The notes under the pieces: model-generated
The model's database searches: none
Told to the model about the DNA's origin: nothing
The model's input: only the letters and a program-made list of their open reading frames with translations
Position numbers and translations under genes: made by a program
IMG/VR virus record: IMGVR_UViG_3300002180_000019
Span: 1-47,285 of that record
Length of the DNA stretch: 47,285 nucleotides
DNA from: a virus
Lineage: Duplodnaviria > Caudoviricetes
Direction: 5' to 3' (one strand)
Shown: positions 1 through 47,285 of the stretch, piece by piece
How positions within the stretch are numbered: the stretch's first letter is position 1
Layout: each line of letters opens with the position of its first letter

Positions 1-42
1 ATTTTCCTTTTTCCCTTTAAAAAAAAAAAAAAAAAAAAAAAA
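1..42 (+). repeat. Terminal overlap, left copy: ATTTTCCTTTTTCCCTTT followed by A24
   Basis: Matches 47235-47285 apart from one T inside the A run. Confidence 0.85.
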
Positions 43-50
43 CAAAAGAA

Positions 51-151
51 AGGACAGAACTGGGAAGGACAGAACTCTCAAGAGAGACAAGCTCAGAGAA
101 AGCTCCAAGAGACAAGCTTCAAAGGGACAACTCTCAAGAGAGACTATTCCA
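51..151 (+). repeat. Degenerate tandem array of about seven 12-15 bp units (AGGACAGAACTCTCA / AGAGAGACAAGCTCA-like)
   Basis: Units at 51-65, 66-80, 81-95, 96-107, 108-121, 122-136, 137-151. Confidence 0.75.
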
Positions 152-170
152 AGAAAAGTCAAAAATTGAC
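152..170 (+). repeat. Dispersed 19-bp motif, copy 1
   Basis: AGAAAAGTCAAAAATTGAC. Confidence 0.85.
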
Positions 171-173
171 GTC

Positions 174-238
174 CCAGAAAAGTCAAACCGAACATGGCGG
201 AAATGGGGCGTCCGGTCATTACACGTTACACGGTTCAC
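174..238 (+). repeat. Arm of imperfect ~65-bp inverted repeat (partner 47087-47152)
   Basis: AGAAAAGTCAAAccGAAcATGG...CATTACAcgTTACACGGTtCAC aligns with the reverse complement of 47087-47152. Confidence 0.8.
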
Positions 239-283
239 ATTATACGATTCACATTACATAATTACATAACTGTATAATAACTA

Positions 284-312
284 TTGACACGCTGTTAAAA
301 ATGTGGTATCAT
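284..312 (+). promoter_or_regulatory. Sigma70/SigA-type early promoter
   Basis: TTGACA-17 bp-TATCAT with TGTG extended -10, followed by AAAGGAG RBS and the gene at 331. Confidence 0.8.
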
Positions 313-330
313 GTTTATATATGAAAGGAG

Positions 331-606
331 GTGAATTTAATGAGAGATGAAAGAGGACTTGCAGAACATATAAATGGGATTGTTAATACTTTTGATTTGA
401 TAGAAGATGAACATAGAAAGTATATCAATCGAGTACGTAAACATTTCCTTTCAACATTTGATTTTGATTATCATAAGTATACTCTTAAAGAATTTGATAA
501 GAAATTTGATGAAGCTTTCGGACCGCCTTTTAGAACATCTCTTGGAGATTTCAAAACTATTTTTAGATCTTATCTTCTGAGTTTAATTAAATTAAAGGGA
601 GAATAA
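331..606 (+). CDS. Hypothetical protein
   Basis: ORF with strong RBS after the promoter; GTG at 331 or ATG at 340. Confidence 0.7.
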   Translation: MNLMRDERGLAEHINGIVNTFDLIEDEHRKYINRVRKHFLSTFDFDYHKYTLKEFDKKFDEAFGPPFRTSLGDFKTIFRSYLLSLIKLKGE

Positions 607-611
607 AAAAG

Positions 612-809
612 ATGAAAAAAGATAGGTATTATAACATCGTAACTTTTATGGCCCAAACAGAGAATAATCCCAAACTTTCATGGGAAGAGTGTAAGTTTCT
701 AGCCAGGAAATGGTTTATCAAGGCAGGATTTAAAGGTGTGAATTATAGACTTTTAAAGAAATCTTGGAAAGAATTCTCCAAGGCTTCGGGAGTTAAAGTA
801 TTTATCTAA
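612..809 (+). CDS. Hypothetical basic protein
   Basis: GGAG RBS, packed in operon. Confidence 0.7.
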   Translation: MKKDRYYNIVTFMAQTENNPKLSWEECKFLARKWFIKAGFKGVNYRLLKKSWKEFSKASGVKVFI

Positions 810-838
810 ATCTGGCAAGGCCAGAAAGGAGAAGGAAA

Positions 839-1123
839 ATGACTAAGGTGAATAAGATAATTAAAGAGATTAAAGAAAAAAAGGAAATGAATAGAAAACT
901 TATAGTCAAGGCACTTATTTTTAATCTTATACGTGAGGAAAAAGACAAAGATCTAAAATCTTATATTCAAAATCTCCGAAAAATTTTCATAGAAACTTTC
1001 TTCTCAAACTTTGATTTTAAGACTCTATCTAAAGAGAGACTCAAAGTACTTGAAGAAGCCTTTGAAAAAGCTCTTGATAAAACACTTGAAGTCACACTTA
1101 AAGATCTAATTCCTTTAATCTAA
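839..1123 (+). CDS. Hypothetical protein
   Basis: AAAGGAG RBS. Confidence 0.7.
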   Translation: MTKVNKIIKEIKEKKEMNRKLIVKALIFNLIREEKDKDLKSYIQNLRKIFIETFFSNFDFKTLSKERLKVLEEAFEKALDKTLEVTLKDLIPLI

Positions 1124-1141
1124 AAAGAAAGGAGAAAGAAA

Positions 1142-1354
1142 ATGTTAGAAGATTTGGCTAAAGCAATATTAAAGGCTGCTAAAATGCGTGAGGATTCATA
1201 TAATAAAAGAAAAAGAAAATATACAACCTCTCTTTTAGATTGTTGCAATACAGCAACTAAAAGTGTGAATGGAAATTTAAAAGATGCCAAAATAGTATAT
1301 ACTCTTCTTGCACTTGGTTGGAATGATGCTATTGACTGGGCAGAACAATATTAA
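1142..1354 (+). CDS. Hypothetical protein
   Basis: AAAGGAG RBS. Confidence 0.7.
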   Translation: MLEDLAKAILKAAKMREDSYNKRKRKYTTSLLDCCNTATKSVNGNLKDAKIVYTLLALGWNDAIDWAEQY

Positions 1355-1369
1355 AAAAGGAGATAAAAA

Positions 1370-1561
1370 ATGTTAATCAAAAACCTTATCAAAGAACTTC
1401 AAGAGGAAGAAGACCAAGATAAAAGAGTAATCATTGGCATATCAGGAAATGATGAAGAAGGGATAATCTACTATGGAATCAGCATGGTAGCAAATATAGA
1501 TGGTAACTGTATAATTTTTGACAGTATCCGTACAAGTCTTGAAAAGAAGGAGGAAAAATGA
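1370..1561 (+). CDS. Hypothetical protein
   Basis: AAGGAG RBS; ATGA overlap with the next gene. Confidence 0.7.
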   Translation: MLIKNLIKELQEEEDQDKRVIIGISGNDEEGIIYYGISMVANIDGNCIIFDSIRTSLEKKEEK

Positions 1562-1947
1562 AAACTATATCTGACAAATGCGAAGCCATAAAGTTTGTAC
1601 TACACCCAGAATCAGAAAATCAAATTGAGCTAGAAGATTGGCTGCGACAGGAAGCTCCTTCTATTACACAGACAGAACTCCAACATATAATCAAGTGTAT
1701 AAAGAGTATAGTCGCAGACATCTTTGAGATACACTCTGCAGGACACTTCGGCAGAGCTGTCATAGCCAATGATTTTATTTCAGCAGTCTTAAGAGCAGAT
1801 GAAATAAATGTACGCTATCTGCGTCTTTATGCTAGGTTTTTAGTAAACTATGTTGCTATAGGAAAGCTAGCACAGATATTTGCATTAACAGATCCATTAG
1901 TTACTATTATAAAGTCAATCATATCCCTACCAGAAAAGGAGATTTAA
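1558..1947 (+). CDS. Hypothetical phage protein
   Basis: AGGAGG RBS; GxFxxAVxxNDxxxAVxRADxxN pattern that I recall from small phage proteins. Confidence 0.7.
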   Translation: MKTISDKCEAIKFVLHPESENQIELEDWLRQEAPSITQTELQHIIKCIKSIVADIFEIHSAGHFGRAVIANDFISAVLRADEINVRYLRLYARFLVNYVAIGKLAQIFALTDPLVTIIKSIISLPEKEI

Positions 1948-1949
1948 AG

Positions 1950-2273
1950 ATGGCAAGATATATGTGTGGCTTTAGAACTACAGATCCAACTTTCTGGAAT
2001 ACAGTAAAAGAACACACAGAAAGATTTCCAGAAATCCAACCATTTCTCCCAACAAAAATAAGAAAGTTTAGAACAAAAAAAGAATGCCTTGCCCAGATAG
2101 GCTGTCCTATGGTAAACTGCAGGGATTGTAAAATTCCAGATCATCTCAAGAAATATCAGTGGGTTTACAGTGATCCACAAGAGTTTAATCTAATCAAGAA
2201 GGCTCATAAACAATCTTTAATAGAAGAAGATATAGTTCTTTGGAAGGAGAAGAAAAATGAAGACACTTTTTAA
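1950..2273 (+). CDS. Hypothetical Cys-rich protein
   Basis: AAAGGAG RBS; C-x5-C-x4-CxxC cluster. Confidence 0.7.
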   Translation: MARYMCGFRTTDPTFWNTVKEHTERFPEIQPFLPTKIRKFRTKKECLAQIGCPMVNCRDCKIPDHLKKYQWVYSDPQEFNLIKKAHKQSLIEEDIVLWKEKKNEDTF

Positions 2274-2418
2274 ATTAGAGAAAGAATGTAAACATTCCAG
2301 ATGATACTCTTCAATAGATGATAAATTTCCTATTGATACAATCTATGTAAAAAGAGAGTTTTCTAACGAAAAAGATGAGATTGTAGTTTCCTTGGAGAAA
2401 AGAAATGATAAGGAATAA
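2257..2418 (+). pseudogene. 53-codon ORF interrupted by in-frame TGA at 2302-2304
   Basis: AAGGAG RBS; reads MKTLFKLEKECKHSR*YSSIDDKFPIDTIYVKREFSNEKDEIVVSLEKRNDKE and fills the gap between neighbours. Confidence 0.6.
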
Positions 2419-2500
2419 TTGGGAAGATCCTAATTATATACTTATGTGGGTTTTATATCTGGTATTTCTAATCTTTATGGACAGGTTTTTATTAGGATGA
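2405..2500 (+). CDS. Small membrane peptide (31 aa), not in the ORF track
   Basis: GGAG RBS; MIRNNWEDPNYILMWVLYLVFLIFMDRFLLG. Confidence 0.55.
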   Translation: MIRNNWEDPNYILMWVLYLVFLIFMDRFLLG

Positions 2501-2514
2501 AAGGAAATAATAAT

Positions 2515-2868
2515 ATGAATAAAAATGTCAGATGTATTCCATTTGTCGGTATTAAAAACGCTTATATGGTTATTTCTGGTTATAAGGAAGAAACAGGCAA
2601 TGGCGTTAAAAAGTGTATGTCATTTTTCTATGACAACGGTGATATAGGTGCAGAATGGGAGCCAGACAATGGGCCAATTACTGTCATTTATAAGTGCAAC
2701 AAAGCTCATGAAAAGGCAGAGAAACATTGGTTCTATGATTATTGCACAGGGTATGGGAACTGGTCACAGTTAGCTGTTGAGTCTGAAGGATTACCGAATG
2801 CATTTTTAACTGGGGCTTATGACTATTTATTTGCAGTCTTAAAAAAATGGGCTAGTAATCAAACCTAA
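2515..2868 (+). CDS. Hypothetical protein
   Basis: Start moved from 2446 to the ATG at 2515, after an AAAGGA RBS. Confidence 0.65.
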   Translation: MNKNVRCIPFVGIKNAYMVISGYKEETGNGVKKCMSFFYDNGDIGAEWEPDNGPITVIYKCNKAHEKAEKHWFYDYCTGYGNWSQLAVESEGLPNAFLTGAYDYLFAVLKKWASNQT

Positions 2869-2885
2869 TGCTAAAGGAGATTAAA

Positions 2886-3098
2886 ATGCTAAACATAACA
2901 CAACTTAAAGTTGGAGATAAGGTTCATTATCAGCCACCGTGCTATGGTGATAAAGTATGGGACAATGGAATTGTGAAAGAGATAGAGACAAAAGATAATG
3001 TATGGGTAGTCTATAGTTGTGATGAGAATTGGGATAGGTATATGGATTATGTAAGTGAAAGAACAAACCTGCGAGACTTAAAGGAAGGATGGAGATAA
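2886..3098 (+). CDS. Hypothetical protein (LKVGDKVHY, SH3/KOW-like start)
   Basis: AAAGGAG RBS before ATG 2886. Confidence 0.65.
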   Translation: MLNITQLKVGDKVHYQPPCYGDKVWDNGIVKEIETKDNVWVVYSCDENWDRYMDYVSERTNLRDLKEGWR

Positions 3099-3100
3099 AA

Positions 3101-3478
3101 ATGGAAATAGATCATAAATCGGCTAAAGAACAATGCGCTATGGATATAAAAGGTGTCTGCGCACAATGTGGAAATATGGTTGAACCGTTAGAGGTTGTTC
3201 ATGGACCTAGAAATCCTACATACTGGAACGGGTGTACTAAATGCCAAAGGTATACTGATGGAGTCGATCCAAAAGTATATAGAATAGCTGAAAGAATGGT
3301 TAGAGACAAAGGATTTAAATATTTTAAAGGCGTTGTAGATAGAGAAAGCGATAGTTTTGAAGATAAGGAGTATAAGACTAGGCATCAAATAAGCGGAACT
3401 TGTTATATTATTAGTGATGTCTTAGAATTGATAAAAGATGACGAGAGGAAATGGAATGAAAGCAAAGATGAAGGATAA
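3101..3478 (+). CDS. Zn-ribbon protein, paralog of 4188-4535
   Basis: CxxCG...GCxxC; GGAG RBS before ATG 3101. Confidence 0.75.
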   Translation: MEIDHKSAKEQCAMDIKGVCAQCGNMVEPLEVVHGPRNPTYWNGCTKCQRYTDGVDPKVYRIAERMVRDKGFKYFKGVVDRESDSFEDKEYKTRHQISGTCYIISDVLELIKDDERKWNESKDEG

Positions 3479-3668
3479 TCTAATTAAAAGATACGAAAAA
3501 GTTTTGCCTGGGGAAATTGCTGCACAAGAAGAAGGGGATAAAACTATTGCTTTTTTAAAGTCTATTGAAAATCAGGAGGTTGACCTTGTCTTTACAGCTG
3601 GTGATGCTTTTGAAAGAGAAGATAATGATATCTGGTTGCCGGATGAACTTTGGGTAAAGATAGAATAA
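3456..3668 (+). CDS. Hypothetical protein
   Basis: ORF in operon; start uncertain (3438, 3456 or 3468). Confidence 0.6.
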   Translation: MKAKMKDNLIKRYEKVLPGEIAAQEEGDKTIAFLKSIENQEVDLVFTAGDAFEREDNDIWLPDELWVKIE

Positions 3669-3686
3669 ATAAACAAAGGAGAAAAA

Positions 3687-3887
3687 ATGGAAATAACAGA
3701 CGATAGAGAAAAAGGGAGTATCCAAACTAAGGCCATGCTTTTCATCCTCGGAATAATTTTCGGGCTTTTCCTGGGGTACTTCTGGCGGATAGCTCAGGAA
3801 CCTCATAGTTGGTCTGATGTTAAAACAAACAATCGCATAATATTAAAGATGGCAAAACAATTAGGAGAAAACAAATGGAAATTATAG
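3687..3887 (+). CDS. Small single-pass membrane protein
   Basis: Hydrophobic AMLFILGIIFGLFLGYFW; AAAGGAG RBS. Confidence 0.7.
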   Translation: MEITDDREKGSIQTKAMLFILGIIFGLFLGYFWRIAQEPHSWSDVKTNNRIILKMAKQLGENKWKL

Positions 3888-4165
3888 CAAAAACAAAAAA
3901 CGGATGCTTAATCCAAGCATCAAAGCACGAAGTTAAAGAAATTATACAGGCTGTTTCTGGTAAAGATAAAGATCAAGAATTATCTATAGGGCAAAAAATA
4001 CCAGCAATAGATTATGCAACGACTATTACACGAGTAAAAGCACTCGGTAGAAATCATGATTATCAAATGCTGCTGAATAATGTTGAAGGGCTTAATGTCA
4101 CTATACAAACCTTGAAAGAGTCAATTCGAAAGGCAAGTTTAATTGAGTTAGAACAAAACCTTTAA
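3875..4165 (+). CDS. Hypothetical protein
   Basis: AGGAG RBS. Confidence 0.7.
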   Translation: MEIIAKTKNGCLIQASKHEVKEIIQAVSGKDKDQELSIGQKIPAIDYATTITRVKALGRNHDYQMLLNNVEGLNVTIQTLKESIRKASLIELEQNL

Positions 4166-4187
4166 AGCAGAAAGGTTGGAGATAAAA

Positions 4188-4535
4188 ATGGAAATAGAAT
4201 ATAAGATAACTAAAGAACAATGTGCTAAAAAGATAAAAGGTGTATGTTCATACTGTGGAGGAAGGCTTGAACCGTTAAAGGTTAATGATGGTTCTAAATA
4301 TCCTACATACTTGAGTGGGTGCAATAGATGCCAGGCATTTAATGAAGGCGTCGACCCAGAAATATACAGAACAGCTAAAAAAATAGTAGAAGAAGGATTT
4401 AGATATCACAGTCATCTTAAAGATAAAGAAAGTGATAGCTTAGAAACTAAACAGTATAAAACTAAATGTCACATAGGCGACACTTGCATACTCATTAAAA
4501 AAATACTGGAGGTAATGAAAGATGAAAATAAATAA
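4188..4535 (+). CDS. Zn-ribbon protein, paralog of 3101-3478
   Basis: Colinear similarity: KEQCA..IKGVC..CG..EPL.V..G..PTY..GC..CQ..GVDP..YR.A..ESDS.E.K.YKT. Confidence 0.75.
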   Translation: MEIEYKITKEQCAKKIKGVCSYCGGRLEPLKVNDGSKYPTYLSGCNRCQAFNEGVDPEIYRTAKKIVEEGFRYHSHLKDKESDSLETKQYKTKCHIGDTCILIKKILEVMKDENK

Positions 4536-4692
4536 TTCTGAAGATAATAAGATAATAAAATGTACAAACTGCCAAGGGACTGGGAAGCAGGTTTTCCATA
4601 GACCCTTTGAGTCTGTAATGGGGACTTGTAATTTTTGCAAAGGTACTGGGAAAAGAGATAATCGGATTATATTAAGAGGAGGGATTAGATAA
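4522..4692 (+). CDS. Small DnaJ-type zinc-finger protein (56 aa), not in the ORF track
   Basis: Two CxxCxGxG motifs (CTNCQGTG, CNFCKGTG); GGAGG RBS; TAATG overlap with the next gene. Confidence 0.7.
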   Translation: MKINNSEDNKIIKCTNCQGTGKQVFHRPFESVMGTCNFCKGTGKRDNRIILRGGIR

Positions 4693-4880
4693 TGAAGAAA
4701 GATTATAATGGCAAAGAAAGCCTAACCCTAGGGAAGTTTAGAGAAATGACAAAAGATTTAGACGACTCGACTATTATGTTTATTAAACTCCCTGAGGATT
4801 TTGGCGGAAAGTATGACATGTTTTTATCAGACTGGATAATAGAAAACGGTAAGCTTTATTTTGCGTTTAATGAATTATAA
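4692..4880 (+). CDS. Hypothetical protein
   Basis: GGAGG RBS. Confidence 0.7.
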   Translation: MKKDYNGKESLTLGKFREMTKDLDDSTIMFIKLPEDFGGKYDMFLSDWIIENGKLYFAFNEL

Positions 4881-4895
4881 AAGGAGGGAATAAAA

Positions 4896-4991
4896 ATGAT
4901 CCTTGCATTTGAAATCCTTGGAGGTATTTGTTTAGTAATGGCAGTTATAGTAGTCCTGGAACGCTTTGCAAAAAATAAGAAAAGGGATTAG
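4896..4991 (+). CDS. Small membrane peptide (31 aa), not in the ORF track
   Basis: AAGGAGG RBS; MILAFEILGGICLVMAVIVVLERFAKNKKRD. Confidence 0.65.
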   Translation: MILAFEILGGICLVMAVIVVLERFAKNKKRD

Positions 4992-5008
4992 CAGTAGGAG
5001 GAATAAAA

Positions 5009-5173
5009 ATGGTAAAAATAGAGCTATCATTAAAGCACGCATTGGAATACATAATCTTAGGCATTGAAAATGAACGGTATCAAGCGGCTATAAATCTTGC
5101 GCAAGATTTGATAGATAAATTAAACGCCCAAACGAAAACTAACCAGGCGCTTGACCCTGACGGCAAAAAATAA
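5009..5173 (+). CDS. Hypothetical protein (54 aa), not in the ORF track
   Basis: AGGAGG RBS; MVKIELSLKHALEY...NQALDPDGKK. Confidence 0.65.
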   Translation: MVKIELSLKHALEYIILGIENERYQAAINLAQDLIDKLNAQTKTNQALDPDGKK

Positions 5174-5206
5174 ATGGCTAATCAGAGAAGGGAGGGGTAA
5201 AGCACA

Positions 5207-5668
5207 ATGAGCTATAAAAATATAGCAATTTACGTAAGTAAAAAAAGAAAGGAAACTAACATGACAAAAAAATGGAAAGGTAGTCACAATGACCTTCGAA
5301 GTATAATTAAATCTTCAAATATCCAGGGGTCTTGGAGTATTGACGCAAAAAATAAGTATACTTTTCATAGCCTAAAAGGGGGAATTCTAAACTGGTGGCC
5401 AAAGACTTATACAATGCAATTTCAAGGTTCAAAGGAGGGAAAGAGGGAATTAGAAAATATCTTCAATCAAACTTCATTTGAGTCTAAAATAGATGAATTT
5501 CAAAAGGATTTAGAAGATCTAATCAACACGCACAGTATTGAAAATATCTGTAATATACCAGATTTCATACTCGCAGAGACACTAGTTAAACTTATCCAGG
5601 TTTTCGATGATTTAATCAAAAAAACCTTACATCATCGCTGTTCTGGAGCTGAGGAGGGTCCATTTTAA
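5207..5668 (+). CDS. Hypothetical two-domain protein
   Basis: N-terminal GGILNWWPKTYTMQFQG block and C-terminal LINTHSIENICNIPDFILAE block; alternative start 5261. Confidence 0.7.
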   Translation: MSYKNIAIYVSKKRKETNMTKKWKGSHNDLRSIIKSSNIQGSWSIDAKNKYTFHSLKGGILNWWPKTYTMQFQGSKEGKRELENIFNQTSFESKIDEFQKDLEDLINTHSIENICNIPDFILAETLVKLIQVFDDLIKKTLHHRCSGAEEGPF

Positions 5669-5669
5669 T

Positions 5670-5849
5670 ATGAATAACTTAGATAAAATAGTAAAACTAT
5701 TATATGAGGAAGTTAAGATCAAACATGAGAAAAATCCACAGCTAAATCAAATCTCAATAATGTATTCTATTTTTAAAATTCTTGATAGAAAGTGGTCTGA
5801 TATGATGTCGAAAGAGAGATTTCCTAAGAAACGTCAAAAATCGACCTAG
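5670..5849 (+). CDS. Hypothetical protein (59 aa), not in the ORF track
   Basis: Open frame MNNLDKIVKLLYEE...KKRQKST filling the gap. Confidence 0.6.
   Translation: MNNLDKIVKLLYEEVKIKHEKNPQLNQISIMYSIFKILDRKWSDMMSKERFPKKRQKST
5827..5845 (+). repeat. Dispersed 19-bp motif, copy 2
   Basis: AGAAACGTCAAAAATCGAC, just before a stop codon and RBS. Confidence 0.85.
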
Positions 5850-5860
5850 AAAGGAGAATA

Positions 5861-6214
5861 ATGAAAACTGTAACAGAGAAAATATTCGATAGAGCTTTAG
5901 AGTATCTTAACAAAAACGAAGCGGCAGAGATATGGCTCCCCTGTATTGATAAGAATCAAGCAAACTCTTTACGAGTAATGCTTTACAGAGAAAGAGCTCG
6001 CTACAGAGATACAGTCGATTCAAATATAGAAGCAAAGCTTGGAATATCAAAGACTATAGACAATGAGCAACATTATGTTGTGCTCTTAATAAGAGGAGCA
6101 GATGCTTTGATTAAAGGCTTTGTCAAAGAAAAGAATTCAATAGCAGAATTTTCAATAGAAGGAGAAAAAGATGAAAGTTCCAACAGTAAGTCTAGACCAG
6201 ATTCCACAGGCTGA
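5861..6214 (+). CDS. Hypothetical protein, probable paralog of 6526-6936
   Basis: EIWLPCIDKNQ vs ELYIPCETKQE; KLGISKT vs KLQIADT. Confidence 0.75.
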   Translation: MKTVTEKIFDRALEYLNKNEAAEIWLPCIDKNQANSLRVMLYRERARYRDTVDSNIEAKLGISKTIDNEQHYVVLLIRGADALIKGFVKEKNSIAEFSIEGEKDESSNSKSRPDSTG

Positions 6215-6503
6215 AAGAGAAGAAGCTGAGGCCTTACTTAAACAGTTAGGTATTACAGTTGATTCACCAAAGGAGAAAACTTATATACCTAATCCTTACT
6301 ATATAAAATATGAAGCTGTCTGTCTTCATTGCTCTAGCAAAACAACAAAACTTTTCTACATGTCTTATAATAATGATGCTAAAGCTTTAACTTCTAGAGA
6401 AATCTATGAAATTCCAAATGGAGCTAAAGTACAAGAGGATTCTTTGGCTGTTGCCTATTGCCCTAAGTGCCCTAAGTGTCCTACATGTAAAAGACTGTTA
6501 TAA
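6171..6503 (+). CDS. Zn-ribbon protein
   Basis: CLHC and CPKCPKCPTC; AAGGAG RBS. Confidence 0.75.
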   Translation: MKVPTVSLDQIPQAEREEAEALLKQLGITVDSPKEKTYIPNPYYIKYEAVCLHCSSKTTKLFYMSYNNDAKALTSREIYEIPNGAKVQEDSLAVAYCPKCPKCPTCKRLL

Positions 6504-6525
6504 CAATAGAGAAAGGAATCATCCT

Positions 6526-6936
6526 GTGCAAAATAGTATAATAGATGCTTGGTTTCGAGAGATACTTAAGCTTCCAGTAGGAGACGAATTATATATCCCT
6601 TGCGAAACAAAACAGGAGCAGAAGAACATAAAAAGAGCCTTTTTCAGACAGATAAAGGAATATTCTTTTGTTCAGGCTGAGGAAGCTTCAAAGCTGCAAA
6701 TAGCAGATACTTTCAGAGATGGGAGGCTCTGGATCTTAGCAACAAGAAAATCTCAAAGTCCACTTGTAGGGTTCAAAAAGTCTTCTAGTGGTAAAATAGC
6801 CAAGTTTATTGTAACTGAAGACCCTGCAAGACGAAGAAGAATAGAAATGATGATACAAGATAGGCTGCCAAAAAAAGAGATAAATGATCTGCTTGATCCG
6901 CCTTTGACAGAGGAAGAGGAAAAAGAGTTCTTTTAG
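6526..6936 (+). CDS. Hypothetical protein, probable paralog of 5861-6214
   Basis: GTG start at 6526 after AAAGGA; the track start 6406 overlaps the upstream gene. Confidence 0.7.
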   Translation: MQNSIIDAWFREILKLPVGDELYIPCETKQEQKNIKRAFFRQIKEYSFVQAEEASKLQIADTFRDGRLWILATRKSQSPLVGFKKSSSGKIAKFIVTEDPARRRRIEMMIQDRLPKKEINDLLDPPLTEEEEKEFF

Positions 6937-6971
6937 GGCTGTAAAAAAGTGGATAGGCTGTATTTTTTTCC

Positions 6972-7001
6972 TTGACACGCTTGGGATGGATATGGTAAAA
7001 T
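6972..7001 (+). promoter_or_regulatory. Sigma70-type promoter of the replication operon
   Basis: TTGACA-18 bp-TAAAAT with TG extended -10. Confidence 0.7.
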
Positions 7002-7002
7002 G

Positions 7003-7032
7003 TGAACAATCGAACAATCGAACAAATGTTCA
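7003..7032. promoter_or_regulatory. Operator-like array ending in GAAC-N4-GTTC (LexA/Cheo-box-like)
   Basis: TGAACAAT CGAACAAT CGAACAAATGTTCA, between the -10 and the RBS. Confidence 0.7.
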
Positions 7033-7045
7033 TGAGGAGCAAGAT

Positions 7046-7291
7046 TTGAAAAAGGACTTGCACATACTATTGCACAAGGAAATAAAAGAGACTGTAGCTA
7101 TCCTTGCGGTTAAGGAAGATTGCTCTATTAGTGAGCTTATAAGTAGAGCAATTCAGGCCTATAAAATATTTTTAAGCGGAAAGGAGGTAGATGGAAAAGA
7201 CACAGACGAGGCAGTAGAGTTAACAGAAAATAGTTCAAATTTAAAAAAGGAGAAGAAAGATGGCAAAAAGAAAGTTAGAAAAAGAGATTAA
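7046..7291 (+). CDS. Ribbon-helix-helix (CopG/Arc-like) DNA-binding protein
   Basis: TTG start after GAGGAG; KDLHILL (strand), KEIKETVAILAVKEDCSISELISRAI (two helices). Confidence 0.7.
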   Translation: MKKDLHILLHKEIKETVAILAVKEDCSISELISRAIQAYKIFLSGKEVDGKDTDEAVELTENSSNLKKEKKDGKKKVRKRD

Positions 7292-7622
7292 TGGCAGTGT
7301 TGTTACTTTCAAGGAAGTTATAACTGGAAAAACTCTAAGTTATGATTTTGCAAAGCTTCCGAAGGAAATTCAATCTAAGTTTGGTCCTTTTGGCTTAGGG
7401 CATAAGCTTGGCGATTCAGCCGCTGGTAGGAAAGGTCAAGAGGCTGTTGATGCTATTTCAAAAGTATGGAAGGGATTGATGGAAAGTAACTGGAGTGTAA
7501 GAGCACCTGCAGCTCCGAAGCTGTCCAAGAAAGATTTGGTTGACAAAATCAGTGGGATGTCAGAGAAAGAGGCAAAAGCCGCCAAAGACTTACTGAGCAA
7601 ACTTGGCATAGCTGTAGACTAG
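7260..7622 (+). CDS. Hypothetical basic protein, paralog of 46336-46821
   Basis: FGLGHKLGDS...VWKGLMESNW vs YGLKQKLSDS...VYNRLKEGKW. Confidence 0.8.
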   Translation: MAKRKLEKEINGSVVTFKEVITGKTLSYDFAKLPKEIQSKFGPFGLGHKLGDSAAGRKGQEAVDAISKVWKGLMESNWSVRAPAAPKLSKKDLVDKISGMSEKEAKAAKDLLSKLGIAVD

Positions 7623-7632
7623 TCTATAATCT

Positions 7633-7701
7633 GGGAGGAACATCACGCTATAGTCAATAATAGCCCAGTGGAAGTCTGGTTGAAGATAGTTCCTCCCTTT
7701 T
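7633..7701 (+). ncRNA. Predicted three-way-junction RNA structure followed by a U-tract
   Basis: GGGAGGAAC/GTTCCTCCC closing stem enclosing GCTAT/ATAGC and CCAG/CTGG hairpins, then TTTT. Confidence 0.5.
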
Positions 7702-7715
7702 AAAAAGGAGATATT

Positions 7716-8684
7716 ATGAGCCAAGATACTATAACACAAGATAATGAAAGTCTTATAGCTCTTGATAATACCAAAAGAAAAGATCTTGAACTTTGTGAAA
7801 GAAAATACTATCTAGGAAGGAAACGTCAATACGCTCCTATTAGAGGCTCTCACGCCTTACGATATGGAAGTACCTGGCACGCATTTCAAGAGGGTTATTA
7901 CAGCCATATAAAAGATTACGGTTGGACTAGAGATGGAGAAGCTGTTAAACAAGCAATTGAATTTGCTTCTAAAGAATGGAAGAAAAAAACTTCTCAACAA
8001 TCCTTTATCGAAGATGATTATAGAACCTTTGAAAATTGTGCGCAATCTTTTCTAGAGTATATTGTATTCTTCCAGTCAGATGAATCCATTCTAGAAGTTG
8101 TAGCTACAGAGCAAGTCTTTGAACTTGAAATGAAGTTATCCGATGATGAGAAAAGATTGTTTCCTGCTCTTGAAGGTATAACTATCCTGTTTACAGGAAA
8201 ATTAGATCTCCAGGCTAAGCTCAATGAGGCTCCCTGGATAATTGATTTTAAGTCTACAGGACAATCCTTAGGAACACAATCTACTAGGCTTAATCGAAGT
8301 GCTCAACTAATGGGGTATTCCTATGCAGGAGCTAGAACATTATCCTTTGAACCTTCCGGTACACTCGTTTCCTTACATCAGCTGTCTTCTCGTAAGAGCA
8401 AAGTCACAGGCAACTGGGGCAAGCTAACAATAGACTTTCAAAGAGTTCCTCAAATATTTACAGATAAAGATATACAATCCTGGAGGTTAAGCTACCTTAG
8501 TACATGTGAAAAGCTCATTAGAGCACAAGTAGCAAACTGCTGGCCAATGCAAAGCGATGTTTGTTTTCAATATGGCAGATGTATTTATGCTAACCTATGT
8601 GAACAAAACCTTTCCATAGAGCAACTTGAAGCTGCTGTTCCAGAAGGCTATATACATCTACCTTGGGATGTGAGGGCAGAATAA
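7716..8684 (+). CDS. PD-(D/E)XK exonuclease, Cas4/RecB-like with probable Fe-S cluster
   Basis: CERKYY, GSTWH, GKLDL, IIDFKS, QLMGY and C-terminal C-x5-C-x5-C. Confidence 0.85.
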   Translation: MSQDTITQDNESLIALDNTKRKDLELCERKYYLGRKRQYAPIRGSHALRYGSTWHAFQEGYYSHIKDYGWTRDGEAVKQAIEFASKEWKKKTSQQSFIEDDYRTFENCAQSFLEYIVFFQSDESILEVVATEQVFELEMKLSDDEKRLFPALEGITILFTGKLDLQAKLNEAPWIIDFKSTGQSLGTQSTRLNRSAQLMGYSYAGARTLSFEPSGTLVSLHQLSSRKSKVTGNWGKLTIDFQRVPQIFTDKDIQSWRLSYLSTCEKLIRAQVANCWPMQSDVCFQYGRCIYANLCEQNLSIEQLEAAVPEGYIHLPWDVRAE

Positions 8685-9064
8685 TGATATTAAAAGAAAC
8701 GTCAAAAATCGACACGGTTTCTGGTGTAATATACTTAGCTAGTCCTTACTATAGTAGCTCTGCTAAGGTTAGAGCTATTAGAGCAATAGAAGCTACAGCT
8801 GCTGTAGAGGAGCTTATAATAAGAGGTATCAATGTATTTTCTCCTATTGCATATCTACATCCAATAGCTCAAAAATATAATCTTGCTTTAGGATTTGAAT
8901 CATGGAAGCATTTTGATCTAACATTACTCAAGGCCTGCTCGCTACTTGCTGTTCTAATGCTCCCAGGTTGGAGAGATTCTGTTGGAGTTACAGCAGAAAT
9001 AAAAGAAGCAACCAGATTTAAAATCCCTATAGAATATATCTTTCATGAGGAGAACTTATCATGA
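8684..9064 (+). CDS. DUF1937 / nucleoside 2-deoxyribosyltransferase-like protein
   Basis: IYLASPY, VFSPI, D..LL..C, PGWRDSVGVTAEI; ATG 8684 overlaps the upstream TAA. Confidence 0.75.
   Translation: MILKETSKIDTVSGVIYLASPYYSSSAKVRAIRAIEATAAVEELIIRGINVFSPIAYLHPIAQKYNLALGFESWKHFDLTLLKACSLLAVLMLPGWRDSVGVTAEIKEATRFKIPIEYIFHEENLS
8695..8713 (+). repeat. Dispersed 19-bp motif, copy 3
   Basis: AGAAACGTCAAAAATCGAC, in the first codons of the gene. Confidence 0.85.
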
Positions 9065-9324
9065 GACTAAGAAAATATAAAAAGCCTACAGAAGCTCAAA
9101 AATGGGCACAAAAGAGATGGCAAAACTTAGGAGCATTATCTGCTATGAAGGCAGTAACAGACGGTCTTTTAAGAAGTGAAATACTTTATCATAATCTTAA
9201 TCTTACCCATGCAAAACTTTATATAGATGCAGCACTGAAAGACATCAAAAGAATTAATACTTATGATAAATATCTCAACTCTAGACCTGAAAAAAAGGAG
9301 GTGAAACAAAGTGCCAAATGCTAA
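9061..9324 (+). CDS. Hypothetical basic protein
   Basis: GAGGAG RBS; ATGA overlap. Confidence 0.7.
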   Translation: MRLRKYKKPTEAQKWAQKRWQNLGALSAMKAVTDGLLRSEILYHNLNLTHAKLYIDAALKDIKRINTYDKYLNSRPEKKEVKQSAKC

Positions 9325-10033
9325 AGATGTTTCAATAGATACAGAGTGTTTCAAGGTTATGCTAGTAGGAACTTATGGAACTGGGAAGAGTATGTTCGCA
9401 AGCTCATGTCCAACTCCAGGATTTGTTTTTGACTTCGATGATGGAATAGTTCTCTATCGAGGGTTTGACTTTGATTATGAGCAGTATGAAAAAACCTGGA
9501 GAGGATGGATTAAGTTTGAAAAAGATCTTATCCAAGTAAAGAAAGATGTTACAGAGGGTAAATATAATACTGTCATAGTTGATTCAACTTCAGTAATGAC
9601 TGATCTTGCTATGGAAAGGGCAATGCAACTTGATCCCAAGCGATCACCTACAGACGGCCCGATCTGGAATATTCATTACATGATGGTTCGTCATCTAATG
9701 GAAGGTAGACTTCGACAGCTTATAGACCTTTCTTGTAATGTTGTTTTTATCTGTCATACAAATATTATAAAGGATGAAGAGTCTGGAGCCATTATTGACA
9801 TCACACCTTTATTAACAGGTCAACTTGTCGAAAAGATACCTGGATATTTTGACGAAGTTTACTATGCCACAACCAGGAGAGTTAACAATAAGACTCAGTG
9901 GCTCTTACAAACTGTGCCAATAGGGCACAAAAAAGCTCGAAGTCGGCTTAGCGGAAAGGAGGGATTATTACCAGACTTCGTACCTAATGATTATAATAAG
10001 ATTATAAAACAACTTAACAAAAAAGGAAAATGA
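9311..10033 (+). CDS. Sak4-like (AAA_24) ssDNA-annealing ATPase
   Basis: Walker A GTYGTGKS, Walker B VIVDS, VVFICH, GYFDEV, KARSR; lies between an exonuclease and an SSB-like gene. Confidence 0.8.
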   Translation: MPNAKDVSIDTECFKVMLVGTYGTGKSMFASSCPTPGFVFDFDDGIVLYRGFDFDYEQYEKTWRGWIKFEKDLIQVKKDVTEGKYNTVIVDSTSVMTDLAMERAMQLDPKRSPTDGPIWNIHYMMVRHLMEGRLRQLIDLSCNVVFICHTNIIKDEESGAIIDITPLLTGQLVEKIPGYFDEVYYATTRRVNNKTQWLLQTVPIGHKKARSRLSGKEGLLPDFVPNDYNKIIKQLNKKGK

Positions 10034-10047
10034 AAGGAGAACAAAAA

Positions 10048-10605
10048 ATGAAAAAGAAACTAGGCTCAACTGTTCCAATAGATGTTGAAAATACTGTAGA
10101 AGAAGCTGCAGTAGAAAACACAGATCCAGATGAGCAATACGGAGCGGATCTTGTTATAGGAGCAGATTTTGATTTGAAAACTGAATTTAAACCCTCCCCC
10201 TTAATCCCTAAAGGAACCTACCATGGGGGCTCAACCAGGGTTACAGCAAATTCTGAAGATCAATCTATTGACTGGACATTTACTCTTCGGGATAATGGAG
10301 GGGTAATGTCAGATGGAGAGACTCCTATTGACGGACAATCTCTTACTTATAGAAACTGGCTTCCAAAACCAGGCGATGAAGAATTAACAACCAAAGATGG
10401 AAGAATGTCTAAACGGCAGGCCAAGATAAATATGATGGCTCAGTTTGCTGAAGCTCTTAACATTGACATGAGTACTCCAGTAACCATTATGTCAGCTATA
10501 GCTAACCAAGAATGGCTAGGAATGGATGTCGATCTTAAGGTTCGGCTTAGAGAATTTCAAGGTAGAGTATTCAATGATATTGAAAGAGTTATAGGACTAA
10601 AGTAA
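10048..10605 (+). CDS. Putative ssDNA-binding protein (DUF669-like)
   Basis: PLIPKGTY start and EFQGRVFNDI end; usual position after Sak4; RBS supports ATG 10048. Confidence 0.55.
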   Translation: MKKKLGSTVPIDVENTVEEAAVENTDPDEQYGADLVIGADFDLKTEFKPSPLIPKGTYHGGSTRVTANSEDQSIDWTFTLRDNGGVMSDGETPIDGQSLTYRNWLPKPGDEELTTKDGRMSKRQAKINMMAQFAEALNIDMSTPVTIMSAIANQEWLGMDVDLKVRLREFQGRVFNDIERVIGLK

Positions 10606-10619
10606 ATTAACTGTTTTAT

Positions 10620-10670
10620 TGCATAGCAGATAGACTTTAGATACAGTCTGTCTGCTATGCACTTTTTCTT
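10620..10670 (+). terminator. Intrinsic terminator
   Basis: 17-bp stem TGCATAGCAGATAGACT/AGTCTGTCTGCTATGCA (one G-U), then CTTTTTCTT. Confidence 0.8.
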
Positions 10671-10681
10671 GTGGAGAAATA

Positions 10682-10891
10682 ATGAAGCTAAAAAAATTCT
10701 ATCCTGATTTTATAGGTTTTAACTCTATTGAACAGGAGCAATTCATTTCTGAGTACAGATTAAAAAGAGCTAAAGACTTTGAAAATCGAAAGAAGCCTTC
10801 AGCAGCGCCTCAGTTTTCTTCTGAAGAAAAAGCACTAATGAAGAAATTAGGATTAAGTGTAAAAACTGCAAAAATATTAGGAGGGCTTTAA
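10682..10891 (+). CDS. Hypothetical basic protein
   Basis: GGAG RBS. Confidence 0.7.
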   Translation: MKLKKFYPDFIGFNSIEQEQFISEYRLKRAKDFENRKKPSAAPQFSSEEKALMKKLGLSVKTAKILGGL

Positions 10892-10892
10892 A

Positions 10893-11141
10893 ATGAGTAT
10901 TAATGATAATGGAAATCATCCAGTTGTTCCTTTTCCAGACAAAAAGATAAATGTCAACTTGGATGACTGTGAAAATGTAAAGTGTGAAGATTGTGAAAGT
11001 GATGAATTTGAGATAGTTTGGATTTTAAAAAAGATTTCTGCTGTTTTATCAACCACTGGAAAACCAGAGCTTTTAACACTTGAGTATTTTAAATGTAAGT
11101 TTTGTGGAAAGAGGTTAAATATTATAAGGAGAAACAGATGA
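10893..11141 (+). CDS. Zn-ribbon protein
   Basis: CEDC...CKFCG; GGAGG RBS. Confidence 0.75.
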   Translation: MSINDNGNHPVVPFPDKKINVNLDDCENVKCEDCESDEFEIVWILKKISAVLSTTGKPELLTLEYFKCKFCGKRLNIIRRNR

Positions 11142-12451
11142 GTACGACTGAACATTCCGTATTTGAACTTGATCCAGGAGAGGTTAAAGTCAAAGACGGC
11201 CTCCCTCGCTATAGAAAAACTCTATCAAGTTTAACAGAGCTTCTCGAATCCTTTAAGAAGTTTGGGCAGCTTCAGCCAATAGTATTAAATCGTAATAAGG
11301 AACTTATAGCAGGTGGGCGAAGGCTGGGTGCTTGTATTTTAGGACAGAGAAAGGCTCTATGCATATATACAGATATGCTTGAGCCTATTAAAATGAGAGA
11401 GGCTGAAATTGAAGAGAATTTACAAAGAGAAGATTTGTCACCGGCAGATGAACTACTCGCTATAGCTGACTTGCACAAGCTTAAGCAAGAGCTATATGGA
11501 AAGGCTGAAAGTGGGAAAAAAGGGGGACATACTCTTGATAATACAGCTGCCTTAGTAGGAAAAACTAGAGGCGCAATTATAGATGATCTTCAACTTGCTA
11601 CAGCTGTAAAAGCTTTTCCAGAACTTAAAGATTGCAAGACAAAATCAGATATCCGTAAGGCAGTTAAGGCTGCTAATAAAGTAGTTGCTCATGCTGAAGC
11701 CGTTGAAGAATATGAGAGCCAGAAGGATGAAATAGGAGAGAATCCTACTCTACTGCTAAAAGATGCAAGAGATCATATGCCTACTGTACCAGATAAGTCT
11801 GTTGATATACTTGCAACTGATCCACCTTTTGGAATTGATATAGATAAAGTATTAATGGGAATGTCTGGTAAAACAGGCGGAAGATCTACTGCAGGGTTTA
11901 AGTTTGACGATGATATAGAAGAAGCTCTAGCATTATATAAAATTCTTGCAGAACAATCATACAGGTTTTGTACTGATAAAGCTCATGCTTATATCTTTGC
12001 AGCACCAGAGTTTTTTGATATAATCAGAAATATGTTTGTTGAAGCAGGATGGCTTTGCTCTATAAAGCCTATAATTTGGATTAAGGGATCATCAGGCCAG
12101 TGCCAAATGCCTTCTTATTGGCCATCATCCTGCTATGATATGATTTTATACTGTAGAAAGAGTGAGTCAAGATTGATTCTTGAGGGTAGACCAGATTGGA
12201 TTCAGTTTCCTCCTGTTCATTCTTCAGTTCGAATCCATCCTACAGAAAAACCTGTCCCTCTTTTTAAGGAGTTAATTTCCAGATGTGTTTATCCAAGTTC
12301 TATCCTATATGATCCTTTCATGGGAAGTGGTTCATCTATAGAAGCAGGACTTGATTTACATCTATTCTGCACCGGCTGTGATAACTTAGCGCCAGCATAT
12401 AATGCTGCTATTGCCAGGATATTAAAATGGAATAAGAAAAAGGAGAAATAA
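11138..12451 (+). CDS. ParB/Srx-like domain fused to a beta-class N6A/N4C DNA methyltransferase
   Basis: GQLQPIVL..LIAGGRRL..EENLQREDLS plus HTH; then TDPPFG, HPTEKPVPL, DPFMGSGSS; RBS supports ATG 11138. Confidence 0.88.
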   Translation: MSTTEHSVFELDPGEVKVKDGLPRYRKTLSSLTELLESFKKFGQLQPIVLNRNKELIAGGRRLGACILGQRKALCIYTDMLEPIKMREAEIEENLQREDLSPADELLAIADLHKLKQELYGKAESGKKGGHTLDNTAALVGKTRGAIIDDLQLATAVKAFPELKDCKTKSDIRKAVKAANKVVAHAEAVEEYESQKDEIGENPTLLLKDARDHMPTVPDKSVDILATDPPFGIDIDKVLMGMSGKTGGRSTAGFKFDDDIEEALALYKILAEQSYRFCTDKAHAYIFAAPEFFDIIRNMFVEAGWLCSIKPIIWIKGSSGQCQMPSYWPSSCYDMILYCRKSESRLILEGRPDWIQFPPVHSSVRIHPTEKPVPLFKELISRCVYPSSILYDPFMGSGSSIEAGLDLHLFCTGCDNLAPAYNAAIARILKWNKKKEK

Positions 12452-12452
12452 A

Positions 12453-14816
12453 ATTTTTGTAAAAACTGTTGGGCCGATAGATGCTAAGATGATGCTTGTA
12501 GGAGAAGCTCCTGGGAAAGAAGAGGATCAAACAGGATTACCTTTCAAAGGTCATGCTGGAGCTACACTAGACCGCTTGCTTGTCCAATCAAAAATATCTC
12601 GGCAAGAGTGTCTAATAGCCAACGTAGCTAGAGAAAAGCCCCCAGGGAATAATATATCTTATTACTTTAAAGACAAAAAATGCACTATTCCAAGACCTAA
12701 TTTAATTGAATGGATTGAGCTGCTCAAAAGAGAACTTCAAATGTATAAGCCTAACATTGTTGTAGCTTTAGGTGCTACAGCACTATGGGCTTTGACAGGC
12801 TTTAAAGGAATAAAAACATATCGAGGAGCTGTTATTGAATCAAGTCTAGTTCCTGGACAGAAAGTTCTTCCAACTTACCATCCACAAGCTGTAAGCTACG
12901 AGCCCTCACTTGCATTTACTACTATAATGGATTTACGAAAGGCACTATATCATCAAGGATTTGCTTACTTTCCAAAGGATAATAGAATCCTTGTAGACAA
13001 GCCAAGTAAAGAAACATGGATAGACTTTTGTAAATTACTTCTTGAAGATTTAGGCGATCCTATTGGAGTGGACATCGAAACAGCTAGAGGCGCACCTGGC
13101 TGCCATATTACCAGACTTGCTATTGCTGCTTCCAATGAGACAGGAATATCTCTTCCTATATTATCAGGAGACGCTCCTGCTTTTCCAGAGAGGGATGAGC
13201 TTGAACTTTGGAGATGGACAGGAAAAGTTCTCACAGAAAAACCTCTTGTATTTCATAATGCCTCTTTTGATGCAAGTGTTCTTTGGATGAATCACGGGAT
13301 TTTTTGCTTTAATAATATTTATATGGACACAATAATAGCTGCGCATTGCTGCTGGCCAGAGCTAGAATCTAATCTAGGTTATCTGGCCAGTATACTTCTT
13401 GACGTTCCTGCCTGGAAGCACGACAAAAGTTATCATGGCTTATATAATGCAGCTGATGCTGTTAACACACTAGCTCTTGTTCTTCCGCTTAAACAATACA
13501 TGAGGACACTGGATGTCGAAGACATAGTTGATAGAGTAACTGCTGAAATAGAGCCTGCTTCTATTCTTCAGCTTCAAGGATTATCTGTAGATATGGAGCT
13601 AAAAGATAAATTAGTTACACAAGGAAAATTGAATCTGGAGCAACTAGAACAAAAGCTTTATAAAACTATTGGAAGAGAAATCAATTATAATAGTCCTGAC
13701 CAAATAAAAAATTTACTGTATATTGAACTCGATCTTCCCCCGCAATTCAAGCGTCGAAAGAGTATCCATGAGGAGAGGAAACTAACAACTGATGAAGATG
13801 CTCTTAACAAGCTTGACCGCATAACAAATAATCCAGCACTAAAGTTAATCCTACAGTGCAGAAAACAAGCAAAAAGTCTTTCTAACTTCCTAGATATTAA
13901 GACATCTCCTAAAAACAAAGTCCATACTTCCTATAATATAACAGGAGCAGCCACAGGAAGATGGTCATCTAGCCAATCTATCATCCATCCATTTGGGCCA
14001 GGGAACCTTCAAAATATTCCAGAAGCTTCTCGTAGTTTATATGTTGCTAAAGAAGGTTATTCCATTGTAAGAGGAGATTATGTTCAAGCAGAAGCTGTTG
14101 TTACTGTTTTTCTATGTCTTGATACAGTTCTTATGAAAATGTTTAGAGAGTCTTTTGGAATGTCGCCTAGTCAACGAAAGAAATCTCATGATATACATAA
14201 ATATACAGCTAGTATAATGTACGAAATACCTATGGAAGCTGTTGCAGCTACGCAGAGAAGGGTAGGCAAAACAATTAGACATGCCTTAAACTATTCAGCA
14301 GGCCCGAAAGTTCTTGCCGCAGAGCTTAGTATTTCTGCAGCCCAAGCTAAGAAGCTTATCAAACTTTTCTTCAGTAAAAATCATCTTTTAACAGCCTGGC
14401 ATATGAGGATACAGAGACAACTTCAGCAAGATAAAACTTTGATAACACCTATGAAAAGAAAAAGAAGATTCTTATCAAGATGGGGAGATGATCTGTTCAG
14501 AAGTGCTTATGCATATATTCCCCAGTCAACTATAGGAGACTTACTCAACTTTGCGCTTGCGGAATTTTATTTCAAGTATGGAGATAAATACAGTTTATAC
14601 TGTCAACTTCATGATGCTCTTTATATTGAAGTAGAAGATTCCTTAATTGATCAAGCAATTCGAGACATGAGAAAGGTTATGCTTAAAGAAATTGTTATTG
14701 GTCAAGAACCTGTTACAATAGATGTAGACTTTGCAGTTGGAAAGAGTTGGGGAGAAATGAAAGAACTTGATATAGATTGGAGAAATGAAAATGAAACAAT
14801 TAAAGGTATAAAATGA
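12453..14816 (+). CDS. polA: Family A DNA polymerase with N-terminal family-4 uracil-DNA glycosylase domain and 3'-5' exonuclease
   Basis: UDG: VGEAPGKEE, PFKG, TYHP. Exo: DIET, HNASFD, YNAAD. Pol: TGRWSS, NLQN, DYVQAE, RxxxKxxxHxxxY, QLHD. Start placed at ATT 12453 (track start 12489). Confidence 0.92.
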   Translation: MFVKTVGPIDAKMMLVGEAPGKEEDQTGLPFKGHAGATLDRLLVQSKISRQECLIANVAREKPPGNNISYYFKDKKCTIPRPNLIEWIELLKRELQMYKPNIVVALGATALWALTGFKGIKTYRGAVIESSLVPGQKVLPTYHPQAVSYEPSLAFTTIMDLRKALYHQGFAYFPKDNRILVDKPSKETWIDFCKLLLEDLGDPIGVDIETARGAPGCHITRLAIAASNETGISLPILSGDAPAFPERDELELWRWTGKVLTEKPLVFHNASFDASVLWMNHGIFCFNNIYMDTIIAAHCCWPELESNLGYLASILLDVPAWKHDKSYHGLYNAADAVNTLALVLPLKQYMRTLDVEDIVDRVTAEIEPASILQLQGLSVDMELKDKLVTQGKLNLEQLEQKLYKTIGREINYNSPDQIKNLLYIELDLPPQFKRRKSIHEERKLTTDEDALNKLDRITNNPALKLILQCRKQAKSLSNFLDIKTSPKNKVHTSYNITGAATGRWSSSQSIIHPFGPGNLQNIPEASRSLYVAKEGYSIVRGDYVQAEAVVTVFLCLDTVLMKMFRESFGMSPSQRKKSHDIHKYTASIMYEIPMEAVAATQRRVGKTIRHALNYSAGPKVLAAELSISAAQAKKLIKLFFSKNHLLTAWHMRIQRQLQQDKTLITPMKRKRRFLSRWGDDLFRSAYAYIPQSTIGDLLNFALAEFYFKYGDKYSLYCQLHDALYIEVEDSLIDQAIRDMRKVMLKEIVIGQEPVTIDVDFAVGKSWGEMKELDIDWRNENETIKGIK

Positions 14817-16018
14817 GAGAATTAAATGACTGGCTTGATTCGTATATGCTATATATGGAGAATACTGAGTCAGCAAAGATATATCATAAATGGACATCTA
14901 TCTCTGTTATAGCTGCTGTTCTAAGAAAGAAGGTTCGGCTCTCGCTTGGCAGGATAAGAATATATCCTAATTTATATATTGTCCTTGTTGGGCCTCCAGG
15001 TGGGCCTCGCAAATCACAAGCAATTACTTTTGCTACAGAGTTCTTAGCCAATATACCAGATATCACCTACAGCGCTGATGCTACTACTCCTCAAGCTTTA
15101 GTACAAGATTTAGAGGGTAGTGCTGTGGATGAGCAAATGGCTGATGGATCAACATTTCGACATGCTTCTCTGACTATCATAAGCAAAGAGTTTGAAAGTT
15201 TTCTTGGGGCAAAAACAGAAAATACAAGAATGATAACATACTTAACTGATCTATATGATGCTCAAGAAGTACCCTGGAAATATAGAACAAAACACAGTGG
15301 CTCTAATATAATTCCATCAGTATTTTTAAATATGCAAGCTGCTACTACACCAGACAGCATTGCTAATACATTACCTACTACTGCTGTAGGGATGGGGCTG
15401 ACTTCCAGGATAACATATCTTTGGGCAACTGATAAATATAAACCTATAACCGCTCCAGTAGAGACACCAGAGGATATAGACCTAAGAGAAAAGTTAGCTA
15501 AGGATTTATATGTAATTAGCAGACTAGTAGGAGAGTATAAGTATGATAAAAAATGCTTTGTAGAATGGGATAAGTGGTATCAATCATATAGGGCTTTGTC
15601 TCCTAATCGAATCTGTCAAGACCCCACATTCGATGCTTGGTATCAAAGGAAGCCAAACACGGCACAAAAAATCTCCATAGTTTGCGCAGCAAGTAGATCT
15701 AATGAGTTTATAATTAAAACACAAGACATGGAAAGATCACTGTCACTTCTTGAGGAGGCTGAGGCCCAGATGGAGCATGTCTTCAGAGCTGTTGGACGAA
15801 GTACTATTGCAGTAGATGTAGCTCTCGTAGTAAATATTGTCAAAGCTAAAAAGTGGATTACAGAAAAACAACTTCTGTCTCTTGTCTGGCGAGATATTGA
15901 TTCTGGCAAATTTGATAATGTTATAGCTACAGCTACTAAAAGAGGATTAGTCAAGCGACTATATGTTGGCCCTAATGGGGAGAAAGGAGATATATGGTAT
16001 TATTATACTGGAAGATAG
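14813..16018 (+). CDS. P-loop helicase-like protein (DUF3987-like)
   Basis: NLYIVLVGPPGGPRKS Walker A variant, SKEFESFL, LTDLYD, GLTSR; directly follows the polymerase. Confidence 0.7.
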   Translation: MRELNDWLDSYMLYMENTESAKIYHKWTSISVIAAVLRKKVRLSLGRIRIYPNLYIVLVGPPGGPRKSQAITFATEFLANIPDITYSADATTPQALVQDLEGSAVDEQMADGSTFRHASLTIISKEFESFLGAKTENTRMITYLTDLYDAQEVPWKYRTKHSGSNIIPSVFLNMQAATTPDSIANTLPTTAVGMGLTSRITYLWATDKYKPITAPVETPEDIDLREKLAKDLYVISRLVGEYKYDKKCFVEWDKWYQSYRALSPNRICQDPTFDAWYQRKPNTAQKISIVCAASRSNEFIIKTQDMERSLSLLEEAEAQMEHVFRAVGRSTIAVDVALVVNIVKAKKWITEKQLLSLVWRDIDSGKFDNVIATATKRGLVKRLYVGPNGEKGDIWYYYTGR

Positions 16019-16027
16019 AGTATTCAA

Positions 16028-16046
16028 AGAAATGTCAAATTTTAAC
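16028..16046 (+). repeat. Dispersed 19-bp motif, copy 4
   Basis: AGAAATGTCAAATTTTAAC, intergenic before an RBS. Confidence 0.75.
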
Positions 16047-16063
16047 GTAGAAAGGAGAATAAA

Positions 16064-16288
16064 ATGCAATATGATATTATAATAAAGAGTTCAATAGCAG
16101 ACCTTGAGGATGCAGTAAGAGGGGCTTTAGCAGAAGGTAAAGTTTTAGCTGGCGGAGTCTCGTCTTGGACAGATGATAGTAAAATGTATTCAGTACGCTG
16201 GTTTATGCAAGCTGTAGCTGGTGAGGTAAATATAGATATAACAGATGATGAGCATATAGAAATTCGTGAGCCGGATTCTGATGCGTAA
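16064..16288 (+). CDS. DUF1737-like small protein
   Basis: Y.II....LE..V...L.EG..L.GGVS...F.QAV pattern; AAAGGAG RBS. Confidence 0.6.
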   Translation: MQYDIIIKSSIADLEDAVRGALAEGKVLAGGVSSWTDDSKMYSVRWFMQAVAGEVNIDITDDEHIEIREPDSDA

Positions 16289-16613
16289 ATTCTACCCTCT
16301 TCGCAATCGTAATATTACACTAATGTTCGGAGACTATCTAGGTAAGTTGAATTGGGCTGCTCGTATTCATGAAGACTTCCCCTTCTACGAAGTAGGCATG
16401 ACTTACCTAGATGGTGCGGTAATTGGAGGTATGAATGTCTGGGTTGTTGAGATTAAAGACAACAAATTTATACCTTTATTCTATGGCTTAGAATCAGAGA
16501 ATGAGAAGAAAAAAAGGTTATCTGGCAAGGGAACAGAAAAGGAAAAAACTATATGGAAAGCCAGAGAACTCTACAGTAAAATGCAAGTTGATGAGATTAT
16601 GAGTAAGATATAA
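16281..16613 (+). CDS. Hypothetical protein, last gene of the + arm
   Basis: ORF converging on the gene at 16616; start 16266 or 16281. Confidence 0.65.
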   Translation: MRKFYPLRNRNITLMFGDYLGKLNWAARIHEDFPFYEVGMTYLDGAVIGGMNVWVVEIKDNKFIPLFYGLESENEKKKRLSGKGTEKEKTIWKARELYSKMQVDEIMSKI

Positions 16614-16615
16614 TA

Positions 16616-19600
16616 CTAATGCCCCTCTCCTACTGCAGGTATCGCAAAGATATATTTTAATCTACTGTCTTTATATATAGTAGGAATATCATCCTTTGAT
16701 AATCTCAAAGCTTTTGTAAAATTAGCAGGAATAGGAAATCCTTTATTAGCCCTTCCAAACCACTCTTTGAAAAAGGTTGACATCCAGAACTCATCATCTT
16801 TATGCTCTTTGTCCATCCAAGTCCTATATGTAGCTGTTGCTAAAGGACTTGCTCCTATTGCAATTTCTTTTGTGTTAAATTTTATAAAAGGTGGATGAAA
16901 CATATGATGCTTCATATCTGCATCGAAGACCATTCTACCTGTTCCTATAATAGTACCAACAGCCAGCATCTCTCTCATAAACTGCTTGACAACAGGAGTT
17001 CCAAAGAGATCTCTTTCACTCTCTAAAGCACCTTTGATAAGAGACCATTTTAGTTTATGCTCTCCTTCTTTAACATCAAGCCTAAGTTGCCTAAGTAGTT
17101 CTTTAGATGCCTTTCCTACAGCCTTCCCAGTTCTTCCATATAAGAGACCTCTTTGCTCTATAATCTTAAATGGAGTTCCTTGAAAAGTTAGAAAGAGTCT
17201 GATCATAGGATCACGTAGCCATCCTGGATTGTTTGGACCAGCTAAGAAGTTTGTTTTAAGAATTGTATCAAATACGCTATATGCTGCCTGTGAGGGAGTC
17301 ATGCCTTTCTTTGCTGCCATTTCAAGTCCACATAGAACAGAAAAACCTCTGTCATATTTTTCAACGGCTGCAACAGGCGCTCCTCCAATCTCATTGAACT
17401 TCTGCAAGATTCTTTTCCACCCTGTCTCAGGTACTCTAAACGTATCTATATCAGCAATAAGTTTATGCATCTTACCTTGGTTTGTCCAAGCCTTTACAAT
17501 AGAATCTATAGAATCTGATTTCAATCCTCTCTTTTCAAGCCATGCACTGTTTCCTGATTTCTTAAAACTTGATCTTGAAAAAGTTCTTATAGCCTCAGGA
17601 ATATTCTTCGCTCCTTCTGCACCAAATACTCTAAGATCAGCAGTTAATTTCATTGCATGTTTAAATGGAACAGATGCTGAGAATGCTAATAACCTAGCTA
17701 CTTCAACACTATATGCAGTCTCTGCCCAATCACTAGCTGGTCCTCTTTCAAGAGGCTTGAACCCTGCTTCAAAAGCGTCAAAGAATCTTCTTAGTCCATC
17801 TGTATTTTGGACTTCAGAGCTTCTTGAAAATTCATGCCAGCCTCCTGGCTTTTTGTACTTCCAAAAGTCCATATACTGCATCCTAACATTTATATCAGGA
17901 AGATATCTTTGCATTGTATAGGAAGCATCTGGCATCATAGGTCGAAGTCCAAAGGAACGACTGTGAAGCTTTGCCATTGGTGGAGTAACATCAGAGTGTG
18001 GATTTACAGTATGAATATGTTTTTGAAGAGCCTTAAAATCTCTATCTGGATGAGCTGCATGATACATATAAGGTCTATATAAGAGAGGCTTTCCGTTTAC
18101 ATCCATAAGTCTTAAGGCTTGCTCCTCCATCATATCCTTTATCCTGCCAATAGCTACTTCCTCTTCAAAGGAAAGTGTATCTTTCAGCCATGGATAATGT
18201 TTAAAAGCTGCTGTATCTTCTGAGCCTAAGAATATTCTAACACTTGGATGCTTTGCAGCTAAAGGTTTAATAGCCTCATCCCATCCTTTTATATACTGCT
18301 TATACATAGCTTCTGAGCCTTCAAAAGCTTTCTTATGAATATTCATTTCAGCTTCTAAAGCTTTTAAAGCTGCTACATCACCATCTTCGATCTTTCTTTT
18401 ACCCTTACCTTTAAAATTCTTTCTTTTTTCTATAGCTTTCCATTTAGCTTCTATATCCTTCCCAAGTTTCTTGCCCATCCATCCATGATATCCTCTTTCA
18501 GCCATTTGTGTCATATACTCTTTTTCAAGAGGAGCCATAGCTGCAGAGACTTCTTTATAAGACTCCTTATATCCAGGAACATCCTTGACAATTCTGTTAA
18601 ATACTTTAAGTCCCTCTTCTGTATTTACATGAGCAGCTGTCCTAGCCATTGCCAGTTGTACTGCAGGATTGGTCATAGTTTCAAGACCTTCTGCATTTGT
18701 ACCAGCAAACCAATGATATTGAGCATAAGGAGTTAATAATTTACTTAGCCCAAGAGGTATTTCCTTCTTTTTTCTGATATCTGATAGCTTAGGTGTAACA
18801 ACAATAGACCTCATAGGATCACCAAGAGCGTAAGGATTAAGGCTTGGTTTTGGAATAAGGCCAGCAGTCTCAAGCTCCTCTAAGAGAATCTTTAAACCCT
18901 TTCCTTTAGCTTTTTTAAGCATCTCTCCTGTGAGCTTAGTTACTACTCTTGCACCAGTATCTACCATGCCTGCCTCAGCCTTCCTTGGGCCAAGAACTTC
19001 TGAAAGAGACAAGACAGTCGTAGCTCCAACAAGTCCATATAGAAGCTTCTTTAAAGCTCCCCAATTAGCTTCTACTGAGGCTTCTGTAATAGCAGTTTCT
19101 TTTGCTGTTGCTGTTCCCTTTATATAGGCTGAGTAAGCTGTTTTTACTTTAGCTTTTTCCAGTGCAGAGAAGGCTCTTTCATACTCACCCTCTGCTACTT
19201 TTGCAGATAGATCAGCCATAGCATCAAATTGTTCCTCTCCTAGTGTAGTAGCTGATACAGTCTCTTGTGCCTTTGCCTCTGCCTTTGCTCTTGCTTTTGC
19301 TGCATTCTCTCGTCTTAATATAGCAGATGGGTTTTTTTCACCAAGCTCATTAGATAGACTATGCCACTCTTCACGAGTTATCTTTTTCTCCTTGAACAAT
19401 TTATCCAGTTTATTATGAAAGGCTCCAGAAAATTTAGAATACTCTTTTGACTCGAATCTTTCTCCAACCTTTACTGCTTTAAAAGCAGGAGCAGCTGATA
19501 TTTCATCCTTCAGTCCTTGAACAACAGATGTCTTTGCTTCTGCTGTTTTAGTTATCTGCTTAGGAAGCTTGTCCTGTTTGAAGAGCTTAACAGTCTCAGT

Positions 19601-21283
19601 GATCTTCTTCCTAGTCCCCTTTATTTTTTCACGTAGATCTACTAAATCTTTGTCGCCAAAATCTCTTTCCTTTTCCAGTTTGGCTAGCTTCTTAGGAAAA
19701 GAAGCAGGTATGTCTAATGTCTCTTCCTTAGCTGCCTTAGCTACTGTTTTACGTACAGTTTTCTGAATTGTATCTGTAGCCTTATCAAAACCTACTTTAT
19801 GAATATTCATTTTACTAAAGACTTGAGCTTGTCTTGCTCCCATATTAGAAATATCTGTATCAGAGTATCCCATCTTTTTAAGTTTGTTTTTGGTCTGATA
19901 AGCAAGGTTCTTAACCTTTCCTACTGGCTCAAGAACAAACCTATCCTTTCTTACTTTCTCCATAGCTCCAACTTCTTGAATAGCTTGATCAGCAGTCTTT
20001 CCCTTTCCAATAAACTCTATAACTTTTTCCTCACGCTCAATATCTTTCAACTTATATCTAACAGGTTTTCCTTTAGCCCCATACAGTAACGGCTCCTTTT
20101 CTACTTGTCCACCGGCAAGTTCCTCTGCATTTCTTAGCCAGGCAGGAGTCTTTGGCTTTTCTATAATAGGAACTACTCCTTGATGAGGACTTCTCTTAGC
20201 AGCAAGAGGAGCTTTACTTTCAACTTCCCTCCATATCTGCCCTGTTTCAACTCCTTTCTCTATCTTTCTGCTGAGAGCATTAACAAGTCCTAATCTTCCC
20301 TTCTCAAGATTTTTCATTAAATGCTCTTGAGCAGCTCCCCTTGCTGCTGTTGCTTCAGCAGCTTTGTTTAAAGTTTCTGCAGTAGGCAAAGTAGCTGCAG
20401 CTGTACTTGCTGCTTCCTCCGCTACAGCAGTACTAGCAAACCTGCGAACAGCCATTGTTACAGCTTTCTTTGCAACCTTCTGTGTGCCAGCCACTGCTAC
20501 ACCTCCTACAGTTAGTTCAGCAAGAAGAGCCTTCCAAGGTCGATTCTGAGCCCATTCTGTTTTCCTTATCATATTTCCTGCAATATCAAAAGCAAGCAAA
20601 TCAGGAATAAACATCAATCCAAGACCAGCAGCTTTTGCTACAGGATGTGGAGCAGCAGTTAAGCCACGGCCAACTAGCTTCATTATTCCTTTTTGCCCTG
20701 CCCACTTAAGAGCCTTTGGAGCCACACCAGGAATGCGAGCTATAGCTTGAGGAATACCTTTAGTTGCAGCTCCAAGAGCAAAACTAGCTCCAACAGAACT
20801 ATACGTAGACCTTGGCTTTGCTACTTCCCAAGCCTCTTGATCAGGAAGTTCAGCTACAGGTGTTTTAAAGAAAGTCCTCAAGGGGCTTGATTTCTGCTTC
20901 CAAGTATGCTCATGTATAGCTTCCTTTTTCTCCTTTAACCTATTAACAAAGGAAGCCATAACCAAATCCTCTGGGCGATATTTAGAATAAGCAGGATCAG
21001 TTATTAAGCGGCTGTAATCCTTCCACACTTCTGTCCCCATCTCATGTCTTGGATCACTCTTTGGTATAGCAGCCTGAACTGCAGATAATCTAGAAGGATG
21101 CTTCTTCGTTGCAATCTTCTTTCCCTCTGGTACATGAGGCTCAAGAAGCTTTGATATCATTGTTTGGGCTTTAGTCGGATCCCAGATGAATTTAGACCTA
21201 GCTGTAGCAATCCTATTTTCTTCTGTTCTTCGAGCGGTTACATCCTTCATTACTAAATTTAGAGCAAAGGACTCAGGATTCAT
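16616..21283 (-). CDS. Large internal virion (ejection) protein, 1555 aa
   Basis: Last gene of the structural arm; Ala/Lys-rich with several hydrophobic segments. Confidence 0.65.
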   Translation of the reverse strand: MNPESFALNLVMKDVTARRTEENRIATARSKFIWDPTKAQTMISKLLEPHVPEGKKIATKKHPSRLSAVQAAIPKSDPRHEMGTEVWKDYSRLITDPAYSKYRPEDLVMASFVNRLKEKKEAIHEHTWKQKSSPLRTFFKTPVAELPDQEAWEVAKPRSTYSSVGASFALGAATKGIPQAIARIPGVAPKALKWAGQKGIMKLVGRGLTAAPHPVAKAAGLGLMFIPDLLAFDIAGNMIRKTEWAQNRPWKALLAELTVGGVAVAGTQKVAKKAVTMAVRRFASTAVAEEAASTAAATLPTAETLNKAAEATAARGAAQEHLMKNLEKGRLGLVNALSRKIEKGVETGQIWREVESKAPLAAKRSPHQGVVPIIEKPKTPAWLRNAEELAGGQVEKEPLLYGAKGKPVRYKLKDIEREEKVIEFIGKGKTADQAIQEVGAMEKVRKDRFVLEPVGKVKNLAYQTKNKLKKMGYSDTDISNMGARQAQVFSKMNIHKVGFDKATDTIQKTVRKTVAKAAKEETLDIPASFPKKLAKLEKERDFGDKDLVDLREKIKGTRKKITETVKLFKQDKLPKQITKTAEAKTSVVQGLKDEISAAPAFKAVKVGERFESKEYSKFSGAFHNKLDKLFKEKKITREEWHSLSNELGEKNPSAILRRENAAKARAKAEAKAQETVSATTLGEEQFDAMADLSAKVAEGEYERAFSALEKAKVKTAYSAYIKGTATAKETAITEASVEANWGALKKLLYGLVGATTVLSLSEVLGPRKAEAGMVDTGARVVTKLTGEMLKKAKGKGLKILLEELETAGLIPKPSLNPYALGDPMRSIVVTPKLSDIRKKKEIPLGLSKLLTPYAQYHWFAGTNAEGLETMTNPAVQLAMARTAAHVNTEEGLKVFNRIVKDVPGYKESYKEVSAAMAPLEKEYMTQMAERGYHGWMGKKLGKDIEAKWKAIEKRKNFKGKGKRKIEDGDVAALKALEAEMNIHKKAFEGSEAMYKQYIKGWDEAIKPLAAKHPSVRIFLGSEDTAAFKHYPWLKDTLSFEEEVAIGRIKDMMEEQALRLMDVNGKPLLYRPYMYHAAHPDRDFKALQKHIHTVNPHSDVTPPMAKLHSRSFGLRPMMPDASYTMQRYLPDINVRMQYMDFWKYKKPGGWHEFSRSSEVQNTDGLRRFFDAFEAGFKPLERGPASDWAETAYSVEVARLLAFSASVPFKHAMKLTADLRVFGAEGAKNIPEAIRTFSRSSFKKSGNSAWLEKRGLKSDSIDSIVKAWTNQGKMHKLIADIDTFRVPETGWKRILQKFNEIGGAPVAAVEKYDRGFSVLCGLEMAAKKGMTPSQAAYSVFDTILKTNFLAGPNNPGWLRDPMIRLFLTFQGTPFKIIEQRGLLYGRTGKAVGKASKELLRQLRLDVKEGEHKLKWSLIKGALESERDLFGTPVVKQFMREMLAVGTIIGTGRMVFDADMKHHMFHPPFIKFNTKEIAIGASPLATATYRTWMDKEHKDDEFWMSTFFKEWFGRANKGFPIPANFTKALRLSKDDIPTIYKDSRLKYIFAIPAVGEGH

Positions 21284-21300
21284 TATACAGTTCTCCTATC

Positions 21301-21975
21301 TTATTCCTCTAGTTCAGGATAAGTCCAATCATATCCTTTTCTAGCTCCCTTCTTAAATATATCTGGGAGCAGCATTTCCCTAAAATCACTTTTAACTCCA
21401 GACAAGAAGTTTTCTATAGAGGGTCTAAGTTTCCTTTTCTTTTTTACTGGGGTAACTCCAGAAATTGGACCTGGAGCTGCAGTATCTTTTGTTGCTCCTG
21501 GAGTTGCTTTAGTCCAGACTCCATCTTTCTTAACAAGATTAAGATTGCCAGTACTTGCCACTGCAGGTTCACTAGCAACTGCTCCTGCAGCTCCACCCAT
21601 CTTCTTTAGTATCTCTGGAACAGCAGCTCCTGGAATATCTGAAGGCTTAGCTGATCCTTTTCCTGCATCTTTAAGATAAGGCATAAGATACTTCCTGGTT
21701 ATCTCCTCTTGAAGAGGATACTTCTTTTCTTCAAGTGCTAGCTTTCTTGACTCTATACCAGCCCCTAGCTTTGTTCTTGCCATAAGACCTTTTTCTTTTA
21801 TCCTCTGAAGATTCAACTGATGTTCTCTTCGCTCTGCAACTCTAGTAGCTGTAGCACTTGGATCAAGCATTGAAGCTACATTAGACTTAGTTGCAGCCAT
21901 TGATCTTCTAGTAGCAATGGATCTTTCTTCTACTTTCTTTTTATTACTCCCAATTCGAAATCCAGATGGTAGCAT
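21301..21975 (-). CDS. Putative internal virion protein
   Basis: Basic and low-complexity; between two large virion genes. Confidence 0.5.
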   Translation of the reverse strand: MLPSGFRIGSNKKKVEERSIATRRSMAATKSNVASMLDPSATATRVAERREHQLNLQRIKEKGLMARTKLGAGIESRKLALEEKKYPLQEEITRKYLMPYLKDAGKGSAKPSDIPGAAVPEILKKMGGAAGAVASEPAVASTGNLNLVKKDGVWTKATPGATKDTAAPGPISGVTPVKKKRKLRPSIENFLSGVKSDFREMLLPDIFKKGARKGYDWTYPELEE

Positions 21976-21976
21976 C

Positions 21977-23950
21977 TTATCCTCCTATATACTCATGAAC
22001 AGCATGTGATTGAGTAGTACTTACGCTGTCTATTTCCTGTGTAACATGACTTGTGCTTGTAGATGATGATACTTGCTGATTATAAGATGAAGATGCTTGT
22101 GTTCCTTGATTAGCATTATATCCTATCGACGCACTTGCATTTACAGCACCCATCGAACTAGCCGCAAGCTGCGCAGATACATTTGCTCCTGACTTAATTG
22201 CATCAGCAAATATTGCTTGCGCTCCTAAATATCTTTCAATATTTAGTTTTGCTTCGCCAAGCAATAGATCAGTCTGATTCTTTGCCTGTTGTATCTTTGA
22301 ATCATAAGTCTTAATCTGAGCATCTAGTTCAACTTTAGCCACTGCAGTATCAGCTTCATATGCACCTACTTTATATCCATAAGTCTTAACAAGTGCTTCA
22401 ATCCTAGAGTTTTCCTTCAACACATTTGTCTTATAGCCTTCGACTTCAGCCAAGTAACTGTTTACTTTAGAATCATTTTCTTTTATTTGAGCTTCCATTT
22501 CTGCAATCAGCATGCTGGATTCAATCTTCTTAGCCTCAACCTGTCCGACGAAGGCTTTAACTTGATTATTATAAATGTCAACTTTTGACGCTTCTCCCAC
22601 TATCCTAGCTTGATATAAATTATATCCTGCTGTCTTCGCAGCTAGATTAGCAGAGTACGCTTCAATCTCAGTTTTAAAGTTCTCAATCTTTAGTCTTTCA
22701 AGACTTGCTCTAACACTAGCTCCCTCCATTTGAGTCTTATACATATTTAACAGGCTAGTTGCTGCATTTACCTGAGCATTATATACAGCTACATAGTGTC
22801 CTTGAACTTCAGCACTAATTTTTGCTCCCTCAAGTTGTGTTCGATACAGATTTAATTCAGAAGCTGCCGCTCTAATCTTTGACTCAAAGACAGCTGCCAT
22901 TGTTTTATATTTATCCAATCTGACATTATAACCTACTATCTTAATATTGTATATTTTAACAGCTGCCTCCACAACTTCCTTCGCAGCAAGAAACTGTCTA
23001 TCTGCAACAGTATTAGAATGAATCATTAACTGTTGTTCCATAGCAGCAGACGACTGGATAAAGAAATGAAGATTTGTTTGTGTAAGTCTAGCCTGTTCAA
23101 TCATAACCTTTTCATTTATATCATCATTCCTTCTTGATATCTCAGCCAATGTTTCTGAGATTCTTCCTGCTAAAGCTCCTGGAGGAAGAATGAATCCTTT
23201 TGCAGCAAAGAAGTTTTCAGCTTCATCATACATTCTTTCATCATCTATTTCCCTTCTTGCTACAGCTCTATCAAAGATAGCTTCTTCTACACTGACATCC
23301 AATCCTGTTCCACCTGCTTGAACATCATCCAATAGCTTTGCTGTAACAGCATCCAGAAGATCTGATTGATAGGGAGTCTCATTATAAATAAACATAGGTT
23401 CAGGCGGTGTAAGATCTTCTGTTGGAAGTACTCCATCAAACTGAGGCATTGTAATATCTGGAGGAGATGGAATAAGTATCTGATCTACAGTTGGTGGAAT
23501 AGGAAGTGTAATTGATGGAGCAGTAGGAACATCTATACTCTCTAAAGATGGAGCATCTCCTGGACTTGCTGGCAAATCAGTGTCTGGATAATCAGGAAAT
23601 GTTATCTCTGGAAGCACTCCTTCAAAGGATGGAACAGATGGAAGTGTTGCTAAGGTTATATCATTTAAGACTGGTATAGTAGGAATAGTTCCAACACTAG
23701 GAGTAAGAGCACTATCTACTGGAGCATTCGGTCTATGGCTTTCAATATCAGAATCTAATACAATCTCTTGAAAATCATAGTCTATATCTGCGCTAGGCAT
23801 TGAAGCTGTTAAACCACTAAATGATTGTTTTAAACTGTCAATAAAATTGTTTGCTGTAGTTATAGCAGCTGATCCATATGACTGAATCTCACCGAATCTA
23901 CTTTGAACAAGATCTTTAGCAGTTAAATCTGGGTCATAAAAAGTAGTCAT
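21977..23950 (-). CDS. Virion structural protein, Pro-rich N-terminus and long coiled coil
   Basis: PxxP-rich segment, then helical Ala/Tyr/Gln heptads and a Ser-rich tail. Confidence 0.6.
   Translation of the reverse strand: MTTFYDPDLTAKDLVQSRFGEIQSYGSAAITTANNFIDSLKQSFSGLTASMPSADIDYDFQEIVLDSDIESHRPNAPVDSALTPSVGTIPTIPVLNDITLATLPSVPSFEGVLPEITFPDYPDTDLPASPGDAPSLESIDVPTAPSITLPIPPTVDQILIPSPPDITMPQFDGVLPTEDLTPPEPMFIYNETPYQSDLLDAVTAKLLDDVQAGGTGLDVSVEEAIFDRAVARREIDDERMYDEAENFFAAKGFILPPGALAGRISETLAEISRRNDDINEKVMIEQARLTQTNLHFFIQSSAAMEQQLMIHSNTVADRQFLAAKEVVEAAVKIYNIKIVGYNVRLDKYKTMAAVFESKIRAAASELNLYRTQLEGAKISAEVQGHYVAVYNAQVNAATSLLNMYKTQMEGASVRASLERLKIENFKTEIEAYSANLAAKTAGYNLYQARIVGEASKVDIYNNQVKAFVGQVEAKKIESSMLIAEMEAQIKENDSKVNSYLAEVEGYKTNVLKENSRIEALVKTYGYKVGAYEADTAVAKVELDAQIKTYDSKIQQAKNQTDLLLGEAKLNIERYLGAQAIFADAIKSGANVSAQLAASSMGAVNASASIGYNANQGTQASSSYNQQVSSSTSTSHVTQEIDSVSTTQSHAVHEYIGG
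22571..22595. repeat. Degenerate intragenic copy of the 19-bp motif
   Basis: ATAAATGTCAACTTTTGACGCTTCT; about two mismatches to the consensus in either orientation. Confidence 0.45.
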
Positions 23951-23959
23951 TTTAATCTC

Positions 23960-25393
23960 CTACATATAATCTATATGATTAAGGGCAACTCGTCTCTCTA
24001 AGGATGAAAAAGGCTCTCCAGGCACAAGCCCTCTTGTAACATAAACACCAGGATTTGTTCTTCGATATTGATTAGGAACTTGATAATTAATCTGAAGAGG
24101 ATGAACACTATTAAAATAATGCTGCCAATATTCATTATTCGCTTCAGCCAGATATCGACTGGTAGGACTTATATGCAGATTCCATCTATAATAGTCATAA
24201 ACAGTACCTATAGTTCGATGACTAGCACCCCAAGAAGTATTATAAATCCTAGGCCATTTCTCTCCAGATAAATCCCAATATGCTGTTCTAAATTCTAGAT
24301 TCTTGTAACCAAGAATGTAAAGTACTAATGGAACTCTGCAAGTTTCTGTCTGTAAAAAGAGAGTTACTGTTCTTTTCAAGTGATCACTGGGTGCATTCAA
24401 GGCATGAACAGGATATGGTATTGAAACAAGAGGCATATACTCATCACCTGGAATATCAATATTGACAGTCCATTCAGTTTCATTTATCATATTAAAACTA
24501 ATTTCAGATCTAGTTGGCCACCAGTCTAGTATCGGCTCATTATAAGTAATAAGTCCATTGTAAAGTACCATCTCCTCAGGAGTAGGATAACTCCAATTTT
24601 CTGGGCAAACCCATTCATGACCCCAATAAAATTGGTCAGGCCAATAAGGTAGATCAGAAATATCATACCAAGCAGGATAATAACAAGGCATACCATAGTA
24701 AGACTCAGCAGTTATAAAAACTCCTAATTTTATTTTGTTAGGGTCTACCCCTCCACCAATAGTACCAGATAATACTTGCTGTCTGCCATAACTGTATTTT
24801 AAATCCCACTGCCAGATGGCATCTACTAACCATGCTGTAACGACATGAGTTCTCCCTTCATAAAAACCAGTACACTCCCCAAATCCACCACCAGTGTACA
24901 TATACGGACTAGCAGGATTTTCTGTGCACGCTCCCGCAAAATCAATATAGCCAATAGGTACACCTGCTACCCAAGGCCAAGACATTGAATCTGGATATGT
25001 TGGCCTATATCCAGTATCAAAAGCCTCAACATATACATGAGTCTCTGCAGCATTATAAAAGGTTTCAACAAGACTTAAATCAGTACAGCTTGTCTGCAAT
25101 ACTAAAGGTAATTTAACTGCCTCTGCTAAAGATATCTCTGGAACTTTTACATCCTCTATAATTGGAGTAACCTCTGGAGATATAATAACTGGAGAAAAAA
25201 TATCAATATTATCCTGACCATATATCGAAGAACACTTTATAATAGAACCATCAGGCAATATATGTTCTTTATATAATTGATTAAGCTTTTGAAAAGACAT
25301 TACAGTCTTTAAATCATCTAATCGCTTAAGCCCTGTTCTATAAAGACTTCTTGCCTTTTCTTTATCCCCAGAATAGTTACATCTTAAAGACAT
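23960..25393 (-). CDS. Putative tail or receptor-binding protein
   Basis: Aromatic- and Pro-rich body in the tail module. Confidence 0.45.
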   Translation of the reverse strand: MSLRCNYSGDKEKARSLYRTGLKRLDDLKTVMSFQKLNQLYKEHILPDGSIIKCSSIYGQDNIDIFSPVIISPEVTPIIEDVKVPEISLAEAVKLPLVLQTSCTDLSLVETFYNAAETHVYVEAFDTGYRPTYPDSMSWPWVAGVPIGYIDFAGACTENPASPYMYTGGGFGECTGFYEGRTHVVTAWLVDAIWQWDLKYSYGRQQVLSGTIGGGVDPNKIKLGVFITAESYYGMPCYYPAWYDISDLPYWPDQFYWGHEWVCPENWSYPTPEEMVLYNGLITYNEPILDWWPTRSEISFNMINETEWTVNIDIPGDEYMPLVSIPYPVHALNAPSDHLKRTVTLFLQTETCRVPLVLYILGYKNLEFRTAYWDLSGEKWPRIYNTSWGASHRTIGTVYDYYRWNLHISPTSRYLAEANNEYWQHYFNSVHPLQINYQVPNQYRRTNPGVYVTRGLVPGEPFSSLERRVALNHIDYM

Positions 25394-25932
25394 TATCCAG
25401 TTCCTTCACATTCCAAAGATAGATCCTGAACAAGAACACCTCTCCAAATCCATTGAGGAGCTTTAACACCAAGAAAAATAACTCTTGCTGTAATTCCATC
25501 TACAGCAAAATAACACCCATCTGTATTCTCAACCTTAAACATCCAATATCTTCCCTTACCATCCCTTCCAACAGGAACTCTCAACCCTCCTTCTATCTTT
25601 CCCTTTATAACAGGGGTCAGAGTATAGCTCCTTGAGTTCCAGTCATCGTTTACAACAGTAAGAATTAAATCTTCATCAGCCTCATATCCTACTTTCAAAG
25701 ACCGAATCTGCTTTTGATTTGGGATGCCGAAGTCAGTTATGCCTACTTCAAAGAATGAAGTTATATCTACTCCATCATCATCTTCACCTTCAAGCTCAAA
25801 AATACCATTCTCATTAGCTCCTAGATAGGAGTCTCCAAACTTACACAGACTATTAAAATCATAATCTGCATATTGGCTTGGAGTAATCTTTCTAAGACCT
25901 AAACATATTCCAAGATAATCCATATTAACCAC
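25393..25932 (-). CDS. Tail structural protein
   Basis: TDFGIPNQKQI...GRYWMFKVEN resembles C-termini of podovirus stabilisation/nozzle proteins. Confidence 0.5.
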   Translation of the reverse strand: MVNMDYLGICLGLRKITPSQYADYDFNSLCKFGDSYLGANENGIFELEGEDDDGVDITSFFEVGITDFGIPNQKQIRSLKVGYEADEDLILTVVNDDWNSRSYTLTPVIKGKIEGGLRVPVGRDGKGRYWMFKVENTDGCYFAVDGITARVIFLGVKAPQWIWRGVLVQDLSLECEGTG

Positions 25933-25934
25933 CC

Positions 25935-25953
25935 AGAAACGTCAAATATTAAC
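25935..25953 (+). repeat. Dispersed 19-bp motif, copy 5
   Basis: AGAAACGTCAAATATTAAC plus ATGGTTGCTTA; fills the intergenic gap. Confidence 0.85.
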
Positions 25954-25961
25954 ATGGTTGC

Positions 25962-26339
25962 TTATGTCGGATCTTCTATCTCTATCTCCCATGCTGGGAT
26001 ACTAACCTTGTTTCCTGAAGTAAGCGCCTGTGATGCACAAGTAGTAACGTACAGAAGTTTGCTTGTGTCTCCATCAGATATAGCTATGTGAGTTGCTGTG
26101 TCCGATGCATCTATTGTTATCTCTGTTTGTTCATTTACTTGAATCTTCCTGCCACTTATATCTCCGTTTGCAGGAGAGCCAAAGTCTGCATCAGCTATAG
26201 TAACATCAGCTAACTTATATGTTGTAATAGCTTCTGTGTAAGTAGTCGGCTCTTGACTACATATAGTCATTATTGTCGCATCTTCCTTAATCTTATCCAA
26301 TGCTACATCTAATATATCATCATGAACACTCTTGCCCAT
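25962..26339 (-). CDS. Small tail/fibre-associated structural protein
   Basis: Acidic, beta-rich; TATHIAI.D pattern; GGAGG RBS. Confidence 0.5.
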   Translation of the reverse strand: MGKSVHDDILDVALDKIKEDATIMTICSQEPTTYTEAITTYKLADVTIADADFGSPANGDISGRKIQVNEQTEITIDASDTATHIAISDGDTSKLLYVTTCASQALTSGNKVSIPAWEIEIEDPT

Positions 26340-26348
26340 TTTAACCTC

Positions 26349-28163
26349 CTAATCTACATATCTTAAAACATAATCAGTAAACCTTCCAGAAGCCTGTCCC
26401 TTTGATTGATTAATATTTAACCCTGGTAAACTAACATCAAAATCTCCTGTTGGAGAGTAGTAGCTTGTTGCAAGACAGGTCAAGTCTGCTATTGCTTGAT
26501 TCAGCGATCCAATTTCTCCACAGAGACTTCCTGACAATGCAAGCATTGATGGCAGTATAATAGCTCCGTTTCCAAGAGACTCTCGACTTGTAATTCCTGC
26601 AACTTTAAGTGCTGGTAAACCCGAGTCAAATAAGCCTATGCTATCTGCAGAACCATAACCTTCCAACCTCAAAGAAGGAAGACTTTTATCTAAACTTGCT
26701 ATAACATGAACAGTCCCTGTTGCATCAACTTCCAGGCTCAATTTAATATCTGTTGCTGCGGCTCCGGCACTTGACTCAAGAGTTATTCCAGGAAGCTCAA
26801 AGTCTGCATATCCTACTTTGCCTGTACTGCTGGCTACTGTAATTTCAAGTGTTGGAAACTCAATAGCTGCTTTTGCTCCTGCAAGTGAGTTCATCTCCAA
26901 AGTAGAAAGAACAACTTCTCCATCTCCAATTGGATGAACAGCAGCTACCCCAGTAGATGTTATTCCAGGTAATGTTACAGCAAGACAATTCCCAGTTCCT
27001 GCTACTATTGTAAAGGCTGGAAATGTAACATCACCAGTTGCACCCAAAAAGCCTGTAGCAGTAGCTGTTAAAGCAGGGAGAGTGCTAGCTGCATCAACAC
27101 CTGTATAGTCCAAATAAACAGTCCCTGCTGTATGAGCATGAGAACTGCTATGGGATTCTATTCCATTAAGGAGTATATCTCCTGTAGCAGTATGCCCATG
27201 CTGAGGACTACTTACTGTAAGTATATGATCTTGAACAAGAGCAGGAACTTCTGCAGTATGCTTATGCTGACCATCATACGAAGTAAGGACAGCCGTTCCT
27301 GAAGCCTCAAGCACACCAGTAAGATAGAAGTCAGTTGATACATCTCCTATTTTACCCTCAAACCTTGCAAACCCATCTAGTCCTGTAACAATCCAGGCAT
27401 GCCCGGCTTCATTGTTATAAAAGTCATCCCCAGAGCCTTTCTTTCTGATTCCATAAAGACGATCATATGTTGGATCAAAAACTTCTACTACACAAGCTTC
27501 AGCTCCGGACACTGTAATATCTTGCCAACTGCCTGTAATAGCAAGAGACTTATCTGTTGAATTTGCAGGAAATTCTCCTACTGTTAAATAGCCATATATA
27601 AAAACAGAAGTAGAAGAAGTCTGCATTGTCCTTACTTCAATCTTACGATCTTCGTCTACTCCAACAATAACTCCATATCCTGTCCGATCCAAGCAATATC
27701 TATTATCACTTGAGCCATTCTTACGGAAGCCATACCAAGTCTTCTGACTCTGAAACAGTATAACAGCTTTAGTACCTACAGGTAATGAACCTGACAAATC
27801 AGTATCATTCCATACTTCATCTCCTGTTGTTGGAATTCCTATGCCATGAGTAAAGAAAACAGCTTCATCATTAAAGTAACCTATTATCTTAAACTTAACA
27901 TCAGTATGGTTTACATACCCTTGACAATAACCATTTACATCTACCCCTACAAAAACCTGAGTATGAGTGTCCTTTCTTAAATAGCCTGTATGACTATCAG
28001 ATGAGCCTTTCTTTCTGAGTATGAATTGCCTTTCAAGGACAGATCCCTCATTAATTACAAGAATAATTACTCCTGTCGCACTTGATGGAACACTACAGTT
28101 AATATCTGTCCATGAGCCAGAAGCTATACTTCTATCTTGAGCAGTTGTATAAATTACAGCCAT
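26349..28163 (-). CDS. Tail-fibre-like repeat protein
   Basis: Three W.D...RKxGSxD repeats, three HxHTA repeats, many LPxLx repeats. Confidence 0.6.
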   Translation of the reverse strand: MAVIYTTAQDRSIASGSWTDINCSVPSSATGVIILVINEGSVLERQFILRKKGSSDSHTGYLRKDTHTQVFVGVDVNGYCQGYVNHTDVKFKIIGYFNDEAVFFTHGIGIPTTGDEVWNDTDLSGSLPVGTKAVILFQSQKTWYGFRKNGSSDNRYCLDRTGYGVIVGVDEDRKIEVRTMQTSSTSVFIYGYLTVGEFPANSTDKSLAITGSWQDITVSGAEACVVEVFDPTYDRLYGIRKKGSGDDFYNNEAGHAWIVTGLDGFARFEGKIGDVSTDFYLTGVLEASGTAVLTSYDGQHKHTAEVPALVQDHILTVSSPQHGHTATGDILLNGIESHSSSHAHTAGTVYLDYTGVDAASTLPALTATATGFLGATGDVTFPAFTIVAGTGNCLAVTLPGITSTGVAAVHPIGDGEVVLSTLEMNSLAGAKAAIEFPTLEITVASSTGKVGYADFELPGITLESSAGAAATDIKLSLEVDATGTVHVIASLDKSLPSLRLEGYGSADSIGLFDSGLPALKVAGITSRESLGNGAIILPSMLALSGSLCGEIGSLNQAIADLTCLATSYYSPTGDFDVSLPGLNINQSKGQASGRFTDYVLRYVD

Positions 28164-28173
28164 CTTTTATCCC

Positions 28174-28905
28174 CTACGGAGTTGCAGGTAAAGTTATCTG
28201 AAAAGTATCAAGTGTAACAGTTGCTCCTAATGTAATTGAAGTCGAAGACATATTTAACTGTCCTCCACTTGTTGCGACAGCTCCATCAAATCTTTTGTAA
28301 CTTTCACTTGCTCCAGTTCCAACAGCATTATCATAGAACCTAAACCATCCTGCTGTCCCTGTAGCAACCGCAACACCAGACCAAACACCTGAATCCTTTG
28401 CTATTACTCCAGCAGAGGCCGCTCCAAATTCAAGTCCTGCACTTTCTGATCCTGGAGTATGAGCACCACTTGCTACTGTAATAGTAGCCAATAATGTCCC
28501 TGTCTCTGCATCATCAGAGTCTGTAGGCTGCGCTCCAGAATAGATTCGGATGATTCCATCTTTCATTACATCTTTAAATGATCCACCATCTGAACCTATA
28601 ATTACTCCACCTGCAGGAAAAGCTTCTGCTGTGTCAAAGCTGCCAGTTGCAAATGTCATTGTTCCAGCAGCTACACTTAATACAGTATATGTTCCATCAT
28701 TCGCTCCTGTTGTAGATCCTTGGGTCTTGATTACCATCCCTGTCTTAAATCCTGCAGTAACAAAACCGCTACCACTGTCAGTAATCGAGTCTACTCCTGC
28801 TCCTCCATCAACATAGGCTAGTGTAGCTCCTACTATAACAGCAGGAGCATTTCCAACCTCGCCTAGCATTGCATTTCTTAATCCTGTGCTTAATTGTAAA
28901 GACAT
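28174..28905 (-). CDS. Tail structural protein
   Basis: STGLRNAML, IYSGAQP, ATGTAGWFRF, RFDG, LNMSSTSI; Gly/Ala/Thr-rich. Confidence 0.6.
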   Translation of the reverse strand: MSLQLSTGLRNAMLGEVGNAPAVIVGATLAYVDGGAGVDSITDSGSGFVTAGFKTGMVIKTQGSTTGANDGTYTVLSVAAGTMTFATGSFDTAEAFPAGGVIIGSDGGSFKDVMKDGIIRIYSGAQPTDSDDAETGTLLATITVASGAHTPGSESAGLEFGAASAGVIAKDSGVWSGVAVATGTAGWFRFYDNAVGTGASESYKRFDGAVATSGGQLNMSSTSITLGATVTLDTFQITLPATP

Positions 28906-28918
28906 TTTACTTCTCCTT

Positions 28919-29830
28919 TTAAGGTTCTAACAAGCAGATATACTTATCATTCTTGACTATTCCAGAGCCGTAAGATGCTGCTGGATAATCCAACGAATCC
29001 CTTGTAAGATTTACAAAGTTTCCACTACTTCCTCCAATACATATTCCTTTTGTTGTTGCAAAAATAACAGCCCTTCCTAAACTATTCAAGCCCTCAATAA
29101 TAGAACTATTCATCTTAACAGCAGTTCCCTCAACAGGAGGGTAATCAGCTACAGTAATAAACTCAAACTCTTTTGGCTCTCTTCCCGACAGAAAAATTAT
29201 ATCTTTATCTGTTCCAATGTACATTCCATCTGATACAGAAGCAACCATTTTTAAATCACCTTCGAATATAATATAATCCCTCGCAGGGTCATATAGATTA
29301 TAGGAGAATGGTCTACTGTACCATAAAACTTTACCTTGGGCTATATACATTCTTCCGGCATAAAGCTCAAGTAACTTCCCGACAGGGGCACTTACAAATT
29401 GCTTAACTGTTTCTGGCCCTTTATAAGTGCTCCTTGCCCAGACGTAGCTTGTGTCACCCTGAACATACCCGTTCTCAAATCCATTAGTATAATATATCTT
29501 AGACTCTACCTTAGCATATGACATTCGAGCATTAAGGGTCAAGCCGCTTCTTAAACCTTTCCTTGAAAAGTCCTTATAGAGCCTGTACAAATGCTGATCA
29601 GATATAAACAAACTATCCTGACCTTCAGCAAAAAGGCTATGAACTGACTCAGTTCTATTAGTAGCAGTAAATCCACTTCTCCTTTTAATCCTTCTCATAT
29701 GATCTATATCTACATTATAAGCCGCTCCCAAGAAAGGGACACCATTTTCAGGACTAAAAGGAAACTCTACTGAATCAACTATATTGTTCAAGCCTCCAGA
29801 CTGCTTAAGAATTACCATCTCCTTTGCCAT
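28919..29830 (-). CDS. Tail nozzle/stabilisation-like beta-propeller protein
   Basis: NVDID..R.KRR.G, GRMYIA, LWYS.P; follows the adaptor gene. Confidence 0.55.
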   Translation of the reverse strand: MAKEMVILKQSGGLNNIVDSVEFPFSPENGVPFLGAAYNVDIDHMRRIKRRSGFTATNRTESVHSLFAEGQDSLFISDQHLYRLYKDFSRKGLRSGLTLNARMSYAKVESKIYYTNGFENGYVQGDTSYVWARSTYKGPETVKQFVSAPVGKLLELYAGRMYIAQGKVLWYSRPFSYNLYDPARDYIIFEGDLKMVASVSDGMYIGTDKDIIFLSGREPKEFEFITVADYPPVEGTAVKMNSSIIEGLNSLGRAVIFATTKGICIGGSSGNFVNLTRDSLDYPAASYGSGIVKNDKYICLLEP

Positions 29831-29968
29831 TTACCTGTTCCTCTTAGCAACTTTCTTCCAGCCTGTTCCTTTAGGAGGAAGCTTCTCACTTCCATATAAG
29901 GCCTTATGCCTCTTCTTCCTTTCCGCAGCTGTTCTAGGTTTGCCAAACCTTCTCATTTTAGCAATCAT
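29831..29968 (-). CDS. Very basic 45-aa peptide
   Basis: MIAKMRRFGKPRTAAERKKRHKALYG...; ATG 29968 after GGAG. Confidence 0.6.
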   Translation of the reverse strand: MIAKMRRFGKPRTAAERKKRHKALYGSEKLPPKGTGWKKVAKRNR

Positions 29969-29970
29969 AA

Positions 29971-30600
29971 TTAGTATCTCCAAACACTTCTTGAAACATG
30001 AAGCCTTCGCTTTGCAACCCACTCTCGTAGTAAAGTCAAACCATCTTCGAAAAGTGCTCTTTGAGCGTTAGTGTTTGTTTTATCTCCATCCTCTAATCCA
30101 TCTTCAATCATATCAAACCCAAAAGAGGCTGCACCAGAAATAATAACCTGCCTATGCAAATACTCAGGTAAACCTTCAGGAACACTAGTTGCCAAGACCA
30201 TTCGTGTAGCCTTCCTTCTATACAGAACCAGCAAAGACTCAGCAGCACTAGGTATAGGCTGATAATATAAAAGACTCCCCTCTCTAGCTACAGCTGCAAC
30301 ATTTCCTACCTCCGCCATAGTTGGATACCTCTCAATTAGCTCGTCAAGGGTAATTAAGTCTAGATCGCCACTTGTATCGCCTACATATAATAGCCTACCA
30401 TCGAAGGCACTTGGAAGGTTAAGGTATGCTTGACCAAGTACAGTATTTACGGATGCCATAGTCTTAAAACCTGGAACATCTGCTAAATCAATAGCAACAT
30501 CCACTGTATCATTAATCCAACCACCTAAGCGACTGGCAATATCATCACTCGTGTCCTGAAGCTTTACCTGGAGTTCAACCTTTAGTTCACTAAAGTTCAC
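29971..30600 (-). CDS. Head-tail adaptor protein
   Basis: GTG start; WIND, YLNLPSAF, YQPIPS, PEGLPEYLH; position after the capsid genes. Confidence 0.65.
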   Translation of the reverse strand: MNFSELKVELQVKLQDTSDDIASRLGGWINDTVDVAIDLADVPGFKTMASVNTVLGQAYLNLPSAFDGRLLYVGDTSGDLDLITLDELIERYPTMAEVGNVAAVAREGSLLYYQPIPSAAESLLVLYRRKATRMVLATSVPEGLPEYLHRQVIISGAASFGFDMIEDGLEDGDKTNTNAQRALFEDGLTLLREWVAKRRLHVSRSVWRY

Positions 30601-30610
30601 TTCAACCTCC

Positions 30611-30649
30611 GAAAAGGGACAGAGCCAATTCTCTGTCCTTTCTTCTTTT
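30611..30649 (-). terminator. Intrinsic terminator after the capsid module
   Basis: Minus strand GGACAGAG-AATTGG-CTCTGTCC, then CTTTTC. Confidence 0.65.
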
Positions 30650-30651
30650 AA

Positions 30652-31167
30652 CTATTGAATCCTGCTTATTAACATATGACATCTTGCAACACCAGCTGTT
30701 TGCGCTGCTATGATAGGAGCATAAATAACAGGCATACTATCATAATCTGCACCAGTAATAATCAAGTGCCCTATTGTACCTTCAGCCTTTGCTTTTGCCC
30801 AATCCGCTCCGGTGACAGCACCATCTGTATCAATAGCAATAGTCCCACCAGGGAATACTCCAGGAGTCTCAACCGTTGCCATATCAGTACCTTCAGCCAT
30901 ATATCTGGTATCATCTGTATCTGTCAATACACCTGCTGCAGTAATTGTACCGTAGCCAATACCTGTAATAGCATTATCATCAGTAAAGCCTGTACCTACT
31001 ACTACCATAACTTCATGGACAAATATATTACCTCCGACCAAAGGAAACCCAAACAGAACAGCATCATCTCCAGTATCTGCATAACCAAACTCTGCAGACA
31101 CTATCCAAAAAGGATTAATTCTTACATTAGATCTTACATCGACTCTTCTCAAGTCATTTGTAGCCAT
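30652..31167 (-). CDS. Putative capsid decoration/cement protein
   Basis: Beta-rich, downstream of the capsid gene; weak similarity to 31218-31631. Confidence 0.5.
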   Translation of the reverse strand: MATNDLRRVDVRSNVRINPFWIVSAEFGYADTGDDAVLFGFPLVGGNIFVHEVMVVVGTGFTDDNAITGIGYGTITAAGVLTDTDDTRYMAEGTDMATVETPGVFPGGTIAIDTDGAVTGADWAKAKAEGTIGHLIITGADYDSMPVIYAPIIAAQTAGVARCHMLISRIQ

Positions 31168-31190
31168 TTCAATACCTCCAATTAAATCTA

Positions 31191-31209
31191 AGAAACGTCA
31201 AACATTAAC
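31191..31209 (+). repeat. Dispersed 19-bp motif, copy 6
   Basis: AGAAACGTCAAACATTAAC plus GTGGTTGCTTA; intergenic. Confidence 0.85.
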
Positions 31210-31217
31210 GTGGTTGC

Positions 31218-31631
31218 TTAATGCACCACAGCAAAACTTCCAAAGACTGTAAAAGTTCCAACTGTGGTAGCTCCATCATCATCACAAGTAAGCGTTATAA
31301 CACCACTTGCACTGTCGAAATACTTTCCATCCGCCCACACAGCACTTCCTGCAACAGAGGTTTTTAGCCCTACTAAAGTAGGATCACACTCCAAAGTAGT
31401 CATAAAAGCATCTGGATCTGCTGTATCTCCATTACCAATAAAGCCTATAGTAATAGTCGGAGCGCCTGCTCCAATAGAGTAGGCTGTCTCAATCCAAAGC
31501 CATAGTTGCTTTACAAAAGCAAACTTAGGTACACGAATCAGGTTGTATGTTCCATCTGTAGGCTCAATTAACTTTTTACTTCTGGCAAGGCGGATATTAT
31601 CTGAAAACGAATTTGTATAAAAATCAGCCAT
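31218..31631 (-). CDS. Putative capsid decoration/cement protein
   Basis: VPK.A.V...ETAY...TITIG...ADPDAF; directly after the capsid gene. Confidence 0.55.
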   Translation of the reverse strand: MADFYTNSFSDNIRLARSKKLIEPTDGTYNLIRVPKFAFVKQLWLWIETAYSIGAGAPTITIGFIGNGDTADPDAFMTTLECDPTLVGLKTSVAGSAVWADGKYFDSASGVITLTCDDDGATTVGTFTVFGSFAVVH

Positions 31632-31643
31632 TTCATAACCTCC

Positions 31644-32699
31644 TTACTCTATGCGAGAACCCCAAGAGCTCCCTGTAACTATTCCAAAGTCTCTATCCTG
31701 ATAGACAACCTTCTCAACTCCAAGAATCCCTCCACCTCGAATGTTAACATACCTCTTAGCATCAGTCTCATAAGGAACAAATGCCATTGTAGAAGACTTA
31801 CTCTCACCAGCACCACCCCAAGCTATAACAGCTGCTTGAGCACCCAGCAAAACATTCCGAAAGACTCCAGCAGTTGCATCAGTACCATCTTCAACCATCT
31901 GCCGAATCCTTTCACTTTTTGCAATAAGCATTCCATTATACTCAATCTCAACATCTGGAACTTGAAGCTTATTAGCAGCTCGCTGCAGATCTCCCCATTG
32001 TCCTACATTAGTGTTAAGTCGAAGTCGATCAAAGACAAAATTATGCAAATAAACCCTGAAATATTTCTTTCCCTTTAACATCAAAGGTCTTACTTTGAAA
32101 GACGAACTAGATGCAGGATTCTCTGCTCTTTGCTTCATTGCGTCCAAAAAACTTAAGTCCAAAATATCTGCGCTGGTCATAGAAGCTTCAGCAACATCAT
32201 TTACCTTCAGCCAGTGGTCTGTATCAGGATCAGTTGGATCTTGCGCAAAAGTTTCACCCGCAATTTTAAATGTAGTATCCCCACATAAATGAGCAAAAGC
32301 CAGATTAGACAGCTTATCTGCCCACCAATCCTGGAGACCTCCTTTACCTTCTACCATTAAATCATAAGGAACTCTTTGCTGCTCCATTCTACCACCAGTA
32401 TGAACAGCATGATTTAACTCCTCAATGCCAACCTTAAAATCCTTGAATATGAGCTTCTCTTCGTTGCCTTCTACAGTATTTCTACCAACAATACCTTCTC
32501 CAGTCAAGGGTAGTCTGACACCAAAAGTAATCTCATCGCCATCGCCCTTGCCTAACTCTGTTTTCATTTGAATAATAGAGTCATCACCTTTTCCTACTAA
32601 GGTATTTATCTCTGTAGCTGGCAGTAATATCTTAAACAGATCTCGTGCCCATTTCTTTCTTGTCAATGCATCATTTGTAAGAAAAACAGTTTCAGCCAT
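31644..32699 (-). CDS. Major capsid protein (DUF4043 / N4-gp56-like)
   Basis: ELGKGDGDEITFG, LTGEGI.G...EGNEEKL, LLGAQA; portal-scaffold-capsid order. Confidence 0.85.
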   Translation of the reverse strand: MAETVFLTNDALTRKKWARDLFKILLPATEINTLVGKGDDSIIQMKTELGKGDGDEITFGVRLPLTGEGIVGRNTVEGNEEKLIFKDFKVGIEELNHAVHTGGRMEQQRVPYDLMVEGKGGLQDWWADKLSNLAFAHLCGDTTFKIAGETFAQDPTDPDTDHWLKVNDVAEASMTSADILDLSFLDAMKQRAENPASSSSFKVRPLMLKGKKYFRVYLHNFVFDRLRLNTNVGQWGDLQRAANKLQVPDVEIEYNGMLIAKSERIRQMVEDGTDATAGVFRNVLLGAQAAVIAWGGAGESKSSTMAFVPYETDAKRYVNIRGGGILGVEKVVYQDRDFGIVTGSSWGSRIE

Positions 32700-32711
32700 C
32701 TTTATTACCTC

Positions 32712-33518
32712 CTACTTCAATAAACCTTTTAAATACTTACTATAAACATCCTTTGGAACAGTATTAAGTTCCTCCTCAGGCATGTTATCTATCCTCTTAG
32801 CTGTCCAACCTTCTTGATCTGAACCGCTACCTCCTCCAAGAGATGAAACACTTGTCGCTCCTTTTAAAGGTGTAGCCGTTCTTGTTTTACCACCATAGTT
32901 AGGATGGTTTTCTTTTATCTCTTTATACATGAACTTGTAGGGATTCGGCATGCCCCATATGCCAGCTTCAATCTCTGGAATTACATCCTTAACATTTCCA
33001 CCGTTCTCTTTTACATAGGCTTCTGCCATAACTTCGATCATATCATCAAAATTAGCTTGAGAGACAACCTCATCTACATCCTCAAACTTAGGATTAACTT
33101 TCATGATCTCCAAAAGGTTTTCTAATTGAGTATCCCTAGTATCCTTAGCTAACTTGGTACTAGCTGCATCCTCCTCCTCACCCTCCGGCATCAGATTAGC
33201 ATCTTTCAGAATTTTCCCAAATTTATCCAGCTGAGCAGTTAACCCATCCTTTTCCCTCTTTGAATCTCGAAGCACCTGTCTAAGTTCTCGTATCTCATCC
33301 CCCTGTGTTCCAACAACCTCTTCTACAGTGGGTTTAACAACCTCTTCTTTTTTAGTTTCAGTTTCAGTTTCTTCTTTTATTTCCTCTTCTTGTTTCTCTT
33401 CTTTTTCCTCTTCACCAGAAGTGGATTCTTCCTCACCATCTCCAGCTTCTTTAGTCTCAAGCGAGTTATCAACAACTTCCTCTTTTACTTCTTCCTCAAC
33501 TTGCACTTCAGCTCCCAT
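32712..33518 (-). CDS. Capsid scaffolding protein
   Basis: Very acidic N-terminus and coiled coil; between portal and capsid. Confidence 0.7.
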   Translation of the reverse strand: MGAEVQVEEEVKEEVVDNSLETKEAGDGEEESTSGEEEKEEKQEEEIKEETETETKKEEVVKPTVEEVVGTQGDEIRELRQVLRDSKREKDGLTAQLDKFGKILKDANLMPEGEEEDAASTKLAKDTRDTQLENLLEIMKVNPKFEDVDEVVSQANFDDMIEVMAEAYVKENGGNVKDVIPEIEAGIWGMPNPYKFMYKEIKENHPNYGGKTRTATPLKGATSVSSLGGGSGSDQEGWTAKRIDNMPEEELNTVPKDVYSKYLKGLLK

Positions 33519-33528
33519 CTTACACCTC

Positions 33529-35349
33529 CTAAGGTTTTGCTGCTGCTGGCTTAGCCTTAGCCCTCATCAGCTGTTCTTCACGCTCTAAGCGTGCTTCATT
33601 ATATTCCCTAACTCGAGTCTTTGCGCTCAATGGCACATCCATATAATCAAGAATTAAGTCGGGAGGAATAGCTCCTGGATTATTTTGAGAATATTCCATA
33701 AGCATAGTTGCAATCTGTTTTTTCATGGTAACATTCTCTGATGTTTCATCTATTTCCAGATCATATTTTCCTGCAGTTATATCATTAAAGCCCTTTGATT
33801 GAGGATTCAACTGAGAATTAATCTGCACAAGTTGCATCCCTTTTGGGCCTTCCATTCTAATAGCTCTTTCTGTTGTAACATACTGTTGTATGTAAGAAAG
33901 TAATTGCTTTCCACCTTTAATTCGACTGCGCCGAAAGTTCTTAAAGATCAAATACAGGACAGCAATATTAGATTCTAACCGAAGTCTTGCAGTAACTCCA
34001 GGCTCTCTAGAACTTGTTTGTATTCCCAGAAACGGATCTTGTATCCCAGAACTATTCTTTATAGCCTCTGAATATACTTGATCCAGAACAGTATATATAT
34101 TACTGATTGTAGGCTGATCTGAGAATTTAATCCTTCCTGCAGCAAGAGAACCTCTTGCAAGCTCCATCCTAAAATTGGGAGAAGCTGACCTCTTATCATA
34201 CTCATCTGTATTAAGAATAGTATTTACTTCATGCATCAAGATTCCCTTTGGAGCAGTTTGCAGCAGATGAGACAGTTGTCTCCTCATTGTATTCAATGCT
34301 CTTTGAGGATCTTTCATCATCTCTATTGCACTAAACCAAACATTCTTATCTTCATCTTTATAAGCTCCATACATAATATAAGGAAAATCTAGATGGTTAT
34401 AAGGACTTTTTCCTGATTCAAGAAGAAGGCTCCCAGAAAATATTGCAGTATGGACAAACATTTTGACCCCTTCATAAGGGGTAGGAGGTGCGTCCATCTG
34501 AAGTTTTTTATCTCCTGGGAGCGCAATTCCTTTTTGAAGATTAATTACAAACTCATTCCATTCTTTAGGAACAAGCCAATCAGGCTGCTGAGTTATAGGA
34601 TTTATGAACCAGATAACAGTTTCTGGCTCTCGATACCAGGCTTCTAATATTCTATACTTCTTCCTTGCTAGATCAAAGTAAGATGGTGCATCTGAACTAG
34701 AATTTCCTTGGCCCATTTGATTTATTTGAGCTGCAAATTTAGGCCAATATCTTAGAATATCAGTCTTATCAAACCACTTGTTTACAAACATATATCGAGC
34801 ATCTGATAAGTCATACTCTATAGAGTCTGGATCAAGGAATCCATCCCTCCCAGGCATTCTCTTCGCTTTTATTTCTGGCTCGAATGGATTCTCTGAATCT
34901 ATATGGAAGTGCAAAAAAGATCTTCCTGATTTAATTCCATGCTCAAAACAATCCATTTCAAGATCAGATAATCCCATTGCATTGCGATAGTGCTTGAATG
35001 TCCCATTTAATAATTCAGCCAAAGCCTCATCTTCCATACCAACAGGAAGAACAGTAGGAACTTGTCTTATTTGATCAGCTATTCCAAGTAAGCTATCTAC
35101 CTTTGGCTTTACCTCATTAAAGACAGCCCCAGGTCTACCTTGTAATTCGAGAGATGCTTTGACCTCCGGAGTATCTTGATCACCAGCATAGAATTCATAG
35201 CTCTCTTTCGCTTTCTCTCTCCATGTAGTTTCTGAAACAGACCTCTCAGAATCCAATAACCAAGTCTCAAGTTTAGTAAGCAAGGCTTGATCTTCTGCAG
35301 ACTTACTGTCTCCTACTATACTTATTTCTGGCTTATCTACGATATTCAA
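33529..35349 (-). CDS. Portal protein (P22-like)
   Basis: EFYAGDQ, GRP...FNEVKPKV, MKDPQRALN, DITAGKYDL; TTG start 35349 after AGGAG. Confidence 0.88.
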   Translation of the reverse strand: MNIVDKPEISIVGDSKSAEDQALLTKLETWLLDSERSVSETTWREKAKESYEFYAGDQDTPEVKASLELQGRPGAVFNEVKPKVDSLLGIADQIRQVPTVLPVGMEDEALAELLNGTFKHYRNAMGLSDLEMDCFEHGIKSGRSFLHFHIDSENPFEPEIKAKRMPGRDGFLDPDSIEYDLSDARYMFVNKWFDKTDILRYWPKFAAQINQMGQGNSSSDAPSYFDLARKKYRILEAWYREPETVIWFINPITQQPDWLVPKEWNEFVINLQKGIALPGDKKLQMDAPPTPYEGVKMFVHTAIFSGSLLLESGKSPYNHLDFPYIMYGAYKDEDKNVWFSAIEMMKDPQRALNTMRRQLSHLLQTAPKGILMHEVNTILNTDEYDKRSASPNFRMELARGSLAAGRIKFSDQPTISNIYTVLDQVYSEAIKNSSGIQDPFLGIQTSSREPGVTARLRLESNIAVLYLIFKNFRRSRIKGGKQLLSYIQQYVTTERAIRMEGPKGMQLVQINSQLNPQSKGFNDITAGKYDLEIDETSENVTMKKQIATMLMEYSQNNPGAIPPDLILDYMDVPLSAKTRVREYNEARLEREEQLMRAKAKPAAAKP

Positions 35350-35365
35350 CTTATTTCTCCTAACA

Positions 35366-35384
35366 AGAAACGTCAAAAATTGAC
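35366..35384 (+). repeat. Dispersed 19-bp motif, copy 7
   Basis: AGAAACGTCAAAAATTGAC, just upstream of the portal RBS. Confidence 0.88.
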
Positions 35385-35408
35385 ATAATCAGACTTATCC
35401 ATCCTTTG

Positions 35409-37007
35409 CTAATTTACTGTCTCCGAACCAAAATCAAATACCTCTGGCACTGTCCAGCATCTTTTCCATACAGCAAAGACAGGTAATAACATCTCTGCCT
35501 CTACTCCTCCATATTCATAAGCTCCTATATCAGGAATCTCATTCTGGGGAACTGGCCTTTTATCAAAGTCTTCAGTTAATCCTACATCTACTCCTGCATC
35601 AATACATGGAGAATCACTGTTAAGTTTGTAAATATTATTTGCTGGATTAACCATCTTTGGGTCAGCTAGTACGTCGGTAGCATGTGGAGTTTGGGAACCT
35701 GTACCGACCAGCCACATATCCGCAGTGCTATGATTATAAAGACAATTATTTTCTTCGGTAGGCGCAGTTGCATCTGGCGTAATATACATCCCATAAGGAG
35801 CAGTATGCAATATATTATTTTTCCATATAGAAGCTGCTGCTCCACCTGATACCTCTACATTACGCCTTGTTGCTGCATAGCCTACATTATTATAAAAAAC
35901 ATTGCCTGTAGATTCAGCAGATGCTATTTTAAAATTAGCTCCATTATTCCAACACAGATTTTCATATACCTTACAGTTGGTTCCTTTATAAATAGTTATA
36001 CCCTTGCCTGCCCAAGTAGATAAGCAACCCGTGATCCTGTTTCTCCGTACTGTACAATTATTGCTCAAGCATTCATTAACCTTATATCCCCAATCAAGAA
36101 TTATTGCACATCCATCAGGATCATCGGTTACAACCCCATCAAGATAATTCTCCTCTATAATAAGATCACGCACCCAGGATAGCTGAAAAGCGTTTACATC
36201 TGCTTGTTCTACTGTTGAAGAATCATAGCATTCATTCCTACGAATATAATTAGCATAACCTTCTCTTGTTCCAGTACGTATTCTTATCCAATATCTGGTT
36301 GTTTTATTAATATAATTGCTATCAATATCTATATCATACGGAGAGCAATCATTAACTCGTGCCCATTCATCAACATCAACAAACTCTACTCCTGACCAAC
36401 AATCAGTTATTCTATTATTAGCAACTCTTATTTGCCTAAAAGTTGCCTCCTCTTCACCTCCGCCAGCCCCCTCTTCCATATTAAACATAACAGGTGCACT
36501 TGTAAGTTGGTCAAATGTACAGCCAAGAACATTGATGTGATGAACATCAGTACCATTTGCCGCCCTAAAAACTGCTCCCTTTCCTGTACCTGCAGGGAAG
36601 TTTGAGTTAGTAAGATTTATATGATGGACTATATTCCCATAAAACGCTTTATCGTCGTCATCGCCTACATTAAATTCCAGTTCATCAAAATCAATATAAC
36701 TCTTTTGCCAAAGGCTAACAACAGGGCTTGTCGCCTTAGAAAAAGAAGGCTTATCCCCTGATCCATAAGGTTGTACAGTTATTGGATGGCCTTCAACTCC
36801 TGATGTACCAATCCATAGTCCACTAGTATATGAACTACCACCGGCAAAGTTTATAAAAGGATCGTGACCAGCAGCCACCCAATCAAAGATAGAATTTGCC
36901 CCACCTGTAGTCCAGTTAATATCTCCTGGTAAATCATATGGACTACCATAAGACCCATCCCCACCAGGGTCAGCGCCAGAATCTATGTATATATGTTGCT
37001 CAGCCAC
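35409..37007 (-). CDS. Right-handed beta-helix (pectin-lyase-like) protein, possible depolymerase or adhesin
   Basis: YIDSGA..GGDGS..SPY start, repeated xxNxx beta-helix turns, C-terminal SPCIDAG...DIGAYEY. Confidence 0.75.
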   Translation of the reverse strand: MAEQHIYIDSGADPGGDGSYGSPYDLPGDINWTTGGANSIFDWVAAGHDPFINFAGGSSYTSGLWIGTSGVEGHPITVQPYGSGDKPSFSKATSPVVSLWQKSYIDFDELEFNVGDDDDKAFYGNIVHHINLTNSNFPAGTGKGAVFRAANGTDVHHINVLGCTFDQLTSAPVMFNMEEGAGGGEEEATFRQIRVANNRITDCWSGVEFVDVDEWARVNDCSPYDIDIDSNYINKTTRYWIRIRTGTREGYANYIRRNECYDSSTVEQADVNAFQLSWVRDLIIEENYLDGVVTDDPDGCAIILDWGYKVNECLSNNCTVRRNRITGCLSTWAGKGITIYKGTNCKVYENLCWNNGANFKIASAESTGNVFYNNVGYAATRRNVEVSGGAAASIWKNNILHTAPYGMYITPDATAPTEENNCLYNHSTADMWLVGTGSQTPHATDVLADPKMVNPANNIYKLNSDSPCIDAGVDVGLTEDFDKRPVPQNEIPDIGAYEYGGVEAEMLLPVFAVWKRCWTVPEVFDFGSETVN

Positions 37008-37224
37008 TTTCTAATCTAAATACCTCCACCTTAGACCAGAACCTTTTCCACAAAGCATAGAGAGGCATCAGCATTTCTGCACCCATAGGACTTATTATAT
37101 CATCATTAAAGTATCCATCGGTCAACAATAAAGCTCTTCCTGTCTTAGTTCCCCAATCAGTTCCACCAATCTCACCTGGTTCTGGAAAGCCGTCTGTTAA
37201 TATAGCAAATCGATTTATTGCCAT
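37000..37224 (-). CDS. Small protein sharing a C-terminal peptide with 35409-37007
   Basis: AEMLMPLYALWKRFWSKVEVF vs AEMLLPVFAVWKRCWTVPEVF; internal LTDGF/LTDGY repeat. Confidence 0.7.
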   Translation of the reverse strand: MAINRFAILTDGFPEPGEIGGTDWGTKTGRALLLTDGYFNDDIISPMGAEMLMPLYALWKRFWSKVEVFRLESG

Positions 37225-37228
37225 TCTC

Positions 37229-37540
37229 TTACCAAACCTTTATATTAGCAAATCTTTTTATCTTTTCCCAAAGTGAGGGTAAAACAGCAGGAACTTTTAT
37301 ATTATTCTCCTTTCTCTCTGCTAAAATAGAAAGTTGAACTACTCTATTACGAATAAGATTGGAAAGAATAGATACCCCTTCTTTATTAAGCCCAAATTGC
37401 TCCCCGCTGACTAGCATCGAAGCGTATTCACCAATCGCTTGATCAATAAAAATTTCCTTATATCCATATCCTTTCAACCACCTTCTTATCTTCCAAGGGT
37501 CTCTATTCTCCTTAGCATAAATCTTTTCTAAGTTCATCAT
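37229..37540 (-). CDS. Hypothetical protein
   Basis: GGAGG RBS, packed in operon. Confidence 0.65.
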   Translation of the reverse strand: MMNLEKIYAKENRDPWKIRRWLKGYGYKEIFIDQAIGEYASMLVSGEQFGLNKEGVSILSNLIRNRVVQLSILAERKENNIKVPAVLPSLWEKIKRFANIKVW

Positions 37541-37545
37541 CCCTC

Positions 37546-39546
37546 CTAAGGTGTTCTACTTACTGTAGTCTCATCATCAGCAAGTGTCCAGGCTTTCATT
37601 ACTGTTGAGTTATCTGATTCATATGCTGTTTCTGCAGAAGCTGTTACGGTCTTCTTTGCAAATAATTTATTCCAGATTCCCTGCGTTTTATTCAATAATA
37701 ATGTGGGTGTAGCACCTACAGTAGCTACATTGCATATTACCGAGTCCATTCCAGTGGAAGCTAAACTATATCCAGTCTTAGTAGTAGGAACAGCATCTAT
37801 TAAAACCTTTAGTGCTCCTAAGCCATCTGTGCCATTATCAAGATCAGATTGAAGAGCTGCTATCAAAACCTGTAATGCTGACAATCCGTAAGAGCCATTA
37901 GCAATAGCATCAGCAATAGTATCAAGATCACTCGCTCCTTCCGCTTCCATAGCTGTCTTAACAGCTGCAGCATCATGTGTTGAGAAGCCAACTGCTGTTG
38001 CCCAGTTACCTTGATTCCCCTGTAACTCATTACTATCCTCTACAATATCATCCAGATGATCATCTACAGAGCCTGCAGCTGGTGCTCCTACCGTAGGTGC
38101 CAGTTTCAATGCATCTCTTGTTTCCTGTGCACTTAATCCTCCAGATGGAGCTTGCTCAAGAGCATTAGTAGTCAATCTACGAACACCACCATCATCTTCT
38201 GTCATCTCCCATATATGATCTAACTTAGTGCCATCTGCTTCCAGTTCTGTTTTTATTTCACCTACTGTTGGAACTGCCTCAATCAAGGTCTTCAAAGCCC
38301 CCAATCCATCAGTCGCATTATCAAGATCGTCTCTGATAGTATCCAACAAACTTGCACCATTTTCCTCTATCTCAGCCTGGATTTCACCTACTGTCGGAGC
38401 AGTTGTTCCTGGTGCAGTAACAAATGCTTTAACTCCATCACCGTTGACTATTGTAAAATCAGGAGCATTGTCAAGTGTTATTGTTTTTGTTGCTCCTGTA
38501 TATGCACTACACTTACGTATTGTTGGGAAATCACTATCAGAAGCATCATAAATTACTATTGCCTGATCTTTATAAGCATCATCATCATTTGATCCTGCTG
38601 TCAATGTAAAGTGAGTTTGATCAGTTACAACAGCTATCGTAGTTGAAACAAGAACATTTGGGTTGGTTCCAGCACTCGGAGCCTCCTCAAGTGTGTTTGC
38701 AGTAAATCTTGAAACACCTCCATCATTTTCAACAAGCTCATTTAGAAGAGCTGTAGCTGTGCCTGGCTTAGAAGCAGGATCATAATCAGCAGCTAGTAAA
38801 TGATCAAGATGGATATTAGTTAAAGCTGTAGCAAGGTCAGTTGTGCTTATATCATTAAGACCATCTATCAAAGCTTTAAGTGCTCCAAGACCGTCAGTTG
38901 CATTATCAAGGTCATCACGAATAGTGTCTAGTAAACTAGCTCCATTTTCTTCCATCTCTGTTTGAATTTCAGCAACTGTTGGAGCAGTAGTAGTAGGAAT
39001 GGCATCAAGAAGAAGATCAAGCCTCCCACCATTAATCCAATCAGTTAATGCACCCATTCGAGCAGCAGTAATCTCATTAGCATTTGCCAGCTTTGTATCA
39101 AGGTCAAGCCCACCCACATCACTAATCGGTAGCCCTCCTGCGGCATCAGCAGCAGCGTTAGGCAAAGCCGTTAAGCCTAATCTTACCGTGTCATATGGAT
39201 CATAGTCAACCAGAGCATGTTCGTTACCTATTACAATCATTCCTGTAAGCGTCCCTCCAACATGAACACTATCCTTTCCTGATCCTACAGCTCCTGCACC
39301 GTCAGGAAGATCAAGCCTGTACCAACCGTCTCCAATTAACTCTATCCCTCCATTAGTATGTGCAGAATCAAGAGCCGCAAGTGCAGCCGGAGTAATAGTA
39401 ACCTTTGCTGATTGCTCCCTGCGATACCAAAGAGCAATTCCCGCAGTATCATACTCCACTGCATTCTCAGGAAGAAAAGTAGTTGAATCTAAAATCCTAA
39501 TTACCGTTGACTGATCTGTCGAACCTTTATATATTGGTCTACCCAT
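37546..39546 (-). CDS. Acidic repeat-containing fibre-like protein
   Basis: Repeats TAPTV.EIQ.E.EENGASLLDTIRDDLDNATDGLGALK and DGGV.R.T.N.LE.APS. Confidence 0.65.
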   Translation of the reverse strand: MGRPIYKGSTDQSTVIRILDSTTFLPENAVEYDTAGIALWYRREQSAKVTITPAALAALDSAHTNGGIELIGDGWYRLDLPDGAGAVGSGKDSVHVGGTLTGMIVIGNEHALVDYDPYDTVRLGLTALPNAAADAAGGLPISDVGGLDLDTKLANANEITAARMGALTDWINGGRLDLLLDAIPTTTAPTVAEIQTEMEENGASLLDTIRDDLDNATDGLGALKALIDGLNDISTTDLATALTNIHLDHLLAADYDPASKPGTATALLNELVENDGGVSRFTANTLEEAPSAGTNPNVLVSTTIAVVTDQTHFTLTAGSNDDDAYKDQAIVIYDASDSDFPTIRKCSAYTGATKTITLDNAPDFTIVNGDGVKAFVTAPGTTAPTVGEIQAEIEENGASLLDTIRDDLDNATDGLGALKTLIEAVPTVGEIKTELEADGTKLDHIWEMTEDDGGVRRLTTNALEQAPSGGLSAQETRDALKLAPTVGAPAAGSVDDHLDDIVEDSNELQGNQGNWATAVGFSTHDAAAVKTAMEAEGASDLDTIADAIANGSYGLSALQVLIAALQSDLDNGTDGLGALKVLIDAVPTTKTGYSLASTGMDSVICNVATVGATPTLLLNKTQGIWNKLFAKKTVTASAETAYESDNSTVMKAWTLADDETTVSRTP

Positions 39547-40498
39547 TTATACACCCACCATTAAAATGATTCATAAGTAACATTGGATTAGCAGTTGCTC
39601 CACCACCGCCTCCGGTCTCGCCTACAAGGAAACTAAAGTGGTGATAGTCAGTAGTATTCTCATTACAATGTGCGTTTGTTCCTAAAGAAAATCCATCAAC
39701 ATCAAGAGAAGTTATCCCGCCAGTATATGGAGCAGTAGATATAAAATGAGCTGTTAAATCAACAGCATCTCCCATTGCATCAGTGTGAAGCTGAGGAGCA
39801 CTTGATCTATCTCCCTTTGTAGTTAACCAATCAGACCTAAACCCAACACCTGTTTTTGAGGCTATTGCCCCTGACCCGGTATAGGAGCCTACATCAAAGT
39901 AACCACTTACTTCTTTGAAAACAGCATAATATATAGTAATACCGTTTTCATTAACCCTATTAGCTGTCCCTACATTAAAGGCGTTAGCTTTTAGTTCTTC
40001 AATACAATTTGACTGAAATCCATAAGGACCTAATAAAAAAGTATTATCACCTGCAATCGTCGAAGTTCTAAAAACTCCCCACTCACCGCCAGTTGAGTTT
40101 TTAAGAAAAGCAAGGTCAACAGAGTCTCCTCCTAATGCAACTGTCTCATCATGATCAGCTGCTGTTCCAGTAAAAGAACCACAATCAAAGTCATCCTCAC
40201 CATTATCTTCAATTACCAAAACCTGGAATAAATAACCATCTCGATTAACCTCAAGCGCATCACCTATCTGAAACGATCCACTTCCGACTGACTGAATAAG
40301 GTTTGCTTCTTCAGCCTTATTGTCTGCCAATTCAATAGAAACATCTCCACTCTGATCAGAGAATCTCCAGGCTCCATTAATGCCGGAGTCCTCACCCACA
40401 ATCATAATGAAGGTCTTTTTCGTTCCATCAAGACCAGTAACGGTAATATTTCTACCATCAGTTGCATTACCAGTATATTCGAGCTGATATATTTTCAT
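39539..40498 (-). CDS. Three-repeat fibre-tip-like protein
   Basis: Three (Y/F)TG...(F/G)..G....N..G..Y repeats, Gly linker, short tail. Confidence 0.6.
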   Translation of the reverse strand: MKIYQLEYTGNATDGRNITVTGLDGTKKTFIMIVGEDSGINGAWRFSDQSGDVSIELADNKAEEANLIQSVGSGSFQIGDALEVNRDGYLFQVLVIEDNGEDDFDCGSFTGTAADHDETVALGGDSVDLAFLKNSTGGEWGVFRTSTIAGDNTFLLGPYGFQSNCIEELKANAFNVGTANRVNENGITIYYAVFKEVSGYFDVGSYTGSGAIASKTGVGFRSDWLTTKGDRSSAPQLHTDAMGDAVDLTAHFISTAPYTGGITSLDVDGFSLGTNAHCNENTTDYHHFSFLVGETGGGGGATANPMLLMNHFNGGCING

Positions 40499-40845
40499 AA
40501 AGTTACATTAATGATTGAATTAAGGTTCCCTTTTCTTTGTAGAAGAACGGTTCTTTCATCTTGGTATTCTACCCTTACCGAGTCATAATCATGACCCAAA
40601 GCCAGAGCTTTGTCGATTCTCATATTTAAATCTATAAGAGCCTTAAGAACATTCTCTAACTCTCTCTTCGCTCTAAACTTTGTATTCTTAGTATGGACTC
40701 CATCCTTATACGTATCTCCTACCCGAATGTCTTGGTTCGGAAGTTCATATATCTTATACTCATCATAATCATATCCACGATCCAAAGAACTTTCTTTAGA
40801 AGCTCTATCCTGCACCACATCAGTCTTATCACATATAATCCACAT
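40495..40845 (-). CDS. Small protein, possible fibre assembly chaperone
   Basis: IRVGDTYKDG motif then a coiled coil; AAGGAGG RBS. Confidence 0.45.
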   Translation of the reverse strand: MWIICDKTDVVQDRASKESSLDRGYDYDEYKIYELPNQDIRVGDTYKDGVHTKNTKFRAKRELENVLKALIDLNMRIDKALALGHDYDSVRVEYQDERTVLLQRKGNLNSIINVTL

Positions 40846-40862
40846 TATTCACCTCCTTTTAA

Positions 40863-41426
40863 TTAACCTACTCCTAAGATCAAATCTGCTCCTGAAGTAT
40901 CAGGTAAAGTAAATCCAGTATCTTCTCCTTGTAAGATCTTATCCAGATAAAAGTCGCAGACCTGATTAGTCTCATCAATTCTAATAATAACTTCATAAAG
41001 TCTATTTAAAACAATCACTGAGCTTTCAATCGAAACCTGTTGAATGCTACCATCATAAATCTGAAATTCTAACTTAGTCGAGCTATTACAGATAAGTTGA
41101 ATCTTATTATTATCATCAGCTTCTTTCTTCCAAATTATCCCGCCACTCTTCCATGAAGGAAACTGTATCTCTAGATAAATAGTATGTTTATCAGCAATAT
41201 CTACGCTAGAATCCTGTCCACAATCTACTTTCCCGCTCACTCCATCAAAGTAAGGTGCTTGCCCTCCTATCCATCTATCCCATAAAACATCGGAAGAAGA
41301 TCCATGATTGCCATCCTTCGACCAGTCCCGAAAATCTCCATTATACATAGGGAGGTGAAGAGTACAGTGATTTCTATCATATATCTGATAAGGTAAACTT
41401 AATATACCAATACCTCGTTTATCCAA
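40863..41426 (-). CDS. LamG/concanavalin-A-like domain protein, apparently C-terminally truncated
   Basis: DWS..GNHG, APYFDG....VDCG, FYLD, DLILG and then stop. Confidence 0.65.
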   Translation of the reverse strand: MDKRGIGILSLPYQIYDRNHCTLHLPMYNGDFRDWSKDGNHGSSSDVLWDRWIGGQAPYFDGVSGKVDCGQDSSVDIADKHTIYLEIQFPSWKSGGIIWKKEADDNNKIQLICNSSTKLEFQIYDGSIQQVSIESSVIVLNRLYEVIIRIDETNQVCDFYLDKILQGEDTGFTLPDTSGADLILGVG

Positions 41427-41610
41427 GAGTTAGATCCTCCGGATCATTAGATGAATTGGTTAGCTGAAGTTGTTTATGAGCGATGTGAACAATGCAGTTA
41501 GGACACACAAACGCCCACCCTATCAGCAGTTTCCCAAGGGTTCTAAATGCTACCATTTTTAGGTTTCCTGAGCACTTACAGTTAATACAATAAATAGATT
41601 CGTTTTCCAT
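41419..41610 (-). CDS. Small Zn-ribbon protein
   Basis: CINC...FVCPNC. Confidence 0.6.
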   Translation of the reverse strand: MENESIYCINCKCSGNLKMVAFRTLGKLLIGWAFVCPNCIVHIAHKQLQLTNSSNDPEDLTLG

Positions 41611-41618
41611 CTTTCTTC

Positions 41619-42431
41619 CTATGTATCATAAGATACTGTACAACCATGATCTTTCAAGCCATCTCCAACATAGACACCAGTTCCTTCTATCTTAGCAATA
41701 GCATCTGCAGTTGGTATAGCATTATCTTGTAGTTTAATATCACAAGTATTACCTCCTAATATTGCTCTGATAGGATATAAATCATCCACAACATCACTCA
41801 CTGCAGCCTGATTCATAGAATTACCTCGTGCAGATAAAGCAGCACAACTAGTACCAGAAAAATCTGAGAAGTCGAACGAAGTAAAAGAATTGAACTGACA
41901 ATACAAGGATGTTAAATTAGGCCAACTATAAGCAAGGAAATGGCCAGAAAGAGAATTGCTATTGCAAAGCAGTTGTTCTAAATCAGGCCATTCGTAGGTA
42001 GGAAATGAACCAGAAAAAGAATTAAGCTGAAAAGCCAAGCGTCGTAAATTAGGAATATTATCAGCCCAATCAGATGAGAATTGACCAGTTAATGCTGGAG
42101 GAAGAGTAGATCCATTGTTTATAAACAGTTGAGTTCCTTCCCCAATTACTTTTATATCTCCTCCAAACTTAACAAGAGACCAATTTCCTGTAGTCCCCTC
42201 CCTTAAAATCTTCCTTCCAGCTGGGTCAAGAATATAACTATCTGTTCCATTAAAGTAAGGCGCCTGTCCCCATCTATTACGGGTCCAAGTAATATTAGCA
42301 GGAGTACAATGATATCCCACATCTGACCAGTCCCTGAAGTCTCCATTAAACATAGGAAGACATATTTCACATTGACTTCTATTCTCTATCTGATATGGCA
42401 GAAGTAAAAGTCCTTCAGGTGAATACATCAT
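41619..42431 (-). CDS. LamG-type N-terminus fused to leucine-rich repeats
   Basis: N-terminus paralogous to 40863-41426; LRR units NLRRLAFQLNSFSG, DLEQLLCNSNSLSG, NLTSLYCQFNSFTS. Confidence 0.7.
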   Translation of the reverse strand: MMYSPEGLLLLPYQIENRSQCEICLPMFNGDFRDWSDVGYHCTPANITWTRNRWGQAPYFNGTDSYILDPAGRKILREGTTGNWSLVKFGGDIKVIGEGTQLFINNGSTLPPALTGQFSSDWADNIPNLRRLAFQLNSFSGSFPTYEWPDLEQLLCNSNSLSGHFLAYSWPNLTSLYCQFNSFTSFDFSDFSGTSCAALSARGNSMNQAAVSDVVDDLYPIRAILGGNTCDIKLQDNAIPTADAIAKIEGTGVYVGDGLKDHGCTVSYDT

Positions 42432-42811
42432 GCTTCAAGCCTATTTATAGTATATATACAGTTGACAAGAGTCAATGTATGAGTTGCATCTCCATTGACT
42501 ATCTGATCAATTTTGATCGCATCCAGATCACTTACACCCAGCAAAAAATAACCGGAAGCTACCTTGCTAGCCTCAAGAATCAGATGTAGAACCTTCAAAG
42601 GATTCTCCAAACTGTCCCATACTCCAGAACTGCGAGACAGTATAGTAAAGGATAAGTTGCCTGATGTTCCAGCAGGGCAAGTAGCGTAAGGACGAAGAGA
42701 CAATACTCTAGTCCTTGGGTCAGAAACATTAATTACAAGACTGTCTGTCGTATATGTAGCATCCCCTGCTATCGAAGCAATATCCGATGCATACAAAGTA
42801 TTCCTCTTCAT
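42428..42811 (-). CDS. Hypothetical beta-rich protein, probably structural
   Basis: GAGG RBS; directly after the terminase. Confidence 0.6.
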   Translation of the reverse strand: MKRNTLYASDIASIAGDATYTTDSLVINVSDPRTRVLSLRPYATCPAGTSGNLSFTILSRSSGVWDSLENPLKVLHLILEASKVASGYFLLGVSDLDAIKIDQIVNGDATHTLTLVNCIYTINRLEA

Positions 42812-42828
42812 AACTTCCCTCCTCTAAA

Positions 42829-44274
42829 TTAAACTGTCATCCAAGAATATGGGTTAGATTGGGAAGCATAAAGCCTAGCTCTATCTCTTATCCCAGGCTT
42901 TTTCTTAGCCCAAACTTTATGTGCTGTATTTGCAAAATACTCAGTTAAACACAAAGCATCTGCTATGTTTGGAGAAGCAATTCCTCTCCTTTTCATCTCT
43001 TTCTTAGACTCAATCTTTATTCCTCCATGGGCATTGAAGTCATAAAGAGGCGAAGCCAGTTCATTGCAAAGCTCCTCCCCTTCCTCCCCTTCAGGAAAAG
43101 AATACCTTCCCTTCATACAGTTATCCTTTACAGCACACCAAAGCTCATCTCTTAATCTATCATATTTTGTCATATCAGTAGATTTCTCAGCAACATTAAT
43201 CCCAAAGCATCTGATATGCCCATGCTTCTCAAGCCAATCTGTAACTCCTGCACCTACTCCAATTTCATCTATTGCAAGTCCATCAGCTTCCTGTTCAGTA
43301 TATGAAGTATTAATATGACCCCCAAGAGTTATTGTATTCAATCCTTGAAAGGTCTCCCAAGGACTAATCTCTAATCCTCTTCGAGGAAGTATAATAGACT
43401 TATCATCTCCATATCTGGCGACATCCACTCCGAGATATAAGGGCTCATCCTCTGCAATTACTATCTCCTTTCCAAGACACTGCCTTGCCCAAGATAAAGA
43501 GATAAAGCTTCTATCATCTTCAAGAGGTGGATCACCTGTTACACGAATAGCATAGACAGAAGAATCTATACCATATTTTGTACTCATATATTTAGGATAG
43601 TCTTTGGAGACTATATTAGACTTCTCAGAGTTCCAATGAAGTCTTATCCAATCACTTTTAATCTTATTATGAAAGTGTGTATCATAGAAATACCCCGAGT
43701 TTCTAGTCATATTCCCTATTAGAAGGACTTTATTATCCTCTTGGGTCATTGCTCCCTCAAGAGGAACATACACAGGATCAGGAACACCAGAAGACTCATC
43801 AACAATGATGAAGAGGTGATCTGCATGCATTCCAGCAAGAGTCTCAGCTTGCTCCTCTTTTGTCGCCTTTATTTGAGGAGAGATAAGTCTAATCCACCAT
43901 TCTTTTGGAGCACTCTTGTGAAAGAACTTATCTTTCTGCATTATGAATTCTTCTTGAAGTTTGCTTTTTCTAAACCACTTTGAAAGTTCAGACCAGTAGA
44001 TGTCTTGAAGCTGTCTATTTGTTGGGGCAGTTACAACGACTTTGGAGTGTGCTCTTGTAGATATGAACCACAGGGATAGGATTGCTGCAATAGTATCTTT
44101 GCCTGTTCCGTGGCCAGATCGAATAGATAATCTTTTTCCTTTTGTAATATTAAGAAGAGCTTCAATCTGTTGATTTGAAGGTTCAAAGTCTATACACTCC
44201 CTAGAAAAAAGAAGAGGGCTTCTTCGCCAGGAGGCAAGTTTATCCAGAACATTTTTATCAAATCCTTCACTCAT
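42829..44274 (-). CDS. terL: Terminase large subunit
   Basis: RSGHGTGK Walker A, IIVDE Walker B, IGNMTR, GVDVARYGDD nuclease motif, SPNIADAL. Confidence 0.95.
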   Translation of the reverse strand: MSEGFDKNVLDKLASWRRSPLLFSRECIDFEPSNQQIEALLNITKGKRLSIRSGHGTGKDTIAAILSLWFISTRAHSKVVVTAPTNRQLQDIYWSELSKWFRKSKLQEEFIMQKDKFFHKSAPKEWWIRLISPQIKATKEEQAETLAGMHADHLFIIVDESSGVPDPVYVPLEGAMTQEDNKVLLIGNMTRNSGYFYDTHFHNKIKSDWIRLHWNSEKSNIVSKDYPKYMSTKYGIDSSVYAIRVTGDPPLEDDRSFISLSWARQCLGKEIVIAEDEPLYLGVDVARYGDDKSIILPRRGLEISPWETFQGLNTITLGGHINTSYTEQEADGLAIDEIGVGAGVTDWLEKHGHIRCFGINVAEKSTDMTKYDRLRDELWCAVKDNCMKGRYSFPEGEEGEELCNELASPLYDFNAHGGIKIESKKEMKRRGIASPNIADALCLTEYFANTAHKVWAKKKPGIRDRARLYASQSNPYSWMTV

Positions 44275-44309
44275 CTTATCAGCCCTTTTCTTTTTCTATC
44301 CTTTTATCA

Positions 44310-44447
44310 TCACTTCCCTGCAAGCTTTTTAAGAATATTGACAACAATCTGAAAAACACCATTAGCCTTTATCTTAGGTATGAAGCTTAAAGCTTCGCTT
44401 ATTGCTAGAAGAGCTACCGCAATTGCTGTCATTGTTTCACCGGACAT
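44310..44447 (-). CDS. Small membrane protein, holin-like (45 aa), not in the ORF track
   Basis: AAGGAGG RBS; MSGETMTAIAVALLAISEALSFIPKIKANGVFQIVVNILKKLAGK. Confidence 0.65.
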   Translation of the reverse strand: MSGETMTAIAVALLAISEALSFIPKIKANGVFQIVVNILKKLAGK

Positions 44448-44462
44448 CTATATCACCTCCTT

Positions 44463-44849
44463 TTAATAATGCTCTTTTATGGTTAAGTGGAAAATAGTCT
44501 CTCCGTACAATTTTTCTCTGAACTTTACAAATGTCTTTCCAGAGTTTAGAATAGCTCTATCTCCAGAGAGTTTTCCAATCTCGCTTCCTAAAAGGATGCA
44601 TCCTGCTGTATCATCTACTGTGTTTCCTGGATGGATCAAGATATCAGCCCTCCAAGGGACACTCATTAGTTTAAACACATCTCCGAAAGGCTTACATAGA
44701 TACTGTTGAGCAGGAATTGAGCTTCTGTTTTTCTTGTTAAGTAAATCCGAAAGCTCCAATGTCCAGCAGAATGCTTCTGCATCAATAAGGAGAACTCCAA
44801 AAGTTCCACTCTGGCTTTCTTCAACTCTAAGCAACCGAAGTGTCTTCAT
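44463..44849 (-). CDS. DUF5675-like putative endolysin (L,D-peptidase-like His/Cys motif)
   Basis: TFGVL, CWTLE, IPA..Y, VP.R..ILIHPGNT..DT.GCILLG; flanked by membrane genes. Confidence 0.75.
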   Translation of the reverse strand: MKTLRLLRVEESQSGTFGVLLIDAEAFCWTLELSDLLNKKNRSSIPAQQYLCKPFGDVFKLMSVPWRADILIHPGNTVDDTAGCILLGSEIGKLSGDRAILNSGKTFVKFREKLYGETIFHLTIKEHY

Positions 44850-44850
44850 A

Positions 44851-45123
44851 TTATCTTGTCCACCTTAGCCATCCTAGAAGACTTCCAAAGACAGCTGCGA
44901 TAGTAAGACCCACCCCACGAGCAATATGAAGTCTCATAGTATTGCATTTAACATCCTCTTTCAACCCGTTTAACGCATCTAGTTTAATTTTCACTTCTGC
45001 AAGTTCCTTTCCTTGAACACCTAGTTCATCAAATATCCTGCCTATACTATGTGACTGACGATTATAAGAATCTGCTATACTCTTTAAATGAATCTCCAGT
45101 ACTCCAAACTGACTATCATCCAC
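44851..45123 (-). CDS. Coiled-coil protein with C-terminal membrane anchor (holin/XhlA-like)
   Basis: GTG start; GVGLTIAAVFGSLLGWL hydrophobic tail. Confidence 0.55.
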   Translation of the reverse strand: MDDSQFGVLEIHLKSIADSYNRQSHSIGRIFDELGVQGKELAEVKIKLDALNGLKEDVKCNTMRLHIARGVGLTIAAVFGSLLGWLRWTR

Positions 45124-45147
45124 TTATTAAGCCTTTCTATCAAACCT

Positions 45148-45603
45148 TTATAACTTTGGTAAGTCGTCTGGACTGTCTTCATTTGCATCTAGACGTGCTT
45201 GCTCCTCTGGAGTTATATCAATAACTTCTTCCATGACTCCATCACGTTTTTCAAGCTGGACAAGATACCCTACAAGTCCTTTAATATCAGAAGGAAGACC
45301 TTCCATGACCTGCTCATTACTCTTAAGAGTTTTATACGTAAAAATTAAATCTTTCAGGGAAGCTTCTACGATTTTGTCTTCAGTTATAGCCTGGAGAATT
45401 TTGGCTTGCATTTCTGTGAGCTGAAGCGATTGAACAGCTCGATATTTTAAAAGGATTCCATGTTTCTGTTGGAGTTCTATGATCCTCTTTTTCAAAGTAG
45501 GAATAGAAACATCCAGAAGAGCTGCAGCTTCTGATTGTTTCAATCCCTGCTCTAGGACATCAAAAACTCTTTCAGGATCAAGCTCTTTGATAGGTCTACC
45601 CAT
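45148..45603 (-). CDS. terS: Putative terminase small subunit (HTH)
   Basis: MGRP start and HTH LKQSEAAALLDVSIPTLKKRI; upstream of terL; ATG 45603. Confidence 0.6.
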   Translation of the reverse strand: MGRPIKELDPERVFDVLEQGLKQSEAAALLDVSIPTLKKRIIELQQKHGILLKYRAVQSLQLTEMQAKILQAITEDKIVEASLKDLIFTYKTLKSNEQVMEGLPSDIKGLVGYLVQLEKRDGVMEEVIDITPEEQARLDANEDSPDDLPKL

Positions 45604-45616
45604 GTTTTGTTTCACC

Positions 45617-45635
45617 AGAAATGTCAAAAATTGAC
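45617..45635 (+). repeat. Dispersed 19-bp motif, copy 8
   Basis: AGAAATGTCAAAAATTGAC, intergenic. Confidence 0.88.
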
Positions 45636-45636
45636 A

Positions 45637-45960
45637 CTAAAAGGGTTTAGCAACTTTACCAGACTTCTTCAAAGCTTTTGGACTTTTAGACTCTAGCTTC
45701 ATCTGTTGAATCTGAATAGAGAGGCTCTTTCGAGGAGGATTATTATATCTTTCTGACATTGAAATCCTCTCTACTTTGCCCAGGGCAATGATACCAACTT
45801 TTGAGCCGATAGCAATCTTGCTAATATCTATCTTCAGTTTATCTATCTCTGGAGCATCAAGACTAATCTCAAGCCCATATGGGTAGGACTCTGAAGATTC
45901 GGCAGCAATCGGAGGAGAAGTCTTTTCCTTTGGTCTCTTTAAGTCTATTAAATTATTCAT
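45637..45960 (-). CDS. Capsid staple-like protein (epsilon15 gp10-like)
   Basis: YPYGLEISLD..EIDKL...G.KV...A.G.V...SLSIQI pattern. Confidence 0.55.
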   Translation of the reverse strand: MNNLIDLKRPKEKTSPPIAAESSESYPYGLEISLDAPEIDKLKIDISKIAIGSKVGIIALGKVERISMSERYNNPPRKSLSIQIQQMKLESKSPKALKKSGKVAKPF

Positions 45961-45966
45961 AGAGAT

Positions 45967-45995
45967 AGTATATCATGGTTGGCCGGGAATGTCAA
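45967..45995 (-). promoter_or_regulatory. Sigma70-type promoter of the late arm, probably leaderless
   Basis: Minus strand TTGACA-17 bp-TATACT, then 6 nt to ATG 45960; no SD sequence. Confidence 0.75.
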
Positions 45996-46007
45996 GGTGT
46001 TTTTTCC

Positions 46008-46021
46008 CGAACAAATGTTCG
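46008..46021. promoter_or_regulatory. GAAC-N4-GTTC palindrome (LexA/Cheo-box-like)
   Basis: CGAACAAATGTTCG, 12 bp upstream of the late -35; 13 of 14 identical to 7019-7032. Confidence 0.7.
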
Positions 46022-46102
46022 TATTCTTGTCTGGGCTTGTCCTTCAGGACTGGATTGAATTTTTTCTCGTGTGTAAAATGGGTGCTAGTCTTCTATAGGG
46101 CA

Positions 46103-46170
46103 AAGACCCCCCTTGGGGCTTGGGGGGGTATCTTGGTCATTATCGCCCCGCCTCCCCCCGTTCGCCTGGC
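46103..46170. other. GC-rich hairpin and C/G tracts in the divergent intergenic region
   Basis: ACCCCCC-TTGGGGCTTG-GGGGGGT followed by CGCCCCGCCTCCCCCCG in an AT-rich genome. Confidence 0.5.
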
Positions 46171-46209
46171 CGGTCCAGACACGTATTATAATGGTGATAC
46201 ATTTTTCGC

Positions 46210-46237
46210 TTGACATTATTATTTAATGTGGTATAAT
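46210..46237 (+). promoter_or_regulatory. Sigma70/SigA-type early promoter
   Basis: TTGACA-16 bp-TATAAT with TGTG extended -10; GAATACATGTTC at 46251-46262 just downstream. Confidence 0.8.
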
Positions 46238-46288
46238 GTGGACAATTAAAGAATACATGTTCATTAAAACTGTGTATTAAAAATGTTC

Positions 46289-46317
46289 ATTGAAAATTGA
46301 ATAAAGATGGATGTCCA
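46289..46317 (+). repeat. Left arm of 29-bp inverted repeat (partner 46843-46871)
   Basis: ATTGAAAATTGAATAAAGATGGATGTCCA; 26 of 29 complementary. Confidence 0.85.
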
Positions 46318-46335
46318 TAATAAGGAGACATTATT

Positions 46336-46821
46336 ATGGGTAAAAAAAGTGCGGCAAGTGAACAGATTATAGATGTACCAGCTATAGTCGAAACAAATCC
46401 AAATGAATCAAATTTAGTTGTAAGAGATTCAAAGCCACAGGTCCCTGGAAAGACTAGAATATCCTGGCGGATGACAAATACTAGTGCTATAGCTGAATTT
46501 AATGACATATTTAAGTCTAAACTTGAATTTAGTTTGACTGCATTATACGACAATTATAAACATTTGAATTTGATTCAAAGAACCATCATATTCTATGGCC
46601 TTAAACAAAAGTTATCCGATTCAATCGCTAGGCCCGATGATATGAAACTGACCGTGGAAGAGAAGGCAGAACAAATGAATCTGGTCTATAATCGATTAAA
46701 AGAGGGTAAATGGAATACCCAGGGCGAGGGTAAACAATCAATTAAAAAGAAAGCTGCGGAATTTGCAAAAACGGCAGACGAAAAGCAATTAGAGATGTTA
46801 AAAAAATTAGGTTTAATTTAA
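46336..46821 (+). CDS. Hypothetical protein, paralog of 7260-7622
   Basis: TAAGGAG RBS; YGLKQKLSDS...VYNRLKEGKWN...LKKLGL. Confidence 0.8.
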   Translation: MGKKSAASEQIIDVPAIVETNPNESNLVVRDSKPQVPGKTRISWRMTNTSAIAEFNDIFKSKLEFSLTALYDNYKHLNLIQRTIIFYGLKQKLSDSIARPDDMKLTVEEKAEQMNLVYNRLKEGKWNTQGEGKQSIKKKAAEFAKTADEKQLEMLKKLGLI

Positions 46822-46842
46822 TTTTAAATTTTAAATAAAATT

Positions 46843-46871
46843 TGGACATCCATTTTTATCCAGTTTTCAAT
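46843..46871 (-). repeat. Right arm of 29-bp inverted repeat
   Basis: TGGACATCCATTTTTATCCAGTTTTCAAT. Confidence 0.85.
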
Positions 46872-46892
46872 TCTATAAAAAGGAGAATATAA

Positions 46893-47030
46893 ATGAAACT
46901 AGATAAAAAGCTGGTTTATGAACTTAATATTGAAGTGGATAAAATGATGGACAAGTTTCATAAACTCCCAGTAGAAAAGCAAAAAAAGATTTATAAAATG
47001 ATAGCAAAGTGTTTTAAGCCACAAAAATAG
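46893..47030 (+). CDS. Small basic protein (45 aa), not in the ORF track
   Basis: AAAGGAG RBS; MKLDKKLVYELNIEVDKMMDKFHKLPVEKQKKIYKMIAKCFKPQK. Confidence 0.65.
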   Translation: MKLDKKLVYELNIEVDKMMDKFHKLPVEKQKKIYKMIAKCFKPQK

Positions 47031-47031
47031 T

Positions 47032-47050
47032 GTCAAAATTTGACGTTTCT
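47032..47050 (-). repeat. Dispersed 19-bp motif, copy 9 (the only clearly inverted copy)
   Basis: Reverse complement AGAAACGTCAAATTTTGAC. Confidence 0.85.
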
Positions 47051-47086
47051 TTGAAAATAATTAATTCAGATTCAAAAAAGTGAAAC

Positions 47087-47152
47087 GTGTACCGTGTAAT
47101 ATGTAATGGACCCCCTACCCGTTTTGACCATATTCAATTTGACTTTTCTTGG
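47087..47152 (-). repeat. Arm of imperfect inverted repeat (partner 174-238)
   Basis: Reverse complement CCAAGAAAAGTCAAATTGAATATGG...CATTACATATTACACGGTACAC; first 15 nt also match 149-163 exactly. Confidence 0.8.
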
Positions 47153-47162
47153 CCAAAGACCA

Positions 47163-47226
47163 GTATTATATGGTCAAAGTATTATATAGTCTAAGGACTT
47201 TATAGTCTAAGGTATGATTTTTCTAA
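47163..47226 (+). repeat. Four tandem 16-bp units
   Basis: GTATTATATGGTCAAA GTATTATATAGTCTAA GGACTTTATAGTCTAA GGTATGATTTTTCTAA. Confidence 0.75.
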
Positions 47227-47234
47227 GCGTTTTC

Positions 47235-47285
<51 letters not shown>

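Follow-up and report, generated by a model that had tools for sequence, protein, structure and literature searches.

Ten dispersed palindromes as candidate docking sites of a phage ParB-HTH-methyltransferase

Dispersed sites are known for some proteins related to ParB: plasmid RK2 carries twelve OB sites on about 60 kb, and the sites of Noc are likewise dispersed. Phage proteins in which a ParB fold is fused to a methyltransferase are common, and we know of no target or mechanism for them. A survey describes ParB-CTPase/N6_N4 methyltransferase fusions as frequent in phages and offers anti-defense roles as guesses (PMC12704722), and enzyme-fused ParB folds, as described, need not act as switches (PMC12704722; PMC13229309). 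OB sites are reported to stand in some cases away from promoters (PMC11790492). In the open-access literature, no published link between a phage ParB-methyltransferase (ParB-MTase) and dispersed palindromes was found. The DNA analyzed here (the window) is the 47,285-nucleotide IMG/VR virus record IMGVR_UViG_3300002180_000019, which contains both ten such palindromes and a ParB-MTase gene.

When the window was scanned for the motif, 11 matches at 10 places were obtained, compared with a mean of 0.60 in shuffled controls, and none of 100 shuffles reached 11. The copies listed by an earlier, sequence-only reading were all found at their coordinates: eight are exact on the plus strand, one is exact on the minus strand (47032), and one, intragenic (22571/22577), has one mismatch whichever strand is read. 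A matrix built from relatives only put the same 10 places on top (17.5 to 30.3 bits; next best, 11.8 bits) and revealed no additional copies in the window. Shuffle maxima for this matrix were 5.5 to 20.5 bits (10 shuffles), so the weakest site, at 16028, is insecure by itself.

The first site (152 to 170, plus strand; exact match, 23.8 bits) lies to the right of the poly-A/contig-end locus, and the tenth (47032 to 47050, minus strand; exact match, 30.3 bits) lies to its left. On the plus strand between them, site 2 (5827 to 5845; exact match) occupies a gene junction with an RBS immediately after it, site 3 (8695 to 8722) follows a PD-(D/E)XK nuclease gene, site 4 (16028 to 16046; 17.5 bits) follows the DUF3987 gene, sites 6 (25935 to 25962) and 7 (31191 to 31218) occupy junctions and have a common right flank, and sites 8 (35366 to 35384) and 9 (45617 to 45635) occupy the junctions ahead of the portal gene and the TerS-like HTH gene, respectively. 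Site 5 (22571 to 22595) falls within a gene for a 657-aa virion protein; this intragenic copy is present as had been noted, but it reads best on the minus strand (22577 to 22595, 25.0 bits) rather than on the plus strand. Only one of the ten sites is deep within an ORF, and the preference for gene junctions described earlier was borne out.

The element had been described as a 19-bp unit of AGAAA plus a palindromic core. That unit is real but too short, since in relatives the full element is AG-N4-GTCAA-W3-TTGAC-N7-CT, about 28 bp long (25 to 31 bp across the family). The CT that lies 7 bp past the core is conserved in the family and retained in 3 of the 10 window sites (sites 3, 6, and 7, which have the full 28-bp form). 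Relatives carry 8 to 16 copies each, mostly at gene junctions and about 5 kb apart (mean gaps, 3.4 to 6.8 kb). Compared with random placement at junctions, the sites are spaced more evenly in 13 of 26 genomes (p<0.05), and 24 of the 26 fall below the median. Likeness to CRISPR repeats, dif, attC, and REP was dropped on geometry.

The element travels with the replication module among phages of unrelated capsids; six site-bearing phages have the same replication module and no homolog of the window capsid. Desulfofustis phage MD01 encodes a ParB-MTase with 27% identity and carries nine copies of a different 25-bp palindrome. A dispersed palindrome family was found in none of 6 ParB-less distant relatives, and no clear site family was found in the distant ParB-MTase phages Mel-JY34, MW202489, and VS-ABTNL-3, in which the HTH region is divergent. 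Natural loss of the ParB-MTase was not seen, the gene being present in 57 of 57 informative loci. Among prokaryotic genomes, one 10-kb contig, from an Acholeplasmataceae MAG, gave a match and was not counted as host evidence.

The putative site reader is a 437-aa protein encoded at 11138 to 12451 on the plus strand. It has a ParB-CTPase fold with Box II and Box III motifs and, in the predicted structure, a central HTH of the ParB type and a beta-class N6/N4 DNA methyltransferase fold. Profile matches were below the cutoff for PF02195, above the cutoff for PF01555, and under the cutoff for TIGR00180 (E value of 6.8e-15; score of 55.3 versus 58.45), and Spo0J, ParB, and Noc chains were matched at E values of 1e-13 to 1e-9. 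The predicted structure has a pLDDT of 87.7, with the HTH helices (residues 133 to 140 and 144 to 159) at about 90. For residues 7 to 180, the closest fold is that of KorB (Z 9.2, rmsd 9.5); the model also aligned with Spo0J (Z 8.3) and with the complex of the ParB DBD and parS (Z 5.8). The HTH aligned structurally to KorB, Spo0J, and 6s6h, and matches by sequence only were weak. The methyltransferase domain matched M.BceJIV (Z 26.4) and has the beta-class order of catalytic and SAM motifs. Across 93 homologs, the CTP-pocket motifs GGRR and EEN..R are invariant, as are D228-P229 and D392-P393-G396 of the methyltransferase; relatives vary at the third residue of DPPY.

The strongest tie between protein and site is R144 (codon at 11567 to 11569, plus strand; R156 if counted from 11102), at the first turn of the recognition helix in the HTH. 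K or R occupies this column in all 36 genomes whose core is GTCAA but in 4 of 11 genomes with another core, the remaining 7 having H, G, P, E, E, S, and H. The pattern was first spotted by eye and formally tested afterward; the R144 column was the best of 3,679 in 11 proteins (p 5.2e-6), and 0 of 210 label permutations reached its score. After one clade and near-duplicates were collapsed, the column was still at the top, and 6 of 224 permutations reached its score, giving a family-wise p of about 0.03 for genomes that are not independent. The variant cores lie on several lineages, with 8 changes, 4 of them forced by well-supported branches. R144 lies within G-K-T-R, equivalent to G170-K171-S172-R173 of Caulobacter ParB; profile matches to the Caulobacter ParB structure were weak, yet in register. 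In that protein, R173 is described as a specificity residue that bonds a parS guanine (PMC7383237).

Loci outside the test included K/R with GTCAA sites (L575, L588, L555, L552, L362/L571, and L385/L387) and I, E, I, and L with no GTCAA family (L407/L587, L416, L465, and L463, respectively). The exceptions are K/R despite a variant core (G043, G058, L411, and L447; likewise L543 and L577) and K/R without clear sites in 16 to 35 kb (L361/L599, L560, and G046). The covariation test omitted near-duplicates (G015, G020, G059, G060, and L341), genomes with the gene out of view (G008 and G028), genomes with shifted cores (G007, L431, MD01, and MW202554), and loci where no site family was called with confidence (G046, G061, L348, L361, L362, L407, and L420). 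TerS, with only 3 variant genomes, and the 46336 protein lay outside this test, and the site-family detector is insensitive on short loci.

We favor, at a probability of about 0.6, the reading that the ten palindromes are docking sites of the phage's own ParB-HTH-methyltransferase, which would load there, slide, and methylate the flanks. A loading site for the ParB-MTase was one of several options in the sequence-only reading and is the best supported of them, whereas the polarity placed at its head is not upheld. Judging from the covarying residue, the two HTHs of a ParB-MTase dimer probably recognize the two GTCAA half-sites in double-stranded DNA. The later steps are drawn by analogy with ParB and KorB and are put forward with less assurance, as somewhat better than an even bet. 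The protein would load at a site as a ParB-type clamp whose closure is NTP dependent, with the methyltransferase domain standing in for the C-terminal dimerization domain of ParB. The closed clamp would slide over flanking DNA, where the methyltransferase would act; a site spacing of about 5 kb would allow the clamp to tile the whole genome, and methylation would be limited in cis to the site-carrying DNA.

A more specific proposal, which we offer as tentative and at somewhat less than even odds, is a self-addressed sliding methyltransferase: a CTP-gated ParB clamp whose ring a beta-class methyltransferase dimer would close, with the outer AG/CT read asymmetrically by that dimer and the address recoded from phage to phage by one HTH residue. 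Loading would then occur only at phage-specific sites, sliding would extend over a few kilobases, and only address-bearing DNA would be methylated. No ParB-MTase column or linker length was found that explains the offset of the outer AG or accounts for the outer AG/CT ruler, the asymmetry, or the 2:1 strand bias. The usual guess, that such a methyltransferase marks self DNA against host restriction, receives no support here. These phages avoid GATC, CATG, and CTAG to the same degree as controls do, with no gradient with distance from the sites, a result that speaks against a broad protection of adenines.

The most serious competitor, which we consider unlikely, keeps the same protein on the sites without a spread of methylation; it would be a KorB-like long-range repressor or roadblock or a local methylation switch acting, for example, at the outer AG/CT. 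KorB, the nearest fold, is described as silencing promoters from distal OB sites (PMC11790492). The outer AG is present in 415 of 428 sites independently of the core, 16 of 25 genomes have a site no more than 450 bp from the ParB-MTase gene, and the absence of restriction-site relief also suits this explanation. However, that adjacency is not special to the ParB-MTase (TerS, 16/23; nuclease gene, 17/25), and none of the best five sigma-70-like promoters in the scanned parts overlaps a site. Even tiling across long co-transcribed blocks suits coverage more than promoter control.

It is improbable that the sites are read by another protein in the manner of stoperators, whether the TerS-like HTH protein (45148), the proteins at 7260 and 46336, the RHH protein (6986), or a host regulator. 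TerS-like and 7260 homologs occur in most relatives, TerS was outside the covariation test, and the junction placement resembles that described for stoperators (PMC9283540). However, the RHH protein, put forward earlier as a reader, has no homolog in 21 relatives; the 46336 protein has one in 10 of 21. No TerS was detected in G044 or MD01, both of which carry sites, and no 7260 protein in MD01. The best column of the 7260 protein (p 1e-3) falls inside the permutation null, and its single-sequence fold is of low confidence (pLDDT of 57.6). A host protein would poorly fit cores that are genome specific. Orientation is, as had been claimed, independent of transcription (42 plus and 24 minus in rightward regions, 58 plus and 25 minus in leftward regions; Fisher p 0.48), and assignment to the stoperator class was rejected on this result.

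Phage N15 has dispersed centromeres, and the ParB fold, the HTH, and the palindromic sites could likewise serve partition or tethering of a nonintegrated phage genome via host ParA or SMC. We strongly doubt this explanation, since neither a ParA ATPase, which a ParABS system would include, nor an integrase was found among the 68 window ORFs and the N terminus begins at the CTPase fold, with no space for a ParA-binding peptide. The related phage MD01, moreover, is predicted to be lytic (PMC10370329).

Fixed strand polarity, said to flip only beside the poly-A locus, had suggested nicking, packaging or ejection checkpoints, or KOPS/Chi-like sites. Window orientation is 8 plus and 2 minus (two-sided binomial p about 0.11), and the second minus site is the intragenic 22577 to 22595. 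A plus bias does exist: pooled over 27 genomes, there are 135 plus and 65 minus sites (about 2:1), with the same direction of bias in both arms, and 18 of 21 genomes have more plus than minus sites. However, none of the 21 genomes with at least five oriented sites (window included) is uniform, and fully symmetric sites, hence sites without polarity, occur in G008, G022, G036, G044, G055, G058, and MD01. The strict polarity of KOPS/Chi or programmed nick sites is thus lacking, and the motif is common to phages with unrelated capsids. Each site could form a 5-bp stem with a 3-nt loop; the arms showed no excess pairing (12 offsets, 282 sites), transversions make up 73 of the 120 mismatches in the core, and single-strand hairpin signals (N4-type promoter, ssi, or REP) were rejected on the arm result. 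Polar signals of any of these kinds, priming hairpins included, are therefore very improbable. Finally, each arm contains TTGAC, and a role as a sigma-70 -35 element is largely refuted, since a -10-like hexamer lies 16 to 18 bp after 39 of 446 site TTGACs (8.7%) and 223 of 2,628 others (8.5%). The earlier view of a DNA-level site rather than a promoter or RBS element was right.

With the ParB-MTase as the favored reader, this family gains a candidate cognate site, a candidate specificity residue, and natural residue/site variants as a test panel; the window contributes a test across the family and the asymmetric geometry of the sites. If sliding holds, a CTP clamp would here serve a new purpose, the delivery of an enzyme in cis to one DNA molecule, and could become a tool with which regional methylation is programmed.

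The phage system resembles KorB/OB in having a ParB-family CTPase with an HTH, and known KorB loads at short palindromes and slides. Unlike KorB, the phage protein ends in a methyltransferase, the phage has no ParA/IncC, the element is 25 to 31 bp long with an outer AG/CT, and the carrier is an apparent lytic podophage. With ParB-parS and Noc-NBS it shares the CTP-pocket motifs, the G-K-S/T-R recognition helix, and a putative specificity switch at the R173-equivalent position. It differs from them in falling under the TIGR00180 cutoff, in a 14-residue insert ahead of the HTH, in having no ParA and a fused enzyme, and in a 13-bp core with a 3-bp center rather than a 16-bp palindrome. The surveyed phage fusions have the identical domain pair, and the survey's account of them gives neither target sites nor mechanism (PMC12704722). 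M.BceJIV, MboIIA, CcrM, M1.HpyAVI, and EcoP15I Mod share the methyltransferase fold (Z 21 to 26) and DPPF ahead of the SAM-binding motif, whereas the phage enzyme, unlike these beta-class amino-methyltransferases, carries a fused, putative site-reading ParB module. Mycobacteriophage stoperators are similar in their many copies, their short intergenic gaps, and their genome-wide distribution. However, stoperators are described as asymmetric 13-mers oriented with transcription (PMC9283540), whereas the sites described here are palindromic and transcription independent.

The motif pattern matched the window 11 times, at 10 places, against 0.60 expected by chance, and every position that the sequence-only reading had listed was right. 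The copy inside a gene fits the pattern on either strand; because its best score under a matrix trained on relatives is on the minus strand, the window carries 8 plus sites and 2 minus sites. The mean gap between sites in the window is 5.3 kb (evenness against random junction placement, p = 0.053). Forty-five related phage contigs were compared whole. Among the first 21, a GTCAA or GTTAA element was seen directly in 16 and variant elements in 4 (G004, G007, G008, and G022); the element was absent from G014, an unrelated contig. The full family element is AG-N4-GTCAA-W3-TTGAC-N7-CT.

Across genomes, the mean gap between sites was 3.4 to 6.8 kb. Compared with random placement at junctions, the sites were more evenly spaced in 13 of 26 genomes (p < 0.05), and the spacing statistic fell below the random median in 24 of the 26. 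Just 49 of 289 sites were deep in ORFs, although ORFs cover 63 to 75% of the sequence, bearing out the proposed location at gene junctions. A hairpin is ruled out, since the arms showed no covariation in 282 sites, whichever of 12 offsets was tried, and a -35 box was rejected after testing. In the window, the strong sigma-70-like promoters at 284, 6972, 7603, and 46210 (+) and at 45995 (-), the last two divergent, do not overlap the sites.

The motif had also been credited with a fixed strand polarity, independent of transcription. Over 27 genomes, 135 sites were plus, 65 were minus, and 31 were symmetric, in a count where genomes are not independent and the strict filter undercounts G048 to G050 and G054. 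Transcription direction made little difference: plus/minus counts were 42/24 in rightward regions and 58/25 in leftward ones (Fisher p = 0.48), so the independence holds. The fixed polarity does not: of the 21 genomes that have at least five oriented sites, not one was uniform, plus being the majority in 18 and minus in one, with a tie in two, which is a 2:1 plus bias and no rule. This bias could stem from sites having been copied from one junction to another, as suggested by the flanks shared by sites 6 and 7 (25935 and 31191) and by sites 2 and 4 (5827 and 16028). A DNA-level, non-promoter system thus stands, and polar nicking or packaging, given the mixed orientation, does not. The sites have the profile expected where a dimeric protein binds double-stranded DNA and the positions serve coverage.

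The 437-amino-acid ParB-MTase (11138 to 12451, +) combines a ParB-CTPase fold, an HTH, and a beta-class methyltransferase. Its gene was present in all 57 informative loci, so there is no natural knockout. That R144, third in the recognition helix, tracks the core was spotted by eye; when all columns were tested afterwards, it ranked first among the 3,679 columns of 11 proteins (TerS lay outside the scan). The position was K or R in 36/36 GTCAA genomes versus 4/11 variant genomes, a covariation reached in 0 of 210 permutations and, once one clade and near-duplicates were collapsed, in 6 of 224. Variant-core genomes are spread over several branches of the tree. Loci outside this test were mostly as predicted from the R144 residue; the misses carry K/R either without clear sites (L361/L599, L560, and G046) or with a variant core (L543 and L577). 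One helical turn past R144, residues 148-149 include Q or R in G010, G043, L577, G041, and G042, which goes with a C-to-T core change (GTTAA, TTTAA, or CGTAA); these residues are possibly a second specificity position. The methyltransferase part looks frameshifted in L543 (4741 to 5800) and interrupted in L587 (5557 to 6800), with ParB and HTH intact in both, and these defects may be sequencing error or insertion.

It is most likely, and well supported by inference, that the ParB-MTase dimer binds two half-sites of the palindrome via its two HTHs. By analogy with ParB and KorB (accessible text of PMC11790492), NTP binding would close the predicted clamp, which would leave the site and slide. 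The clamp would carry the methyltransferase over a few kilobases, and sites every 5 kb would cover the genome, confining putative methylation to phage DNA. GATC, CATG, and CTAG are still avoided in these phages, with no gradient of avoidance with distance from sites, which counts against a broad anti-restriction role. The main rival reading is that the protein acts as a regulator, as KorB does, or that it methylates only locally.

The outer AG was kept in 415/428 sites, and its offset from the centre, between 11 and 16 bp, is characteristic of each genome. In many genomes every site pairs a short arm with a long one (G006, 9/9; G018, 14/14; G053, 11/11); the arms are symmetric and short in G036, G055, and G058, long in G054, and intermediate in G007. 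No ParB-MTase column, nor its linker length, accounts for the offset or the asymmetry. Beta-class MTase dimers work asymmetrically, and this possibly lies behind the site asymmetry. EcoP15I is among the fold matches of the ParB-MTase in structure comparison.

The window, a contig resembling a podophage, has ends that overlap at a poly-A tract; the only sequencing run found to contain it is a marine metagenome, represented by contigs. The rightward arm encodes a PD-(D/E)XK nuclease, Sak4, the ParB-MTase, a UDG-PolA polymerase, and DUF3987, and the leftward arm encodes terminase, a P22-like portal, capsid, and virion proteins; neither integrase nor ParA was found among 68 ORFs. The stand-alone DUF3987 protein (14813 to 16018; PHROGs label, primase) is conserved as far as PaP2/PaMx41-like phages, and the window yielded no further recognisable primase or helicase. 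At the contig junction (47060 to 47285 and 1 to 260), an imperfect inverted repeat (~80 bp) brackets the poly-A tract, each arm containing the half-site AGAAAAGTCAAA and TTACAC-type short repeats. The repeat adjoins the divergent sites 47032 and 152, and poly-A/T tracts also occur in several relatives. This locus is a candidate origin or genome terminus. Two small proteins of no assigned function (7260 to 7622 and 46336 to 46821) are probably paralogues, because both match one locus in G012 and G019. The 7260 protein has homologues in 17/21 relatives, a low-confidence fold prediction, and no match in a family search.

Six site carriers (G012, G015, G017, G018, G019, and G021) have a window-like replication module and TerS/TerL, with an unrelated virion module and no homologue of the window capsid, a pattern of module exchange within the family. 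No dispersed palindrome family was found in six ParB-less distant relatives (PaMx41, Tiera, Aeromonas P5, Kuura, vir526, and EBPR podovirus 3), and no clear one in three phages whose ParB-MTase has a divergent HTH. In vir526 (L308), a non-palindromic TCTGAC plus G-run motif has five dispersed copies (11251, 13929, 19280, 36609, and 42292). EBPR podovirus 3 (L310) carries an identical 25-mer containing a NotI site at 9403, 9437, 13818, 29055, and 38974, two copies being inside genes annotated as broken; it is probably a library adaptor artefact.

ParB-N6/N4 MTase fusions are described in the accessible text of PMC12704722 as a frequent, unexplained phage architecture, and no published link to dispersed sites was found in the literature searched. 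MW202554, with a different ParB fusion, has five or six dispersed palindrome copies. Desulfofustis phage MD01, whose ParB-MTase is 27% identical to that of the window, carries a different 25-bp palindrome in nine copies, and this too has a 3-bp centre. R144 aligns with R173 of Caulobacter ParB, a specificity residue contacting parS according to the accessible text of PMC7383237. The palindromes are a real feature, most likely of the ParB-parS/KorB-OB kind.
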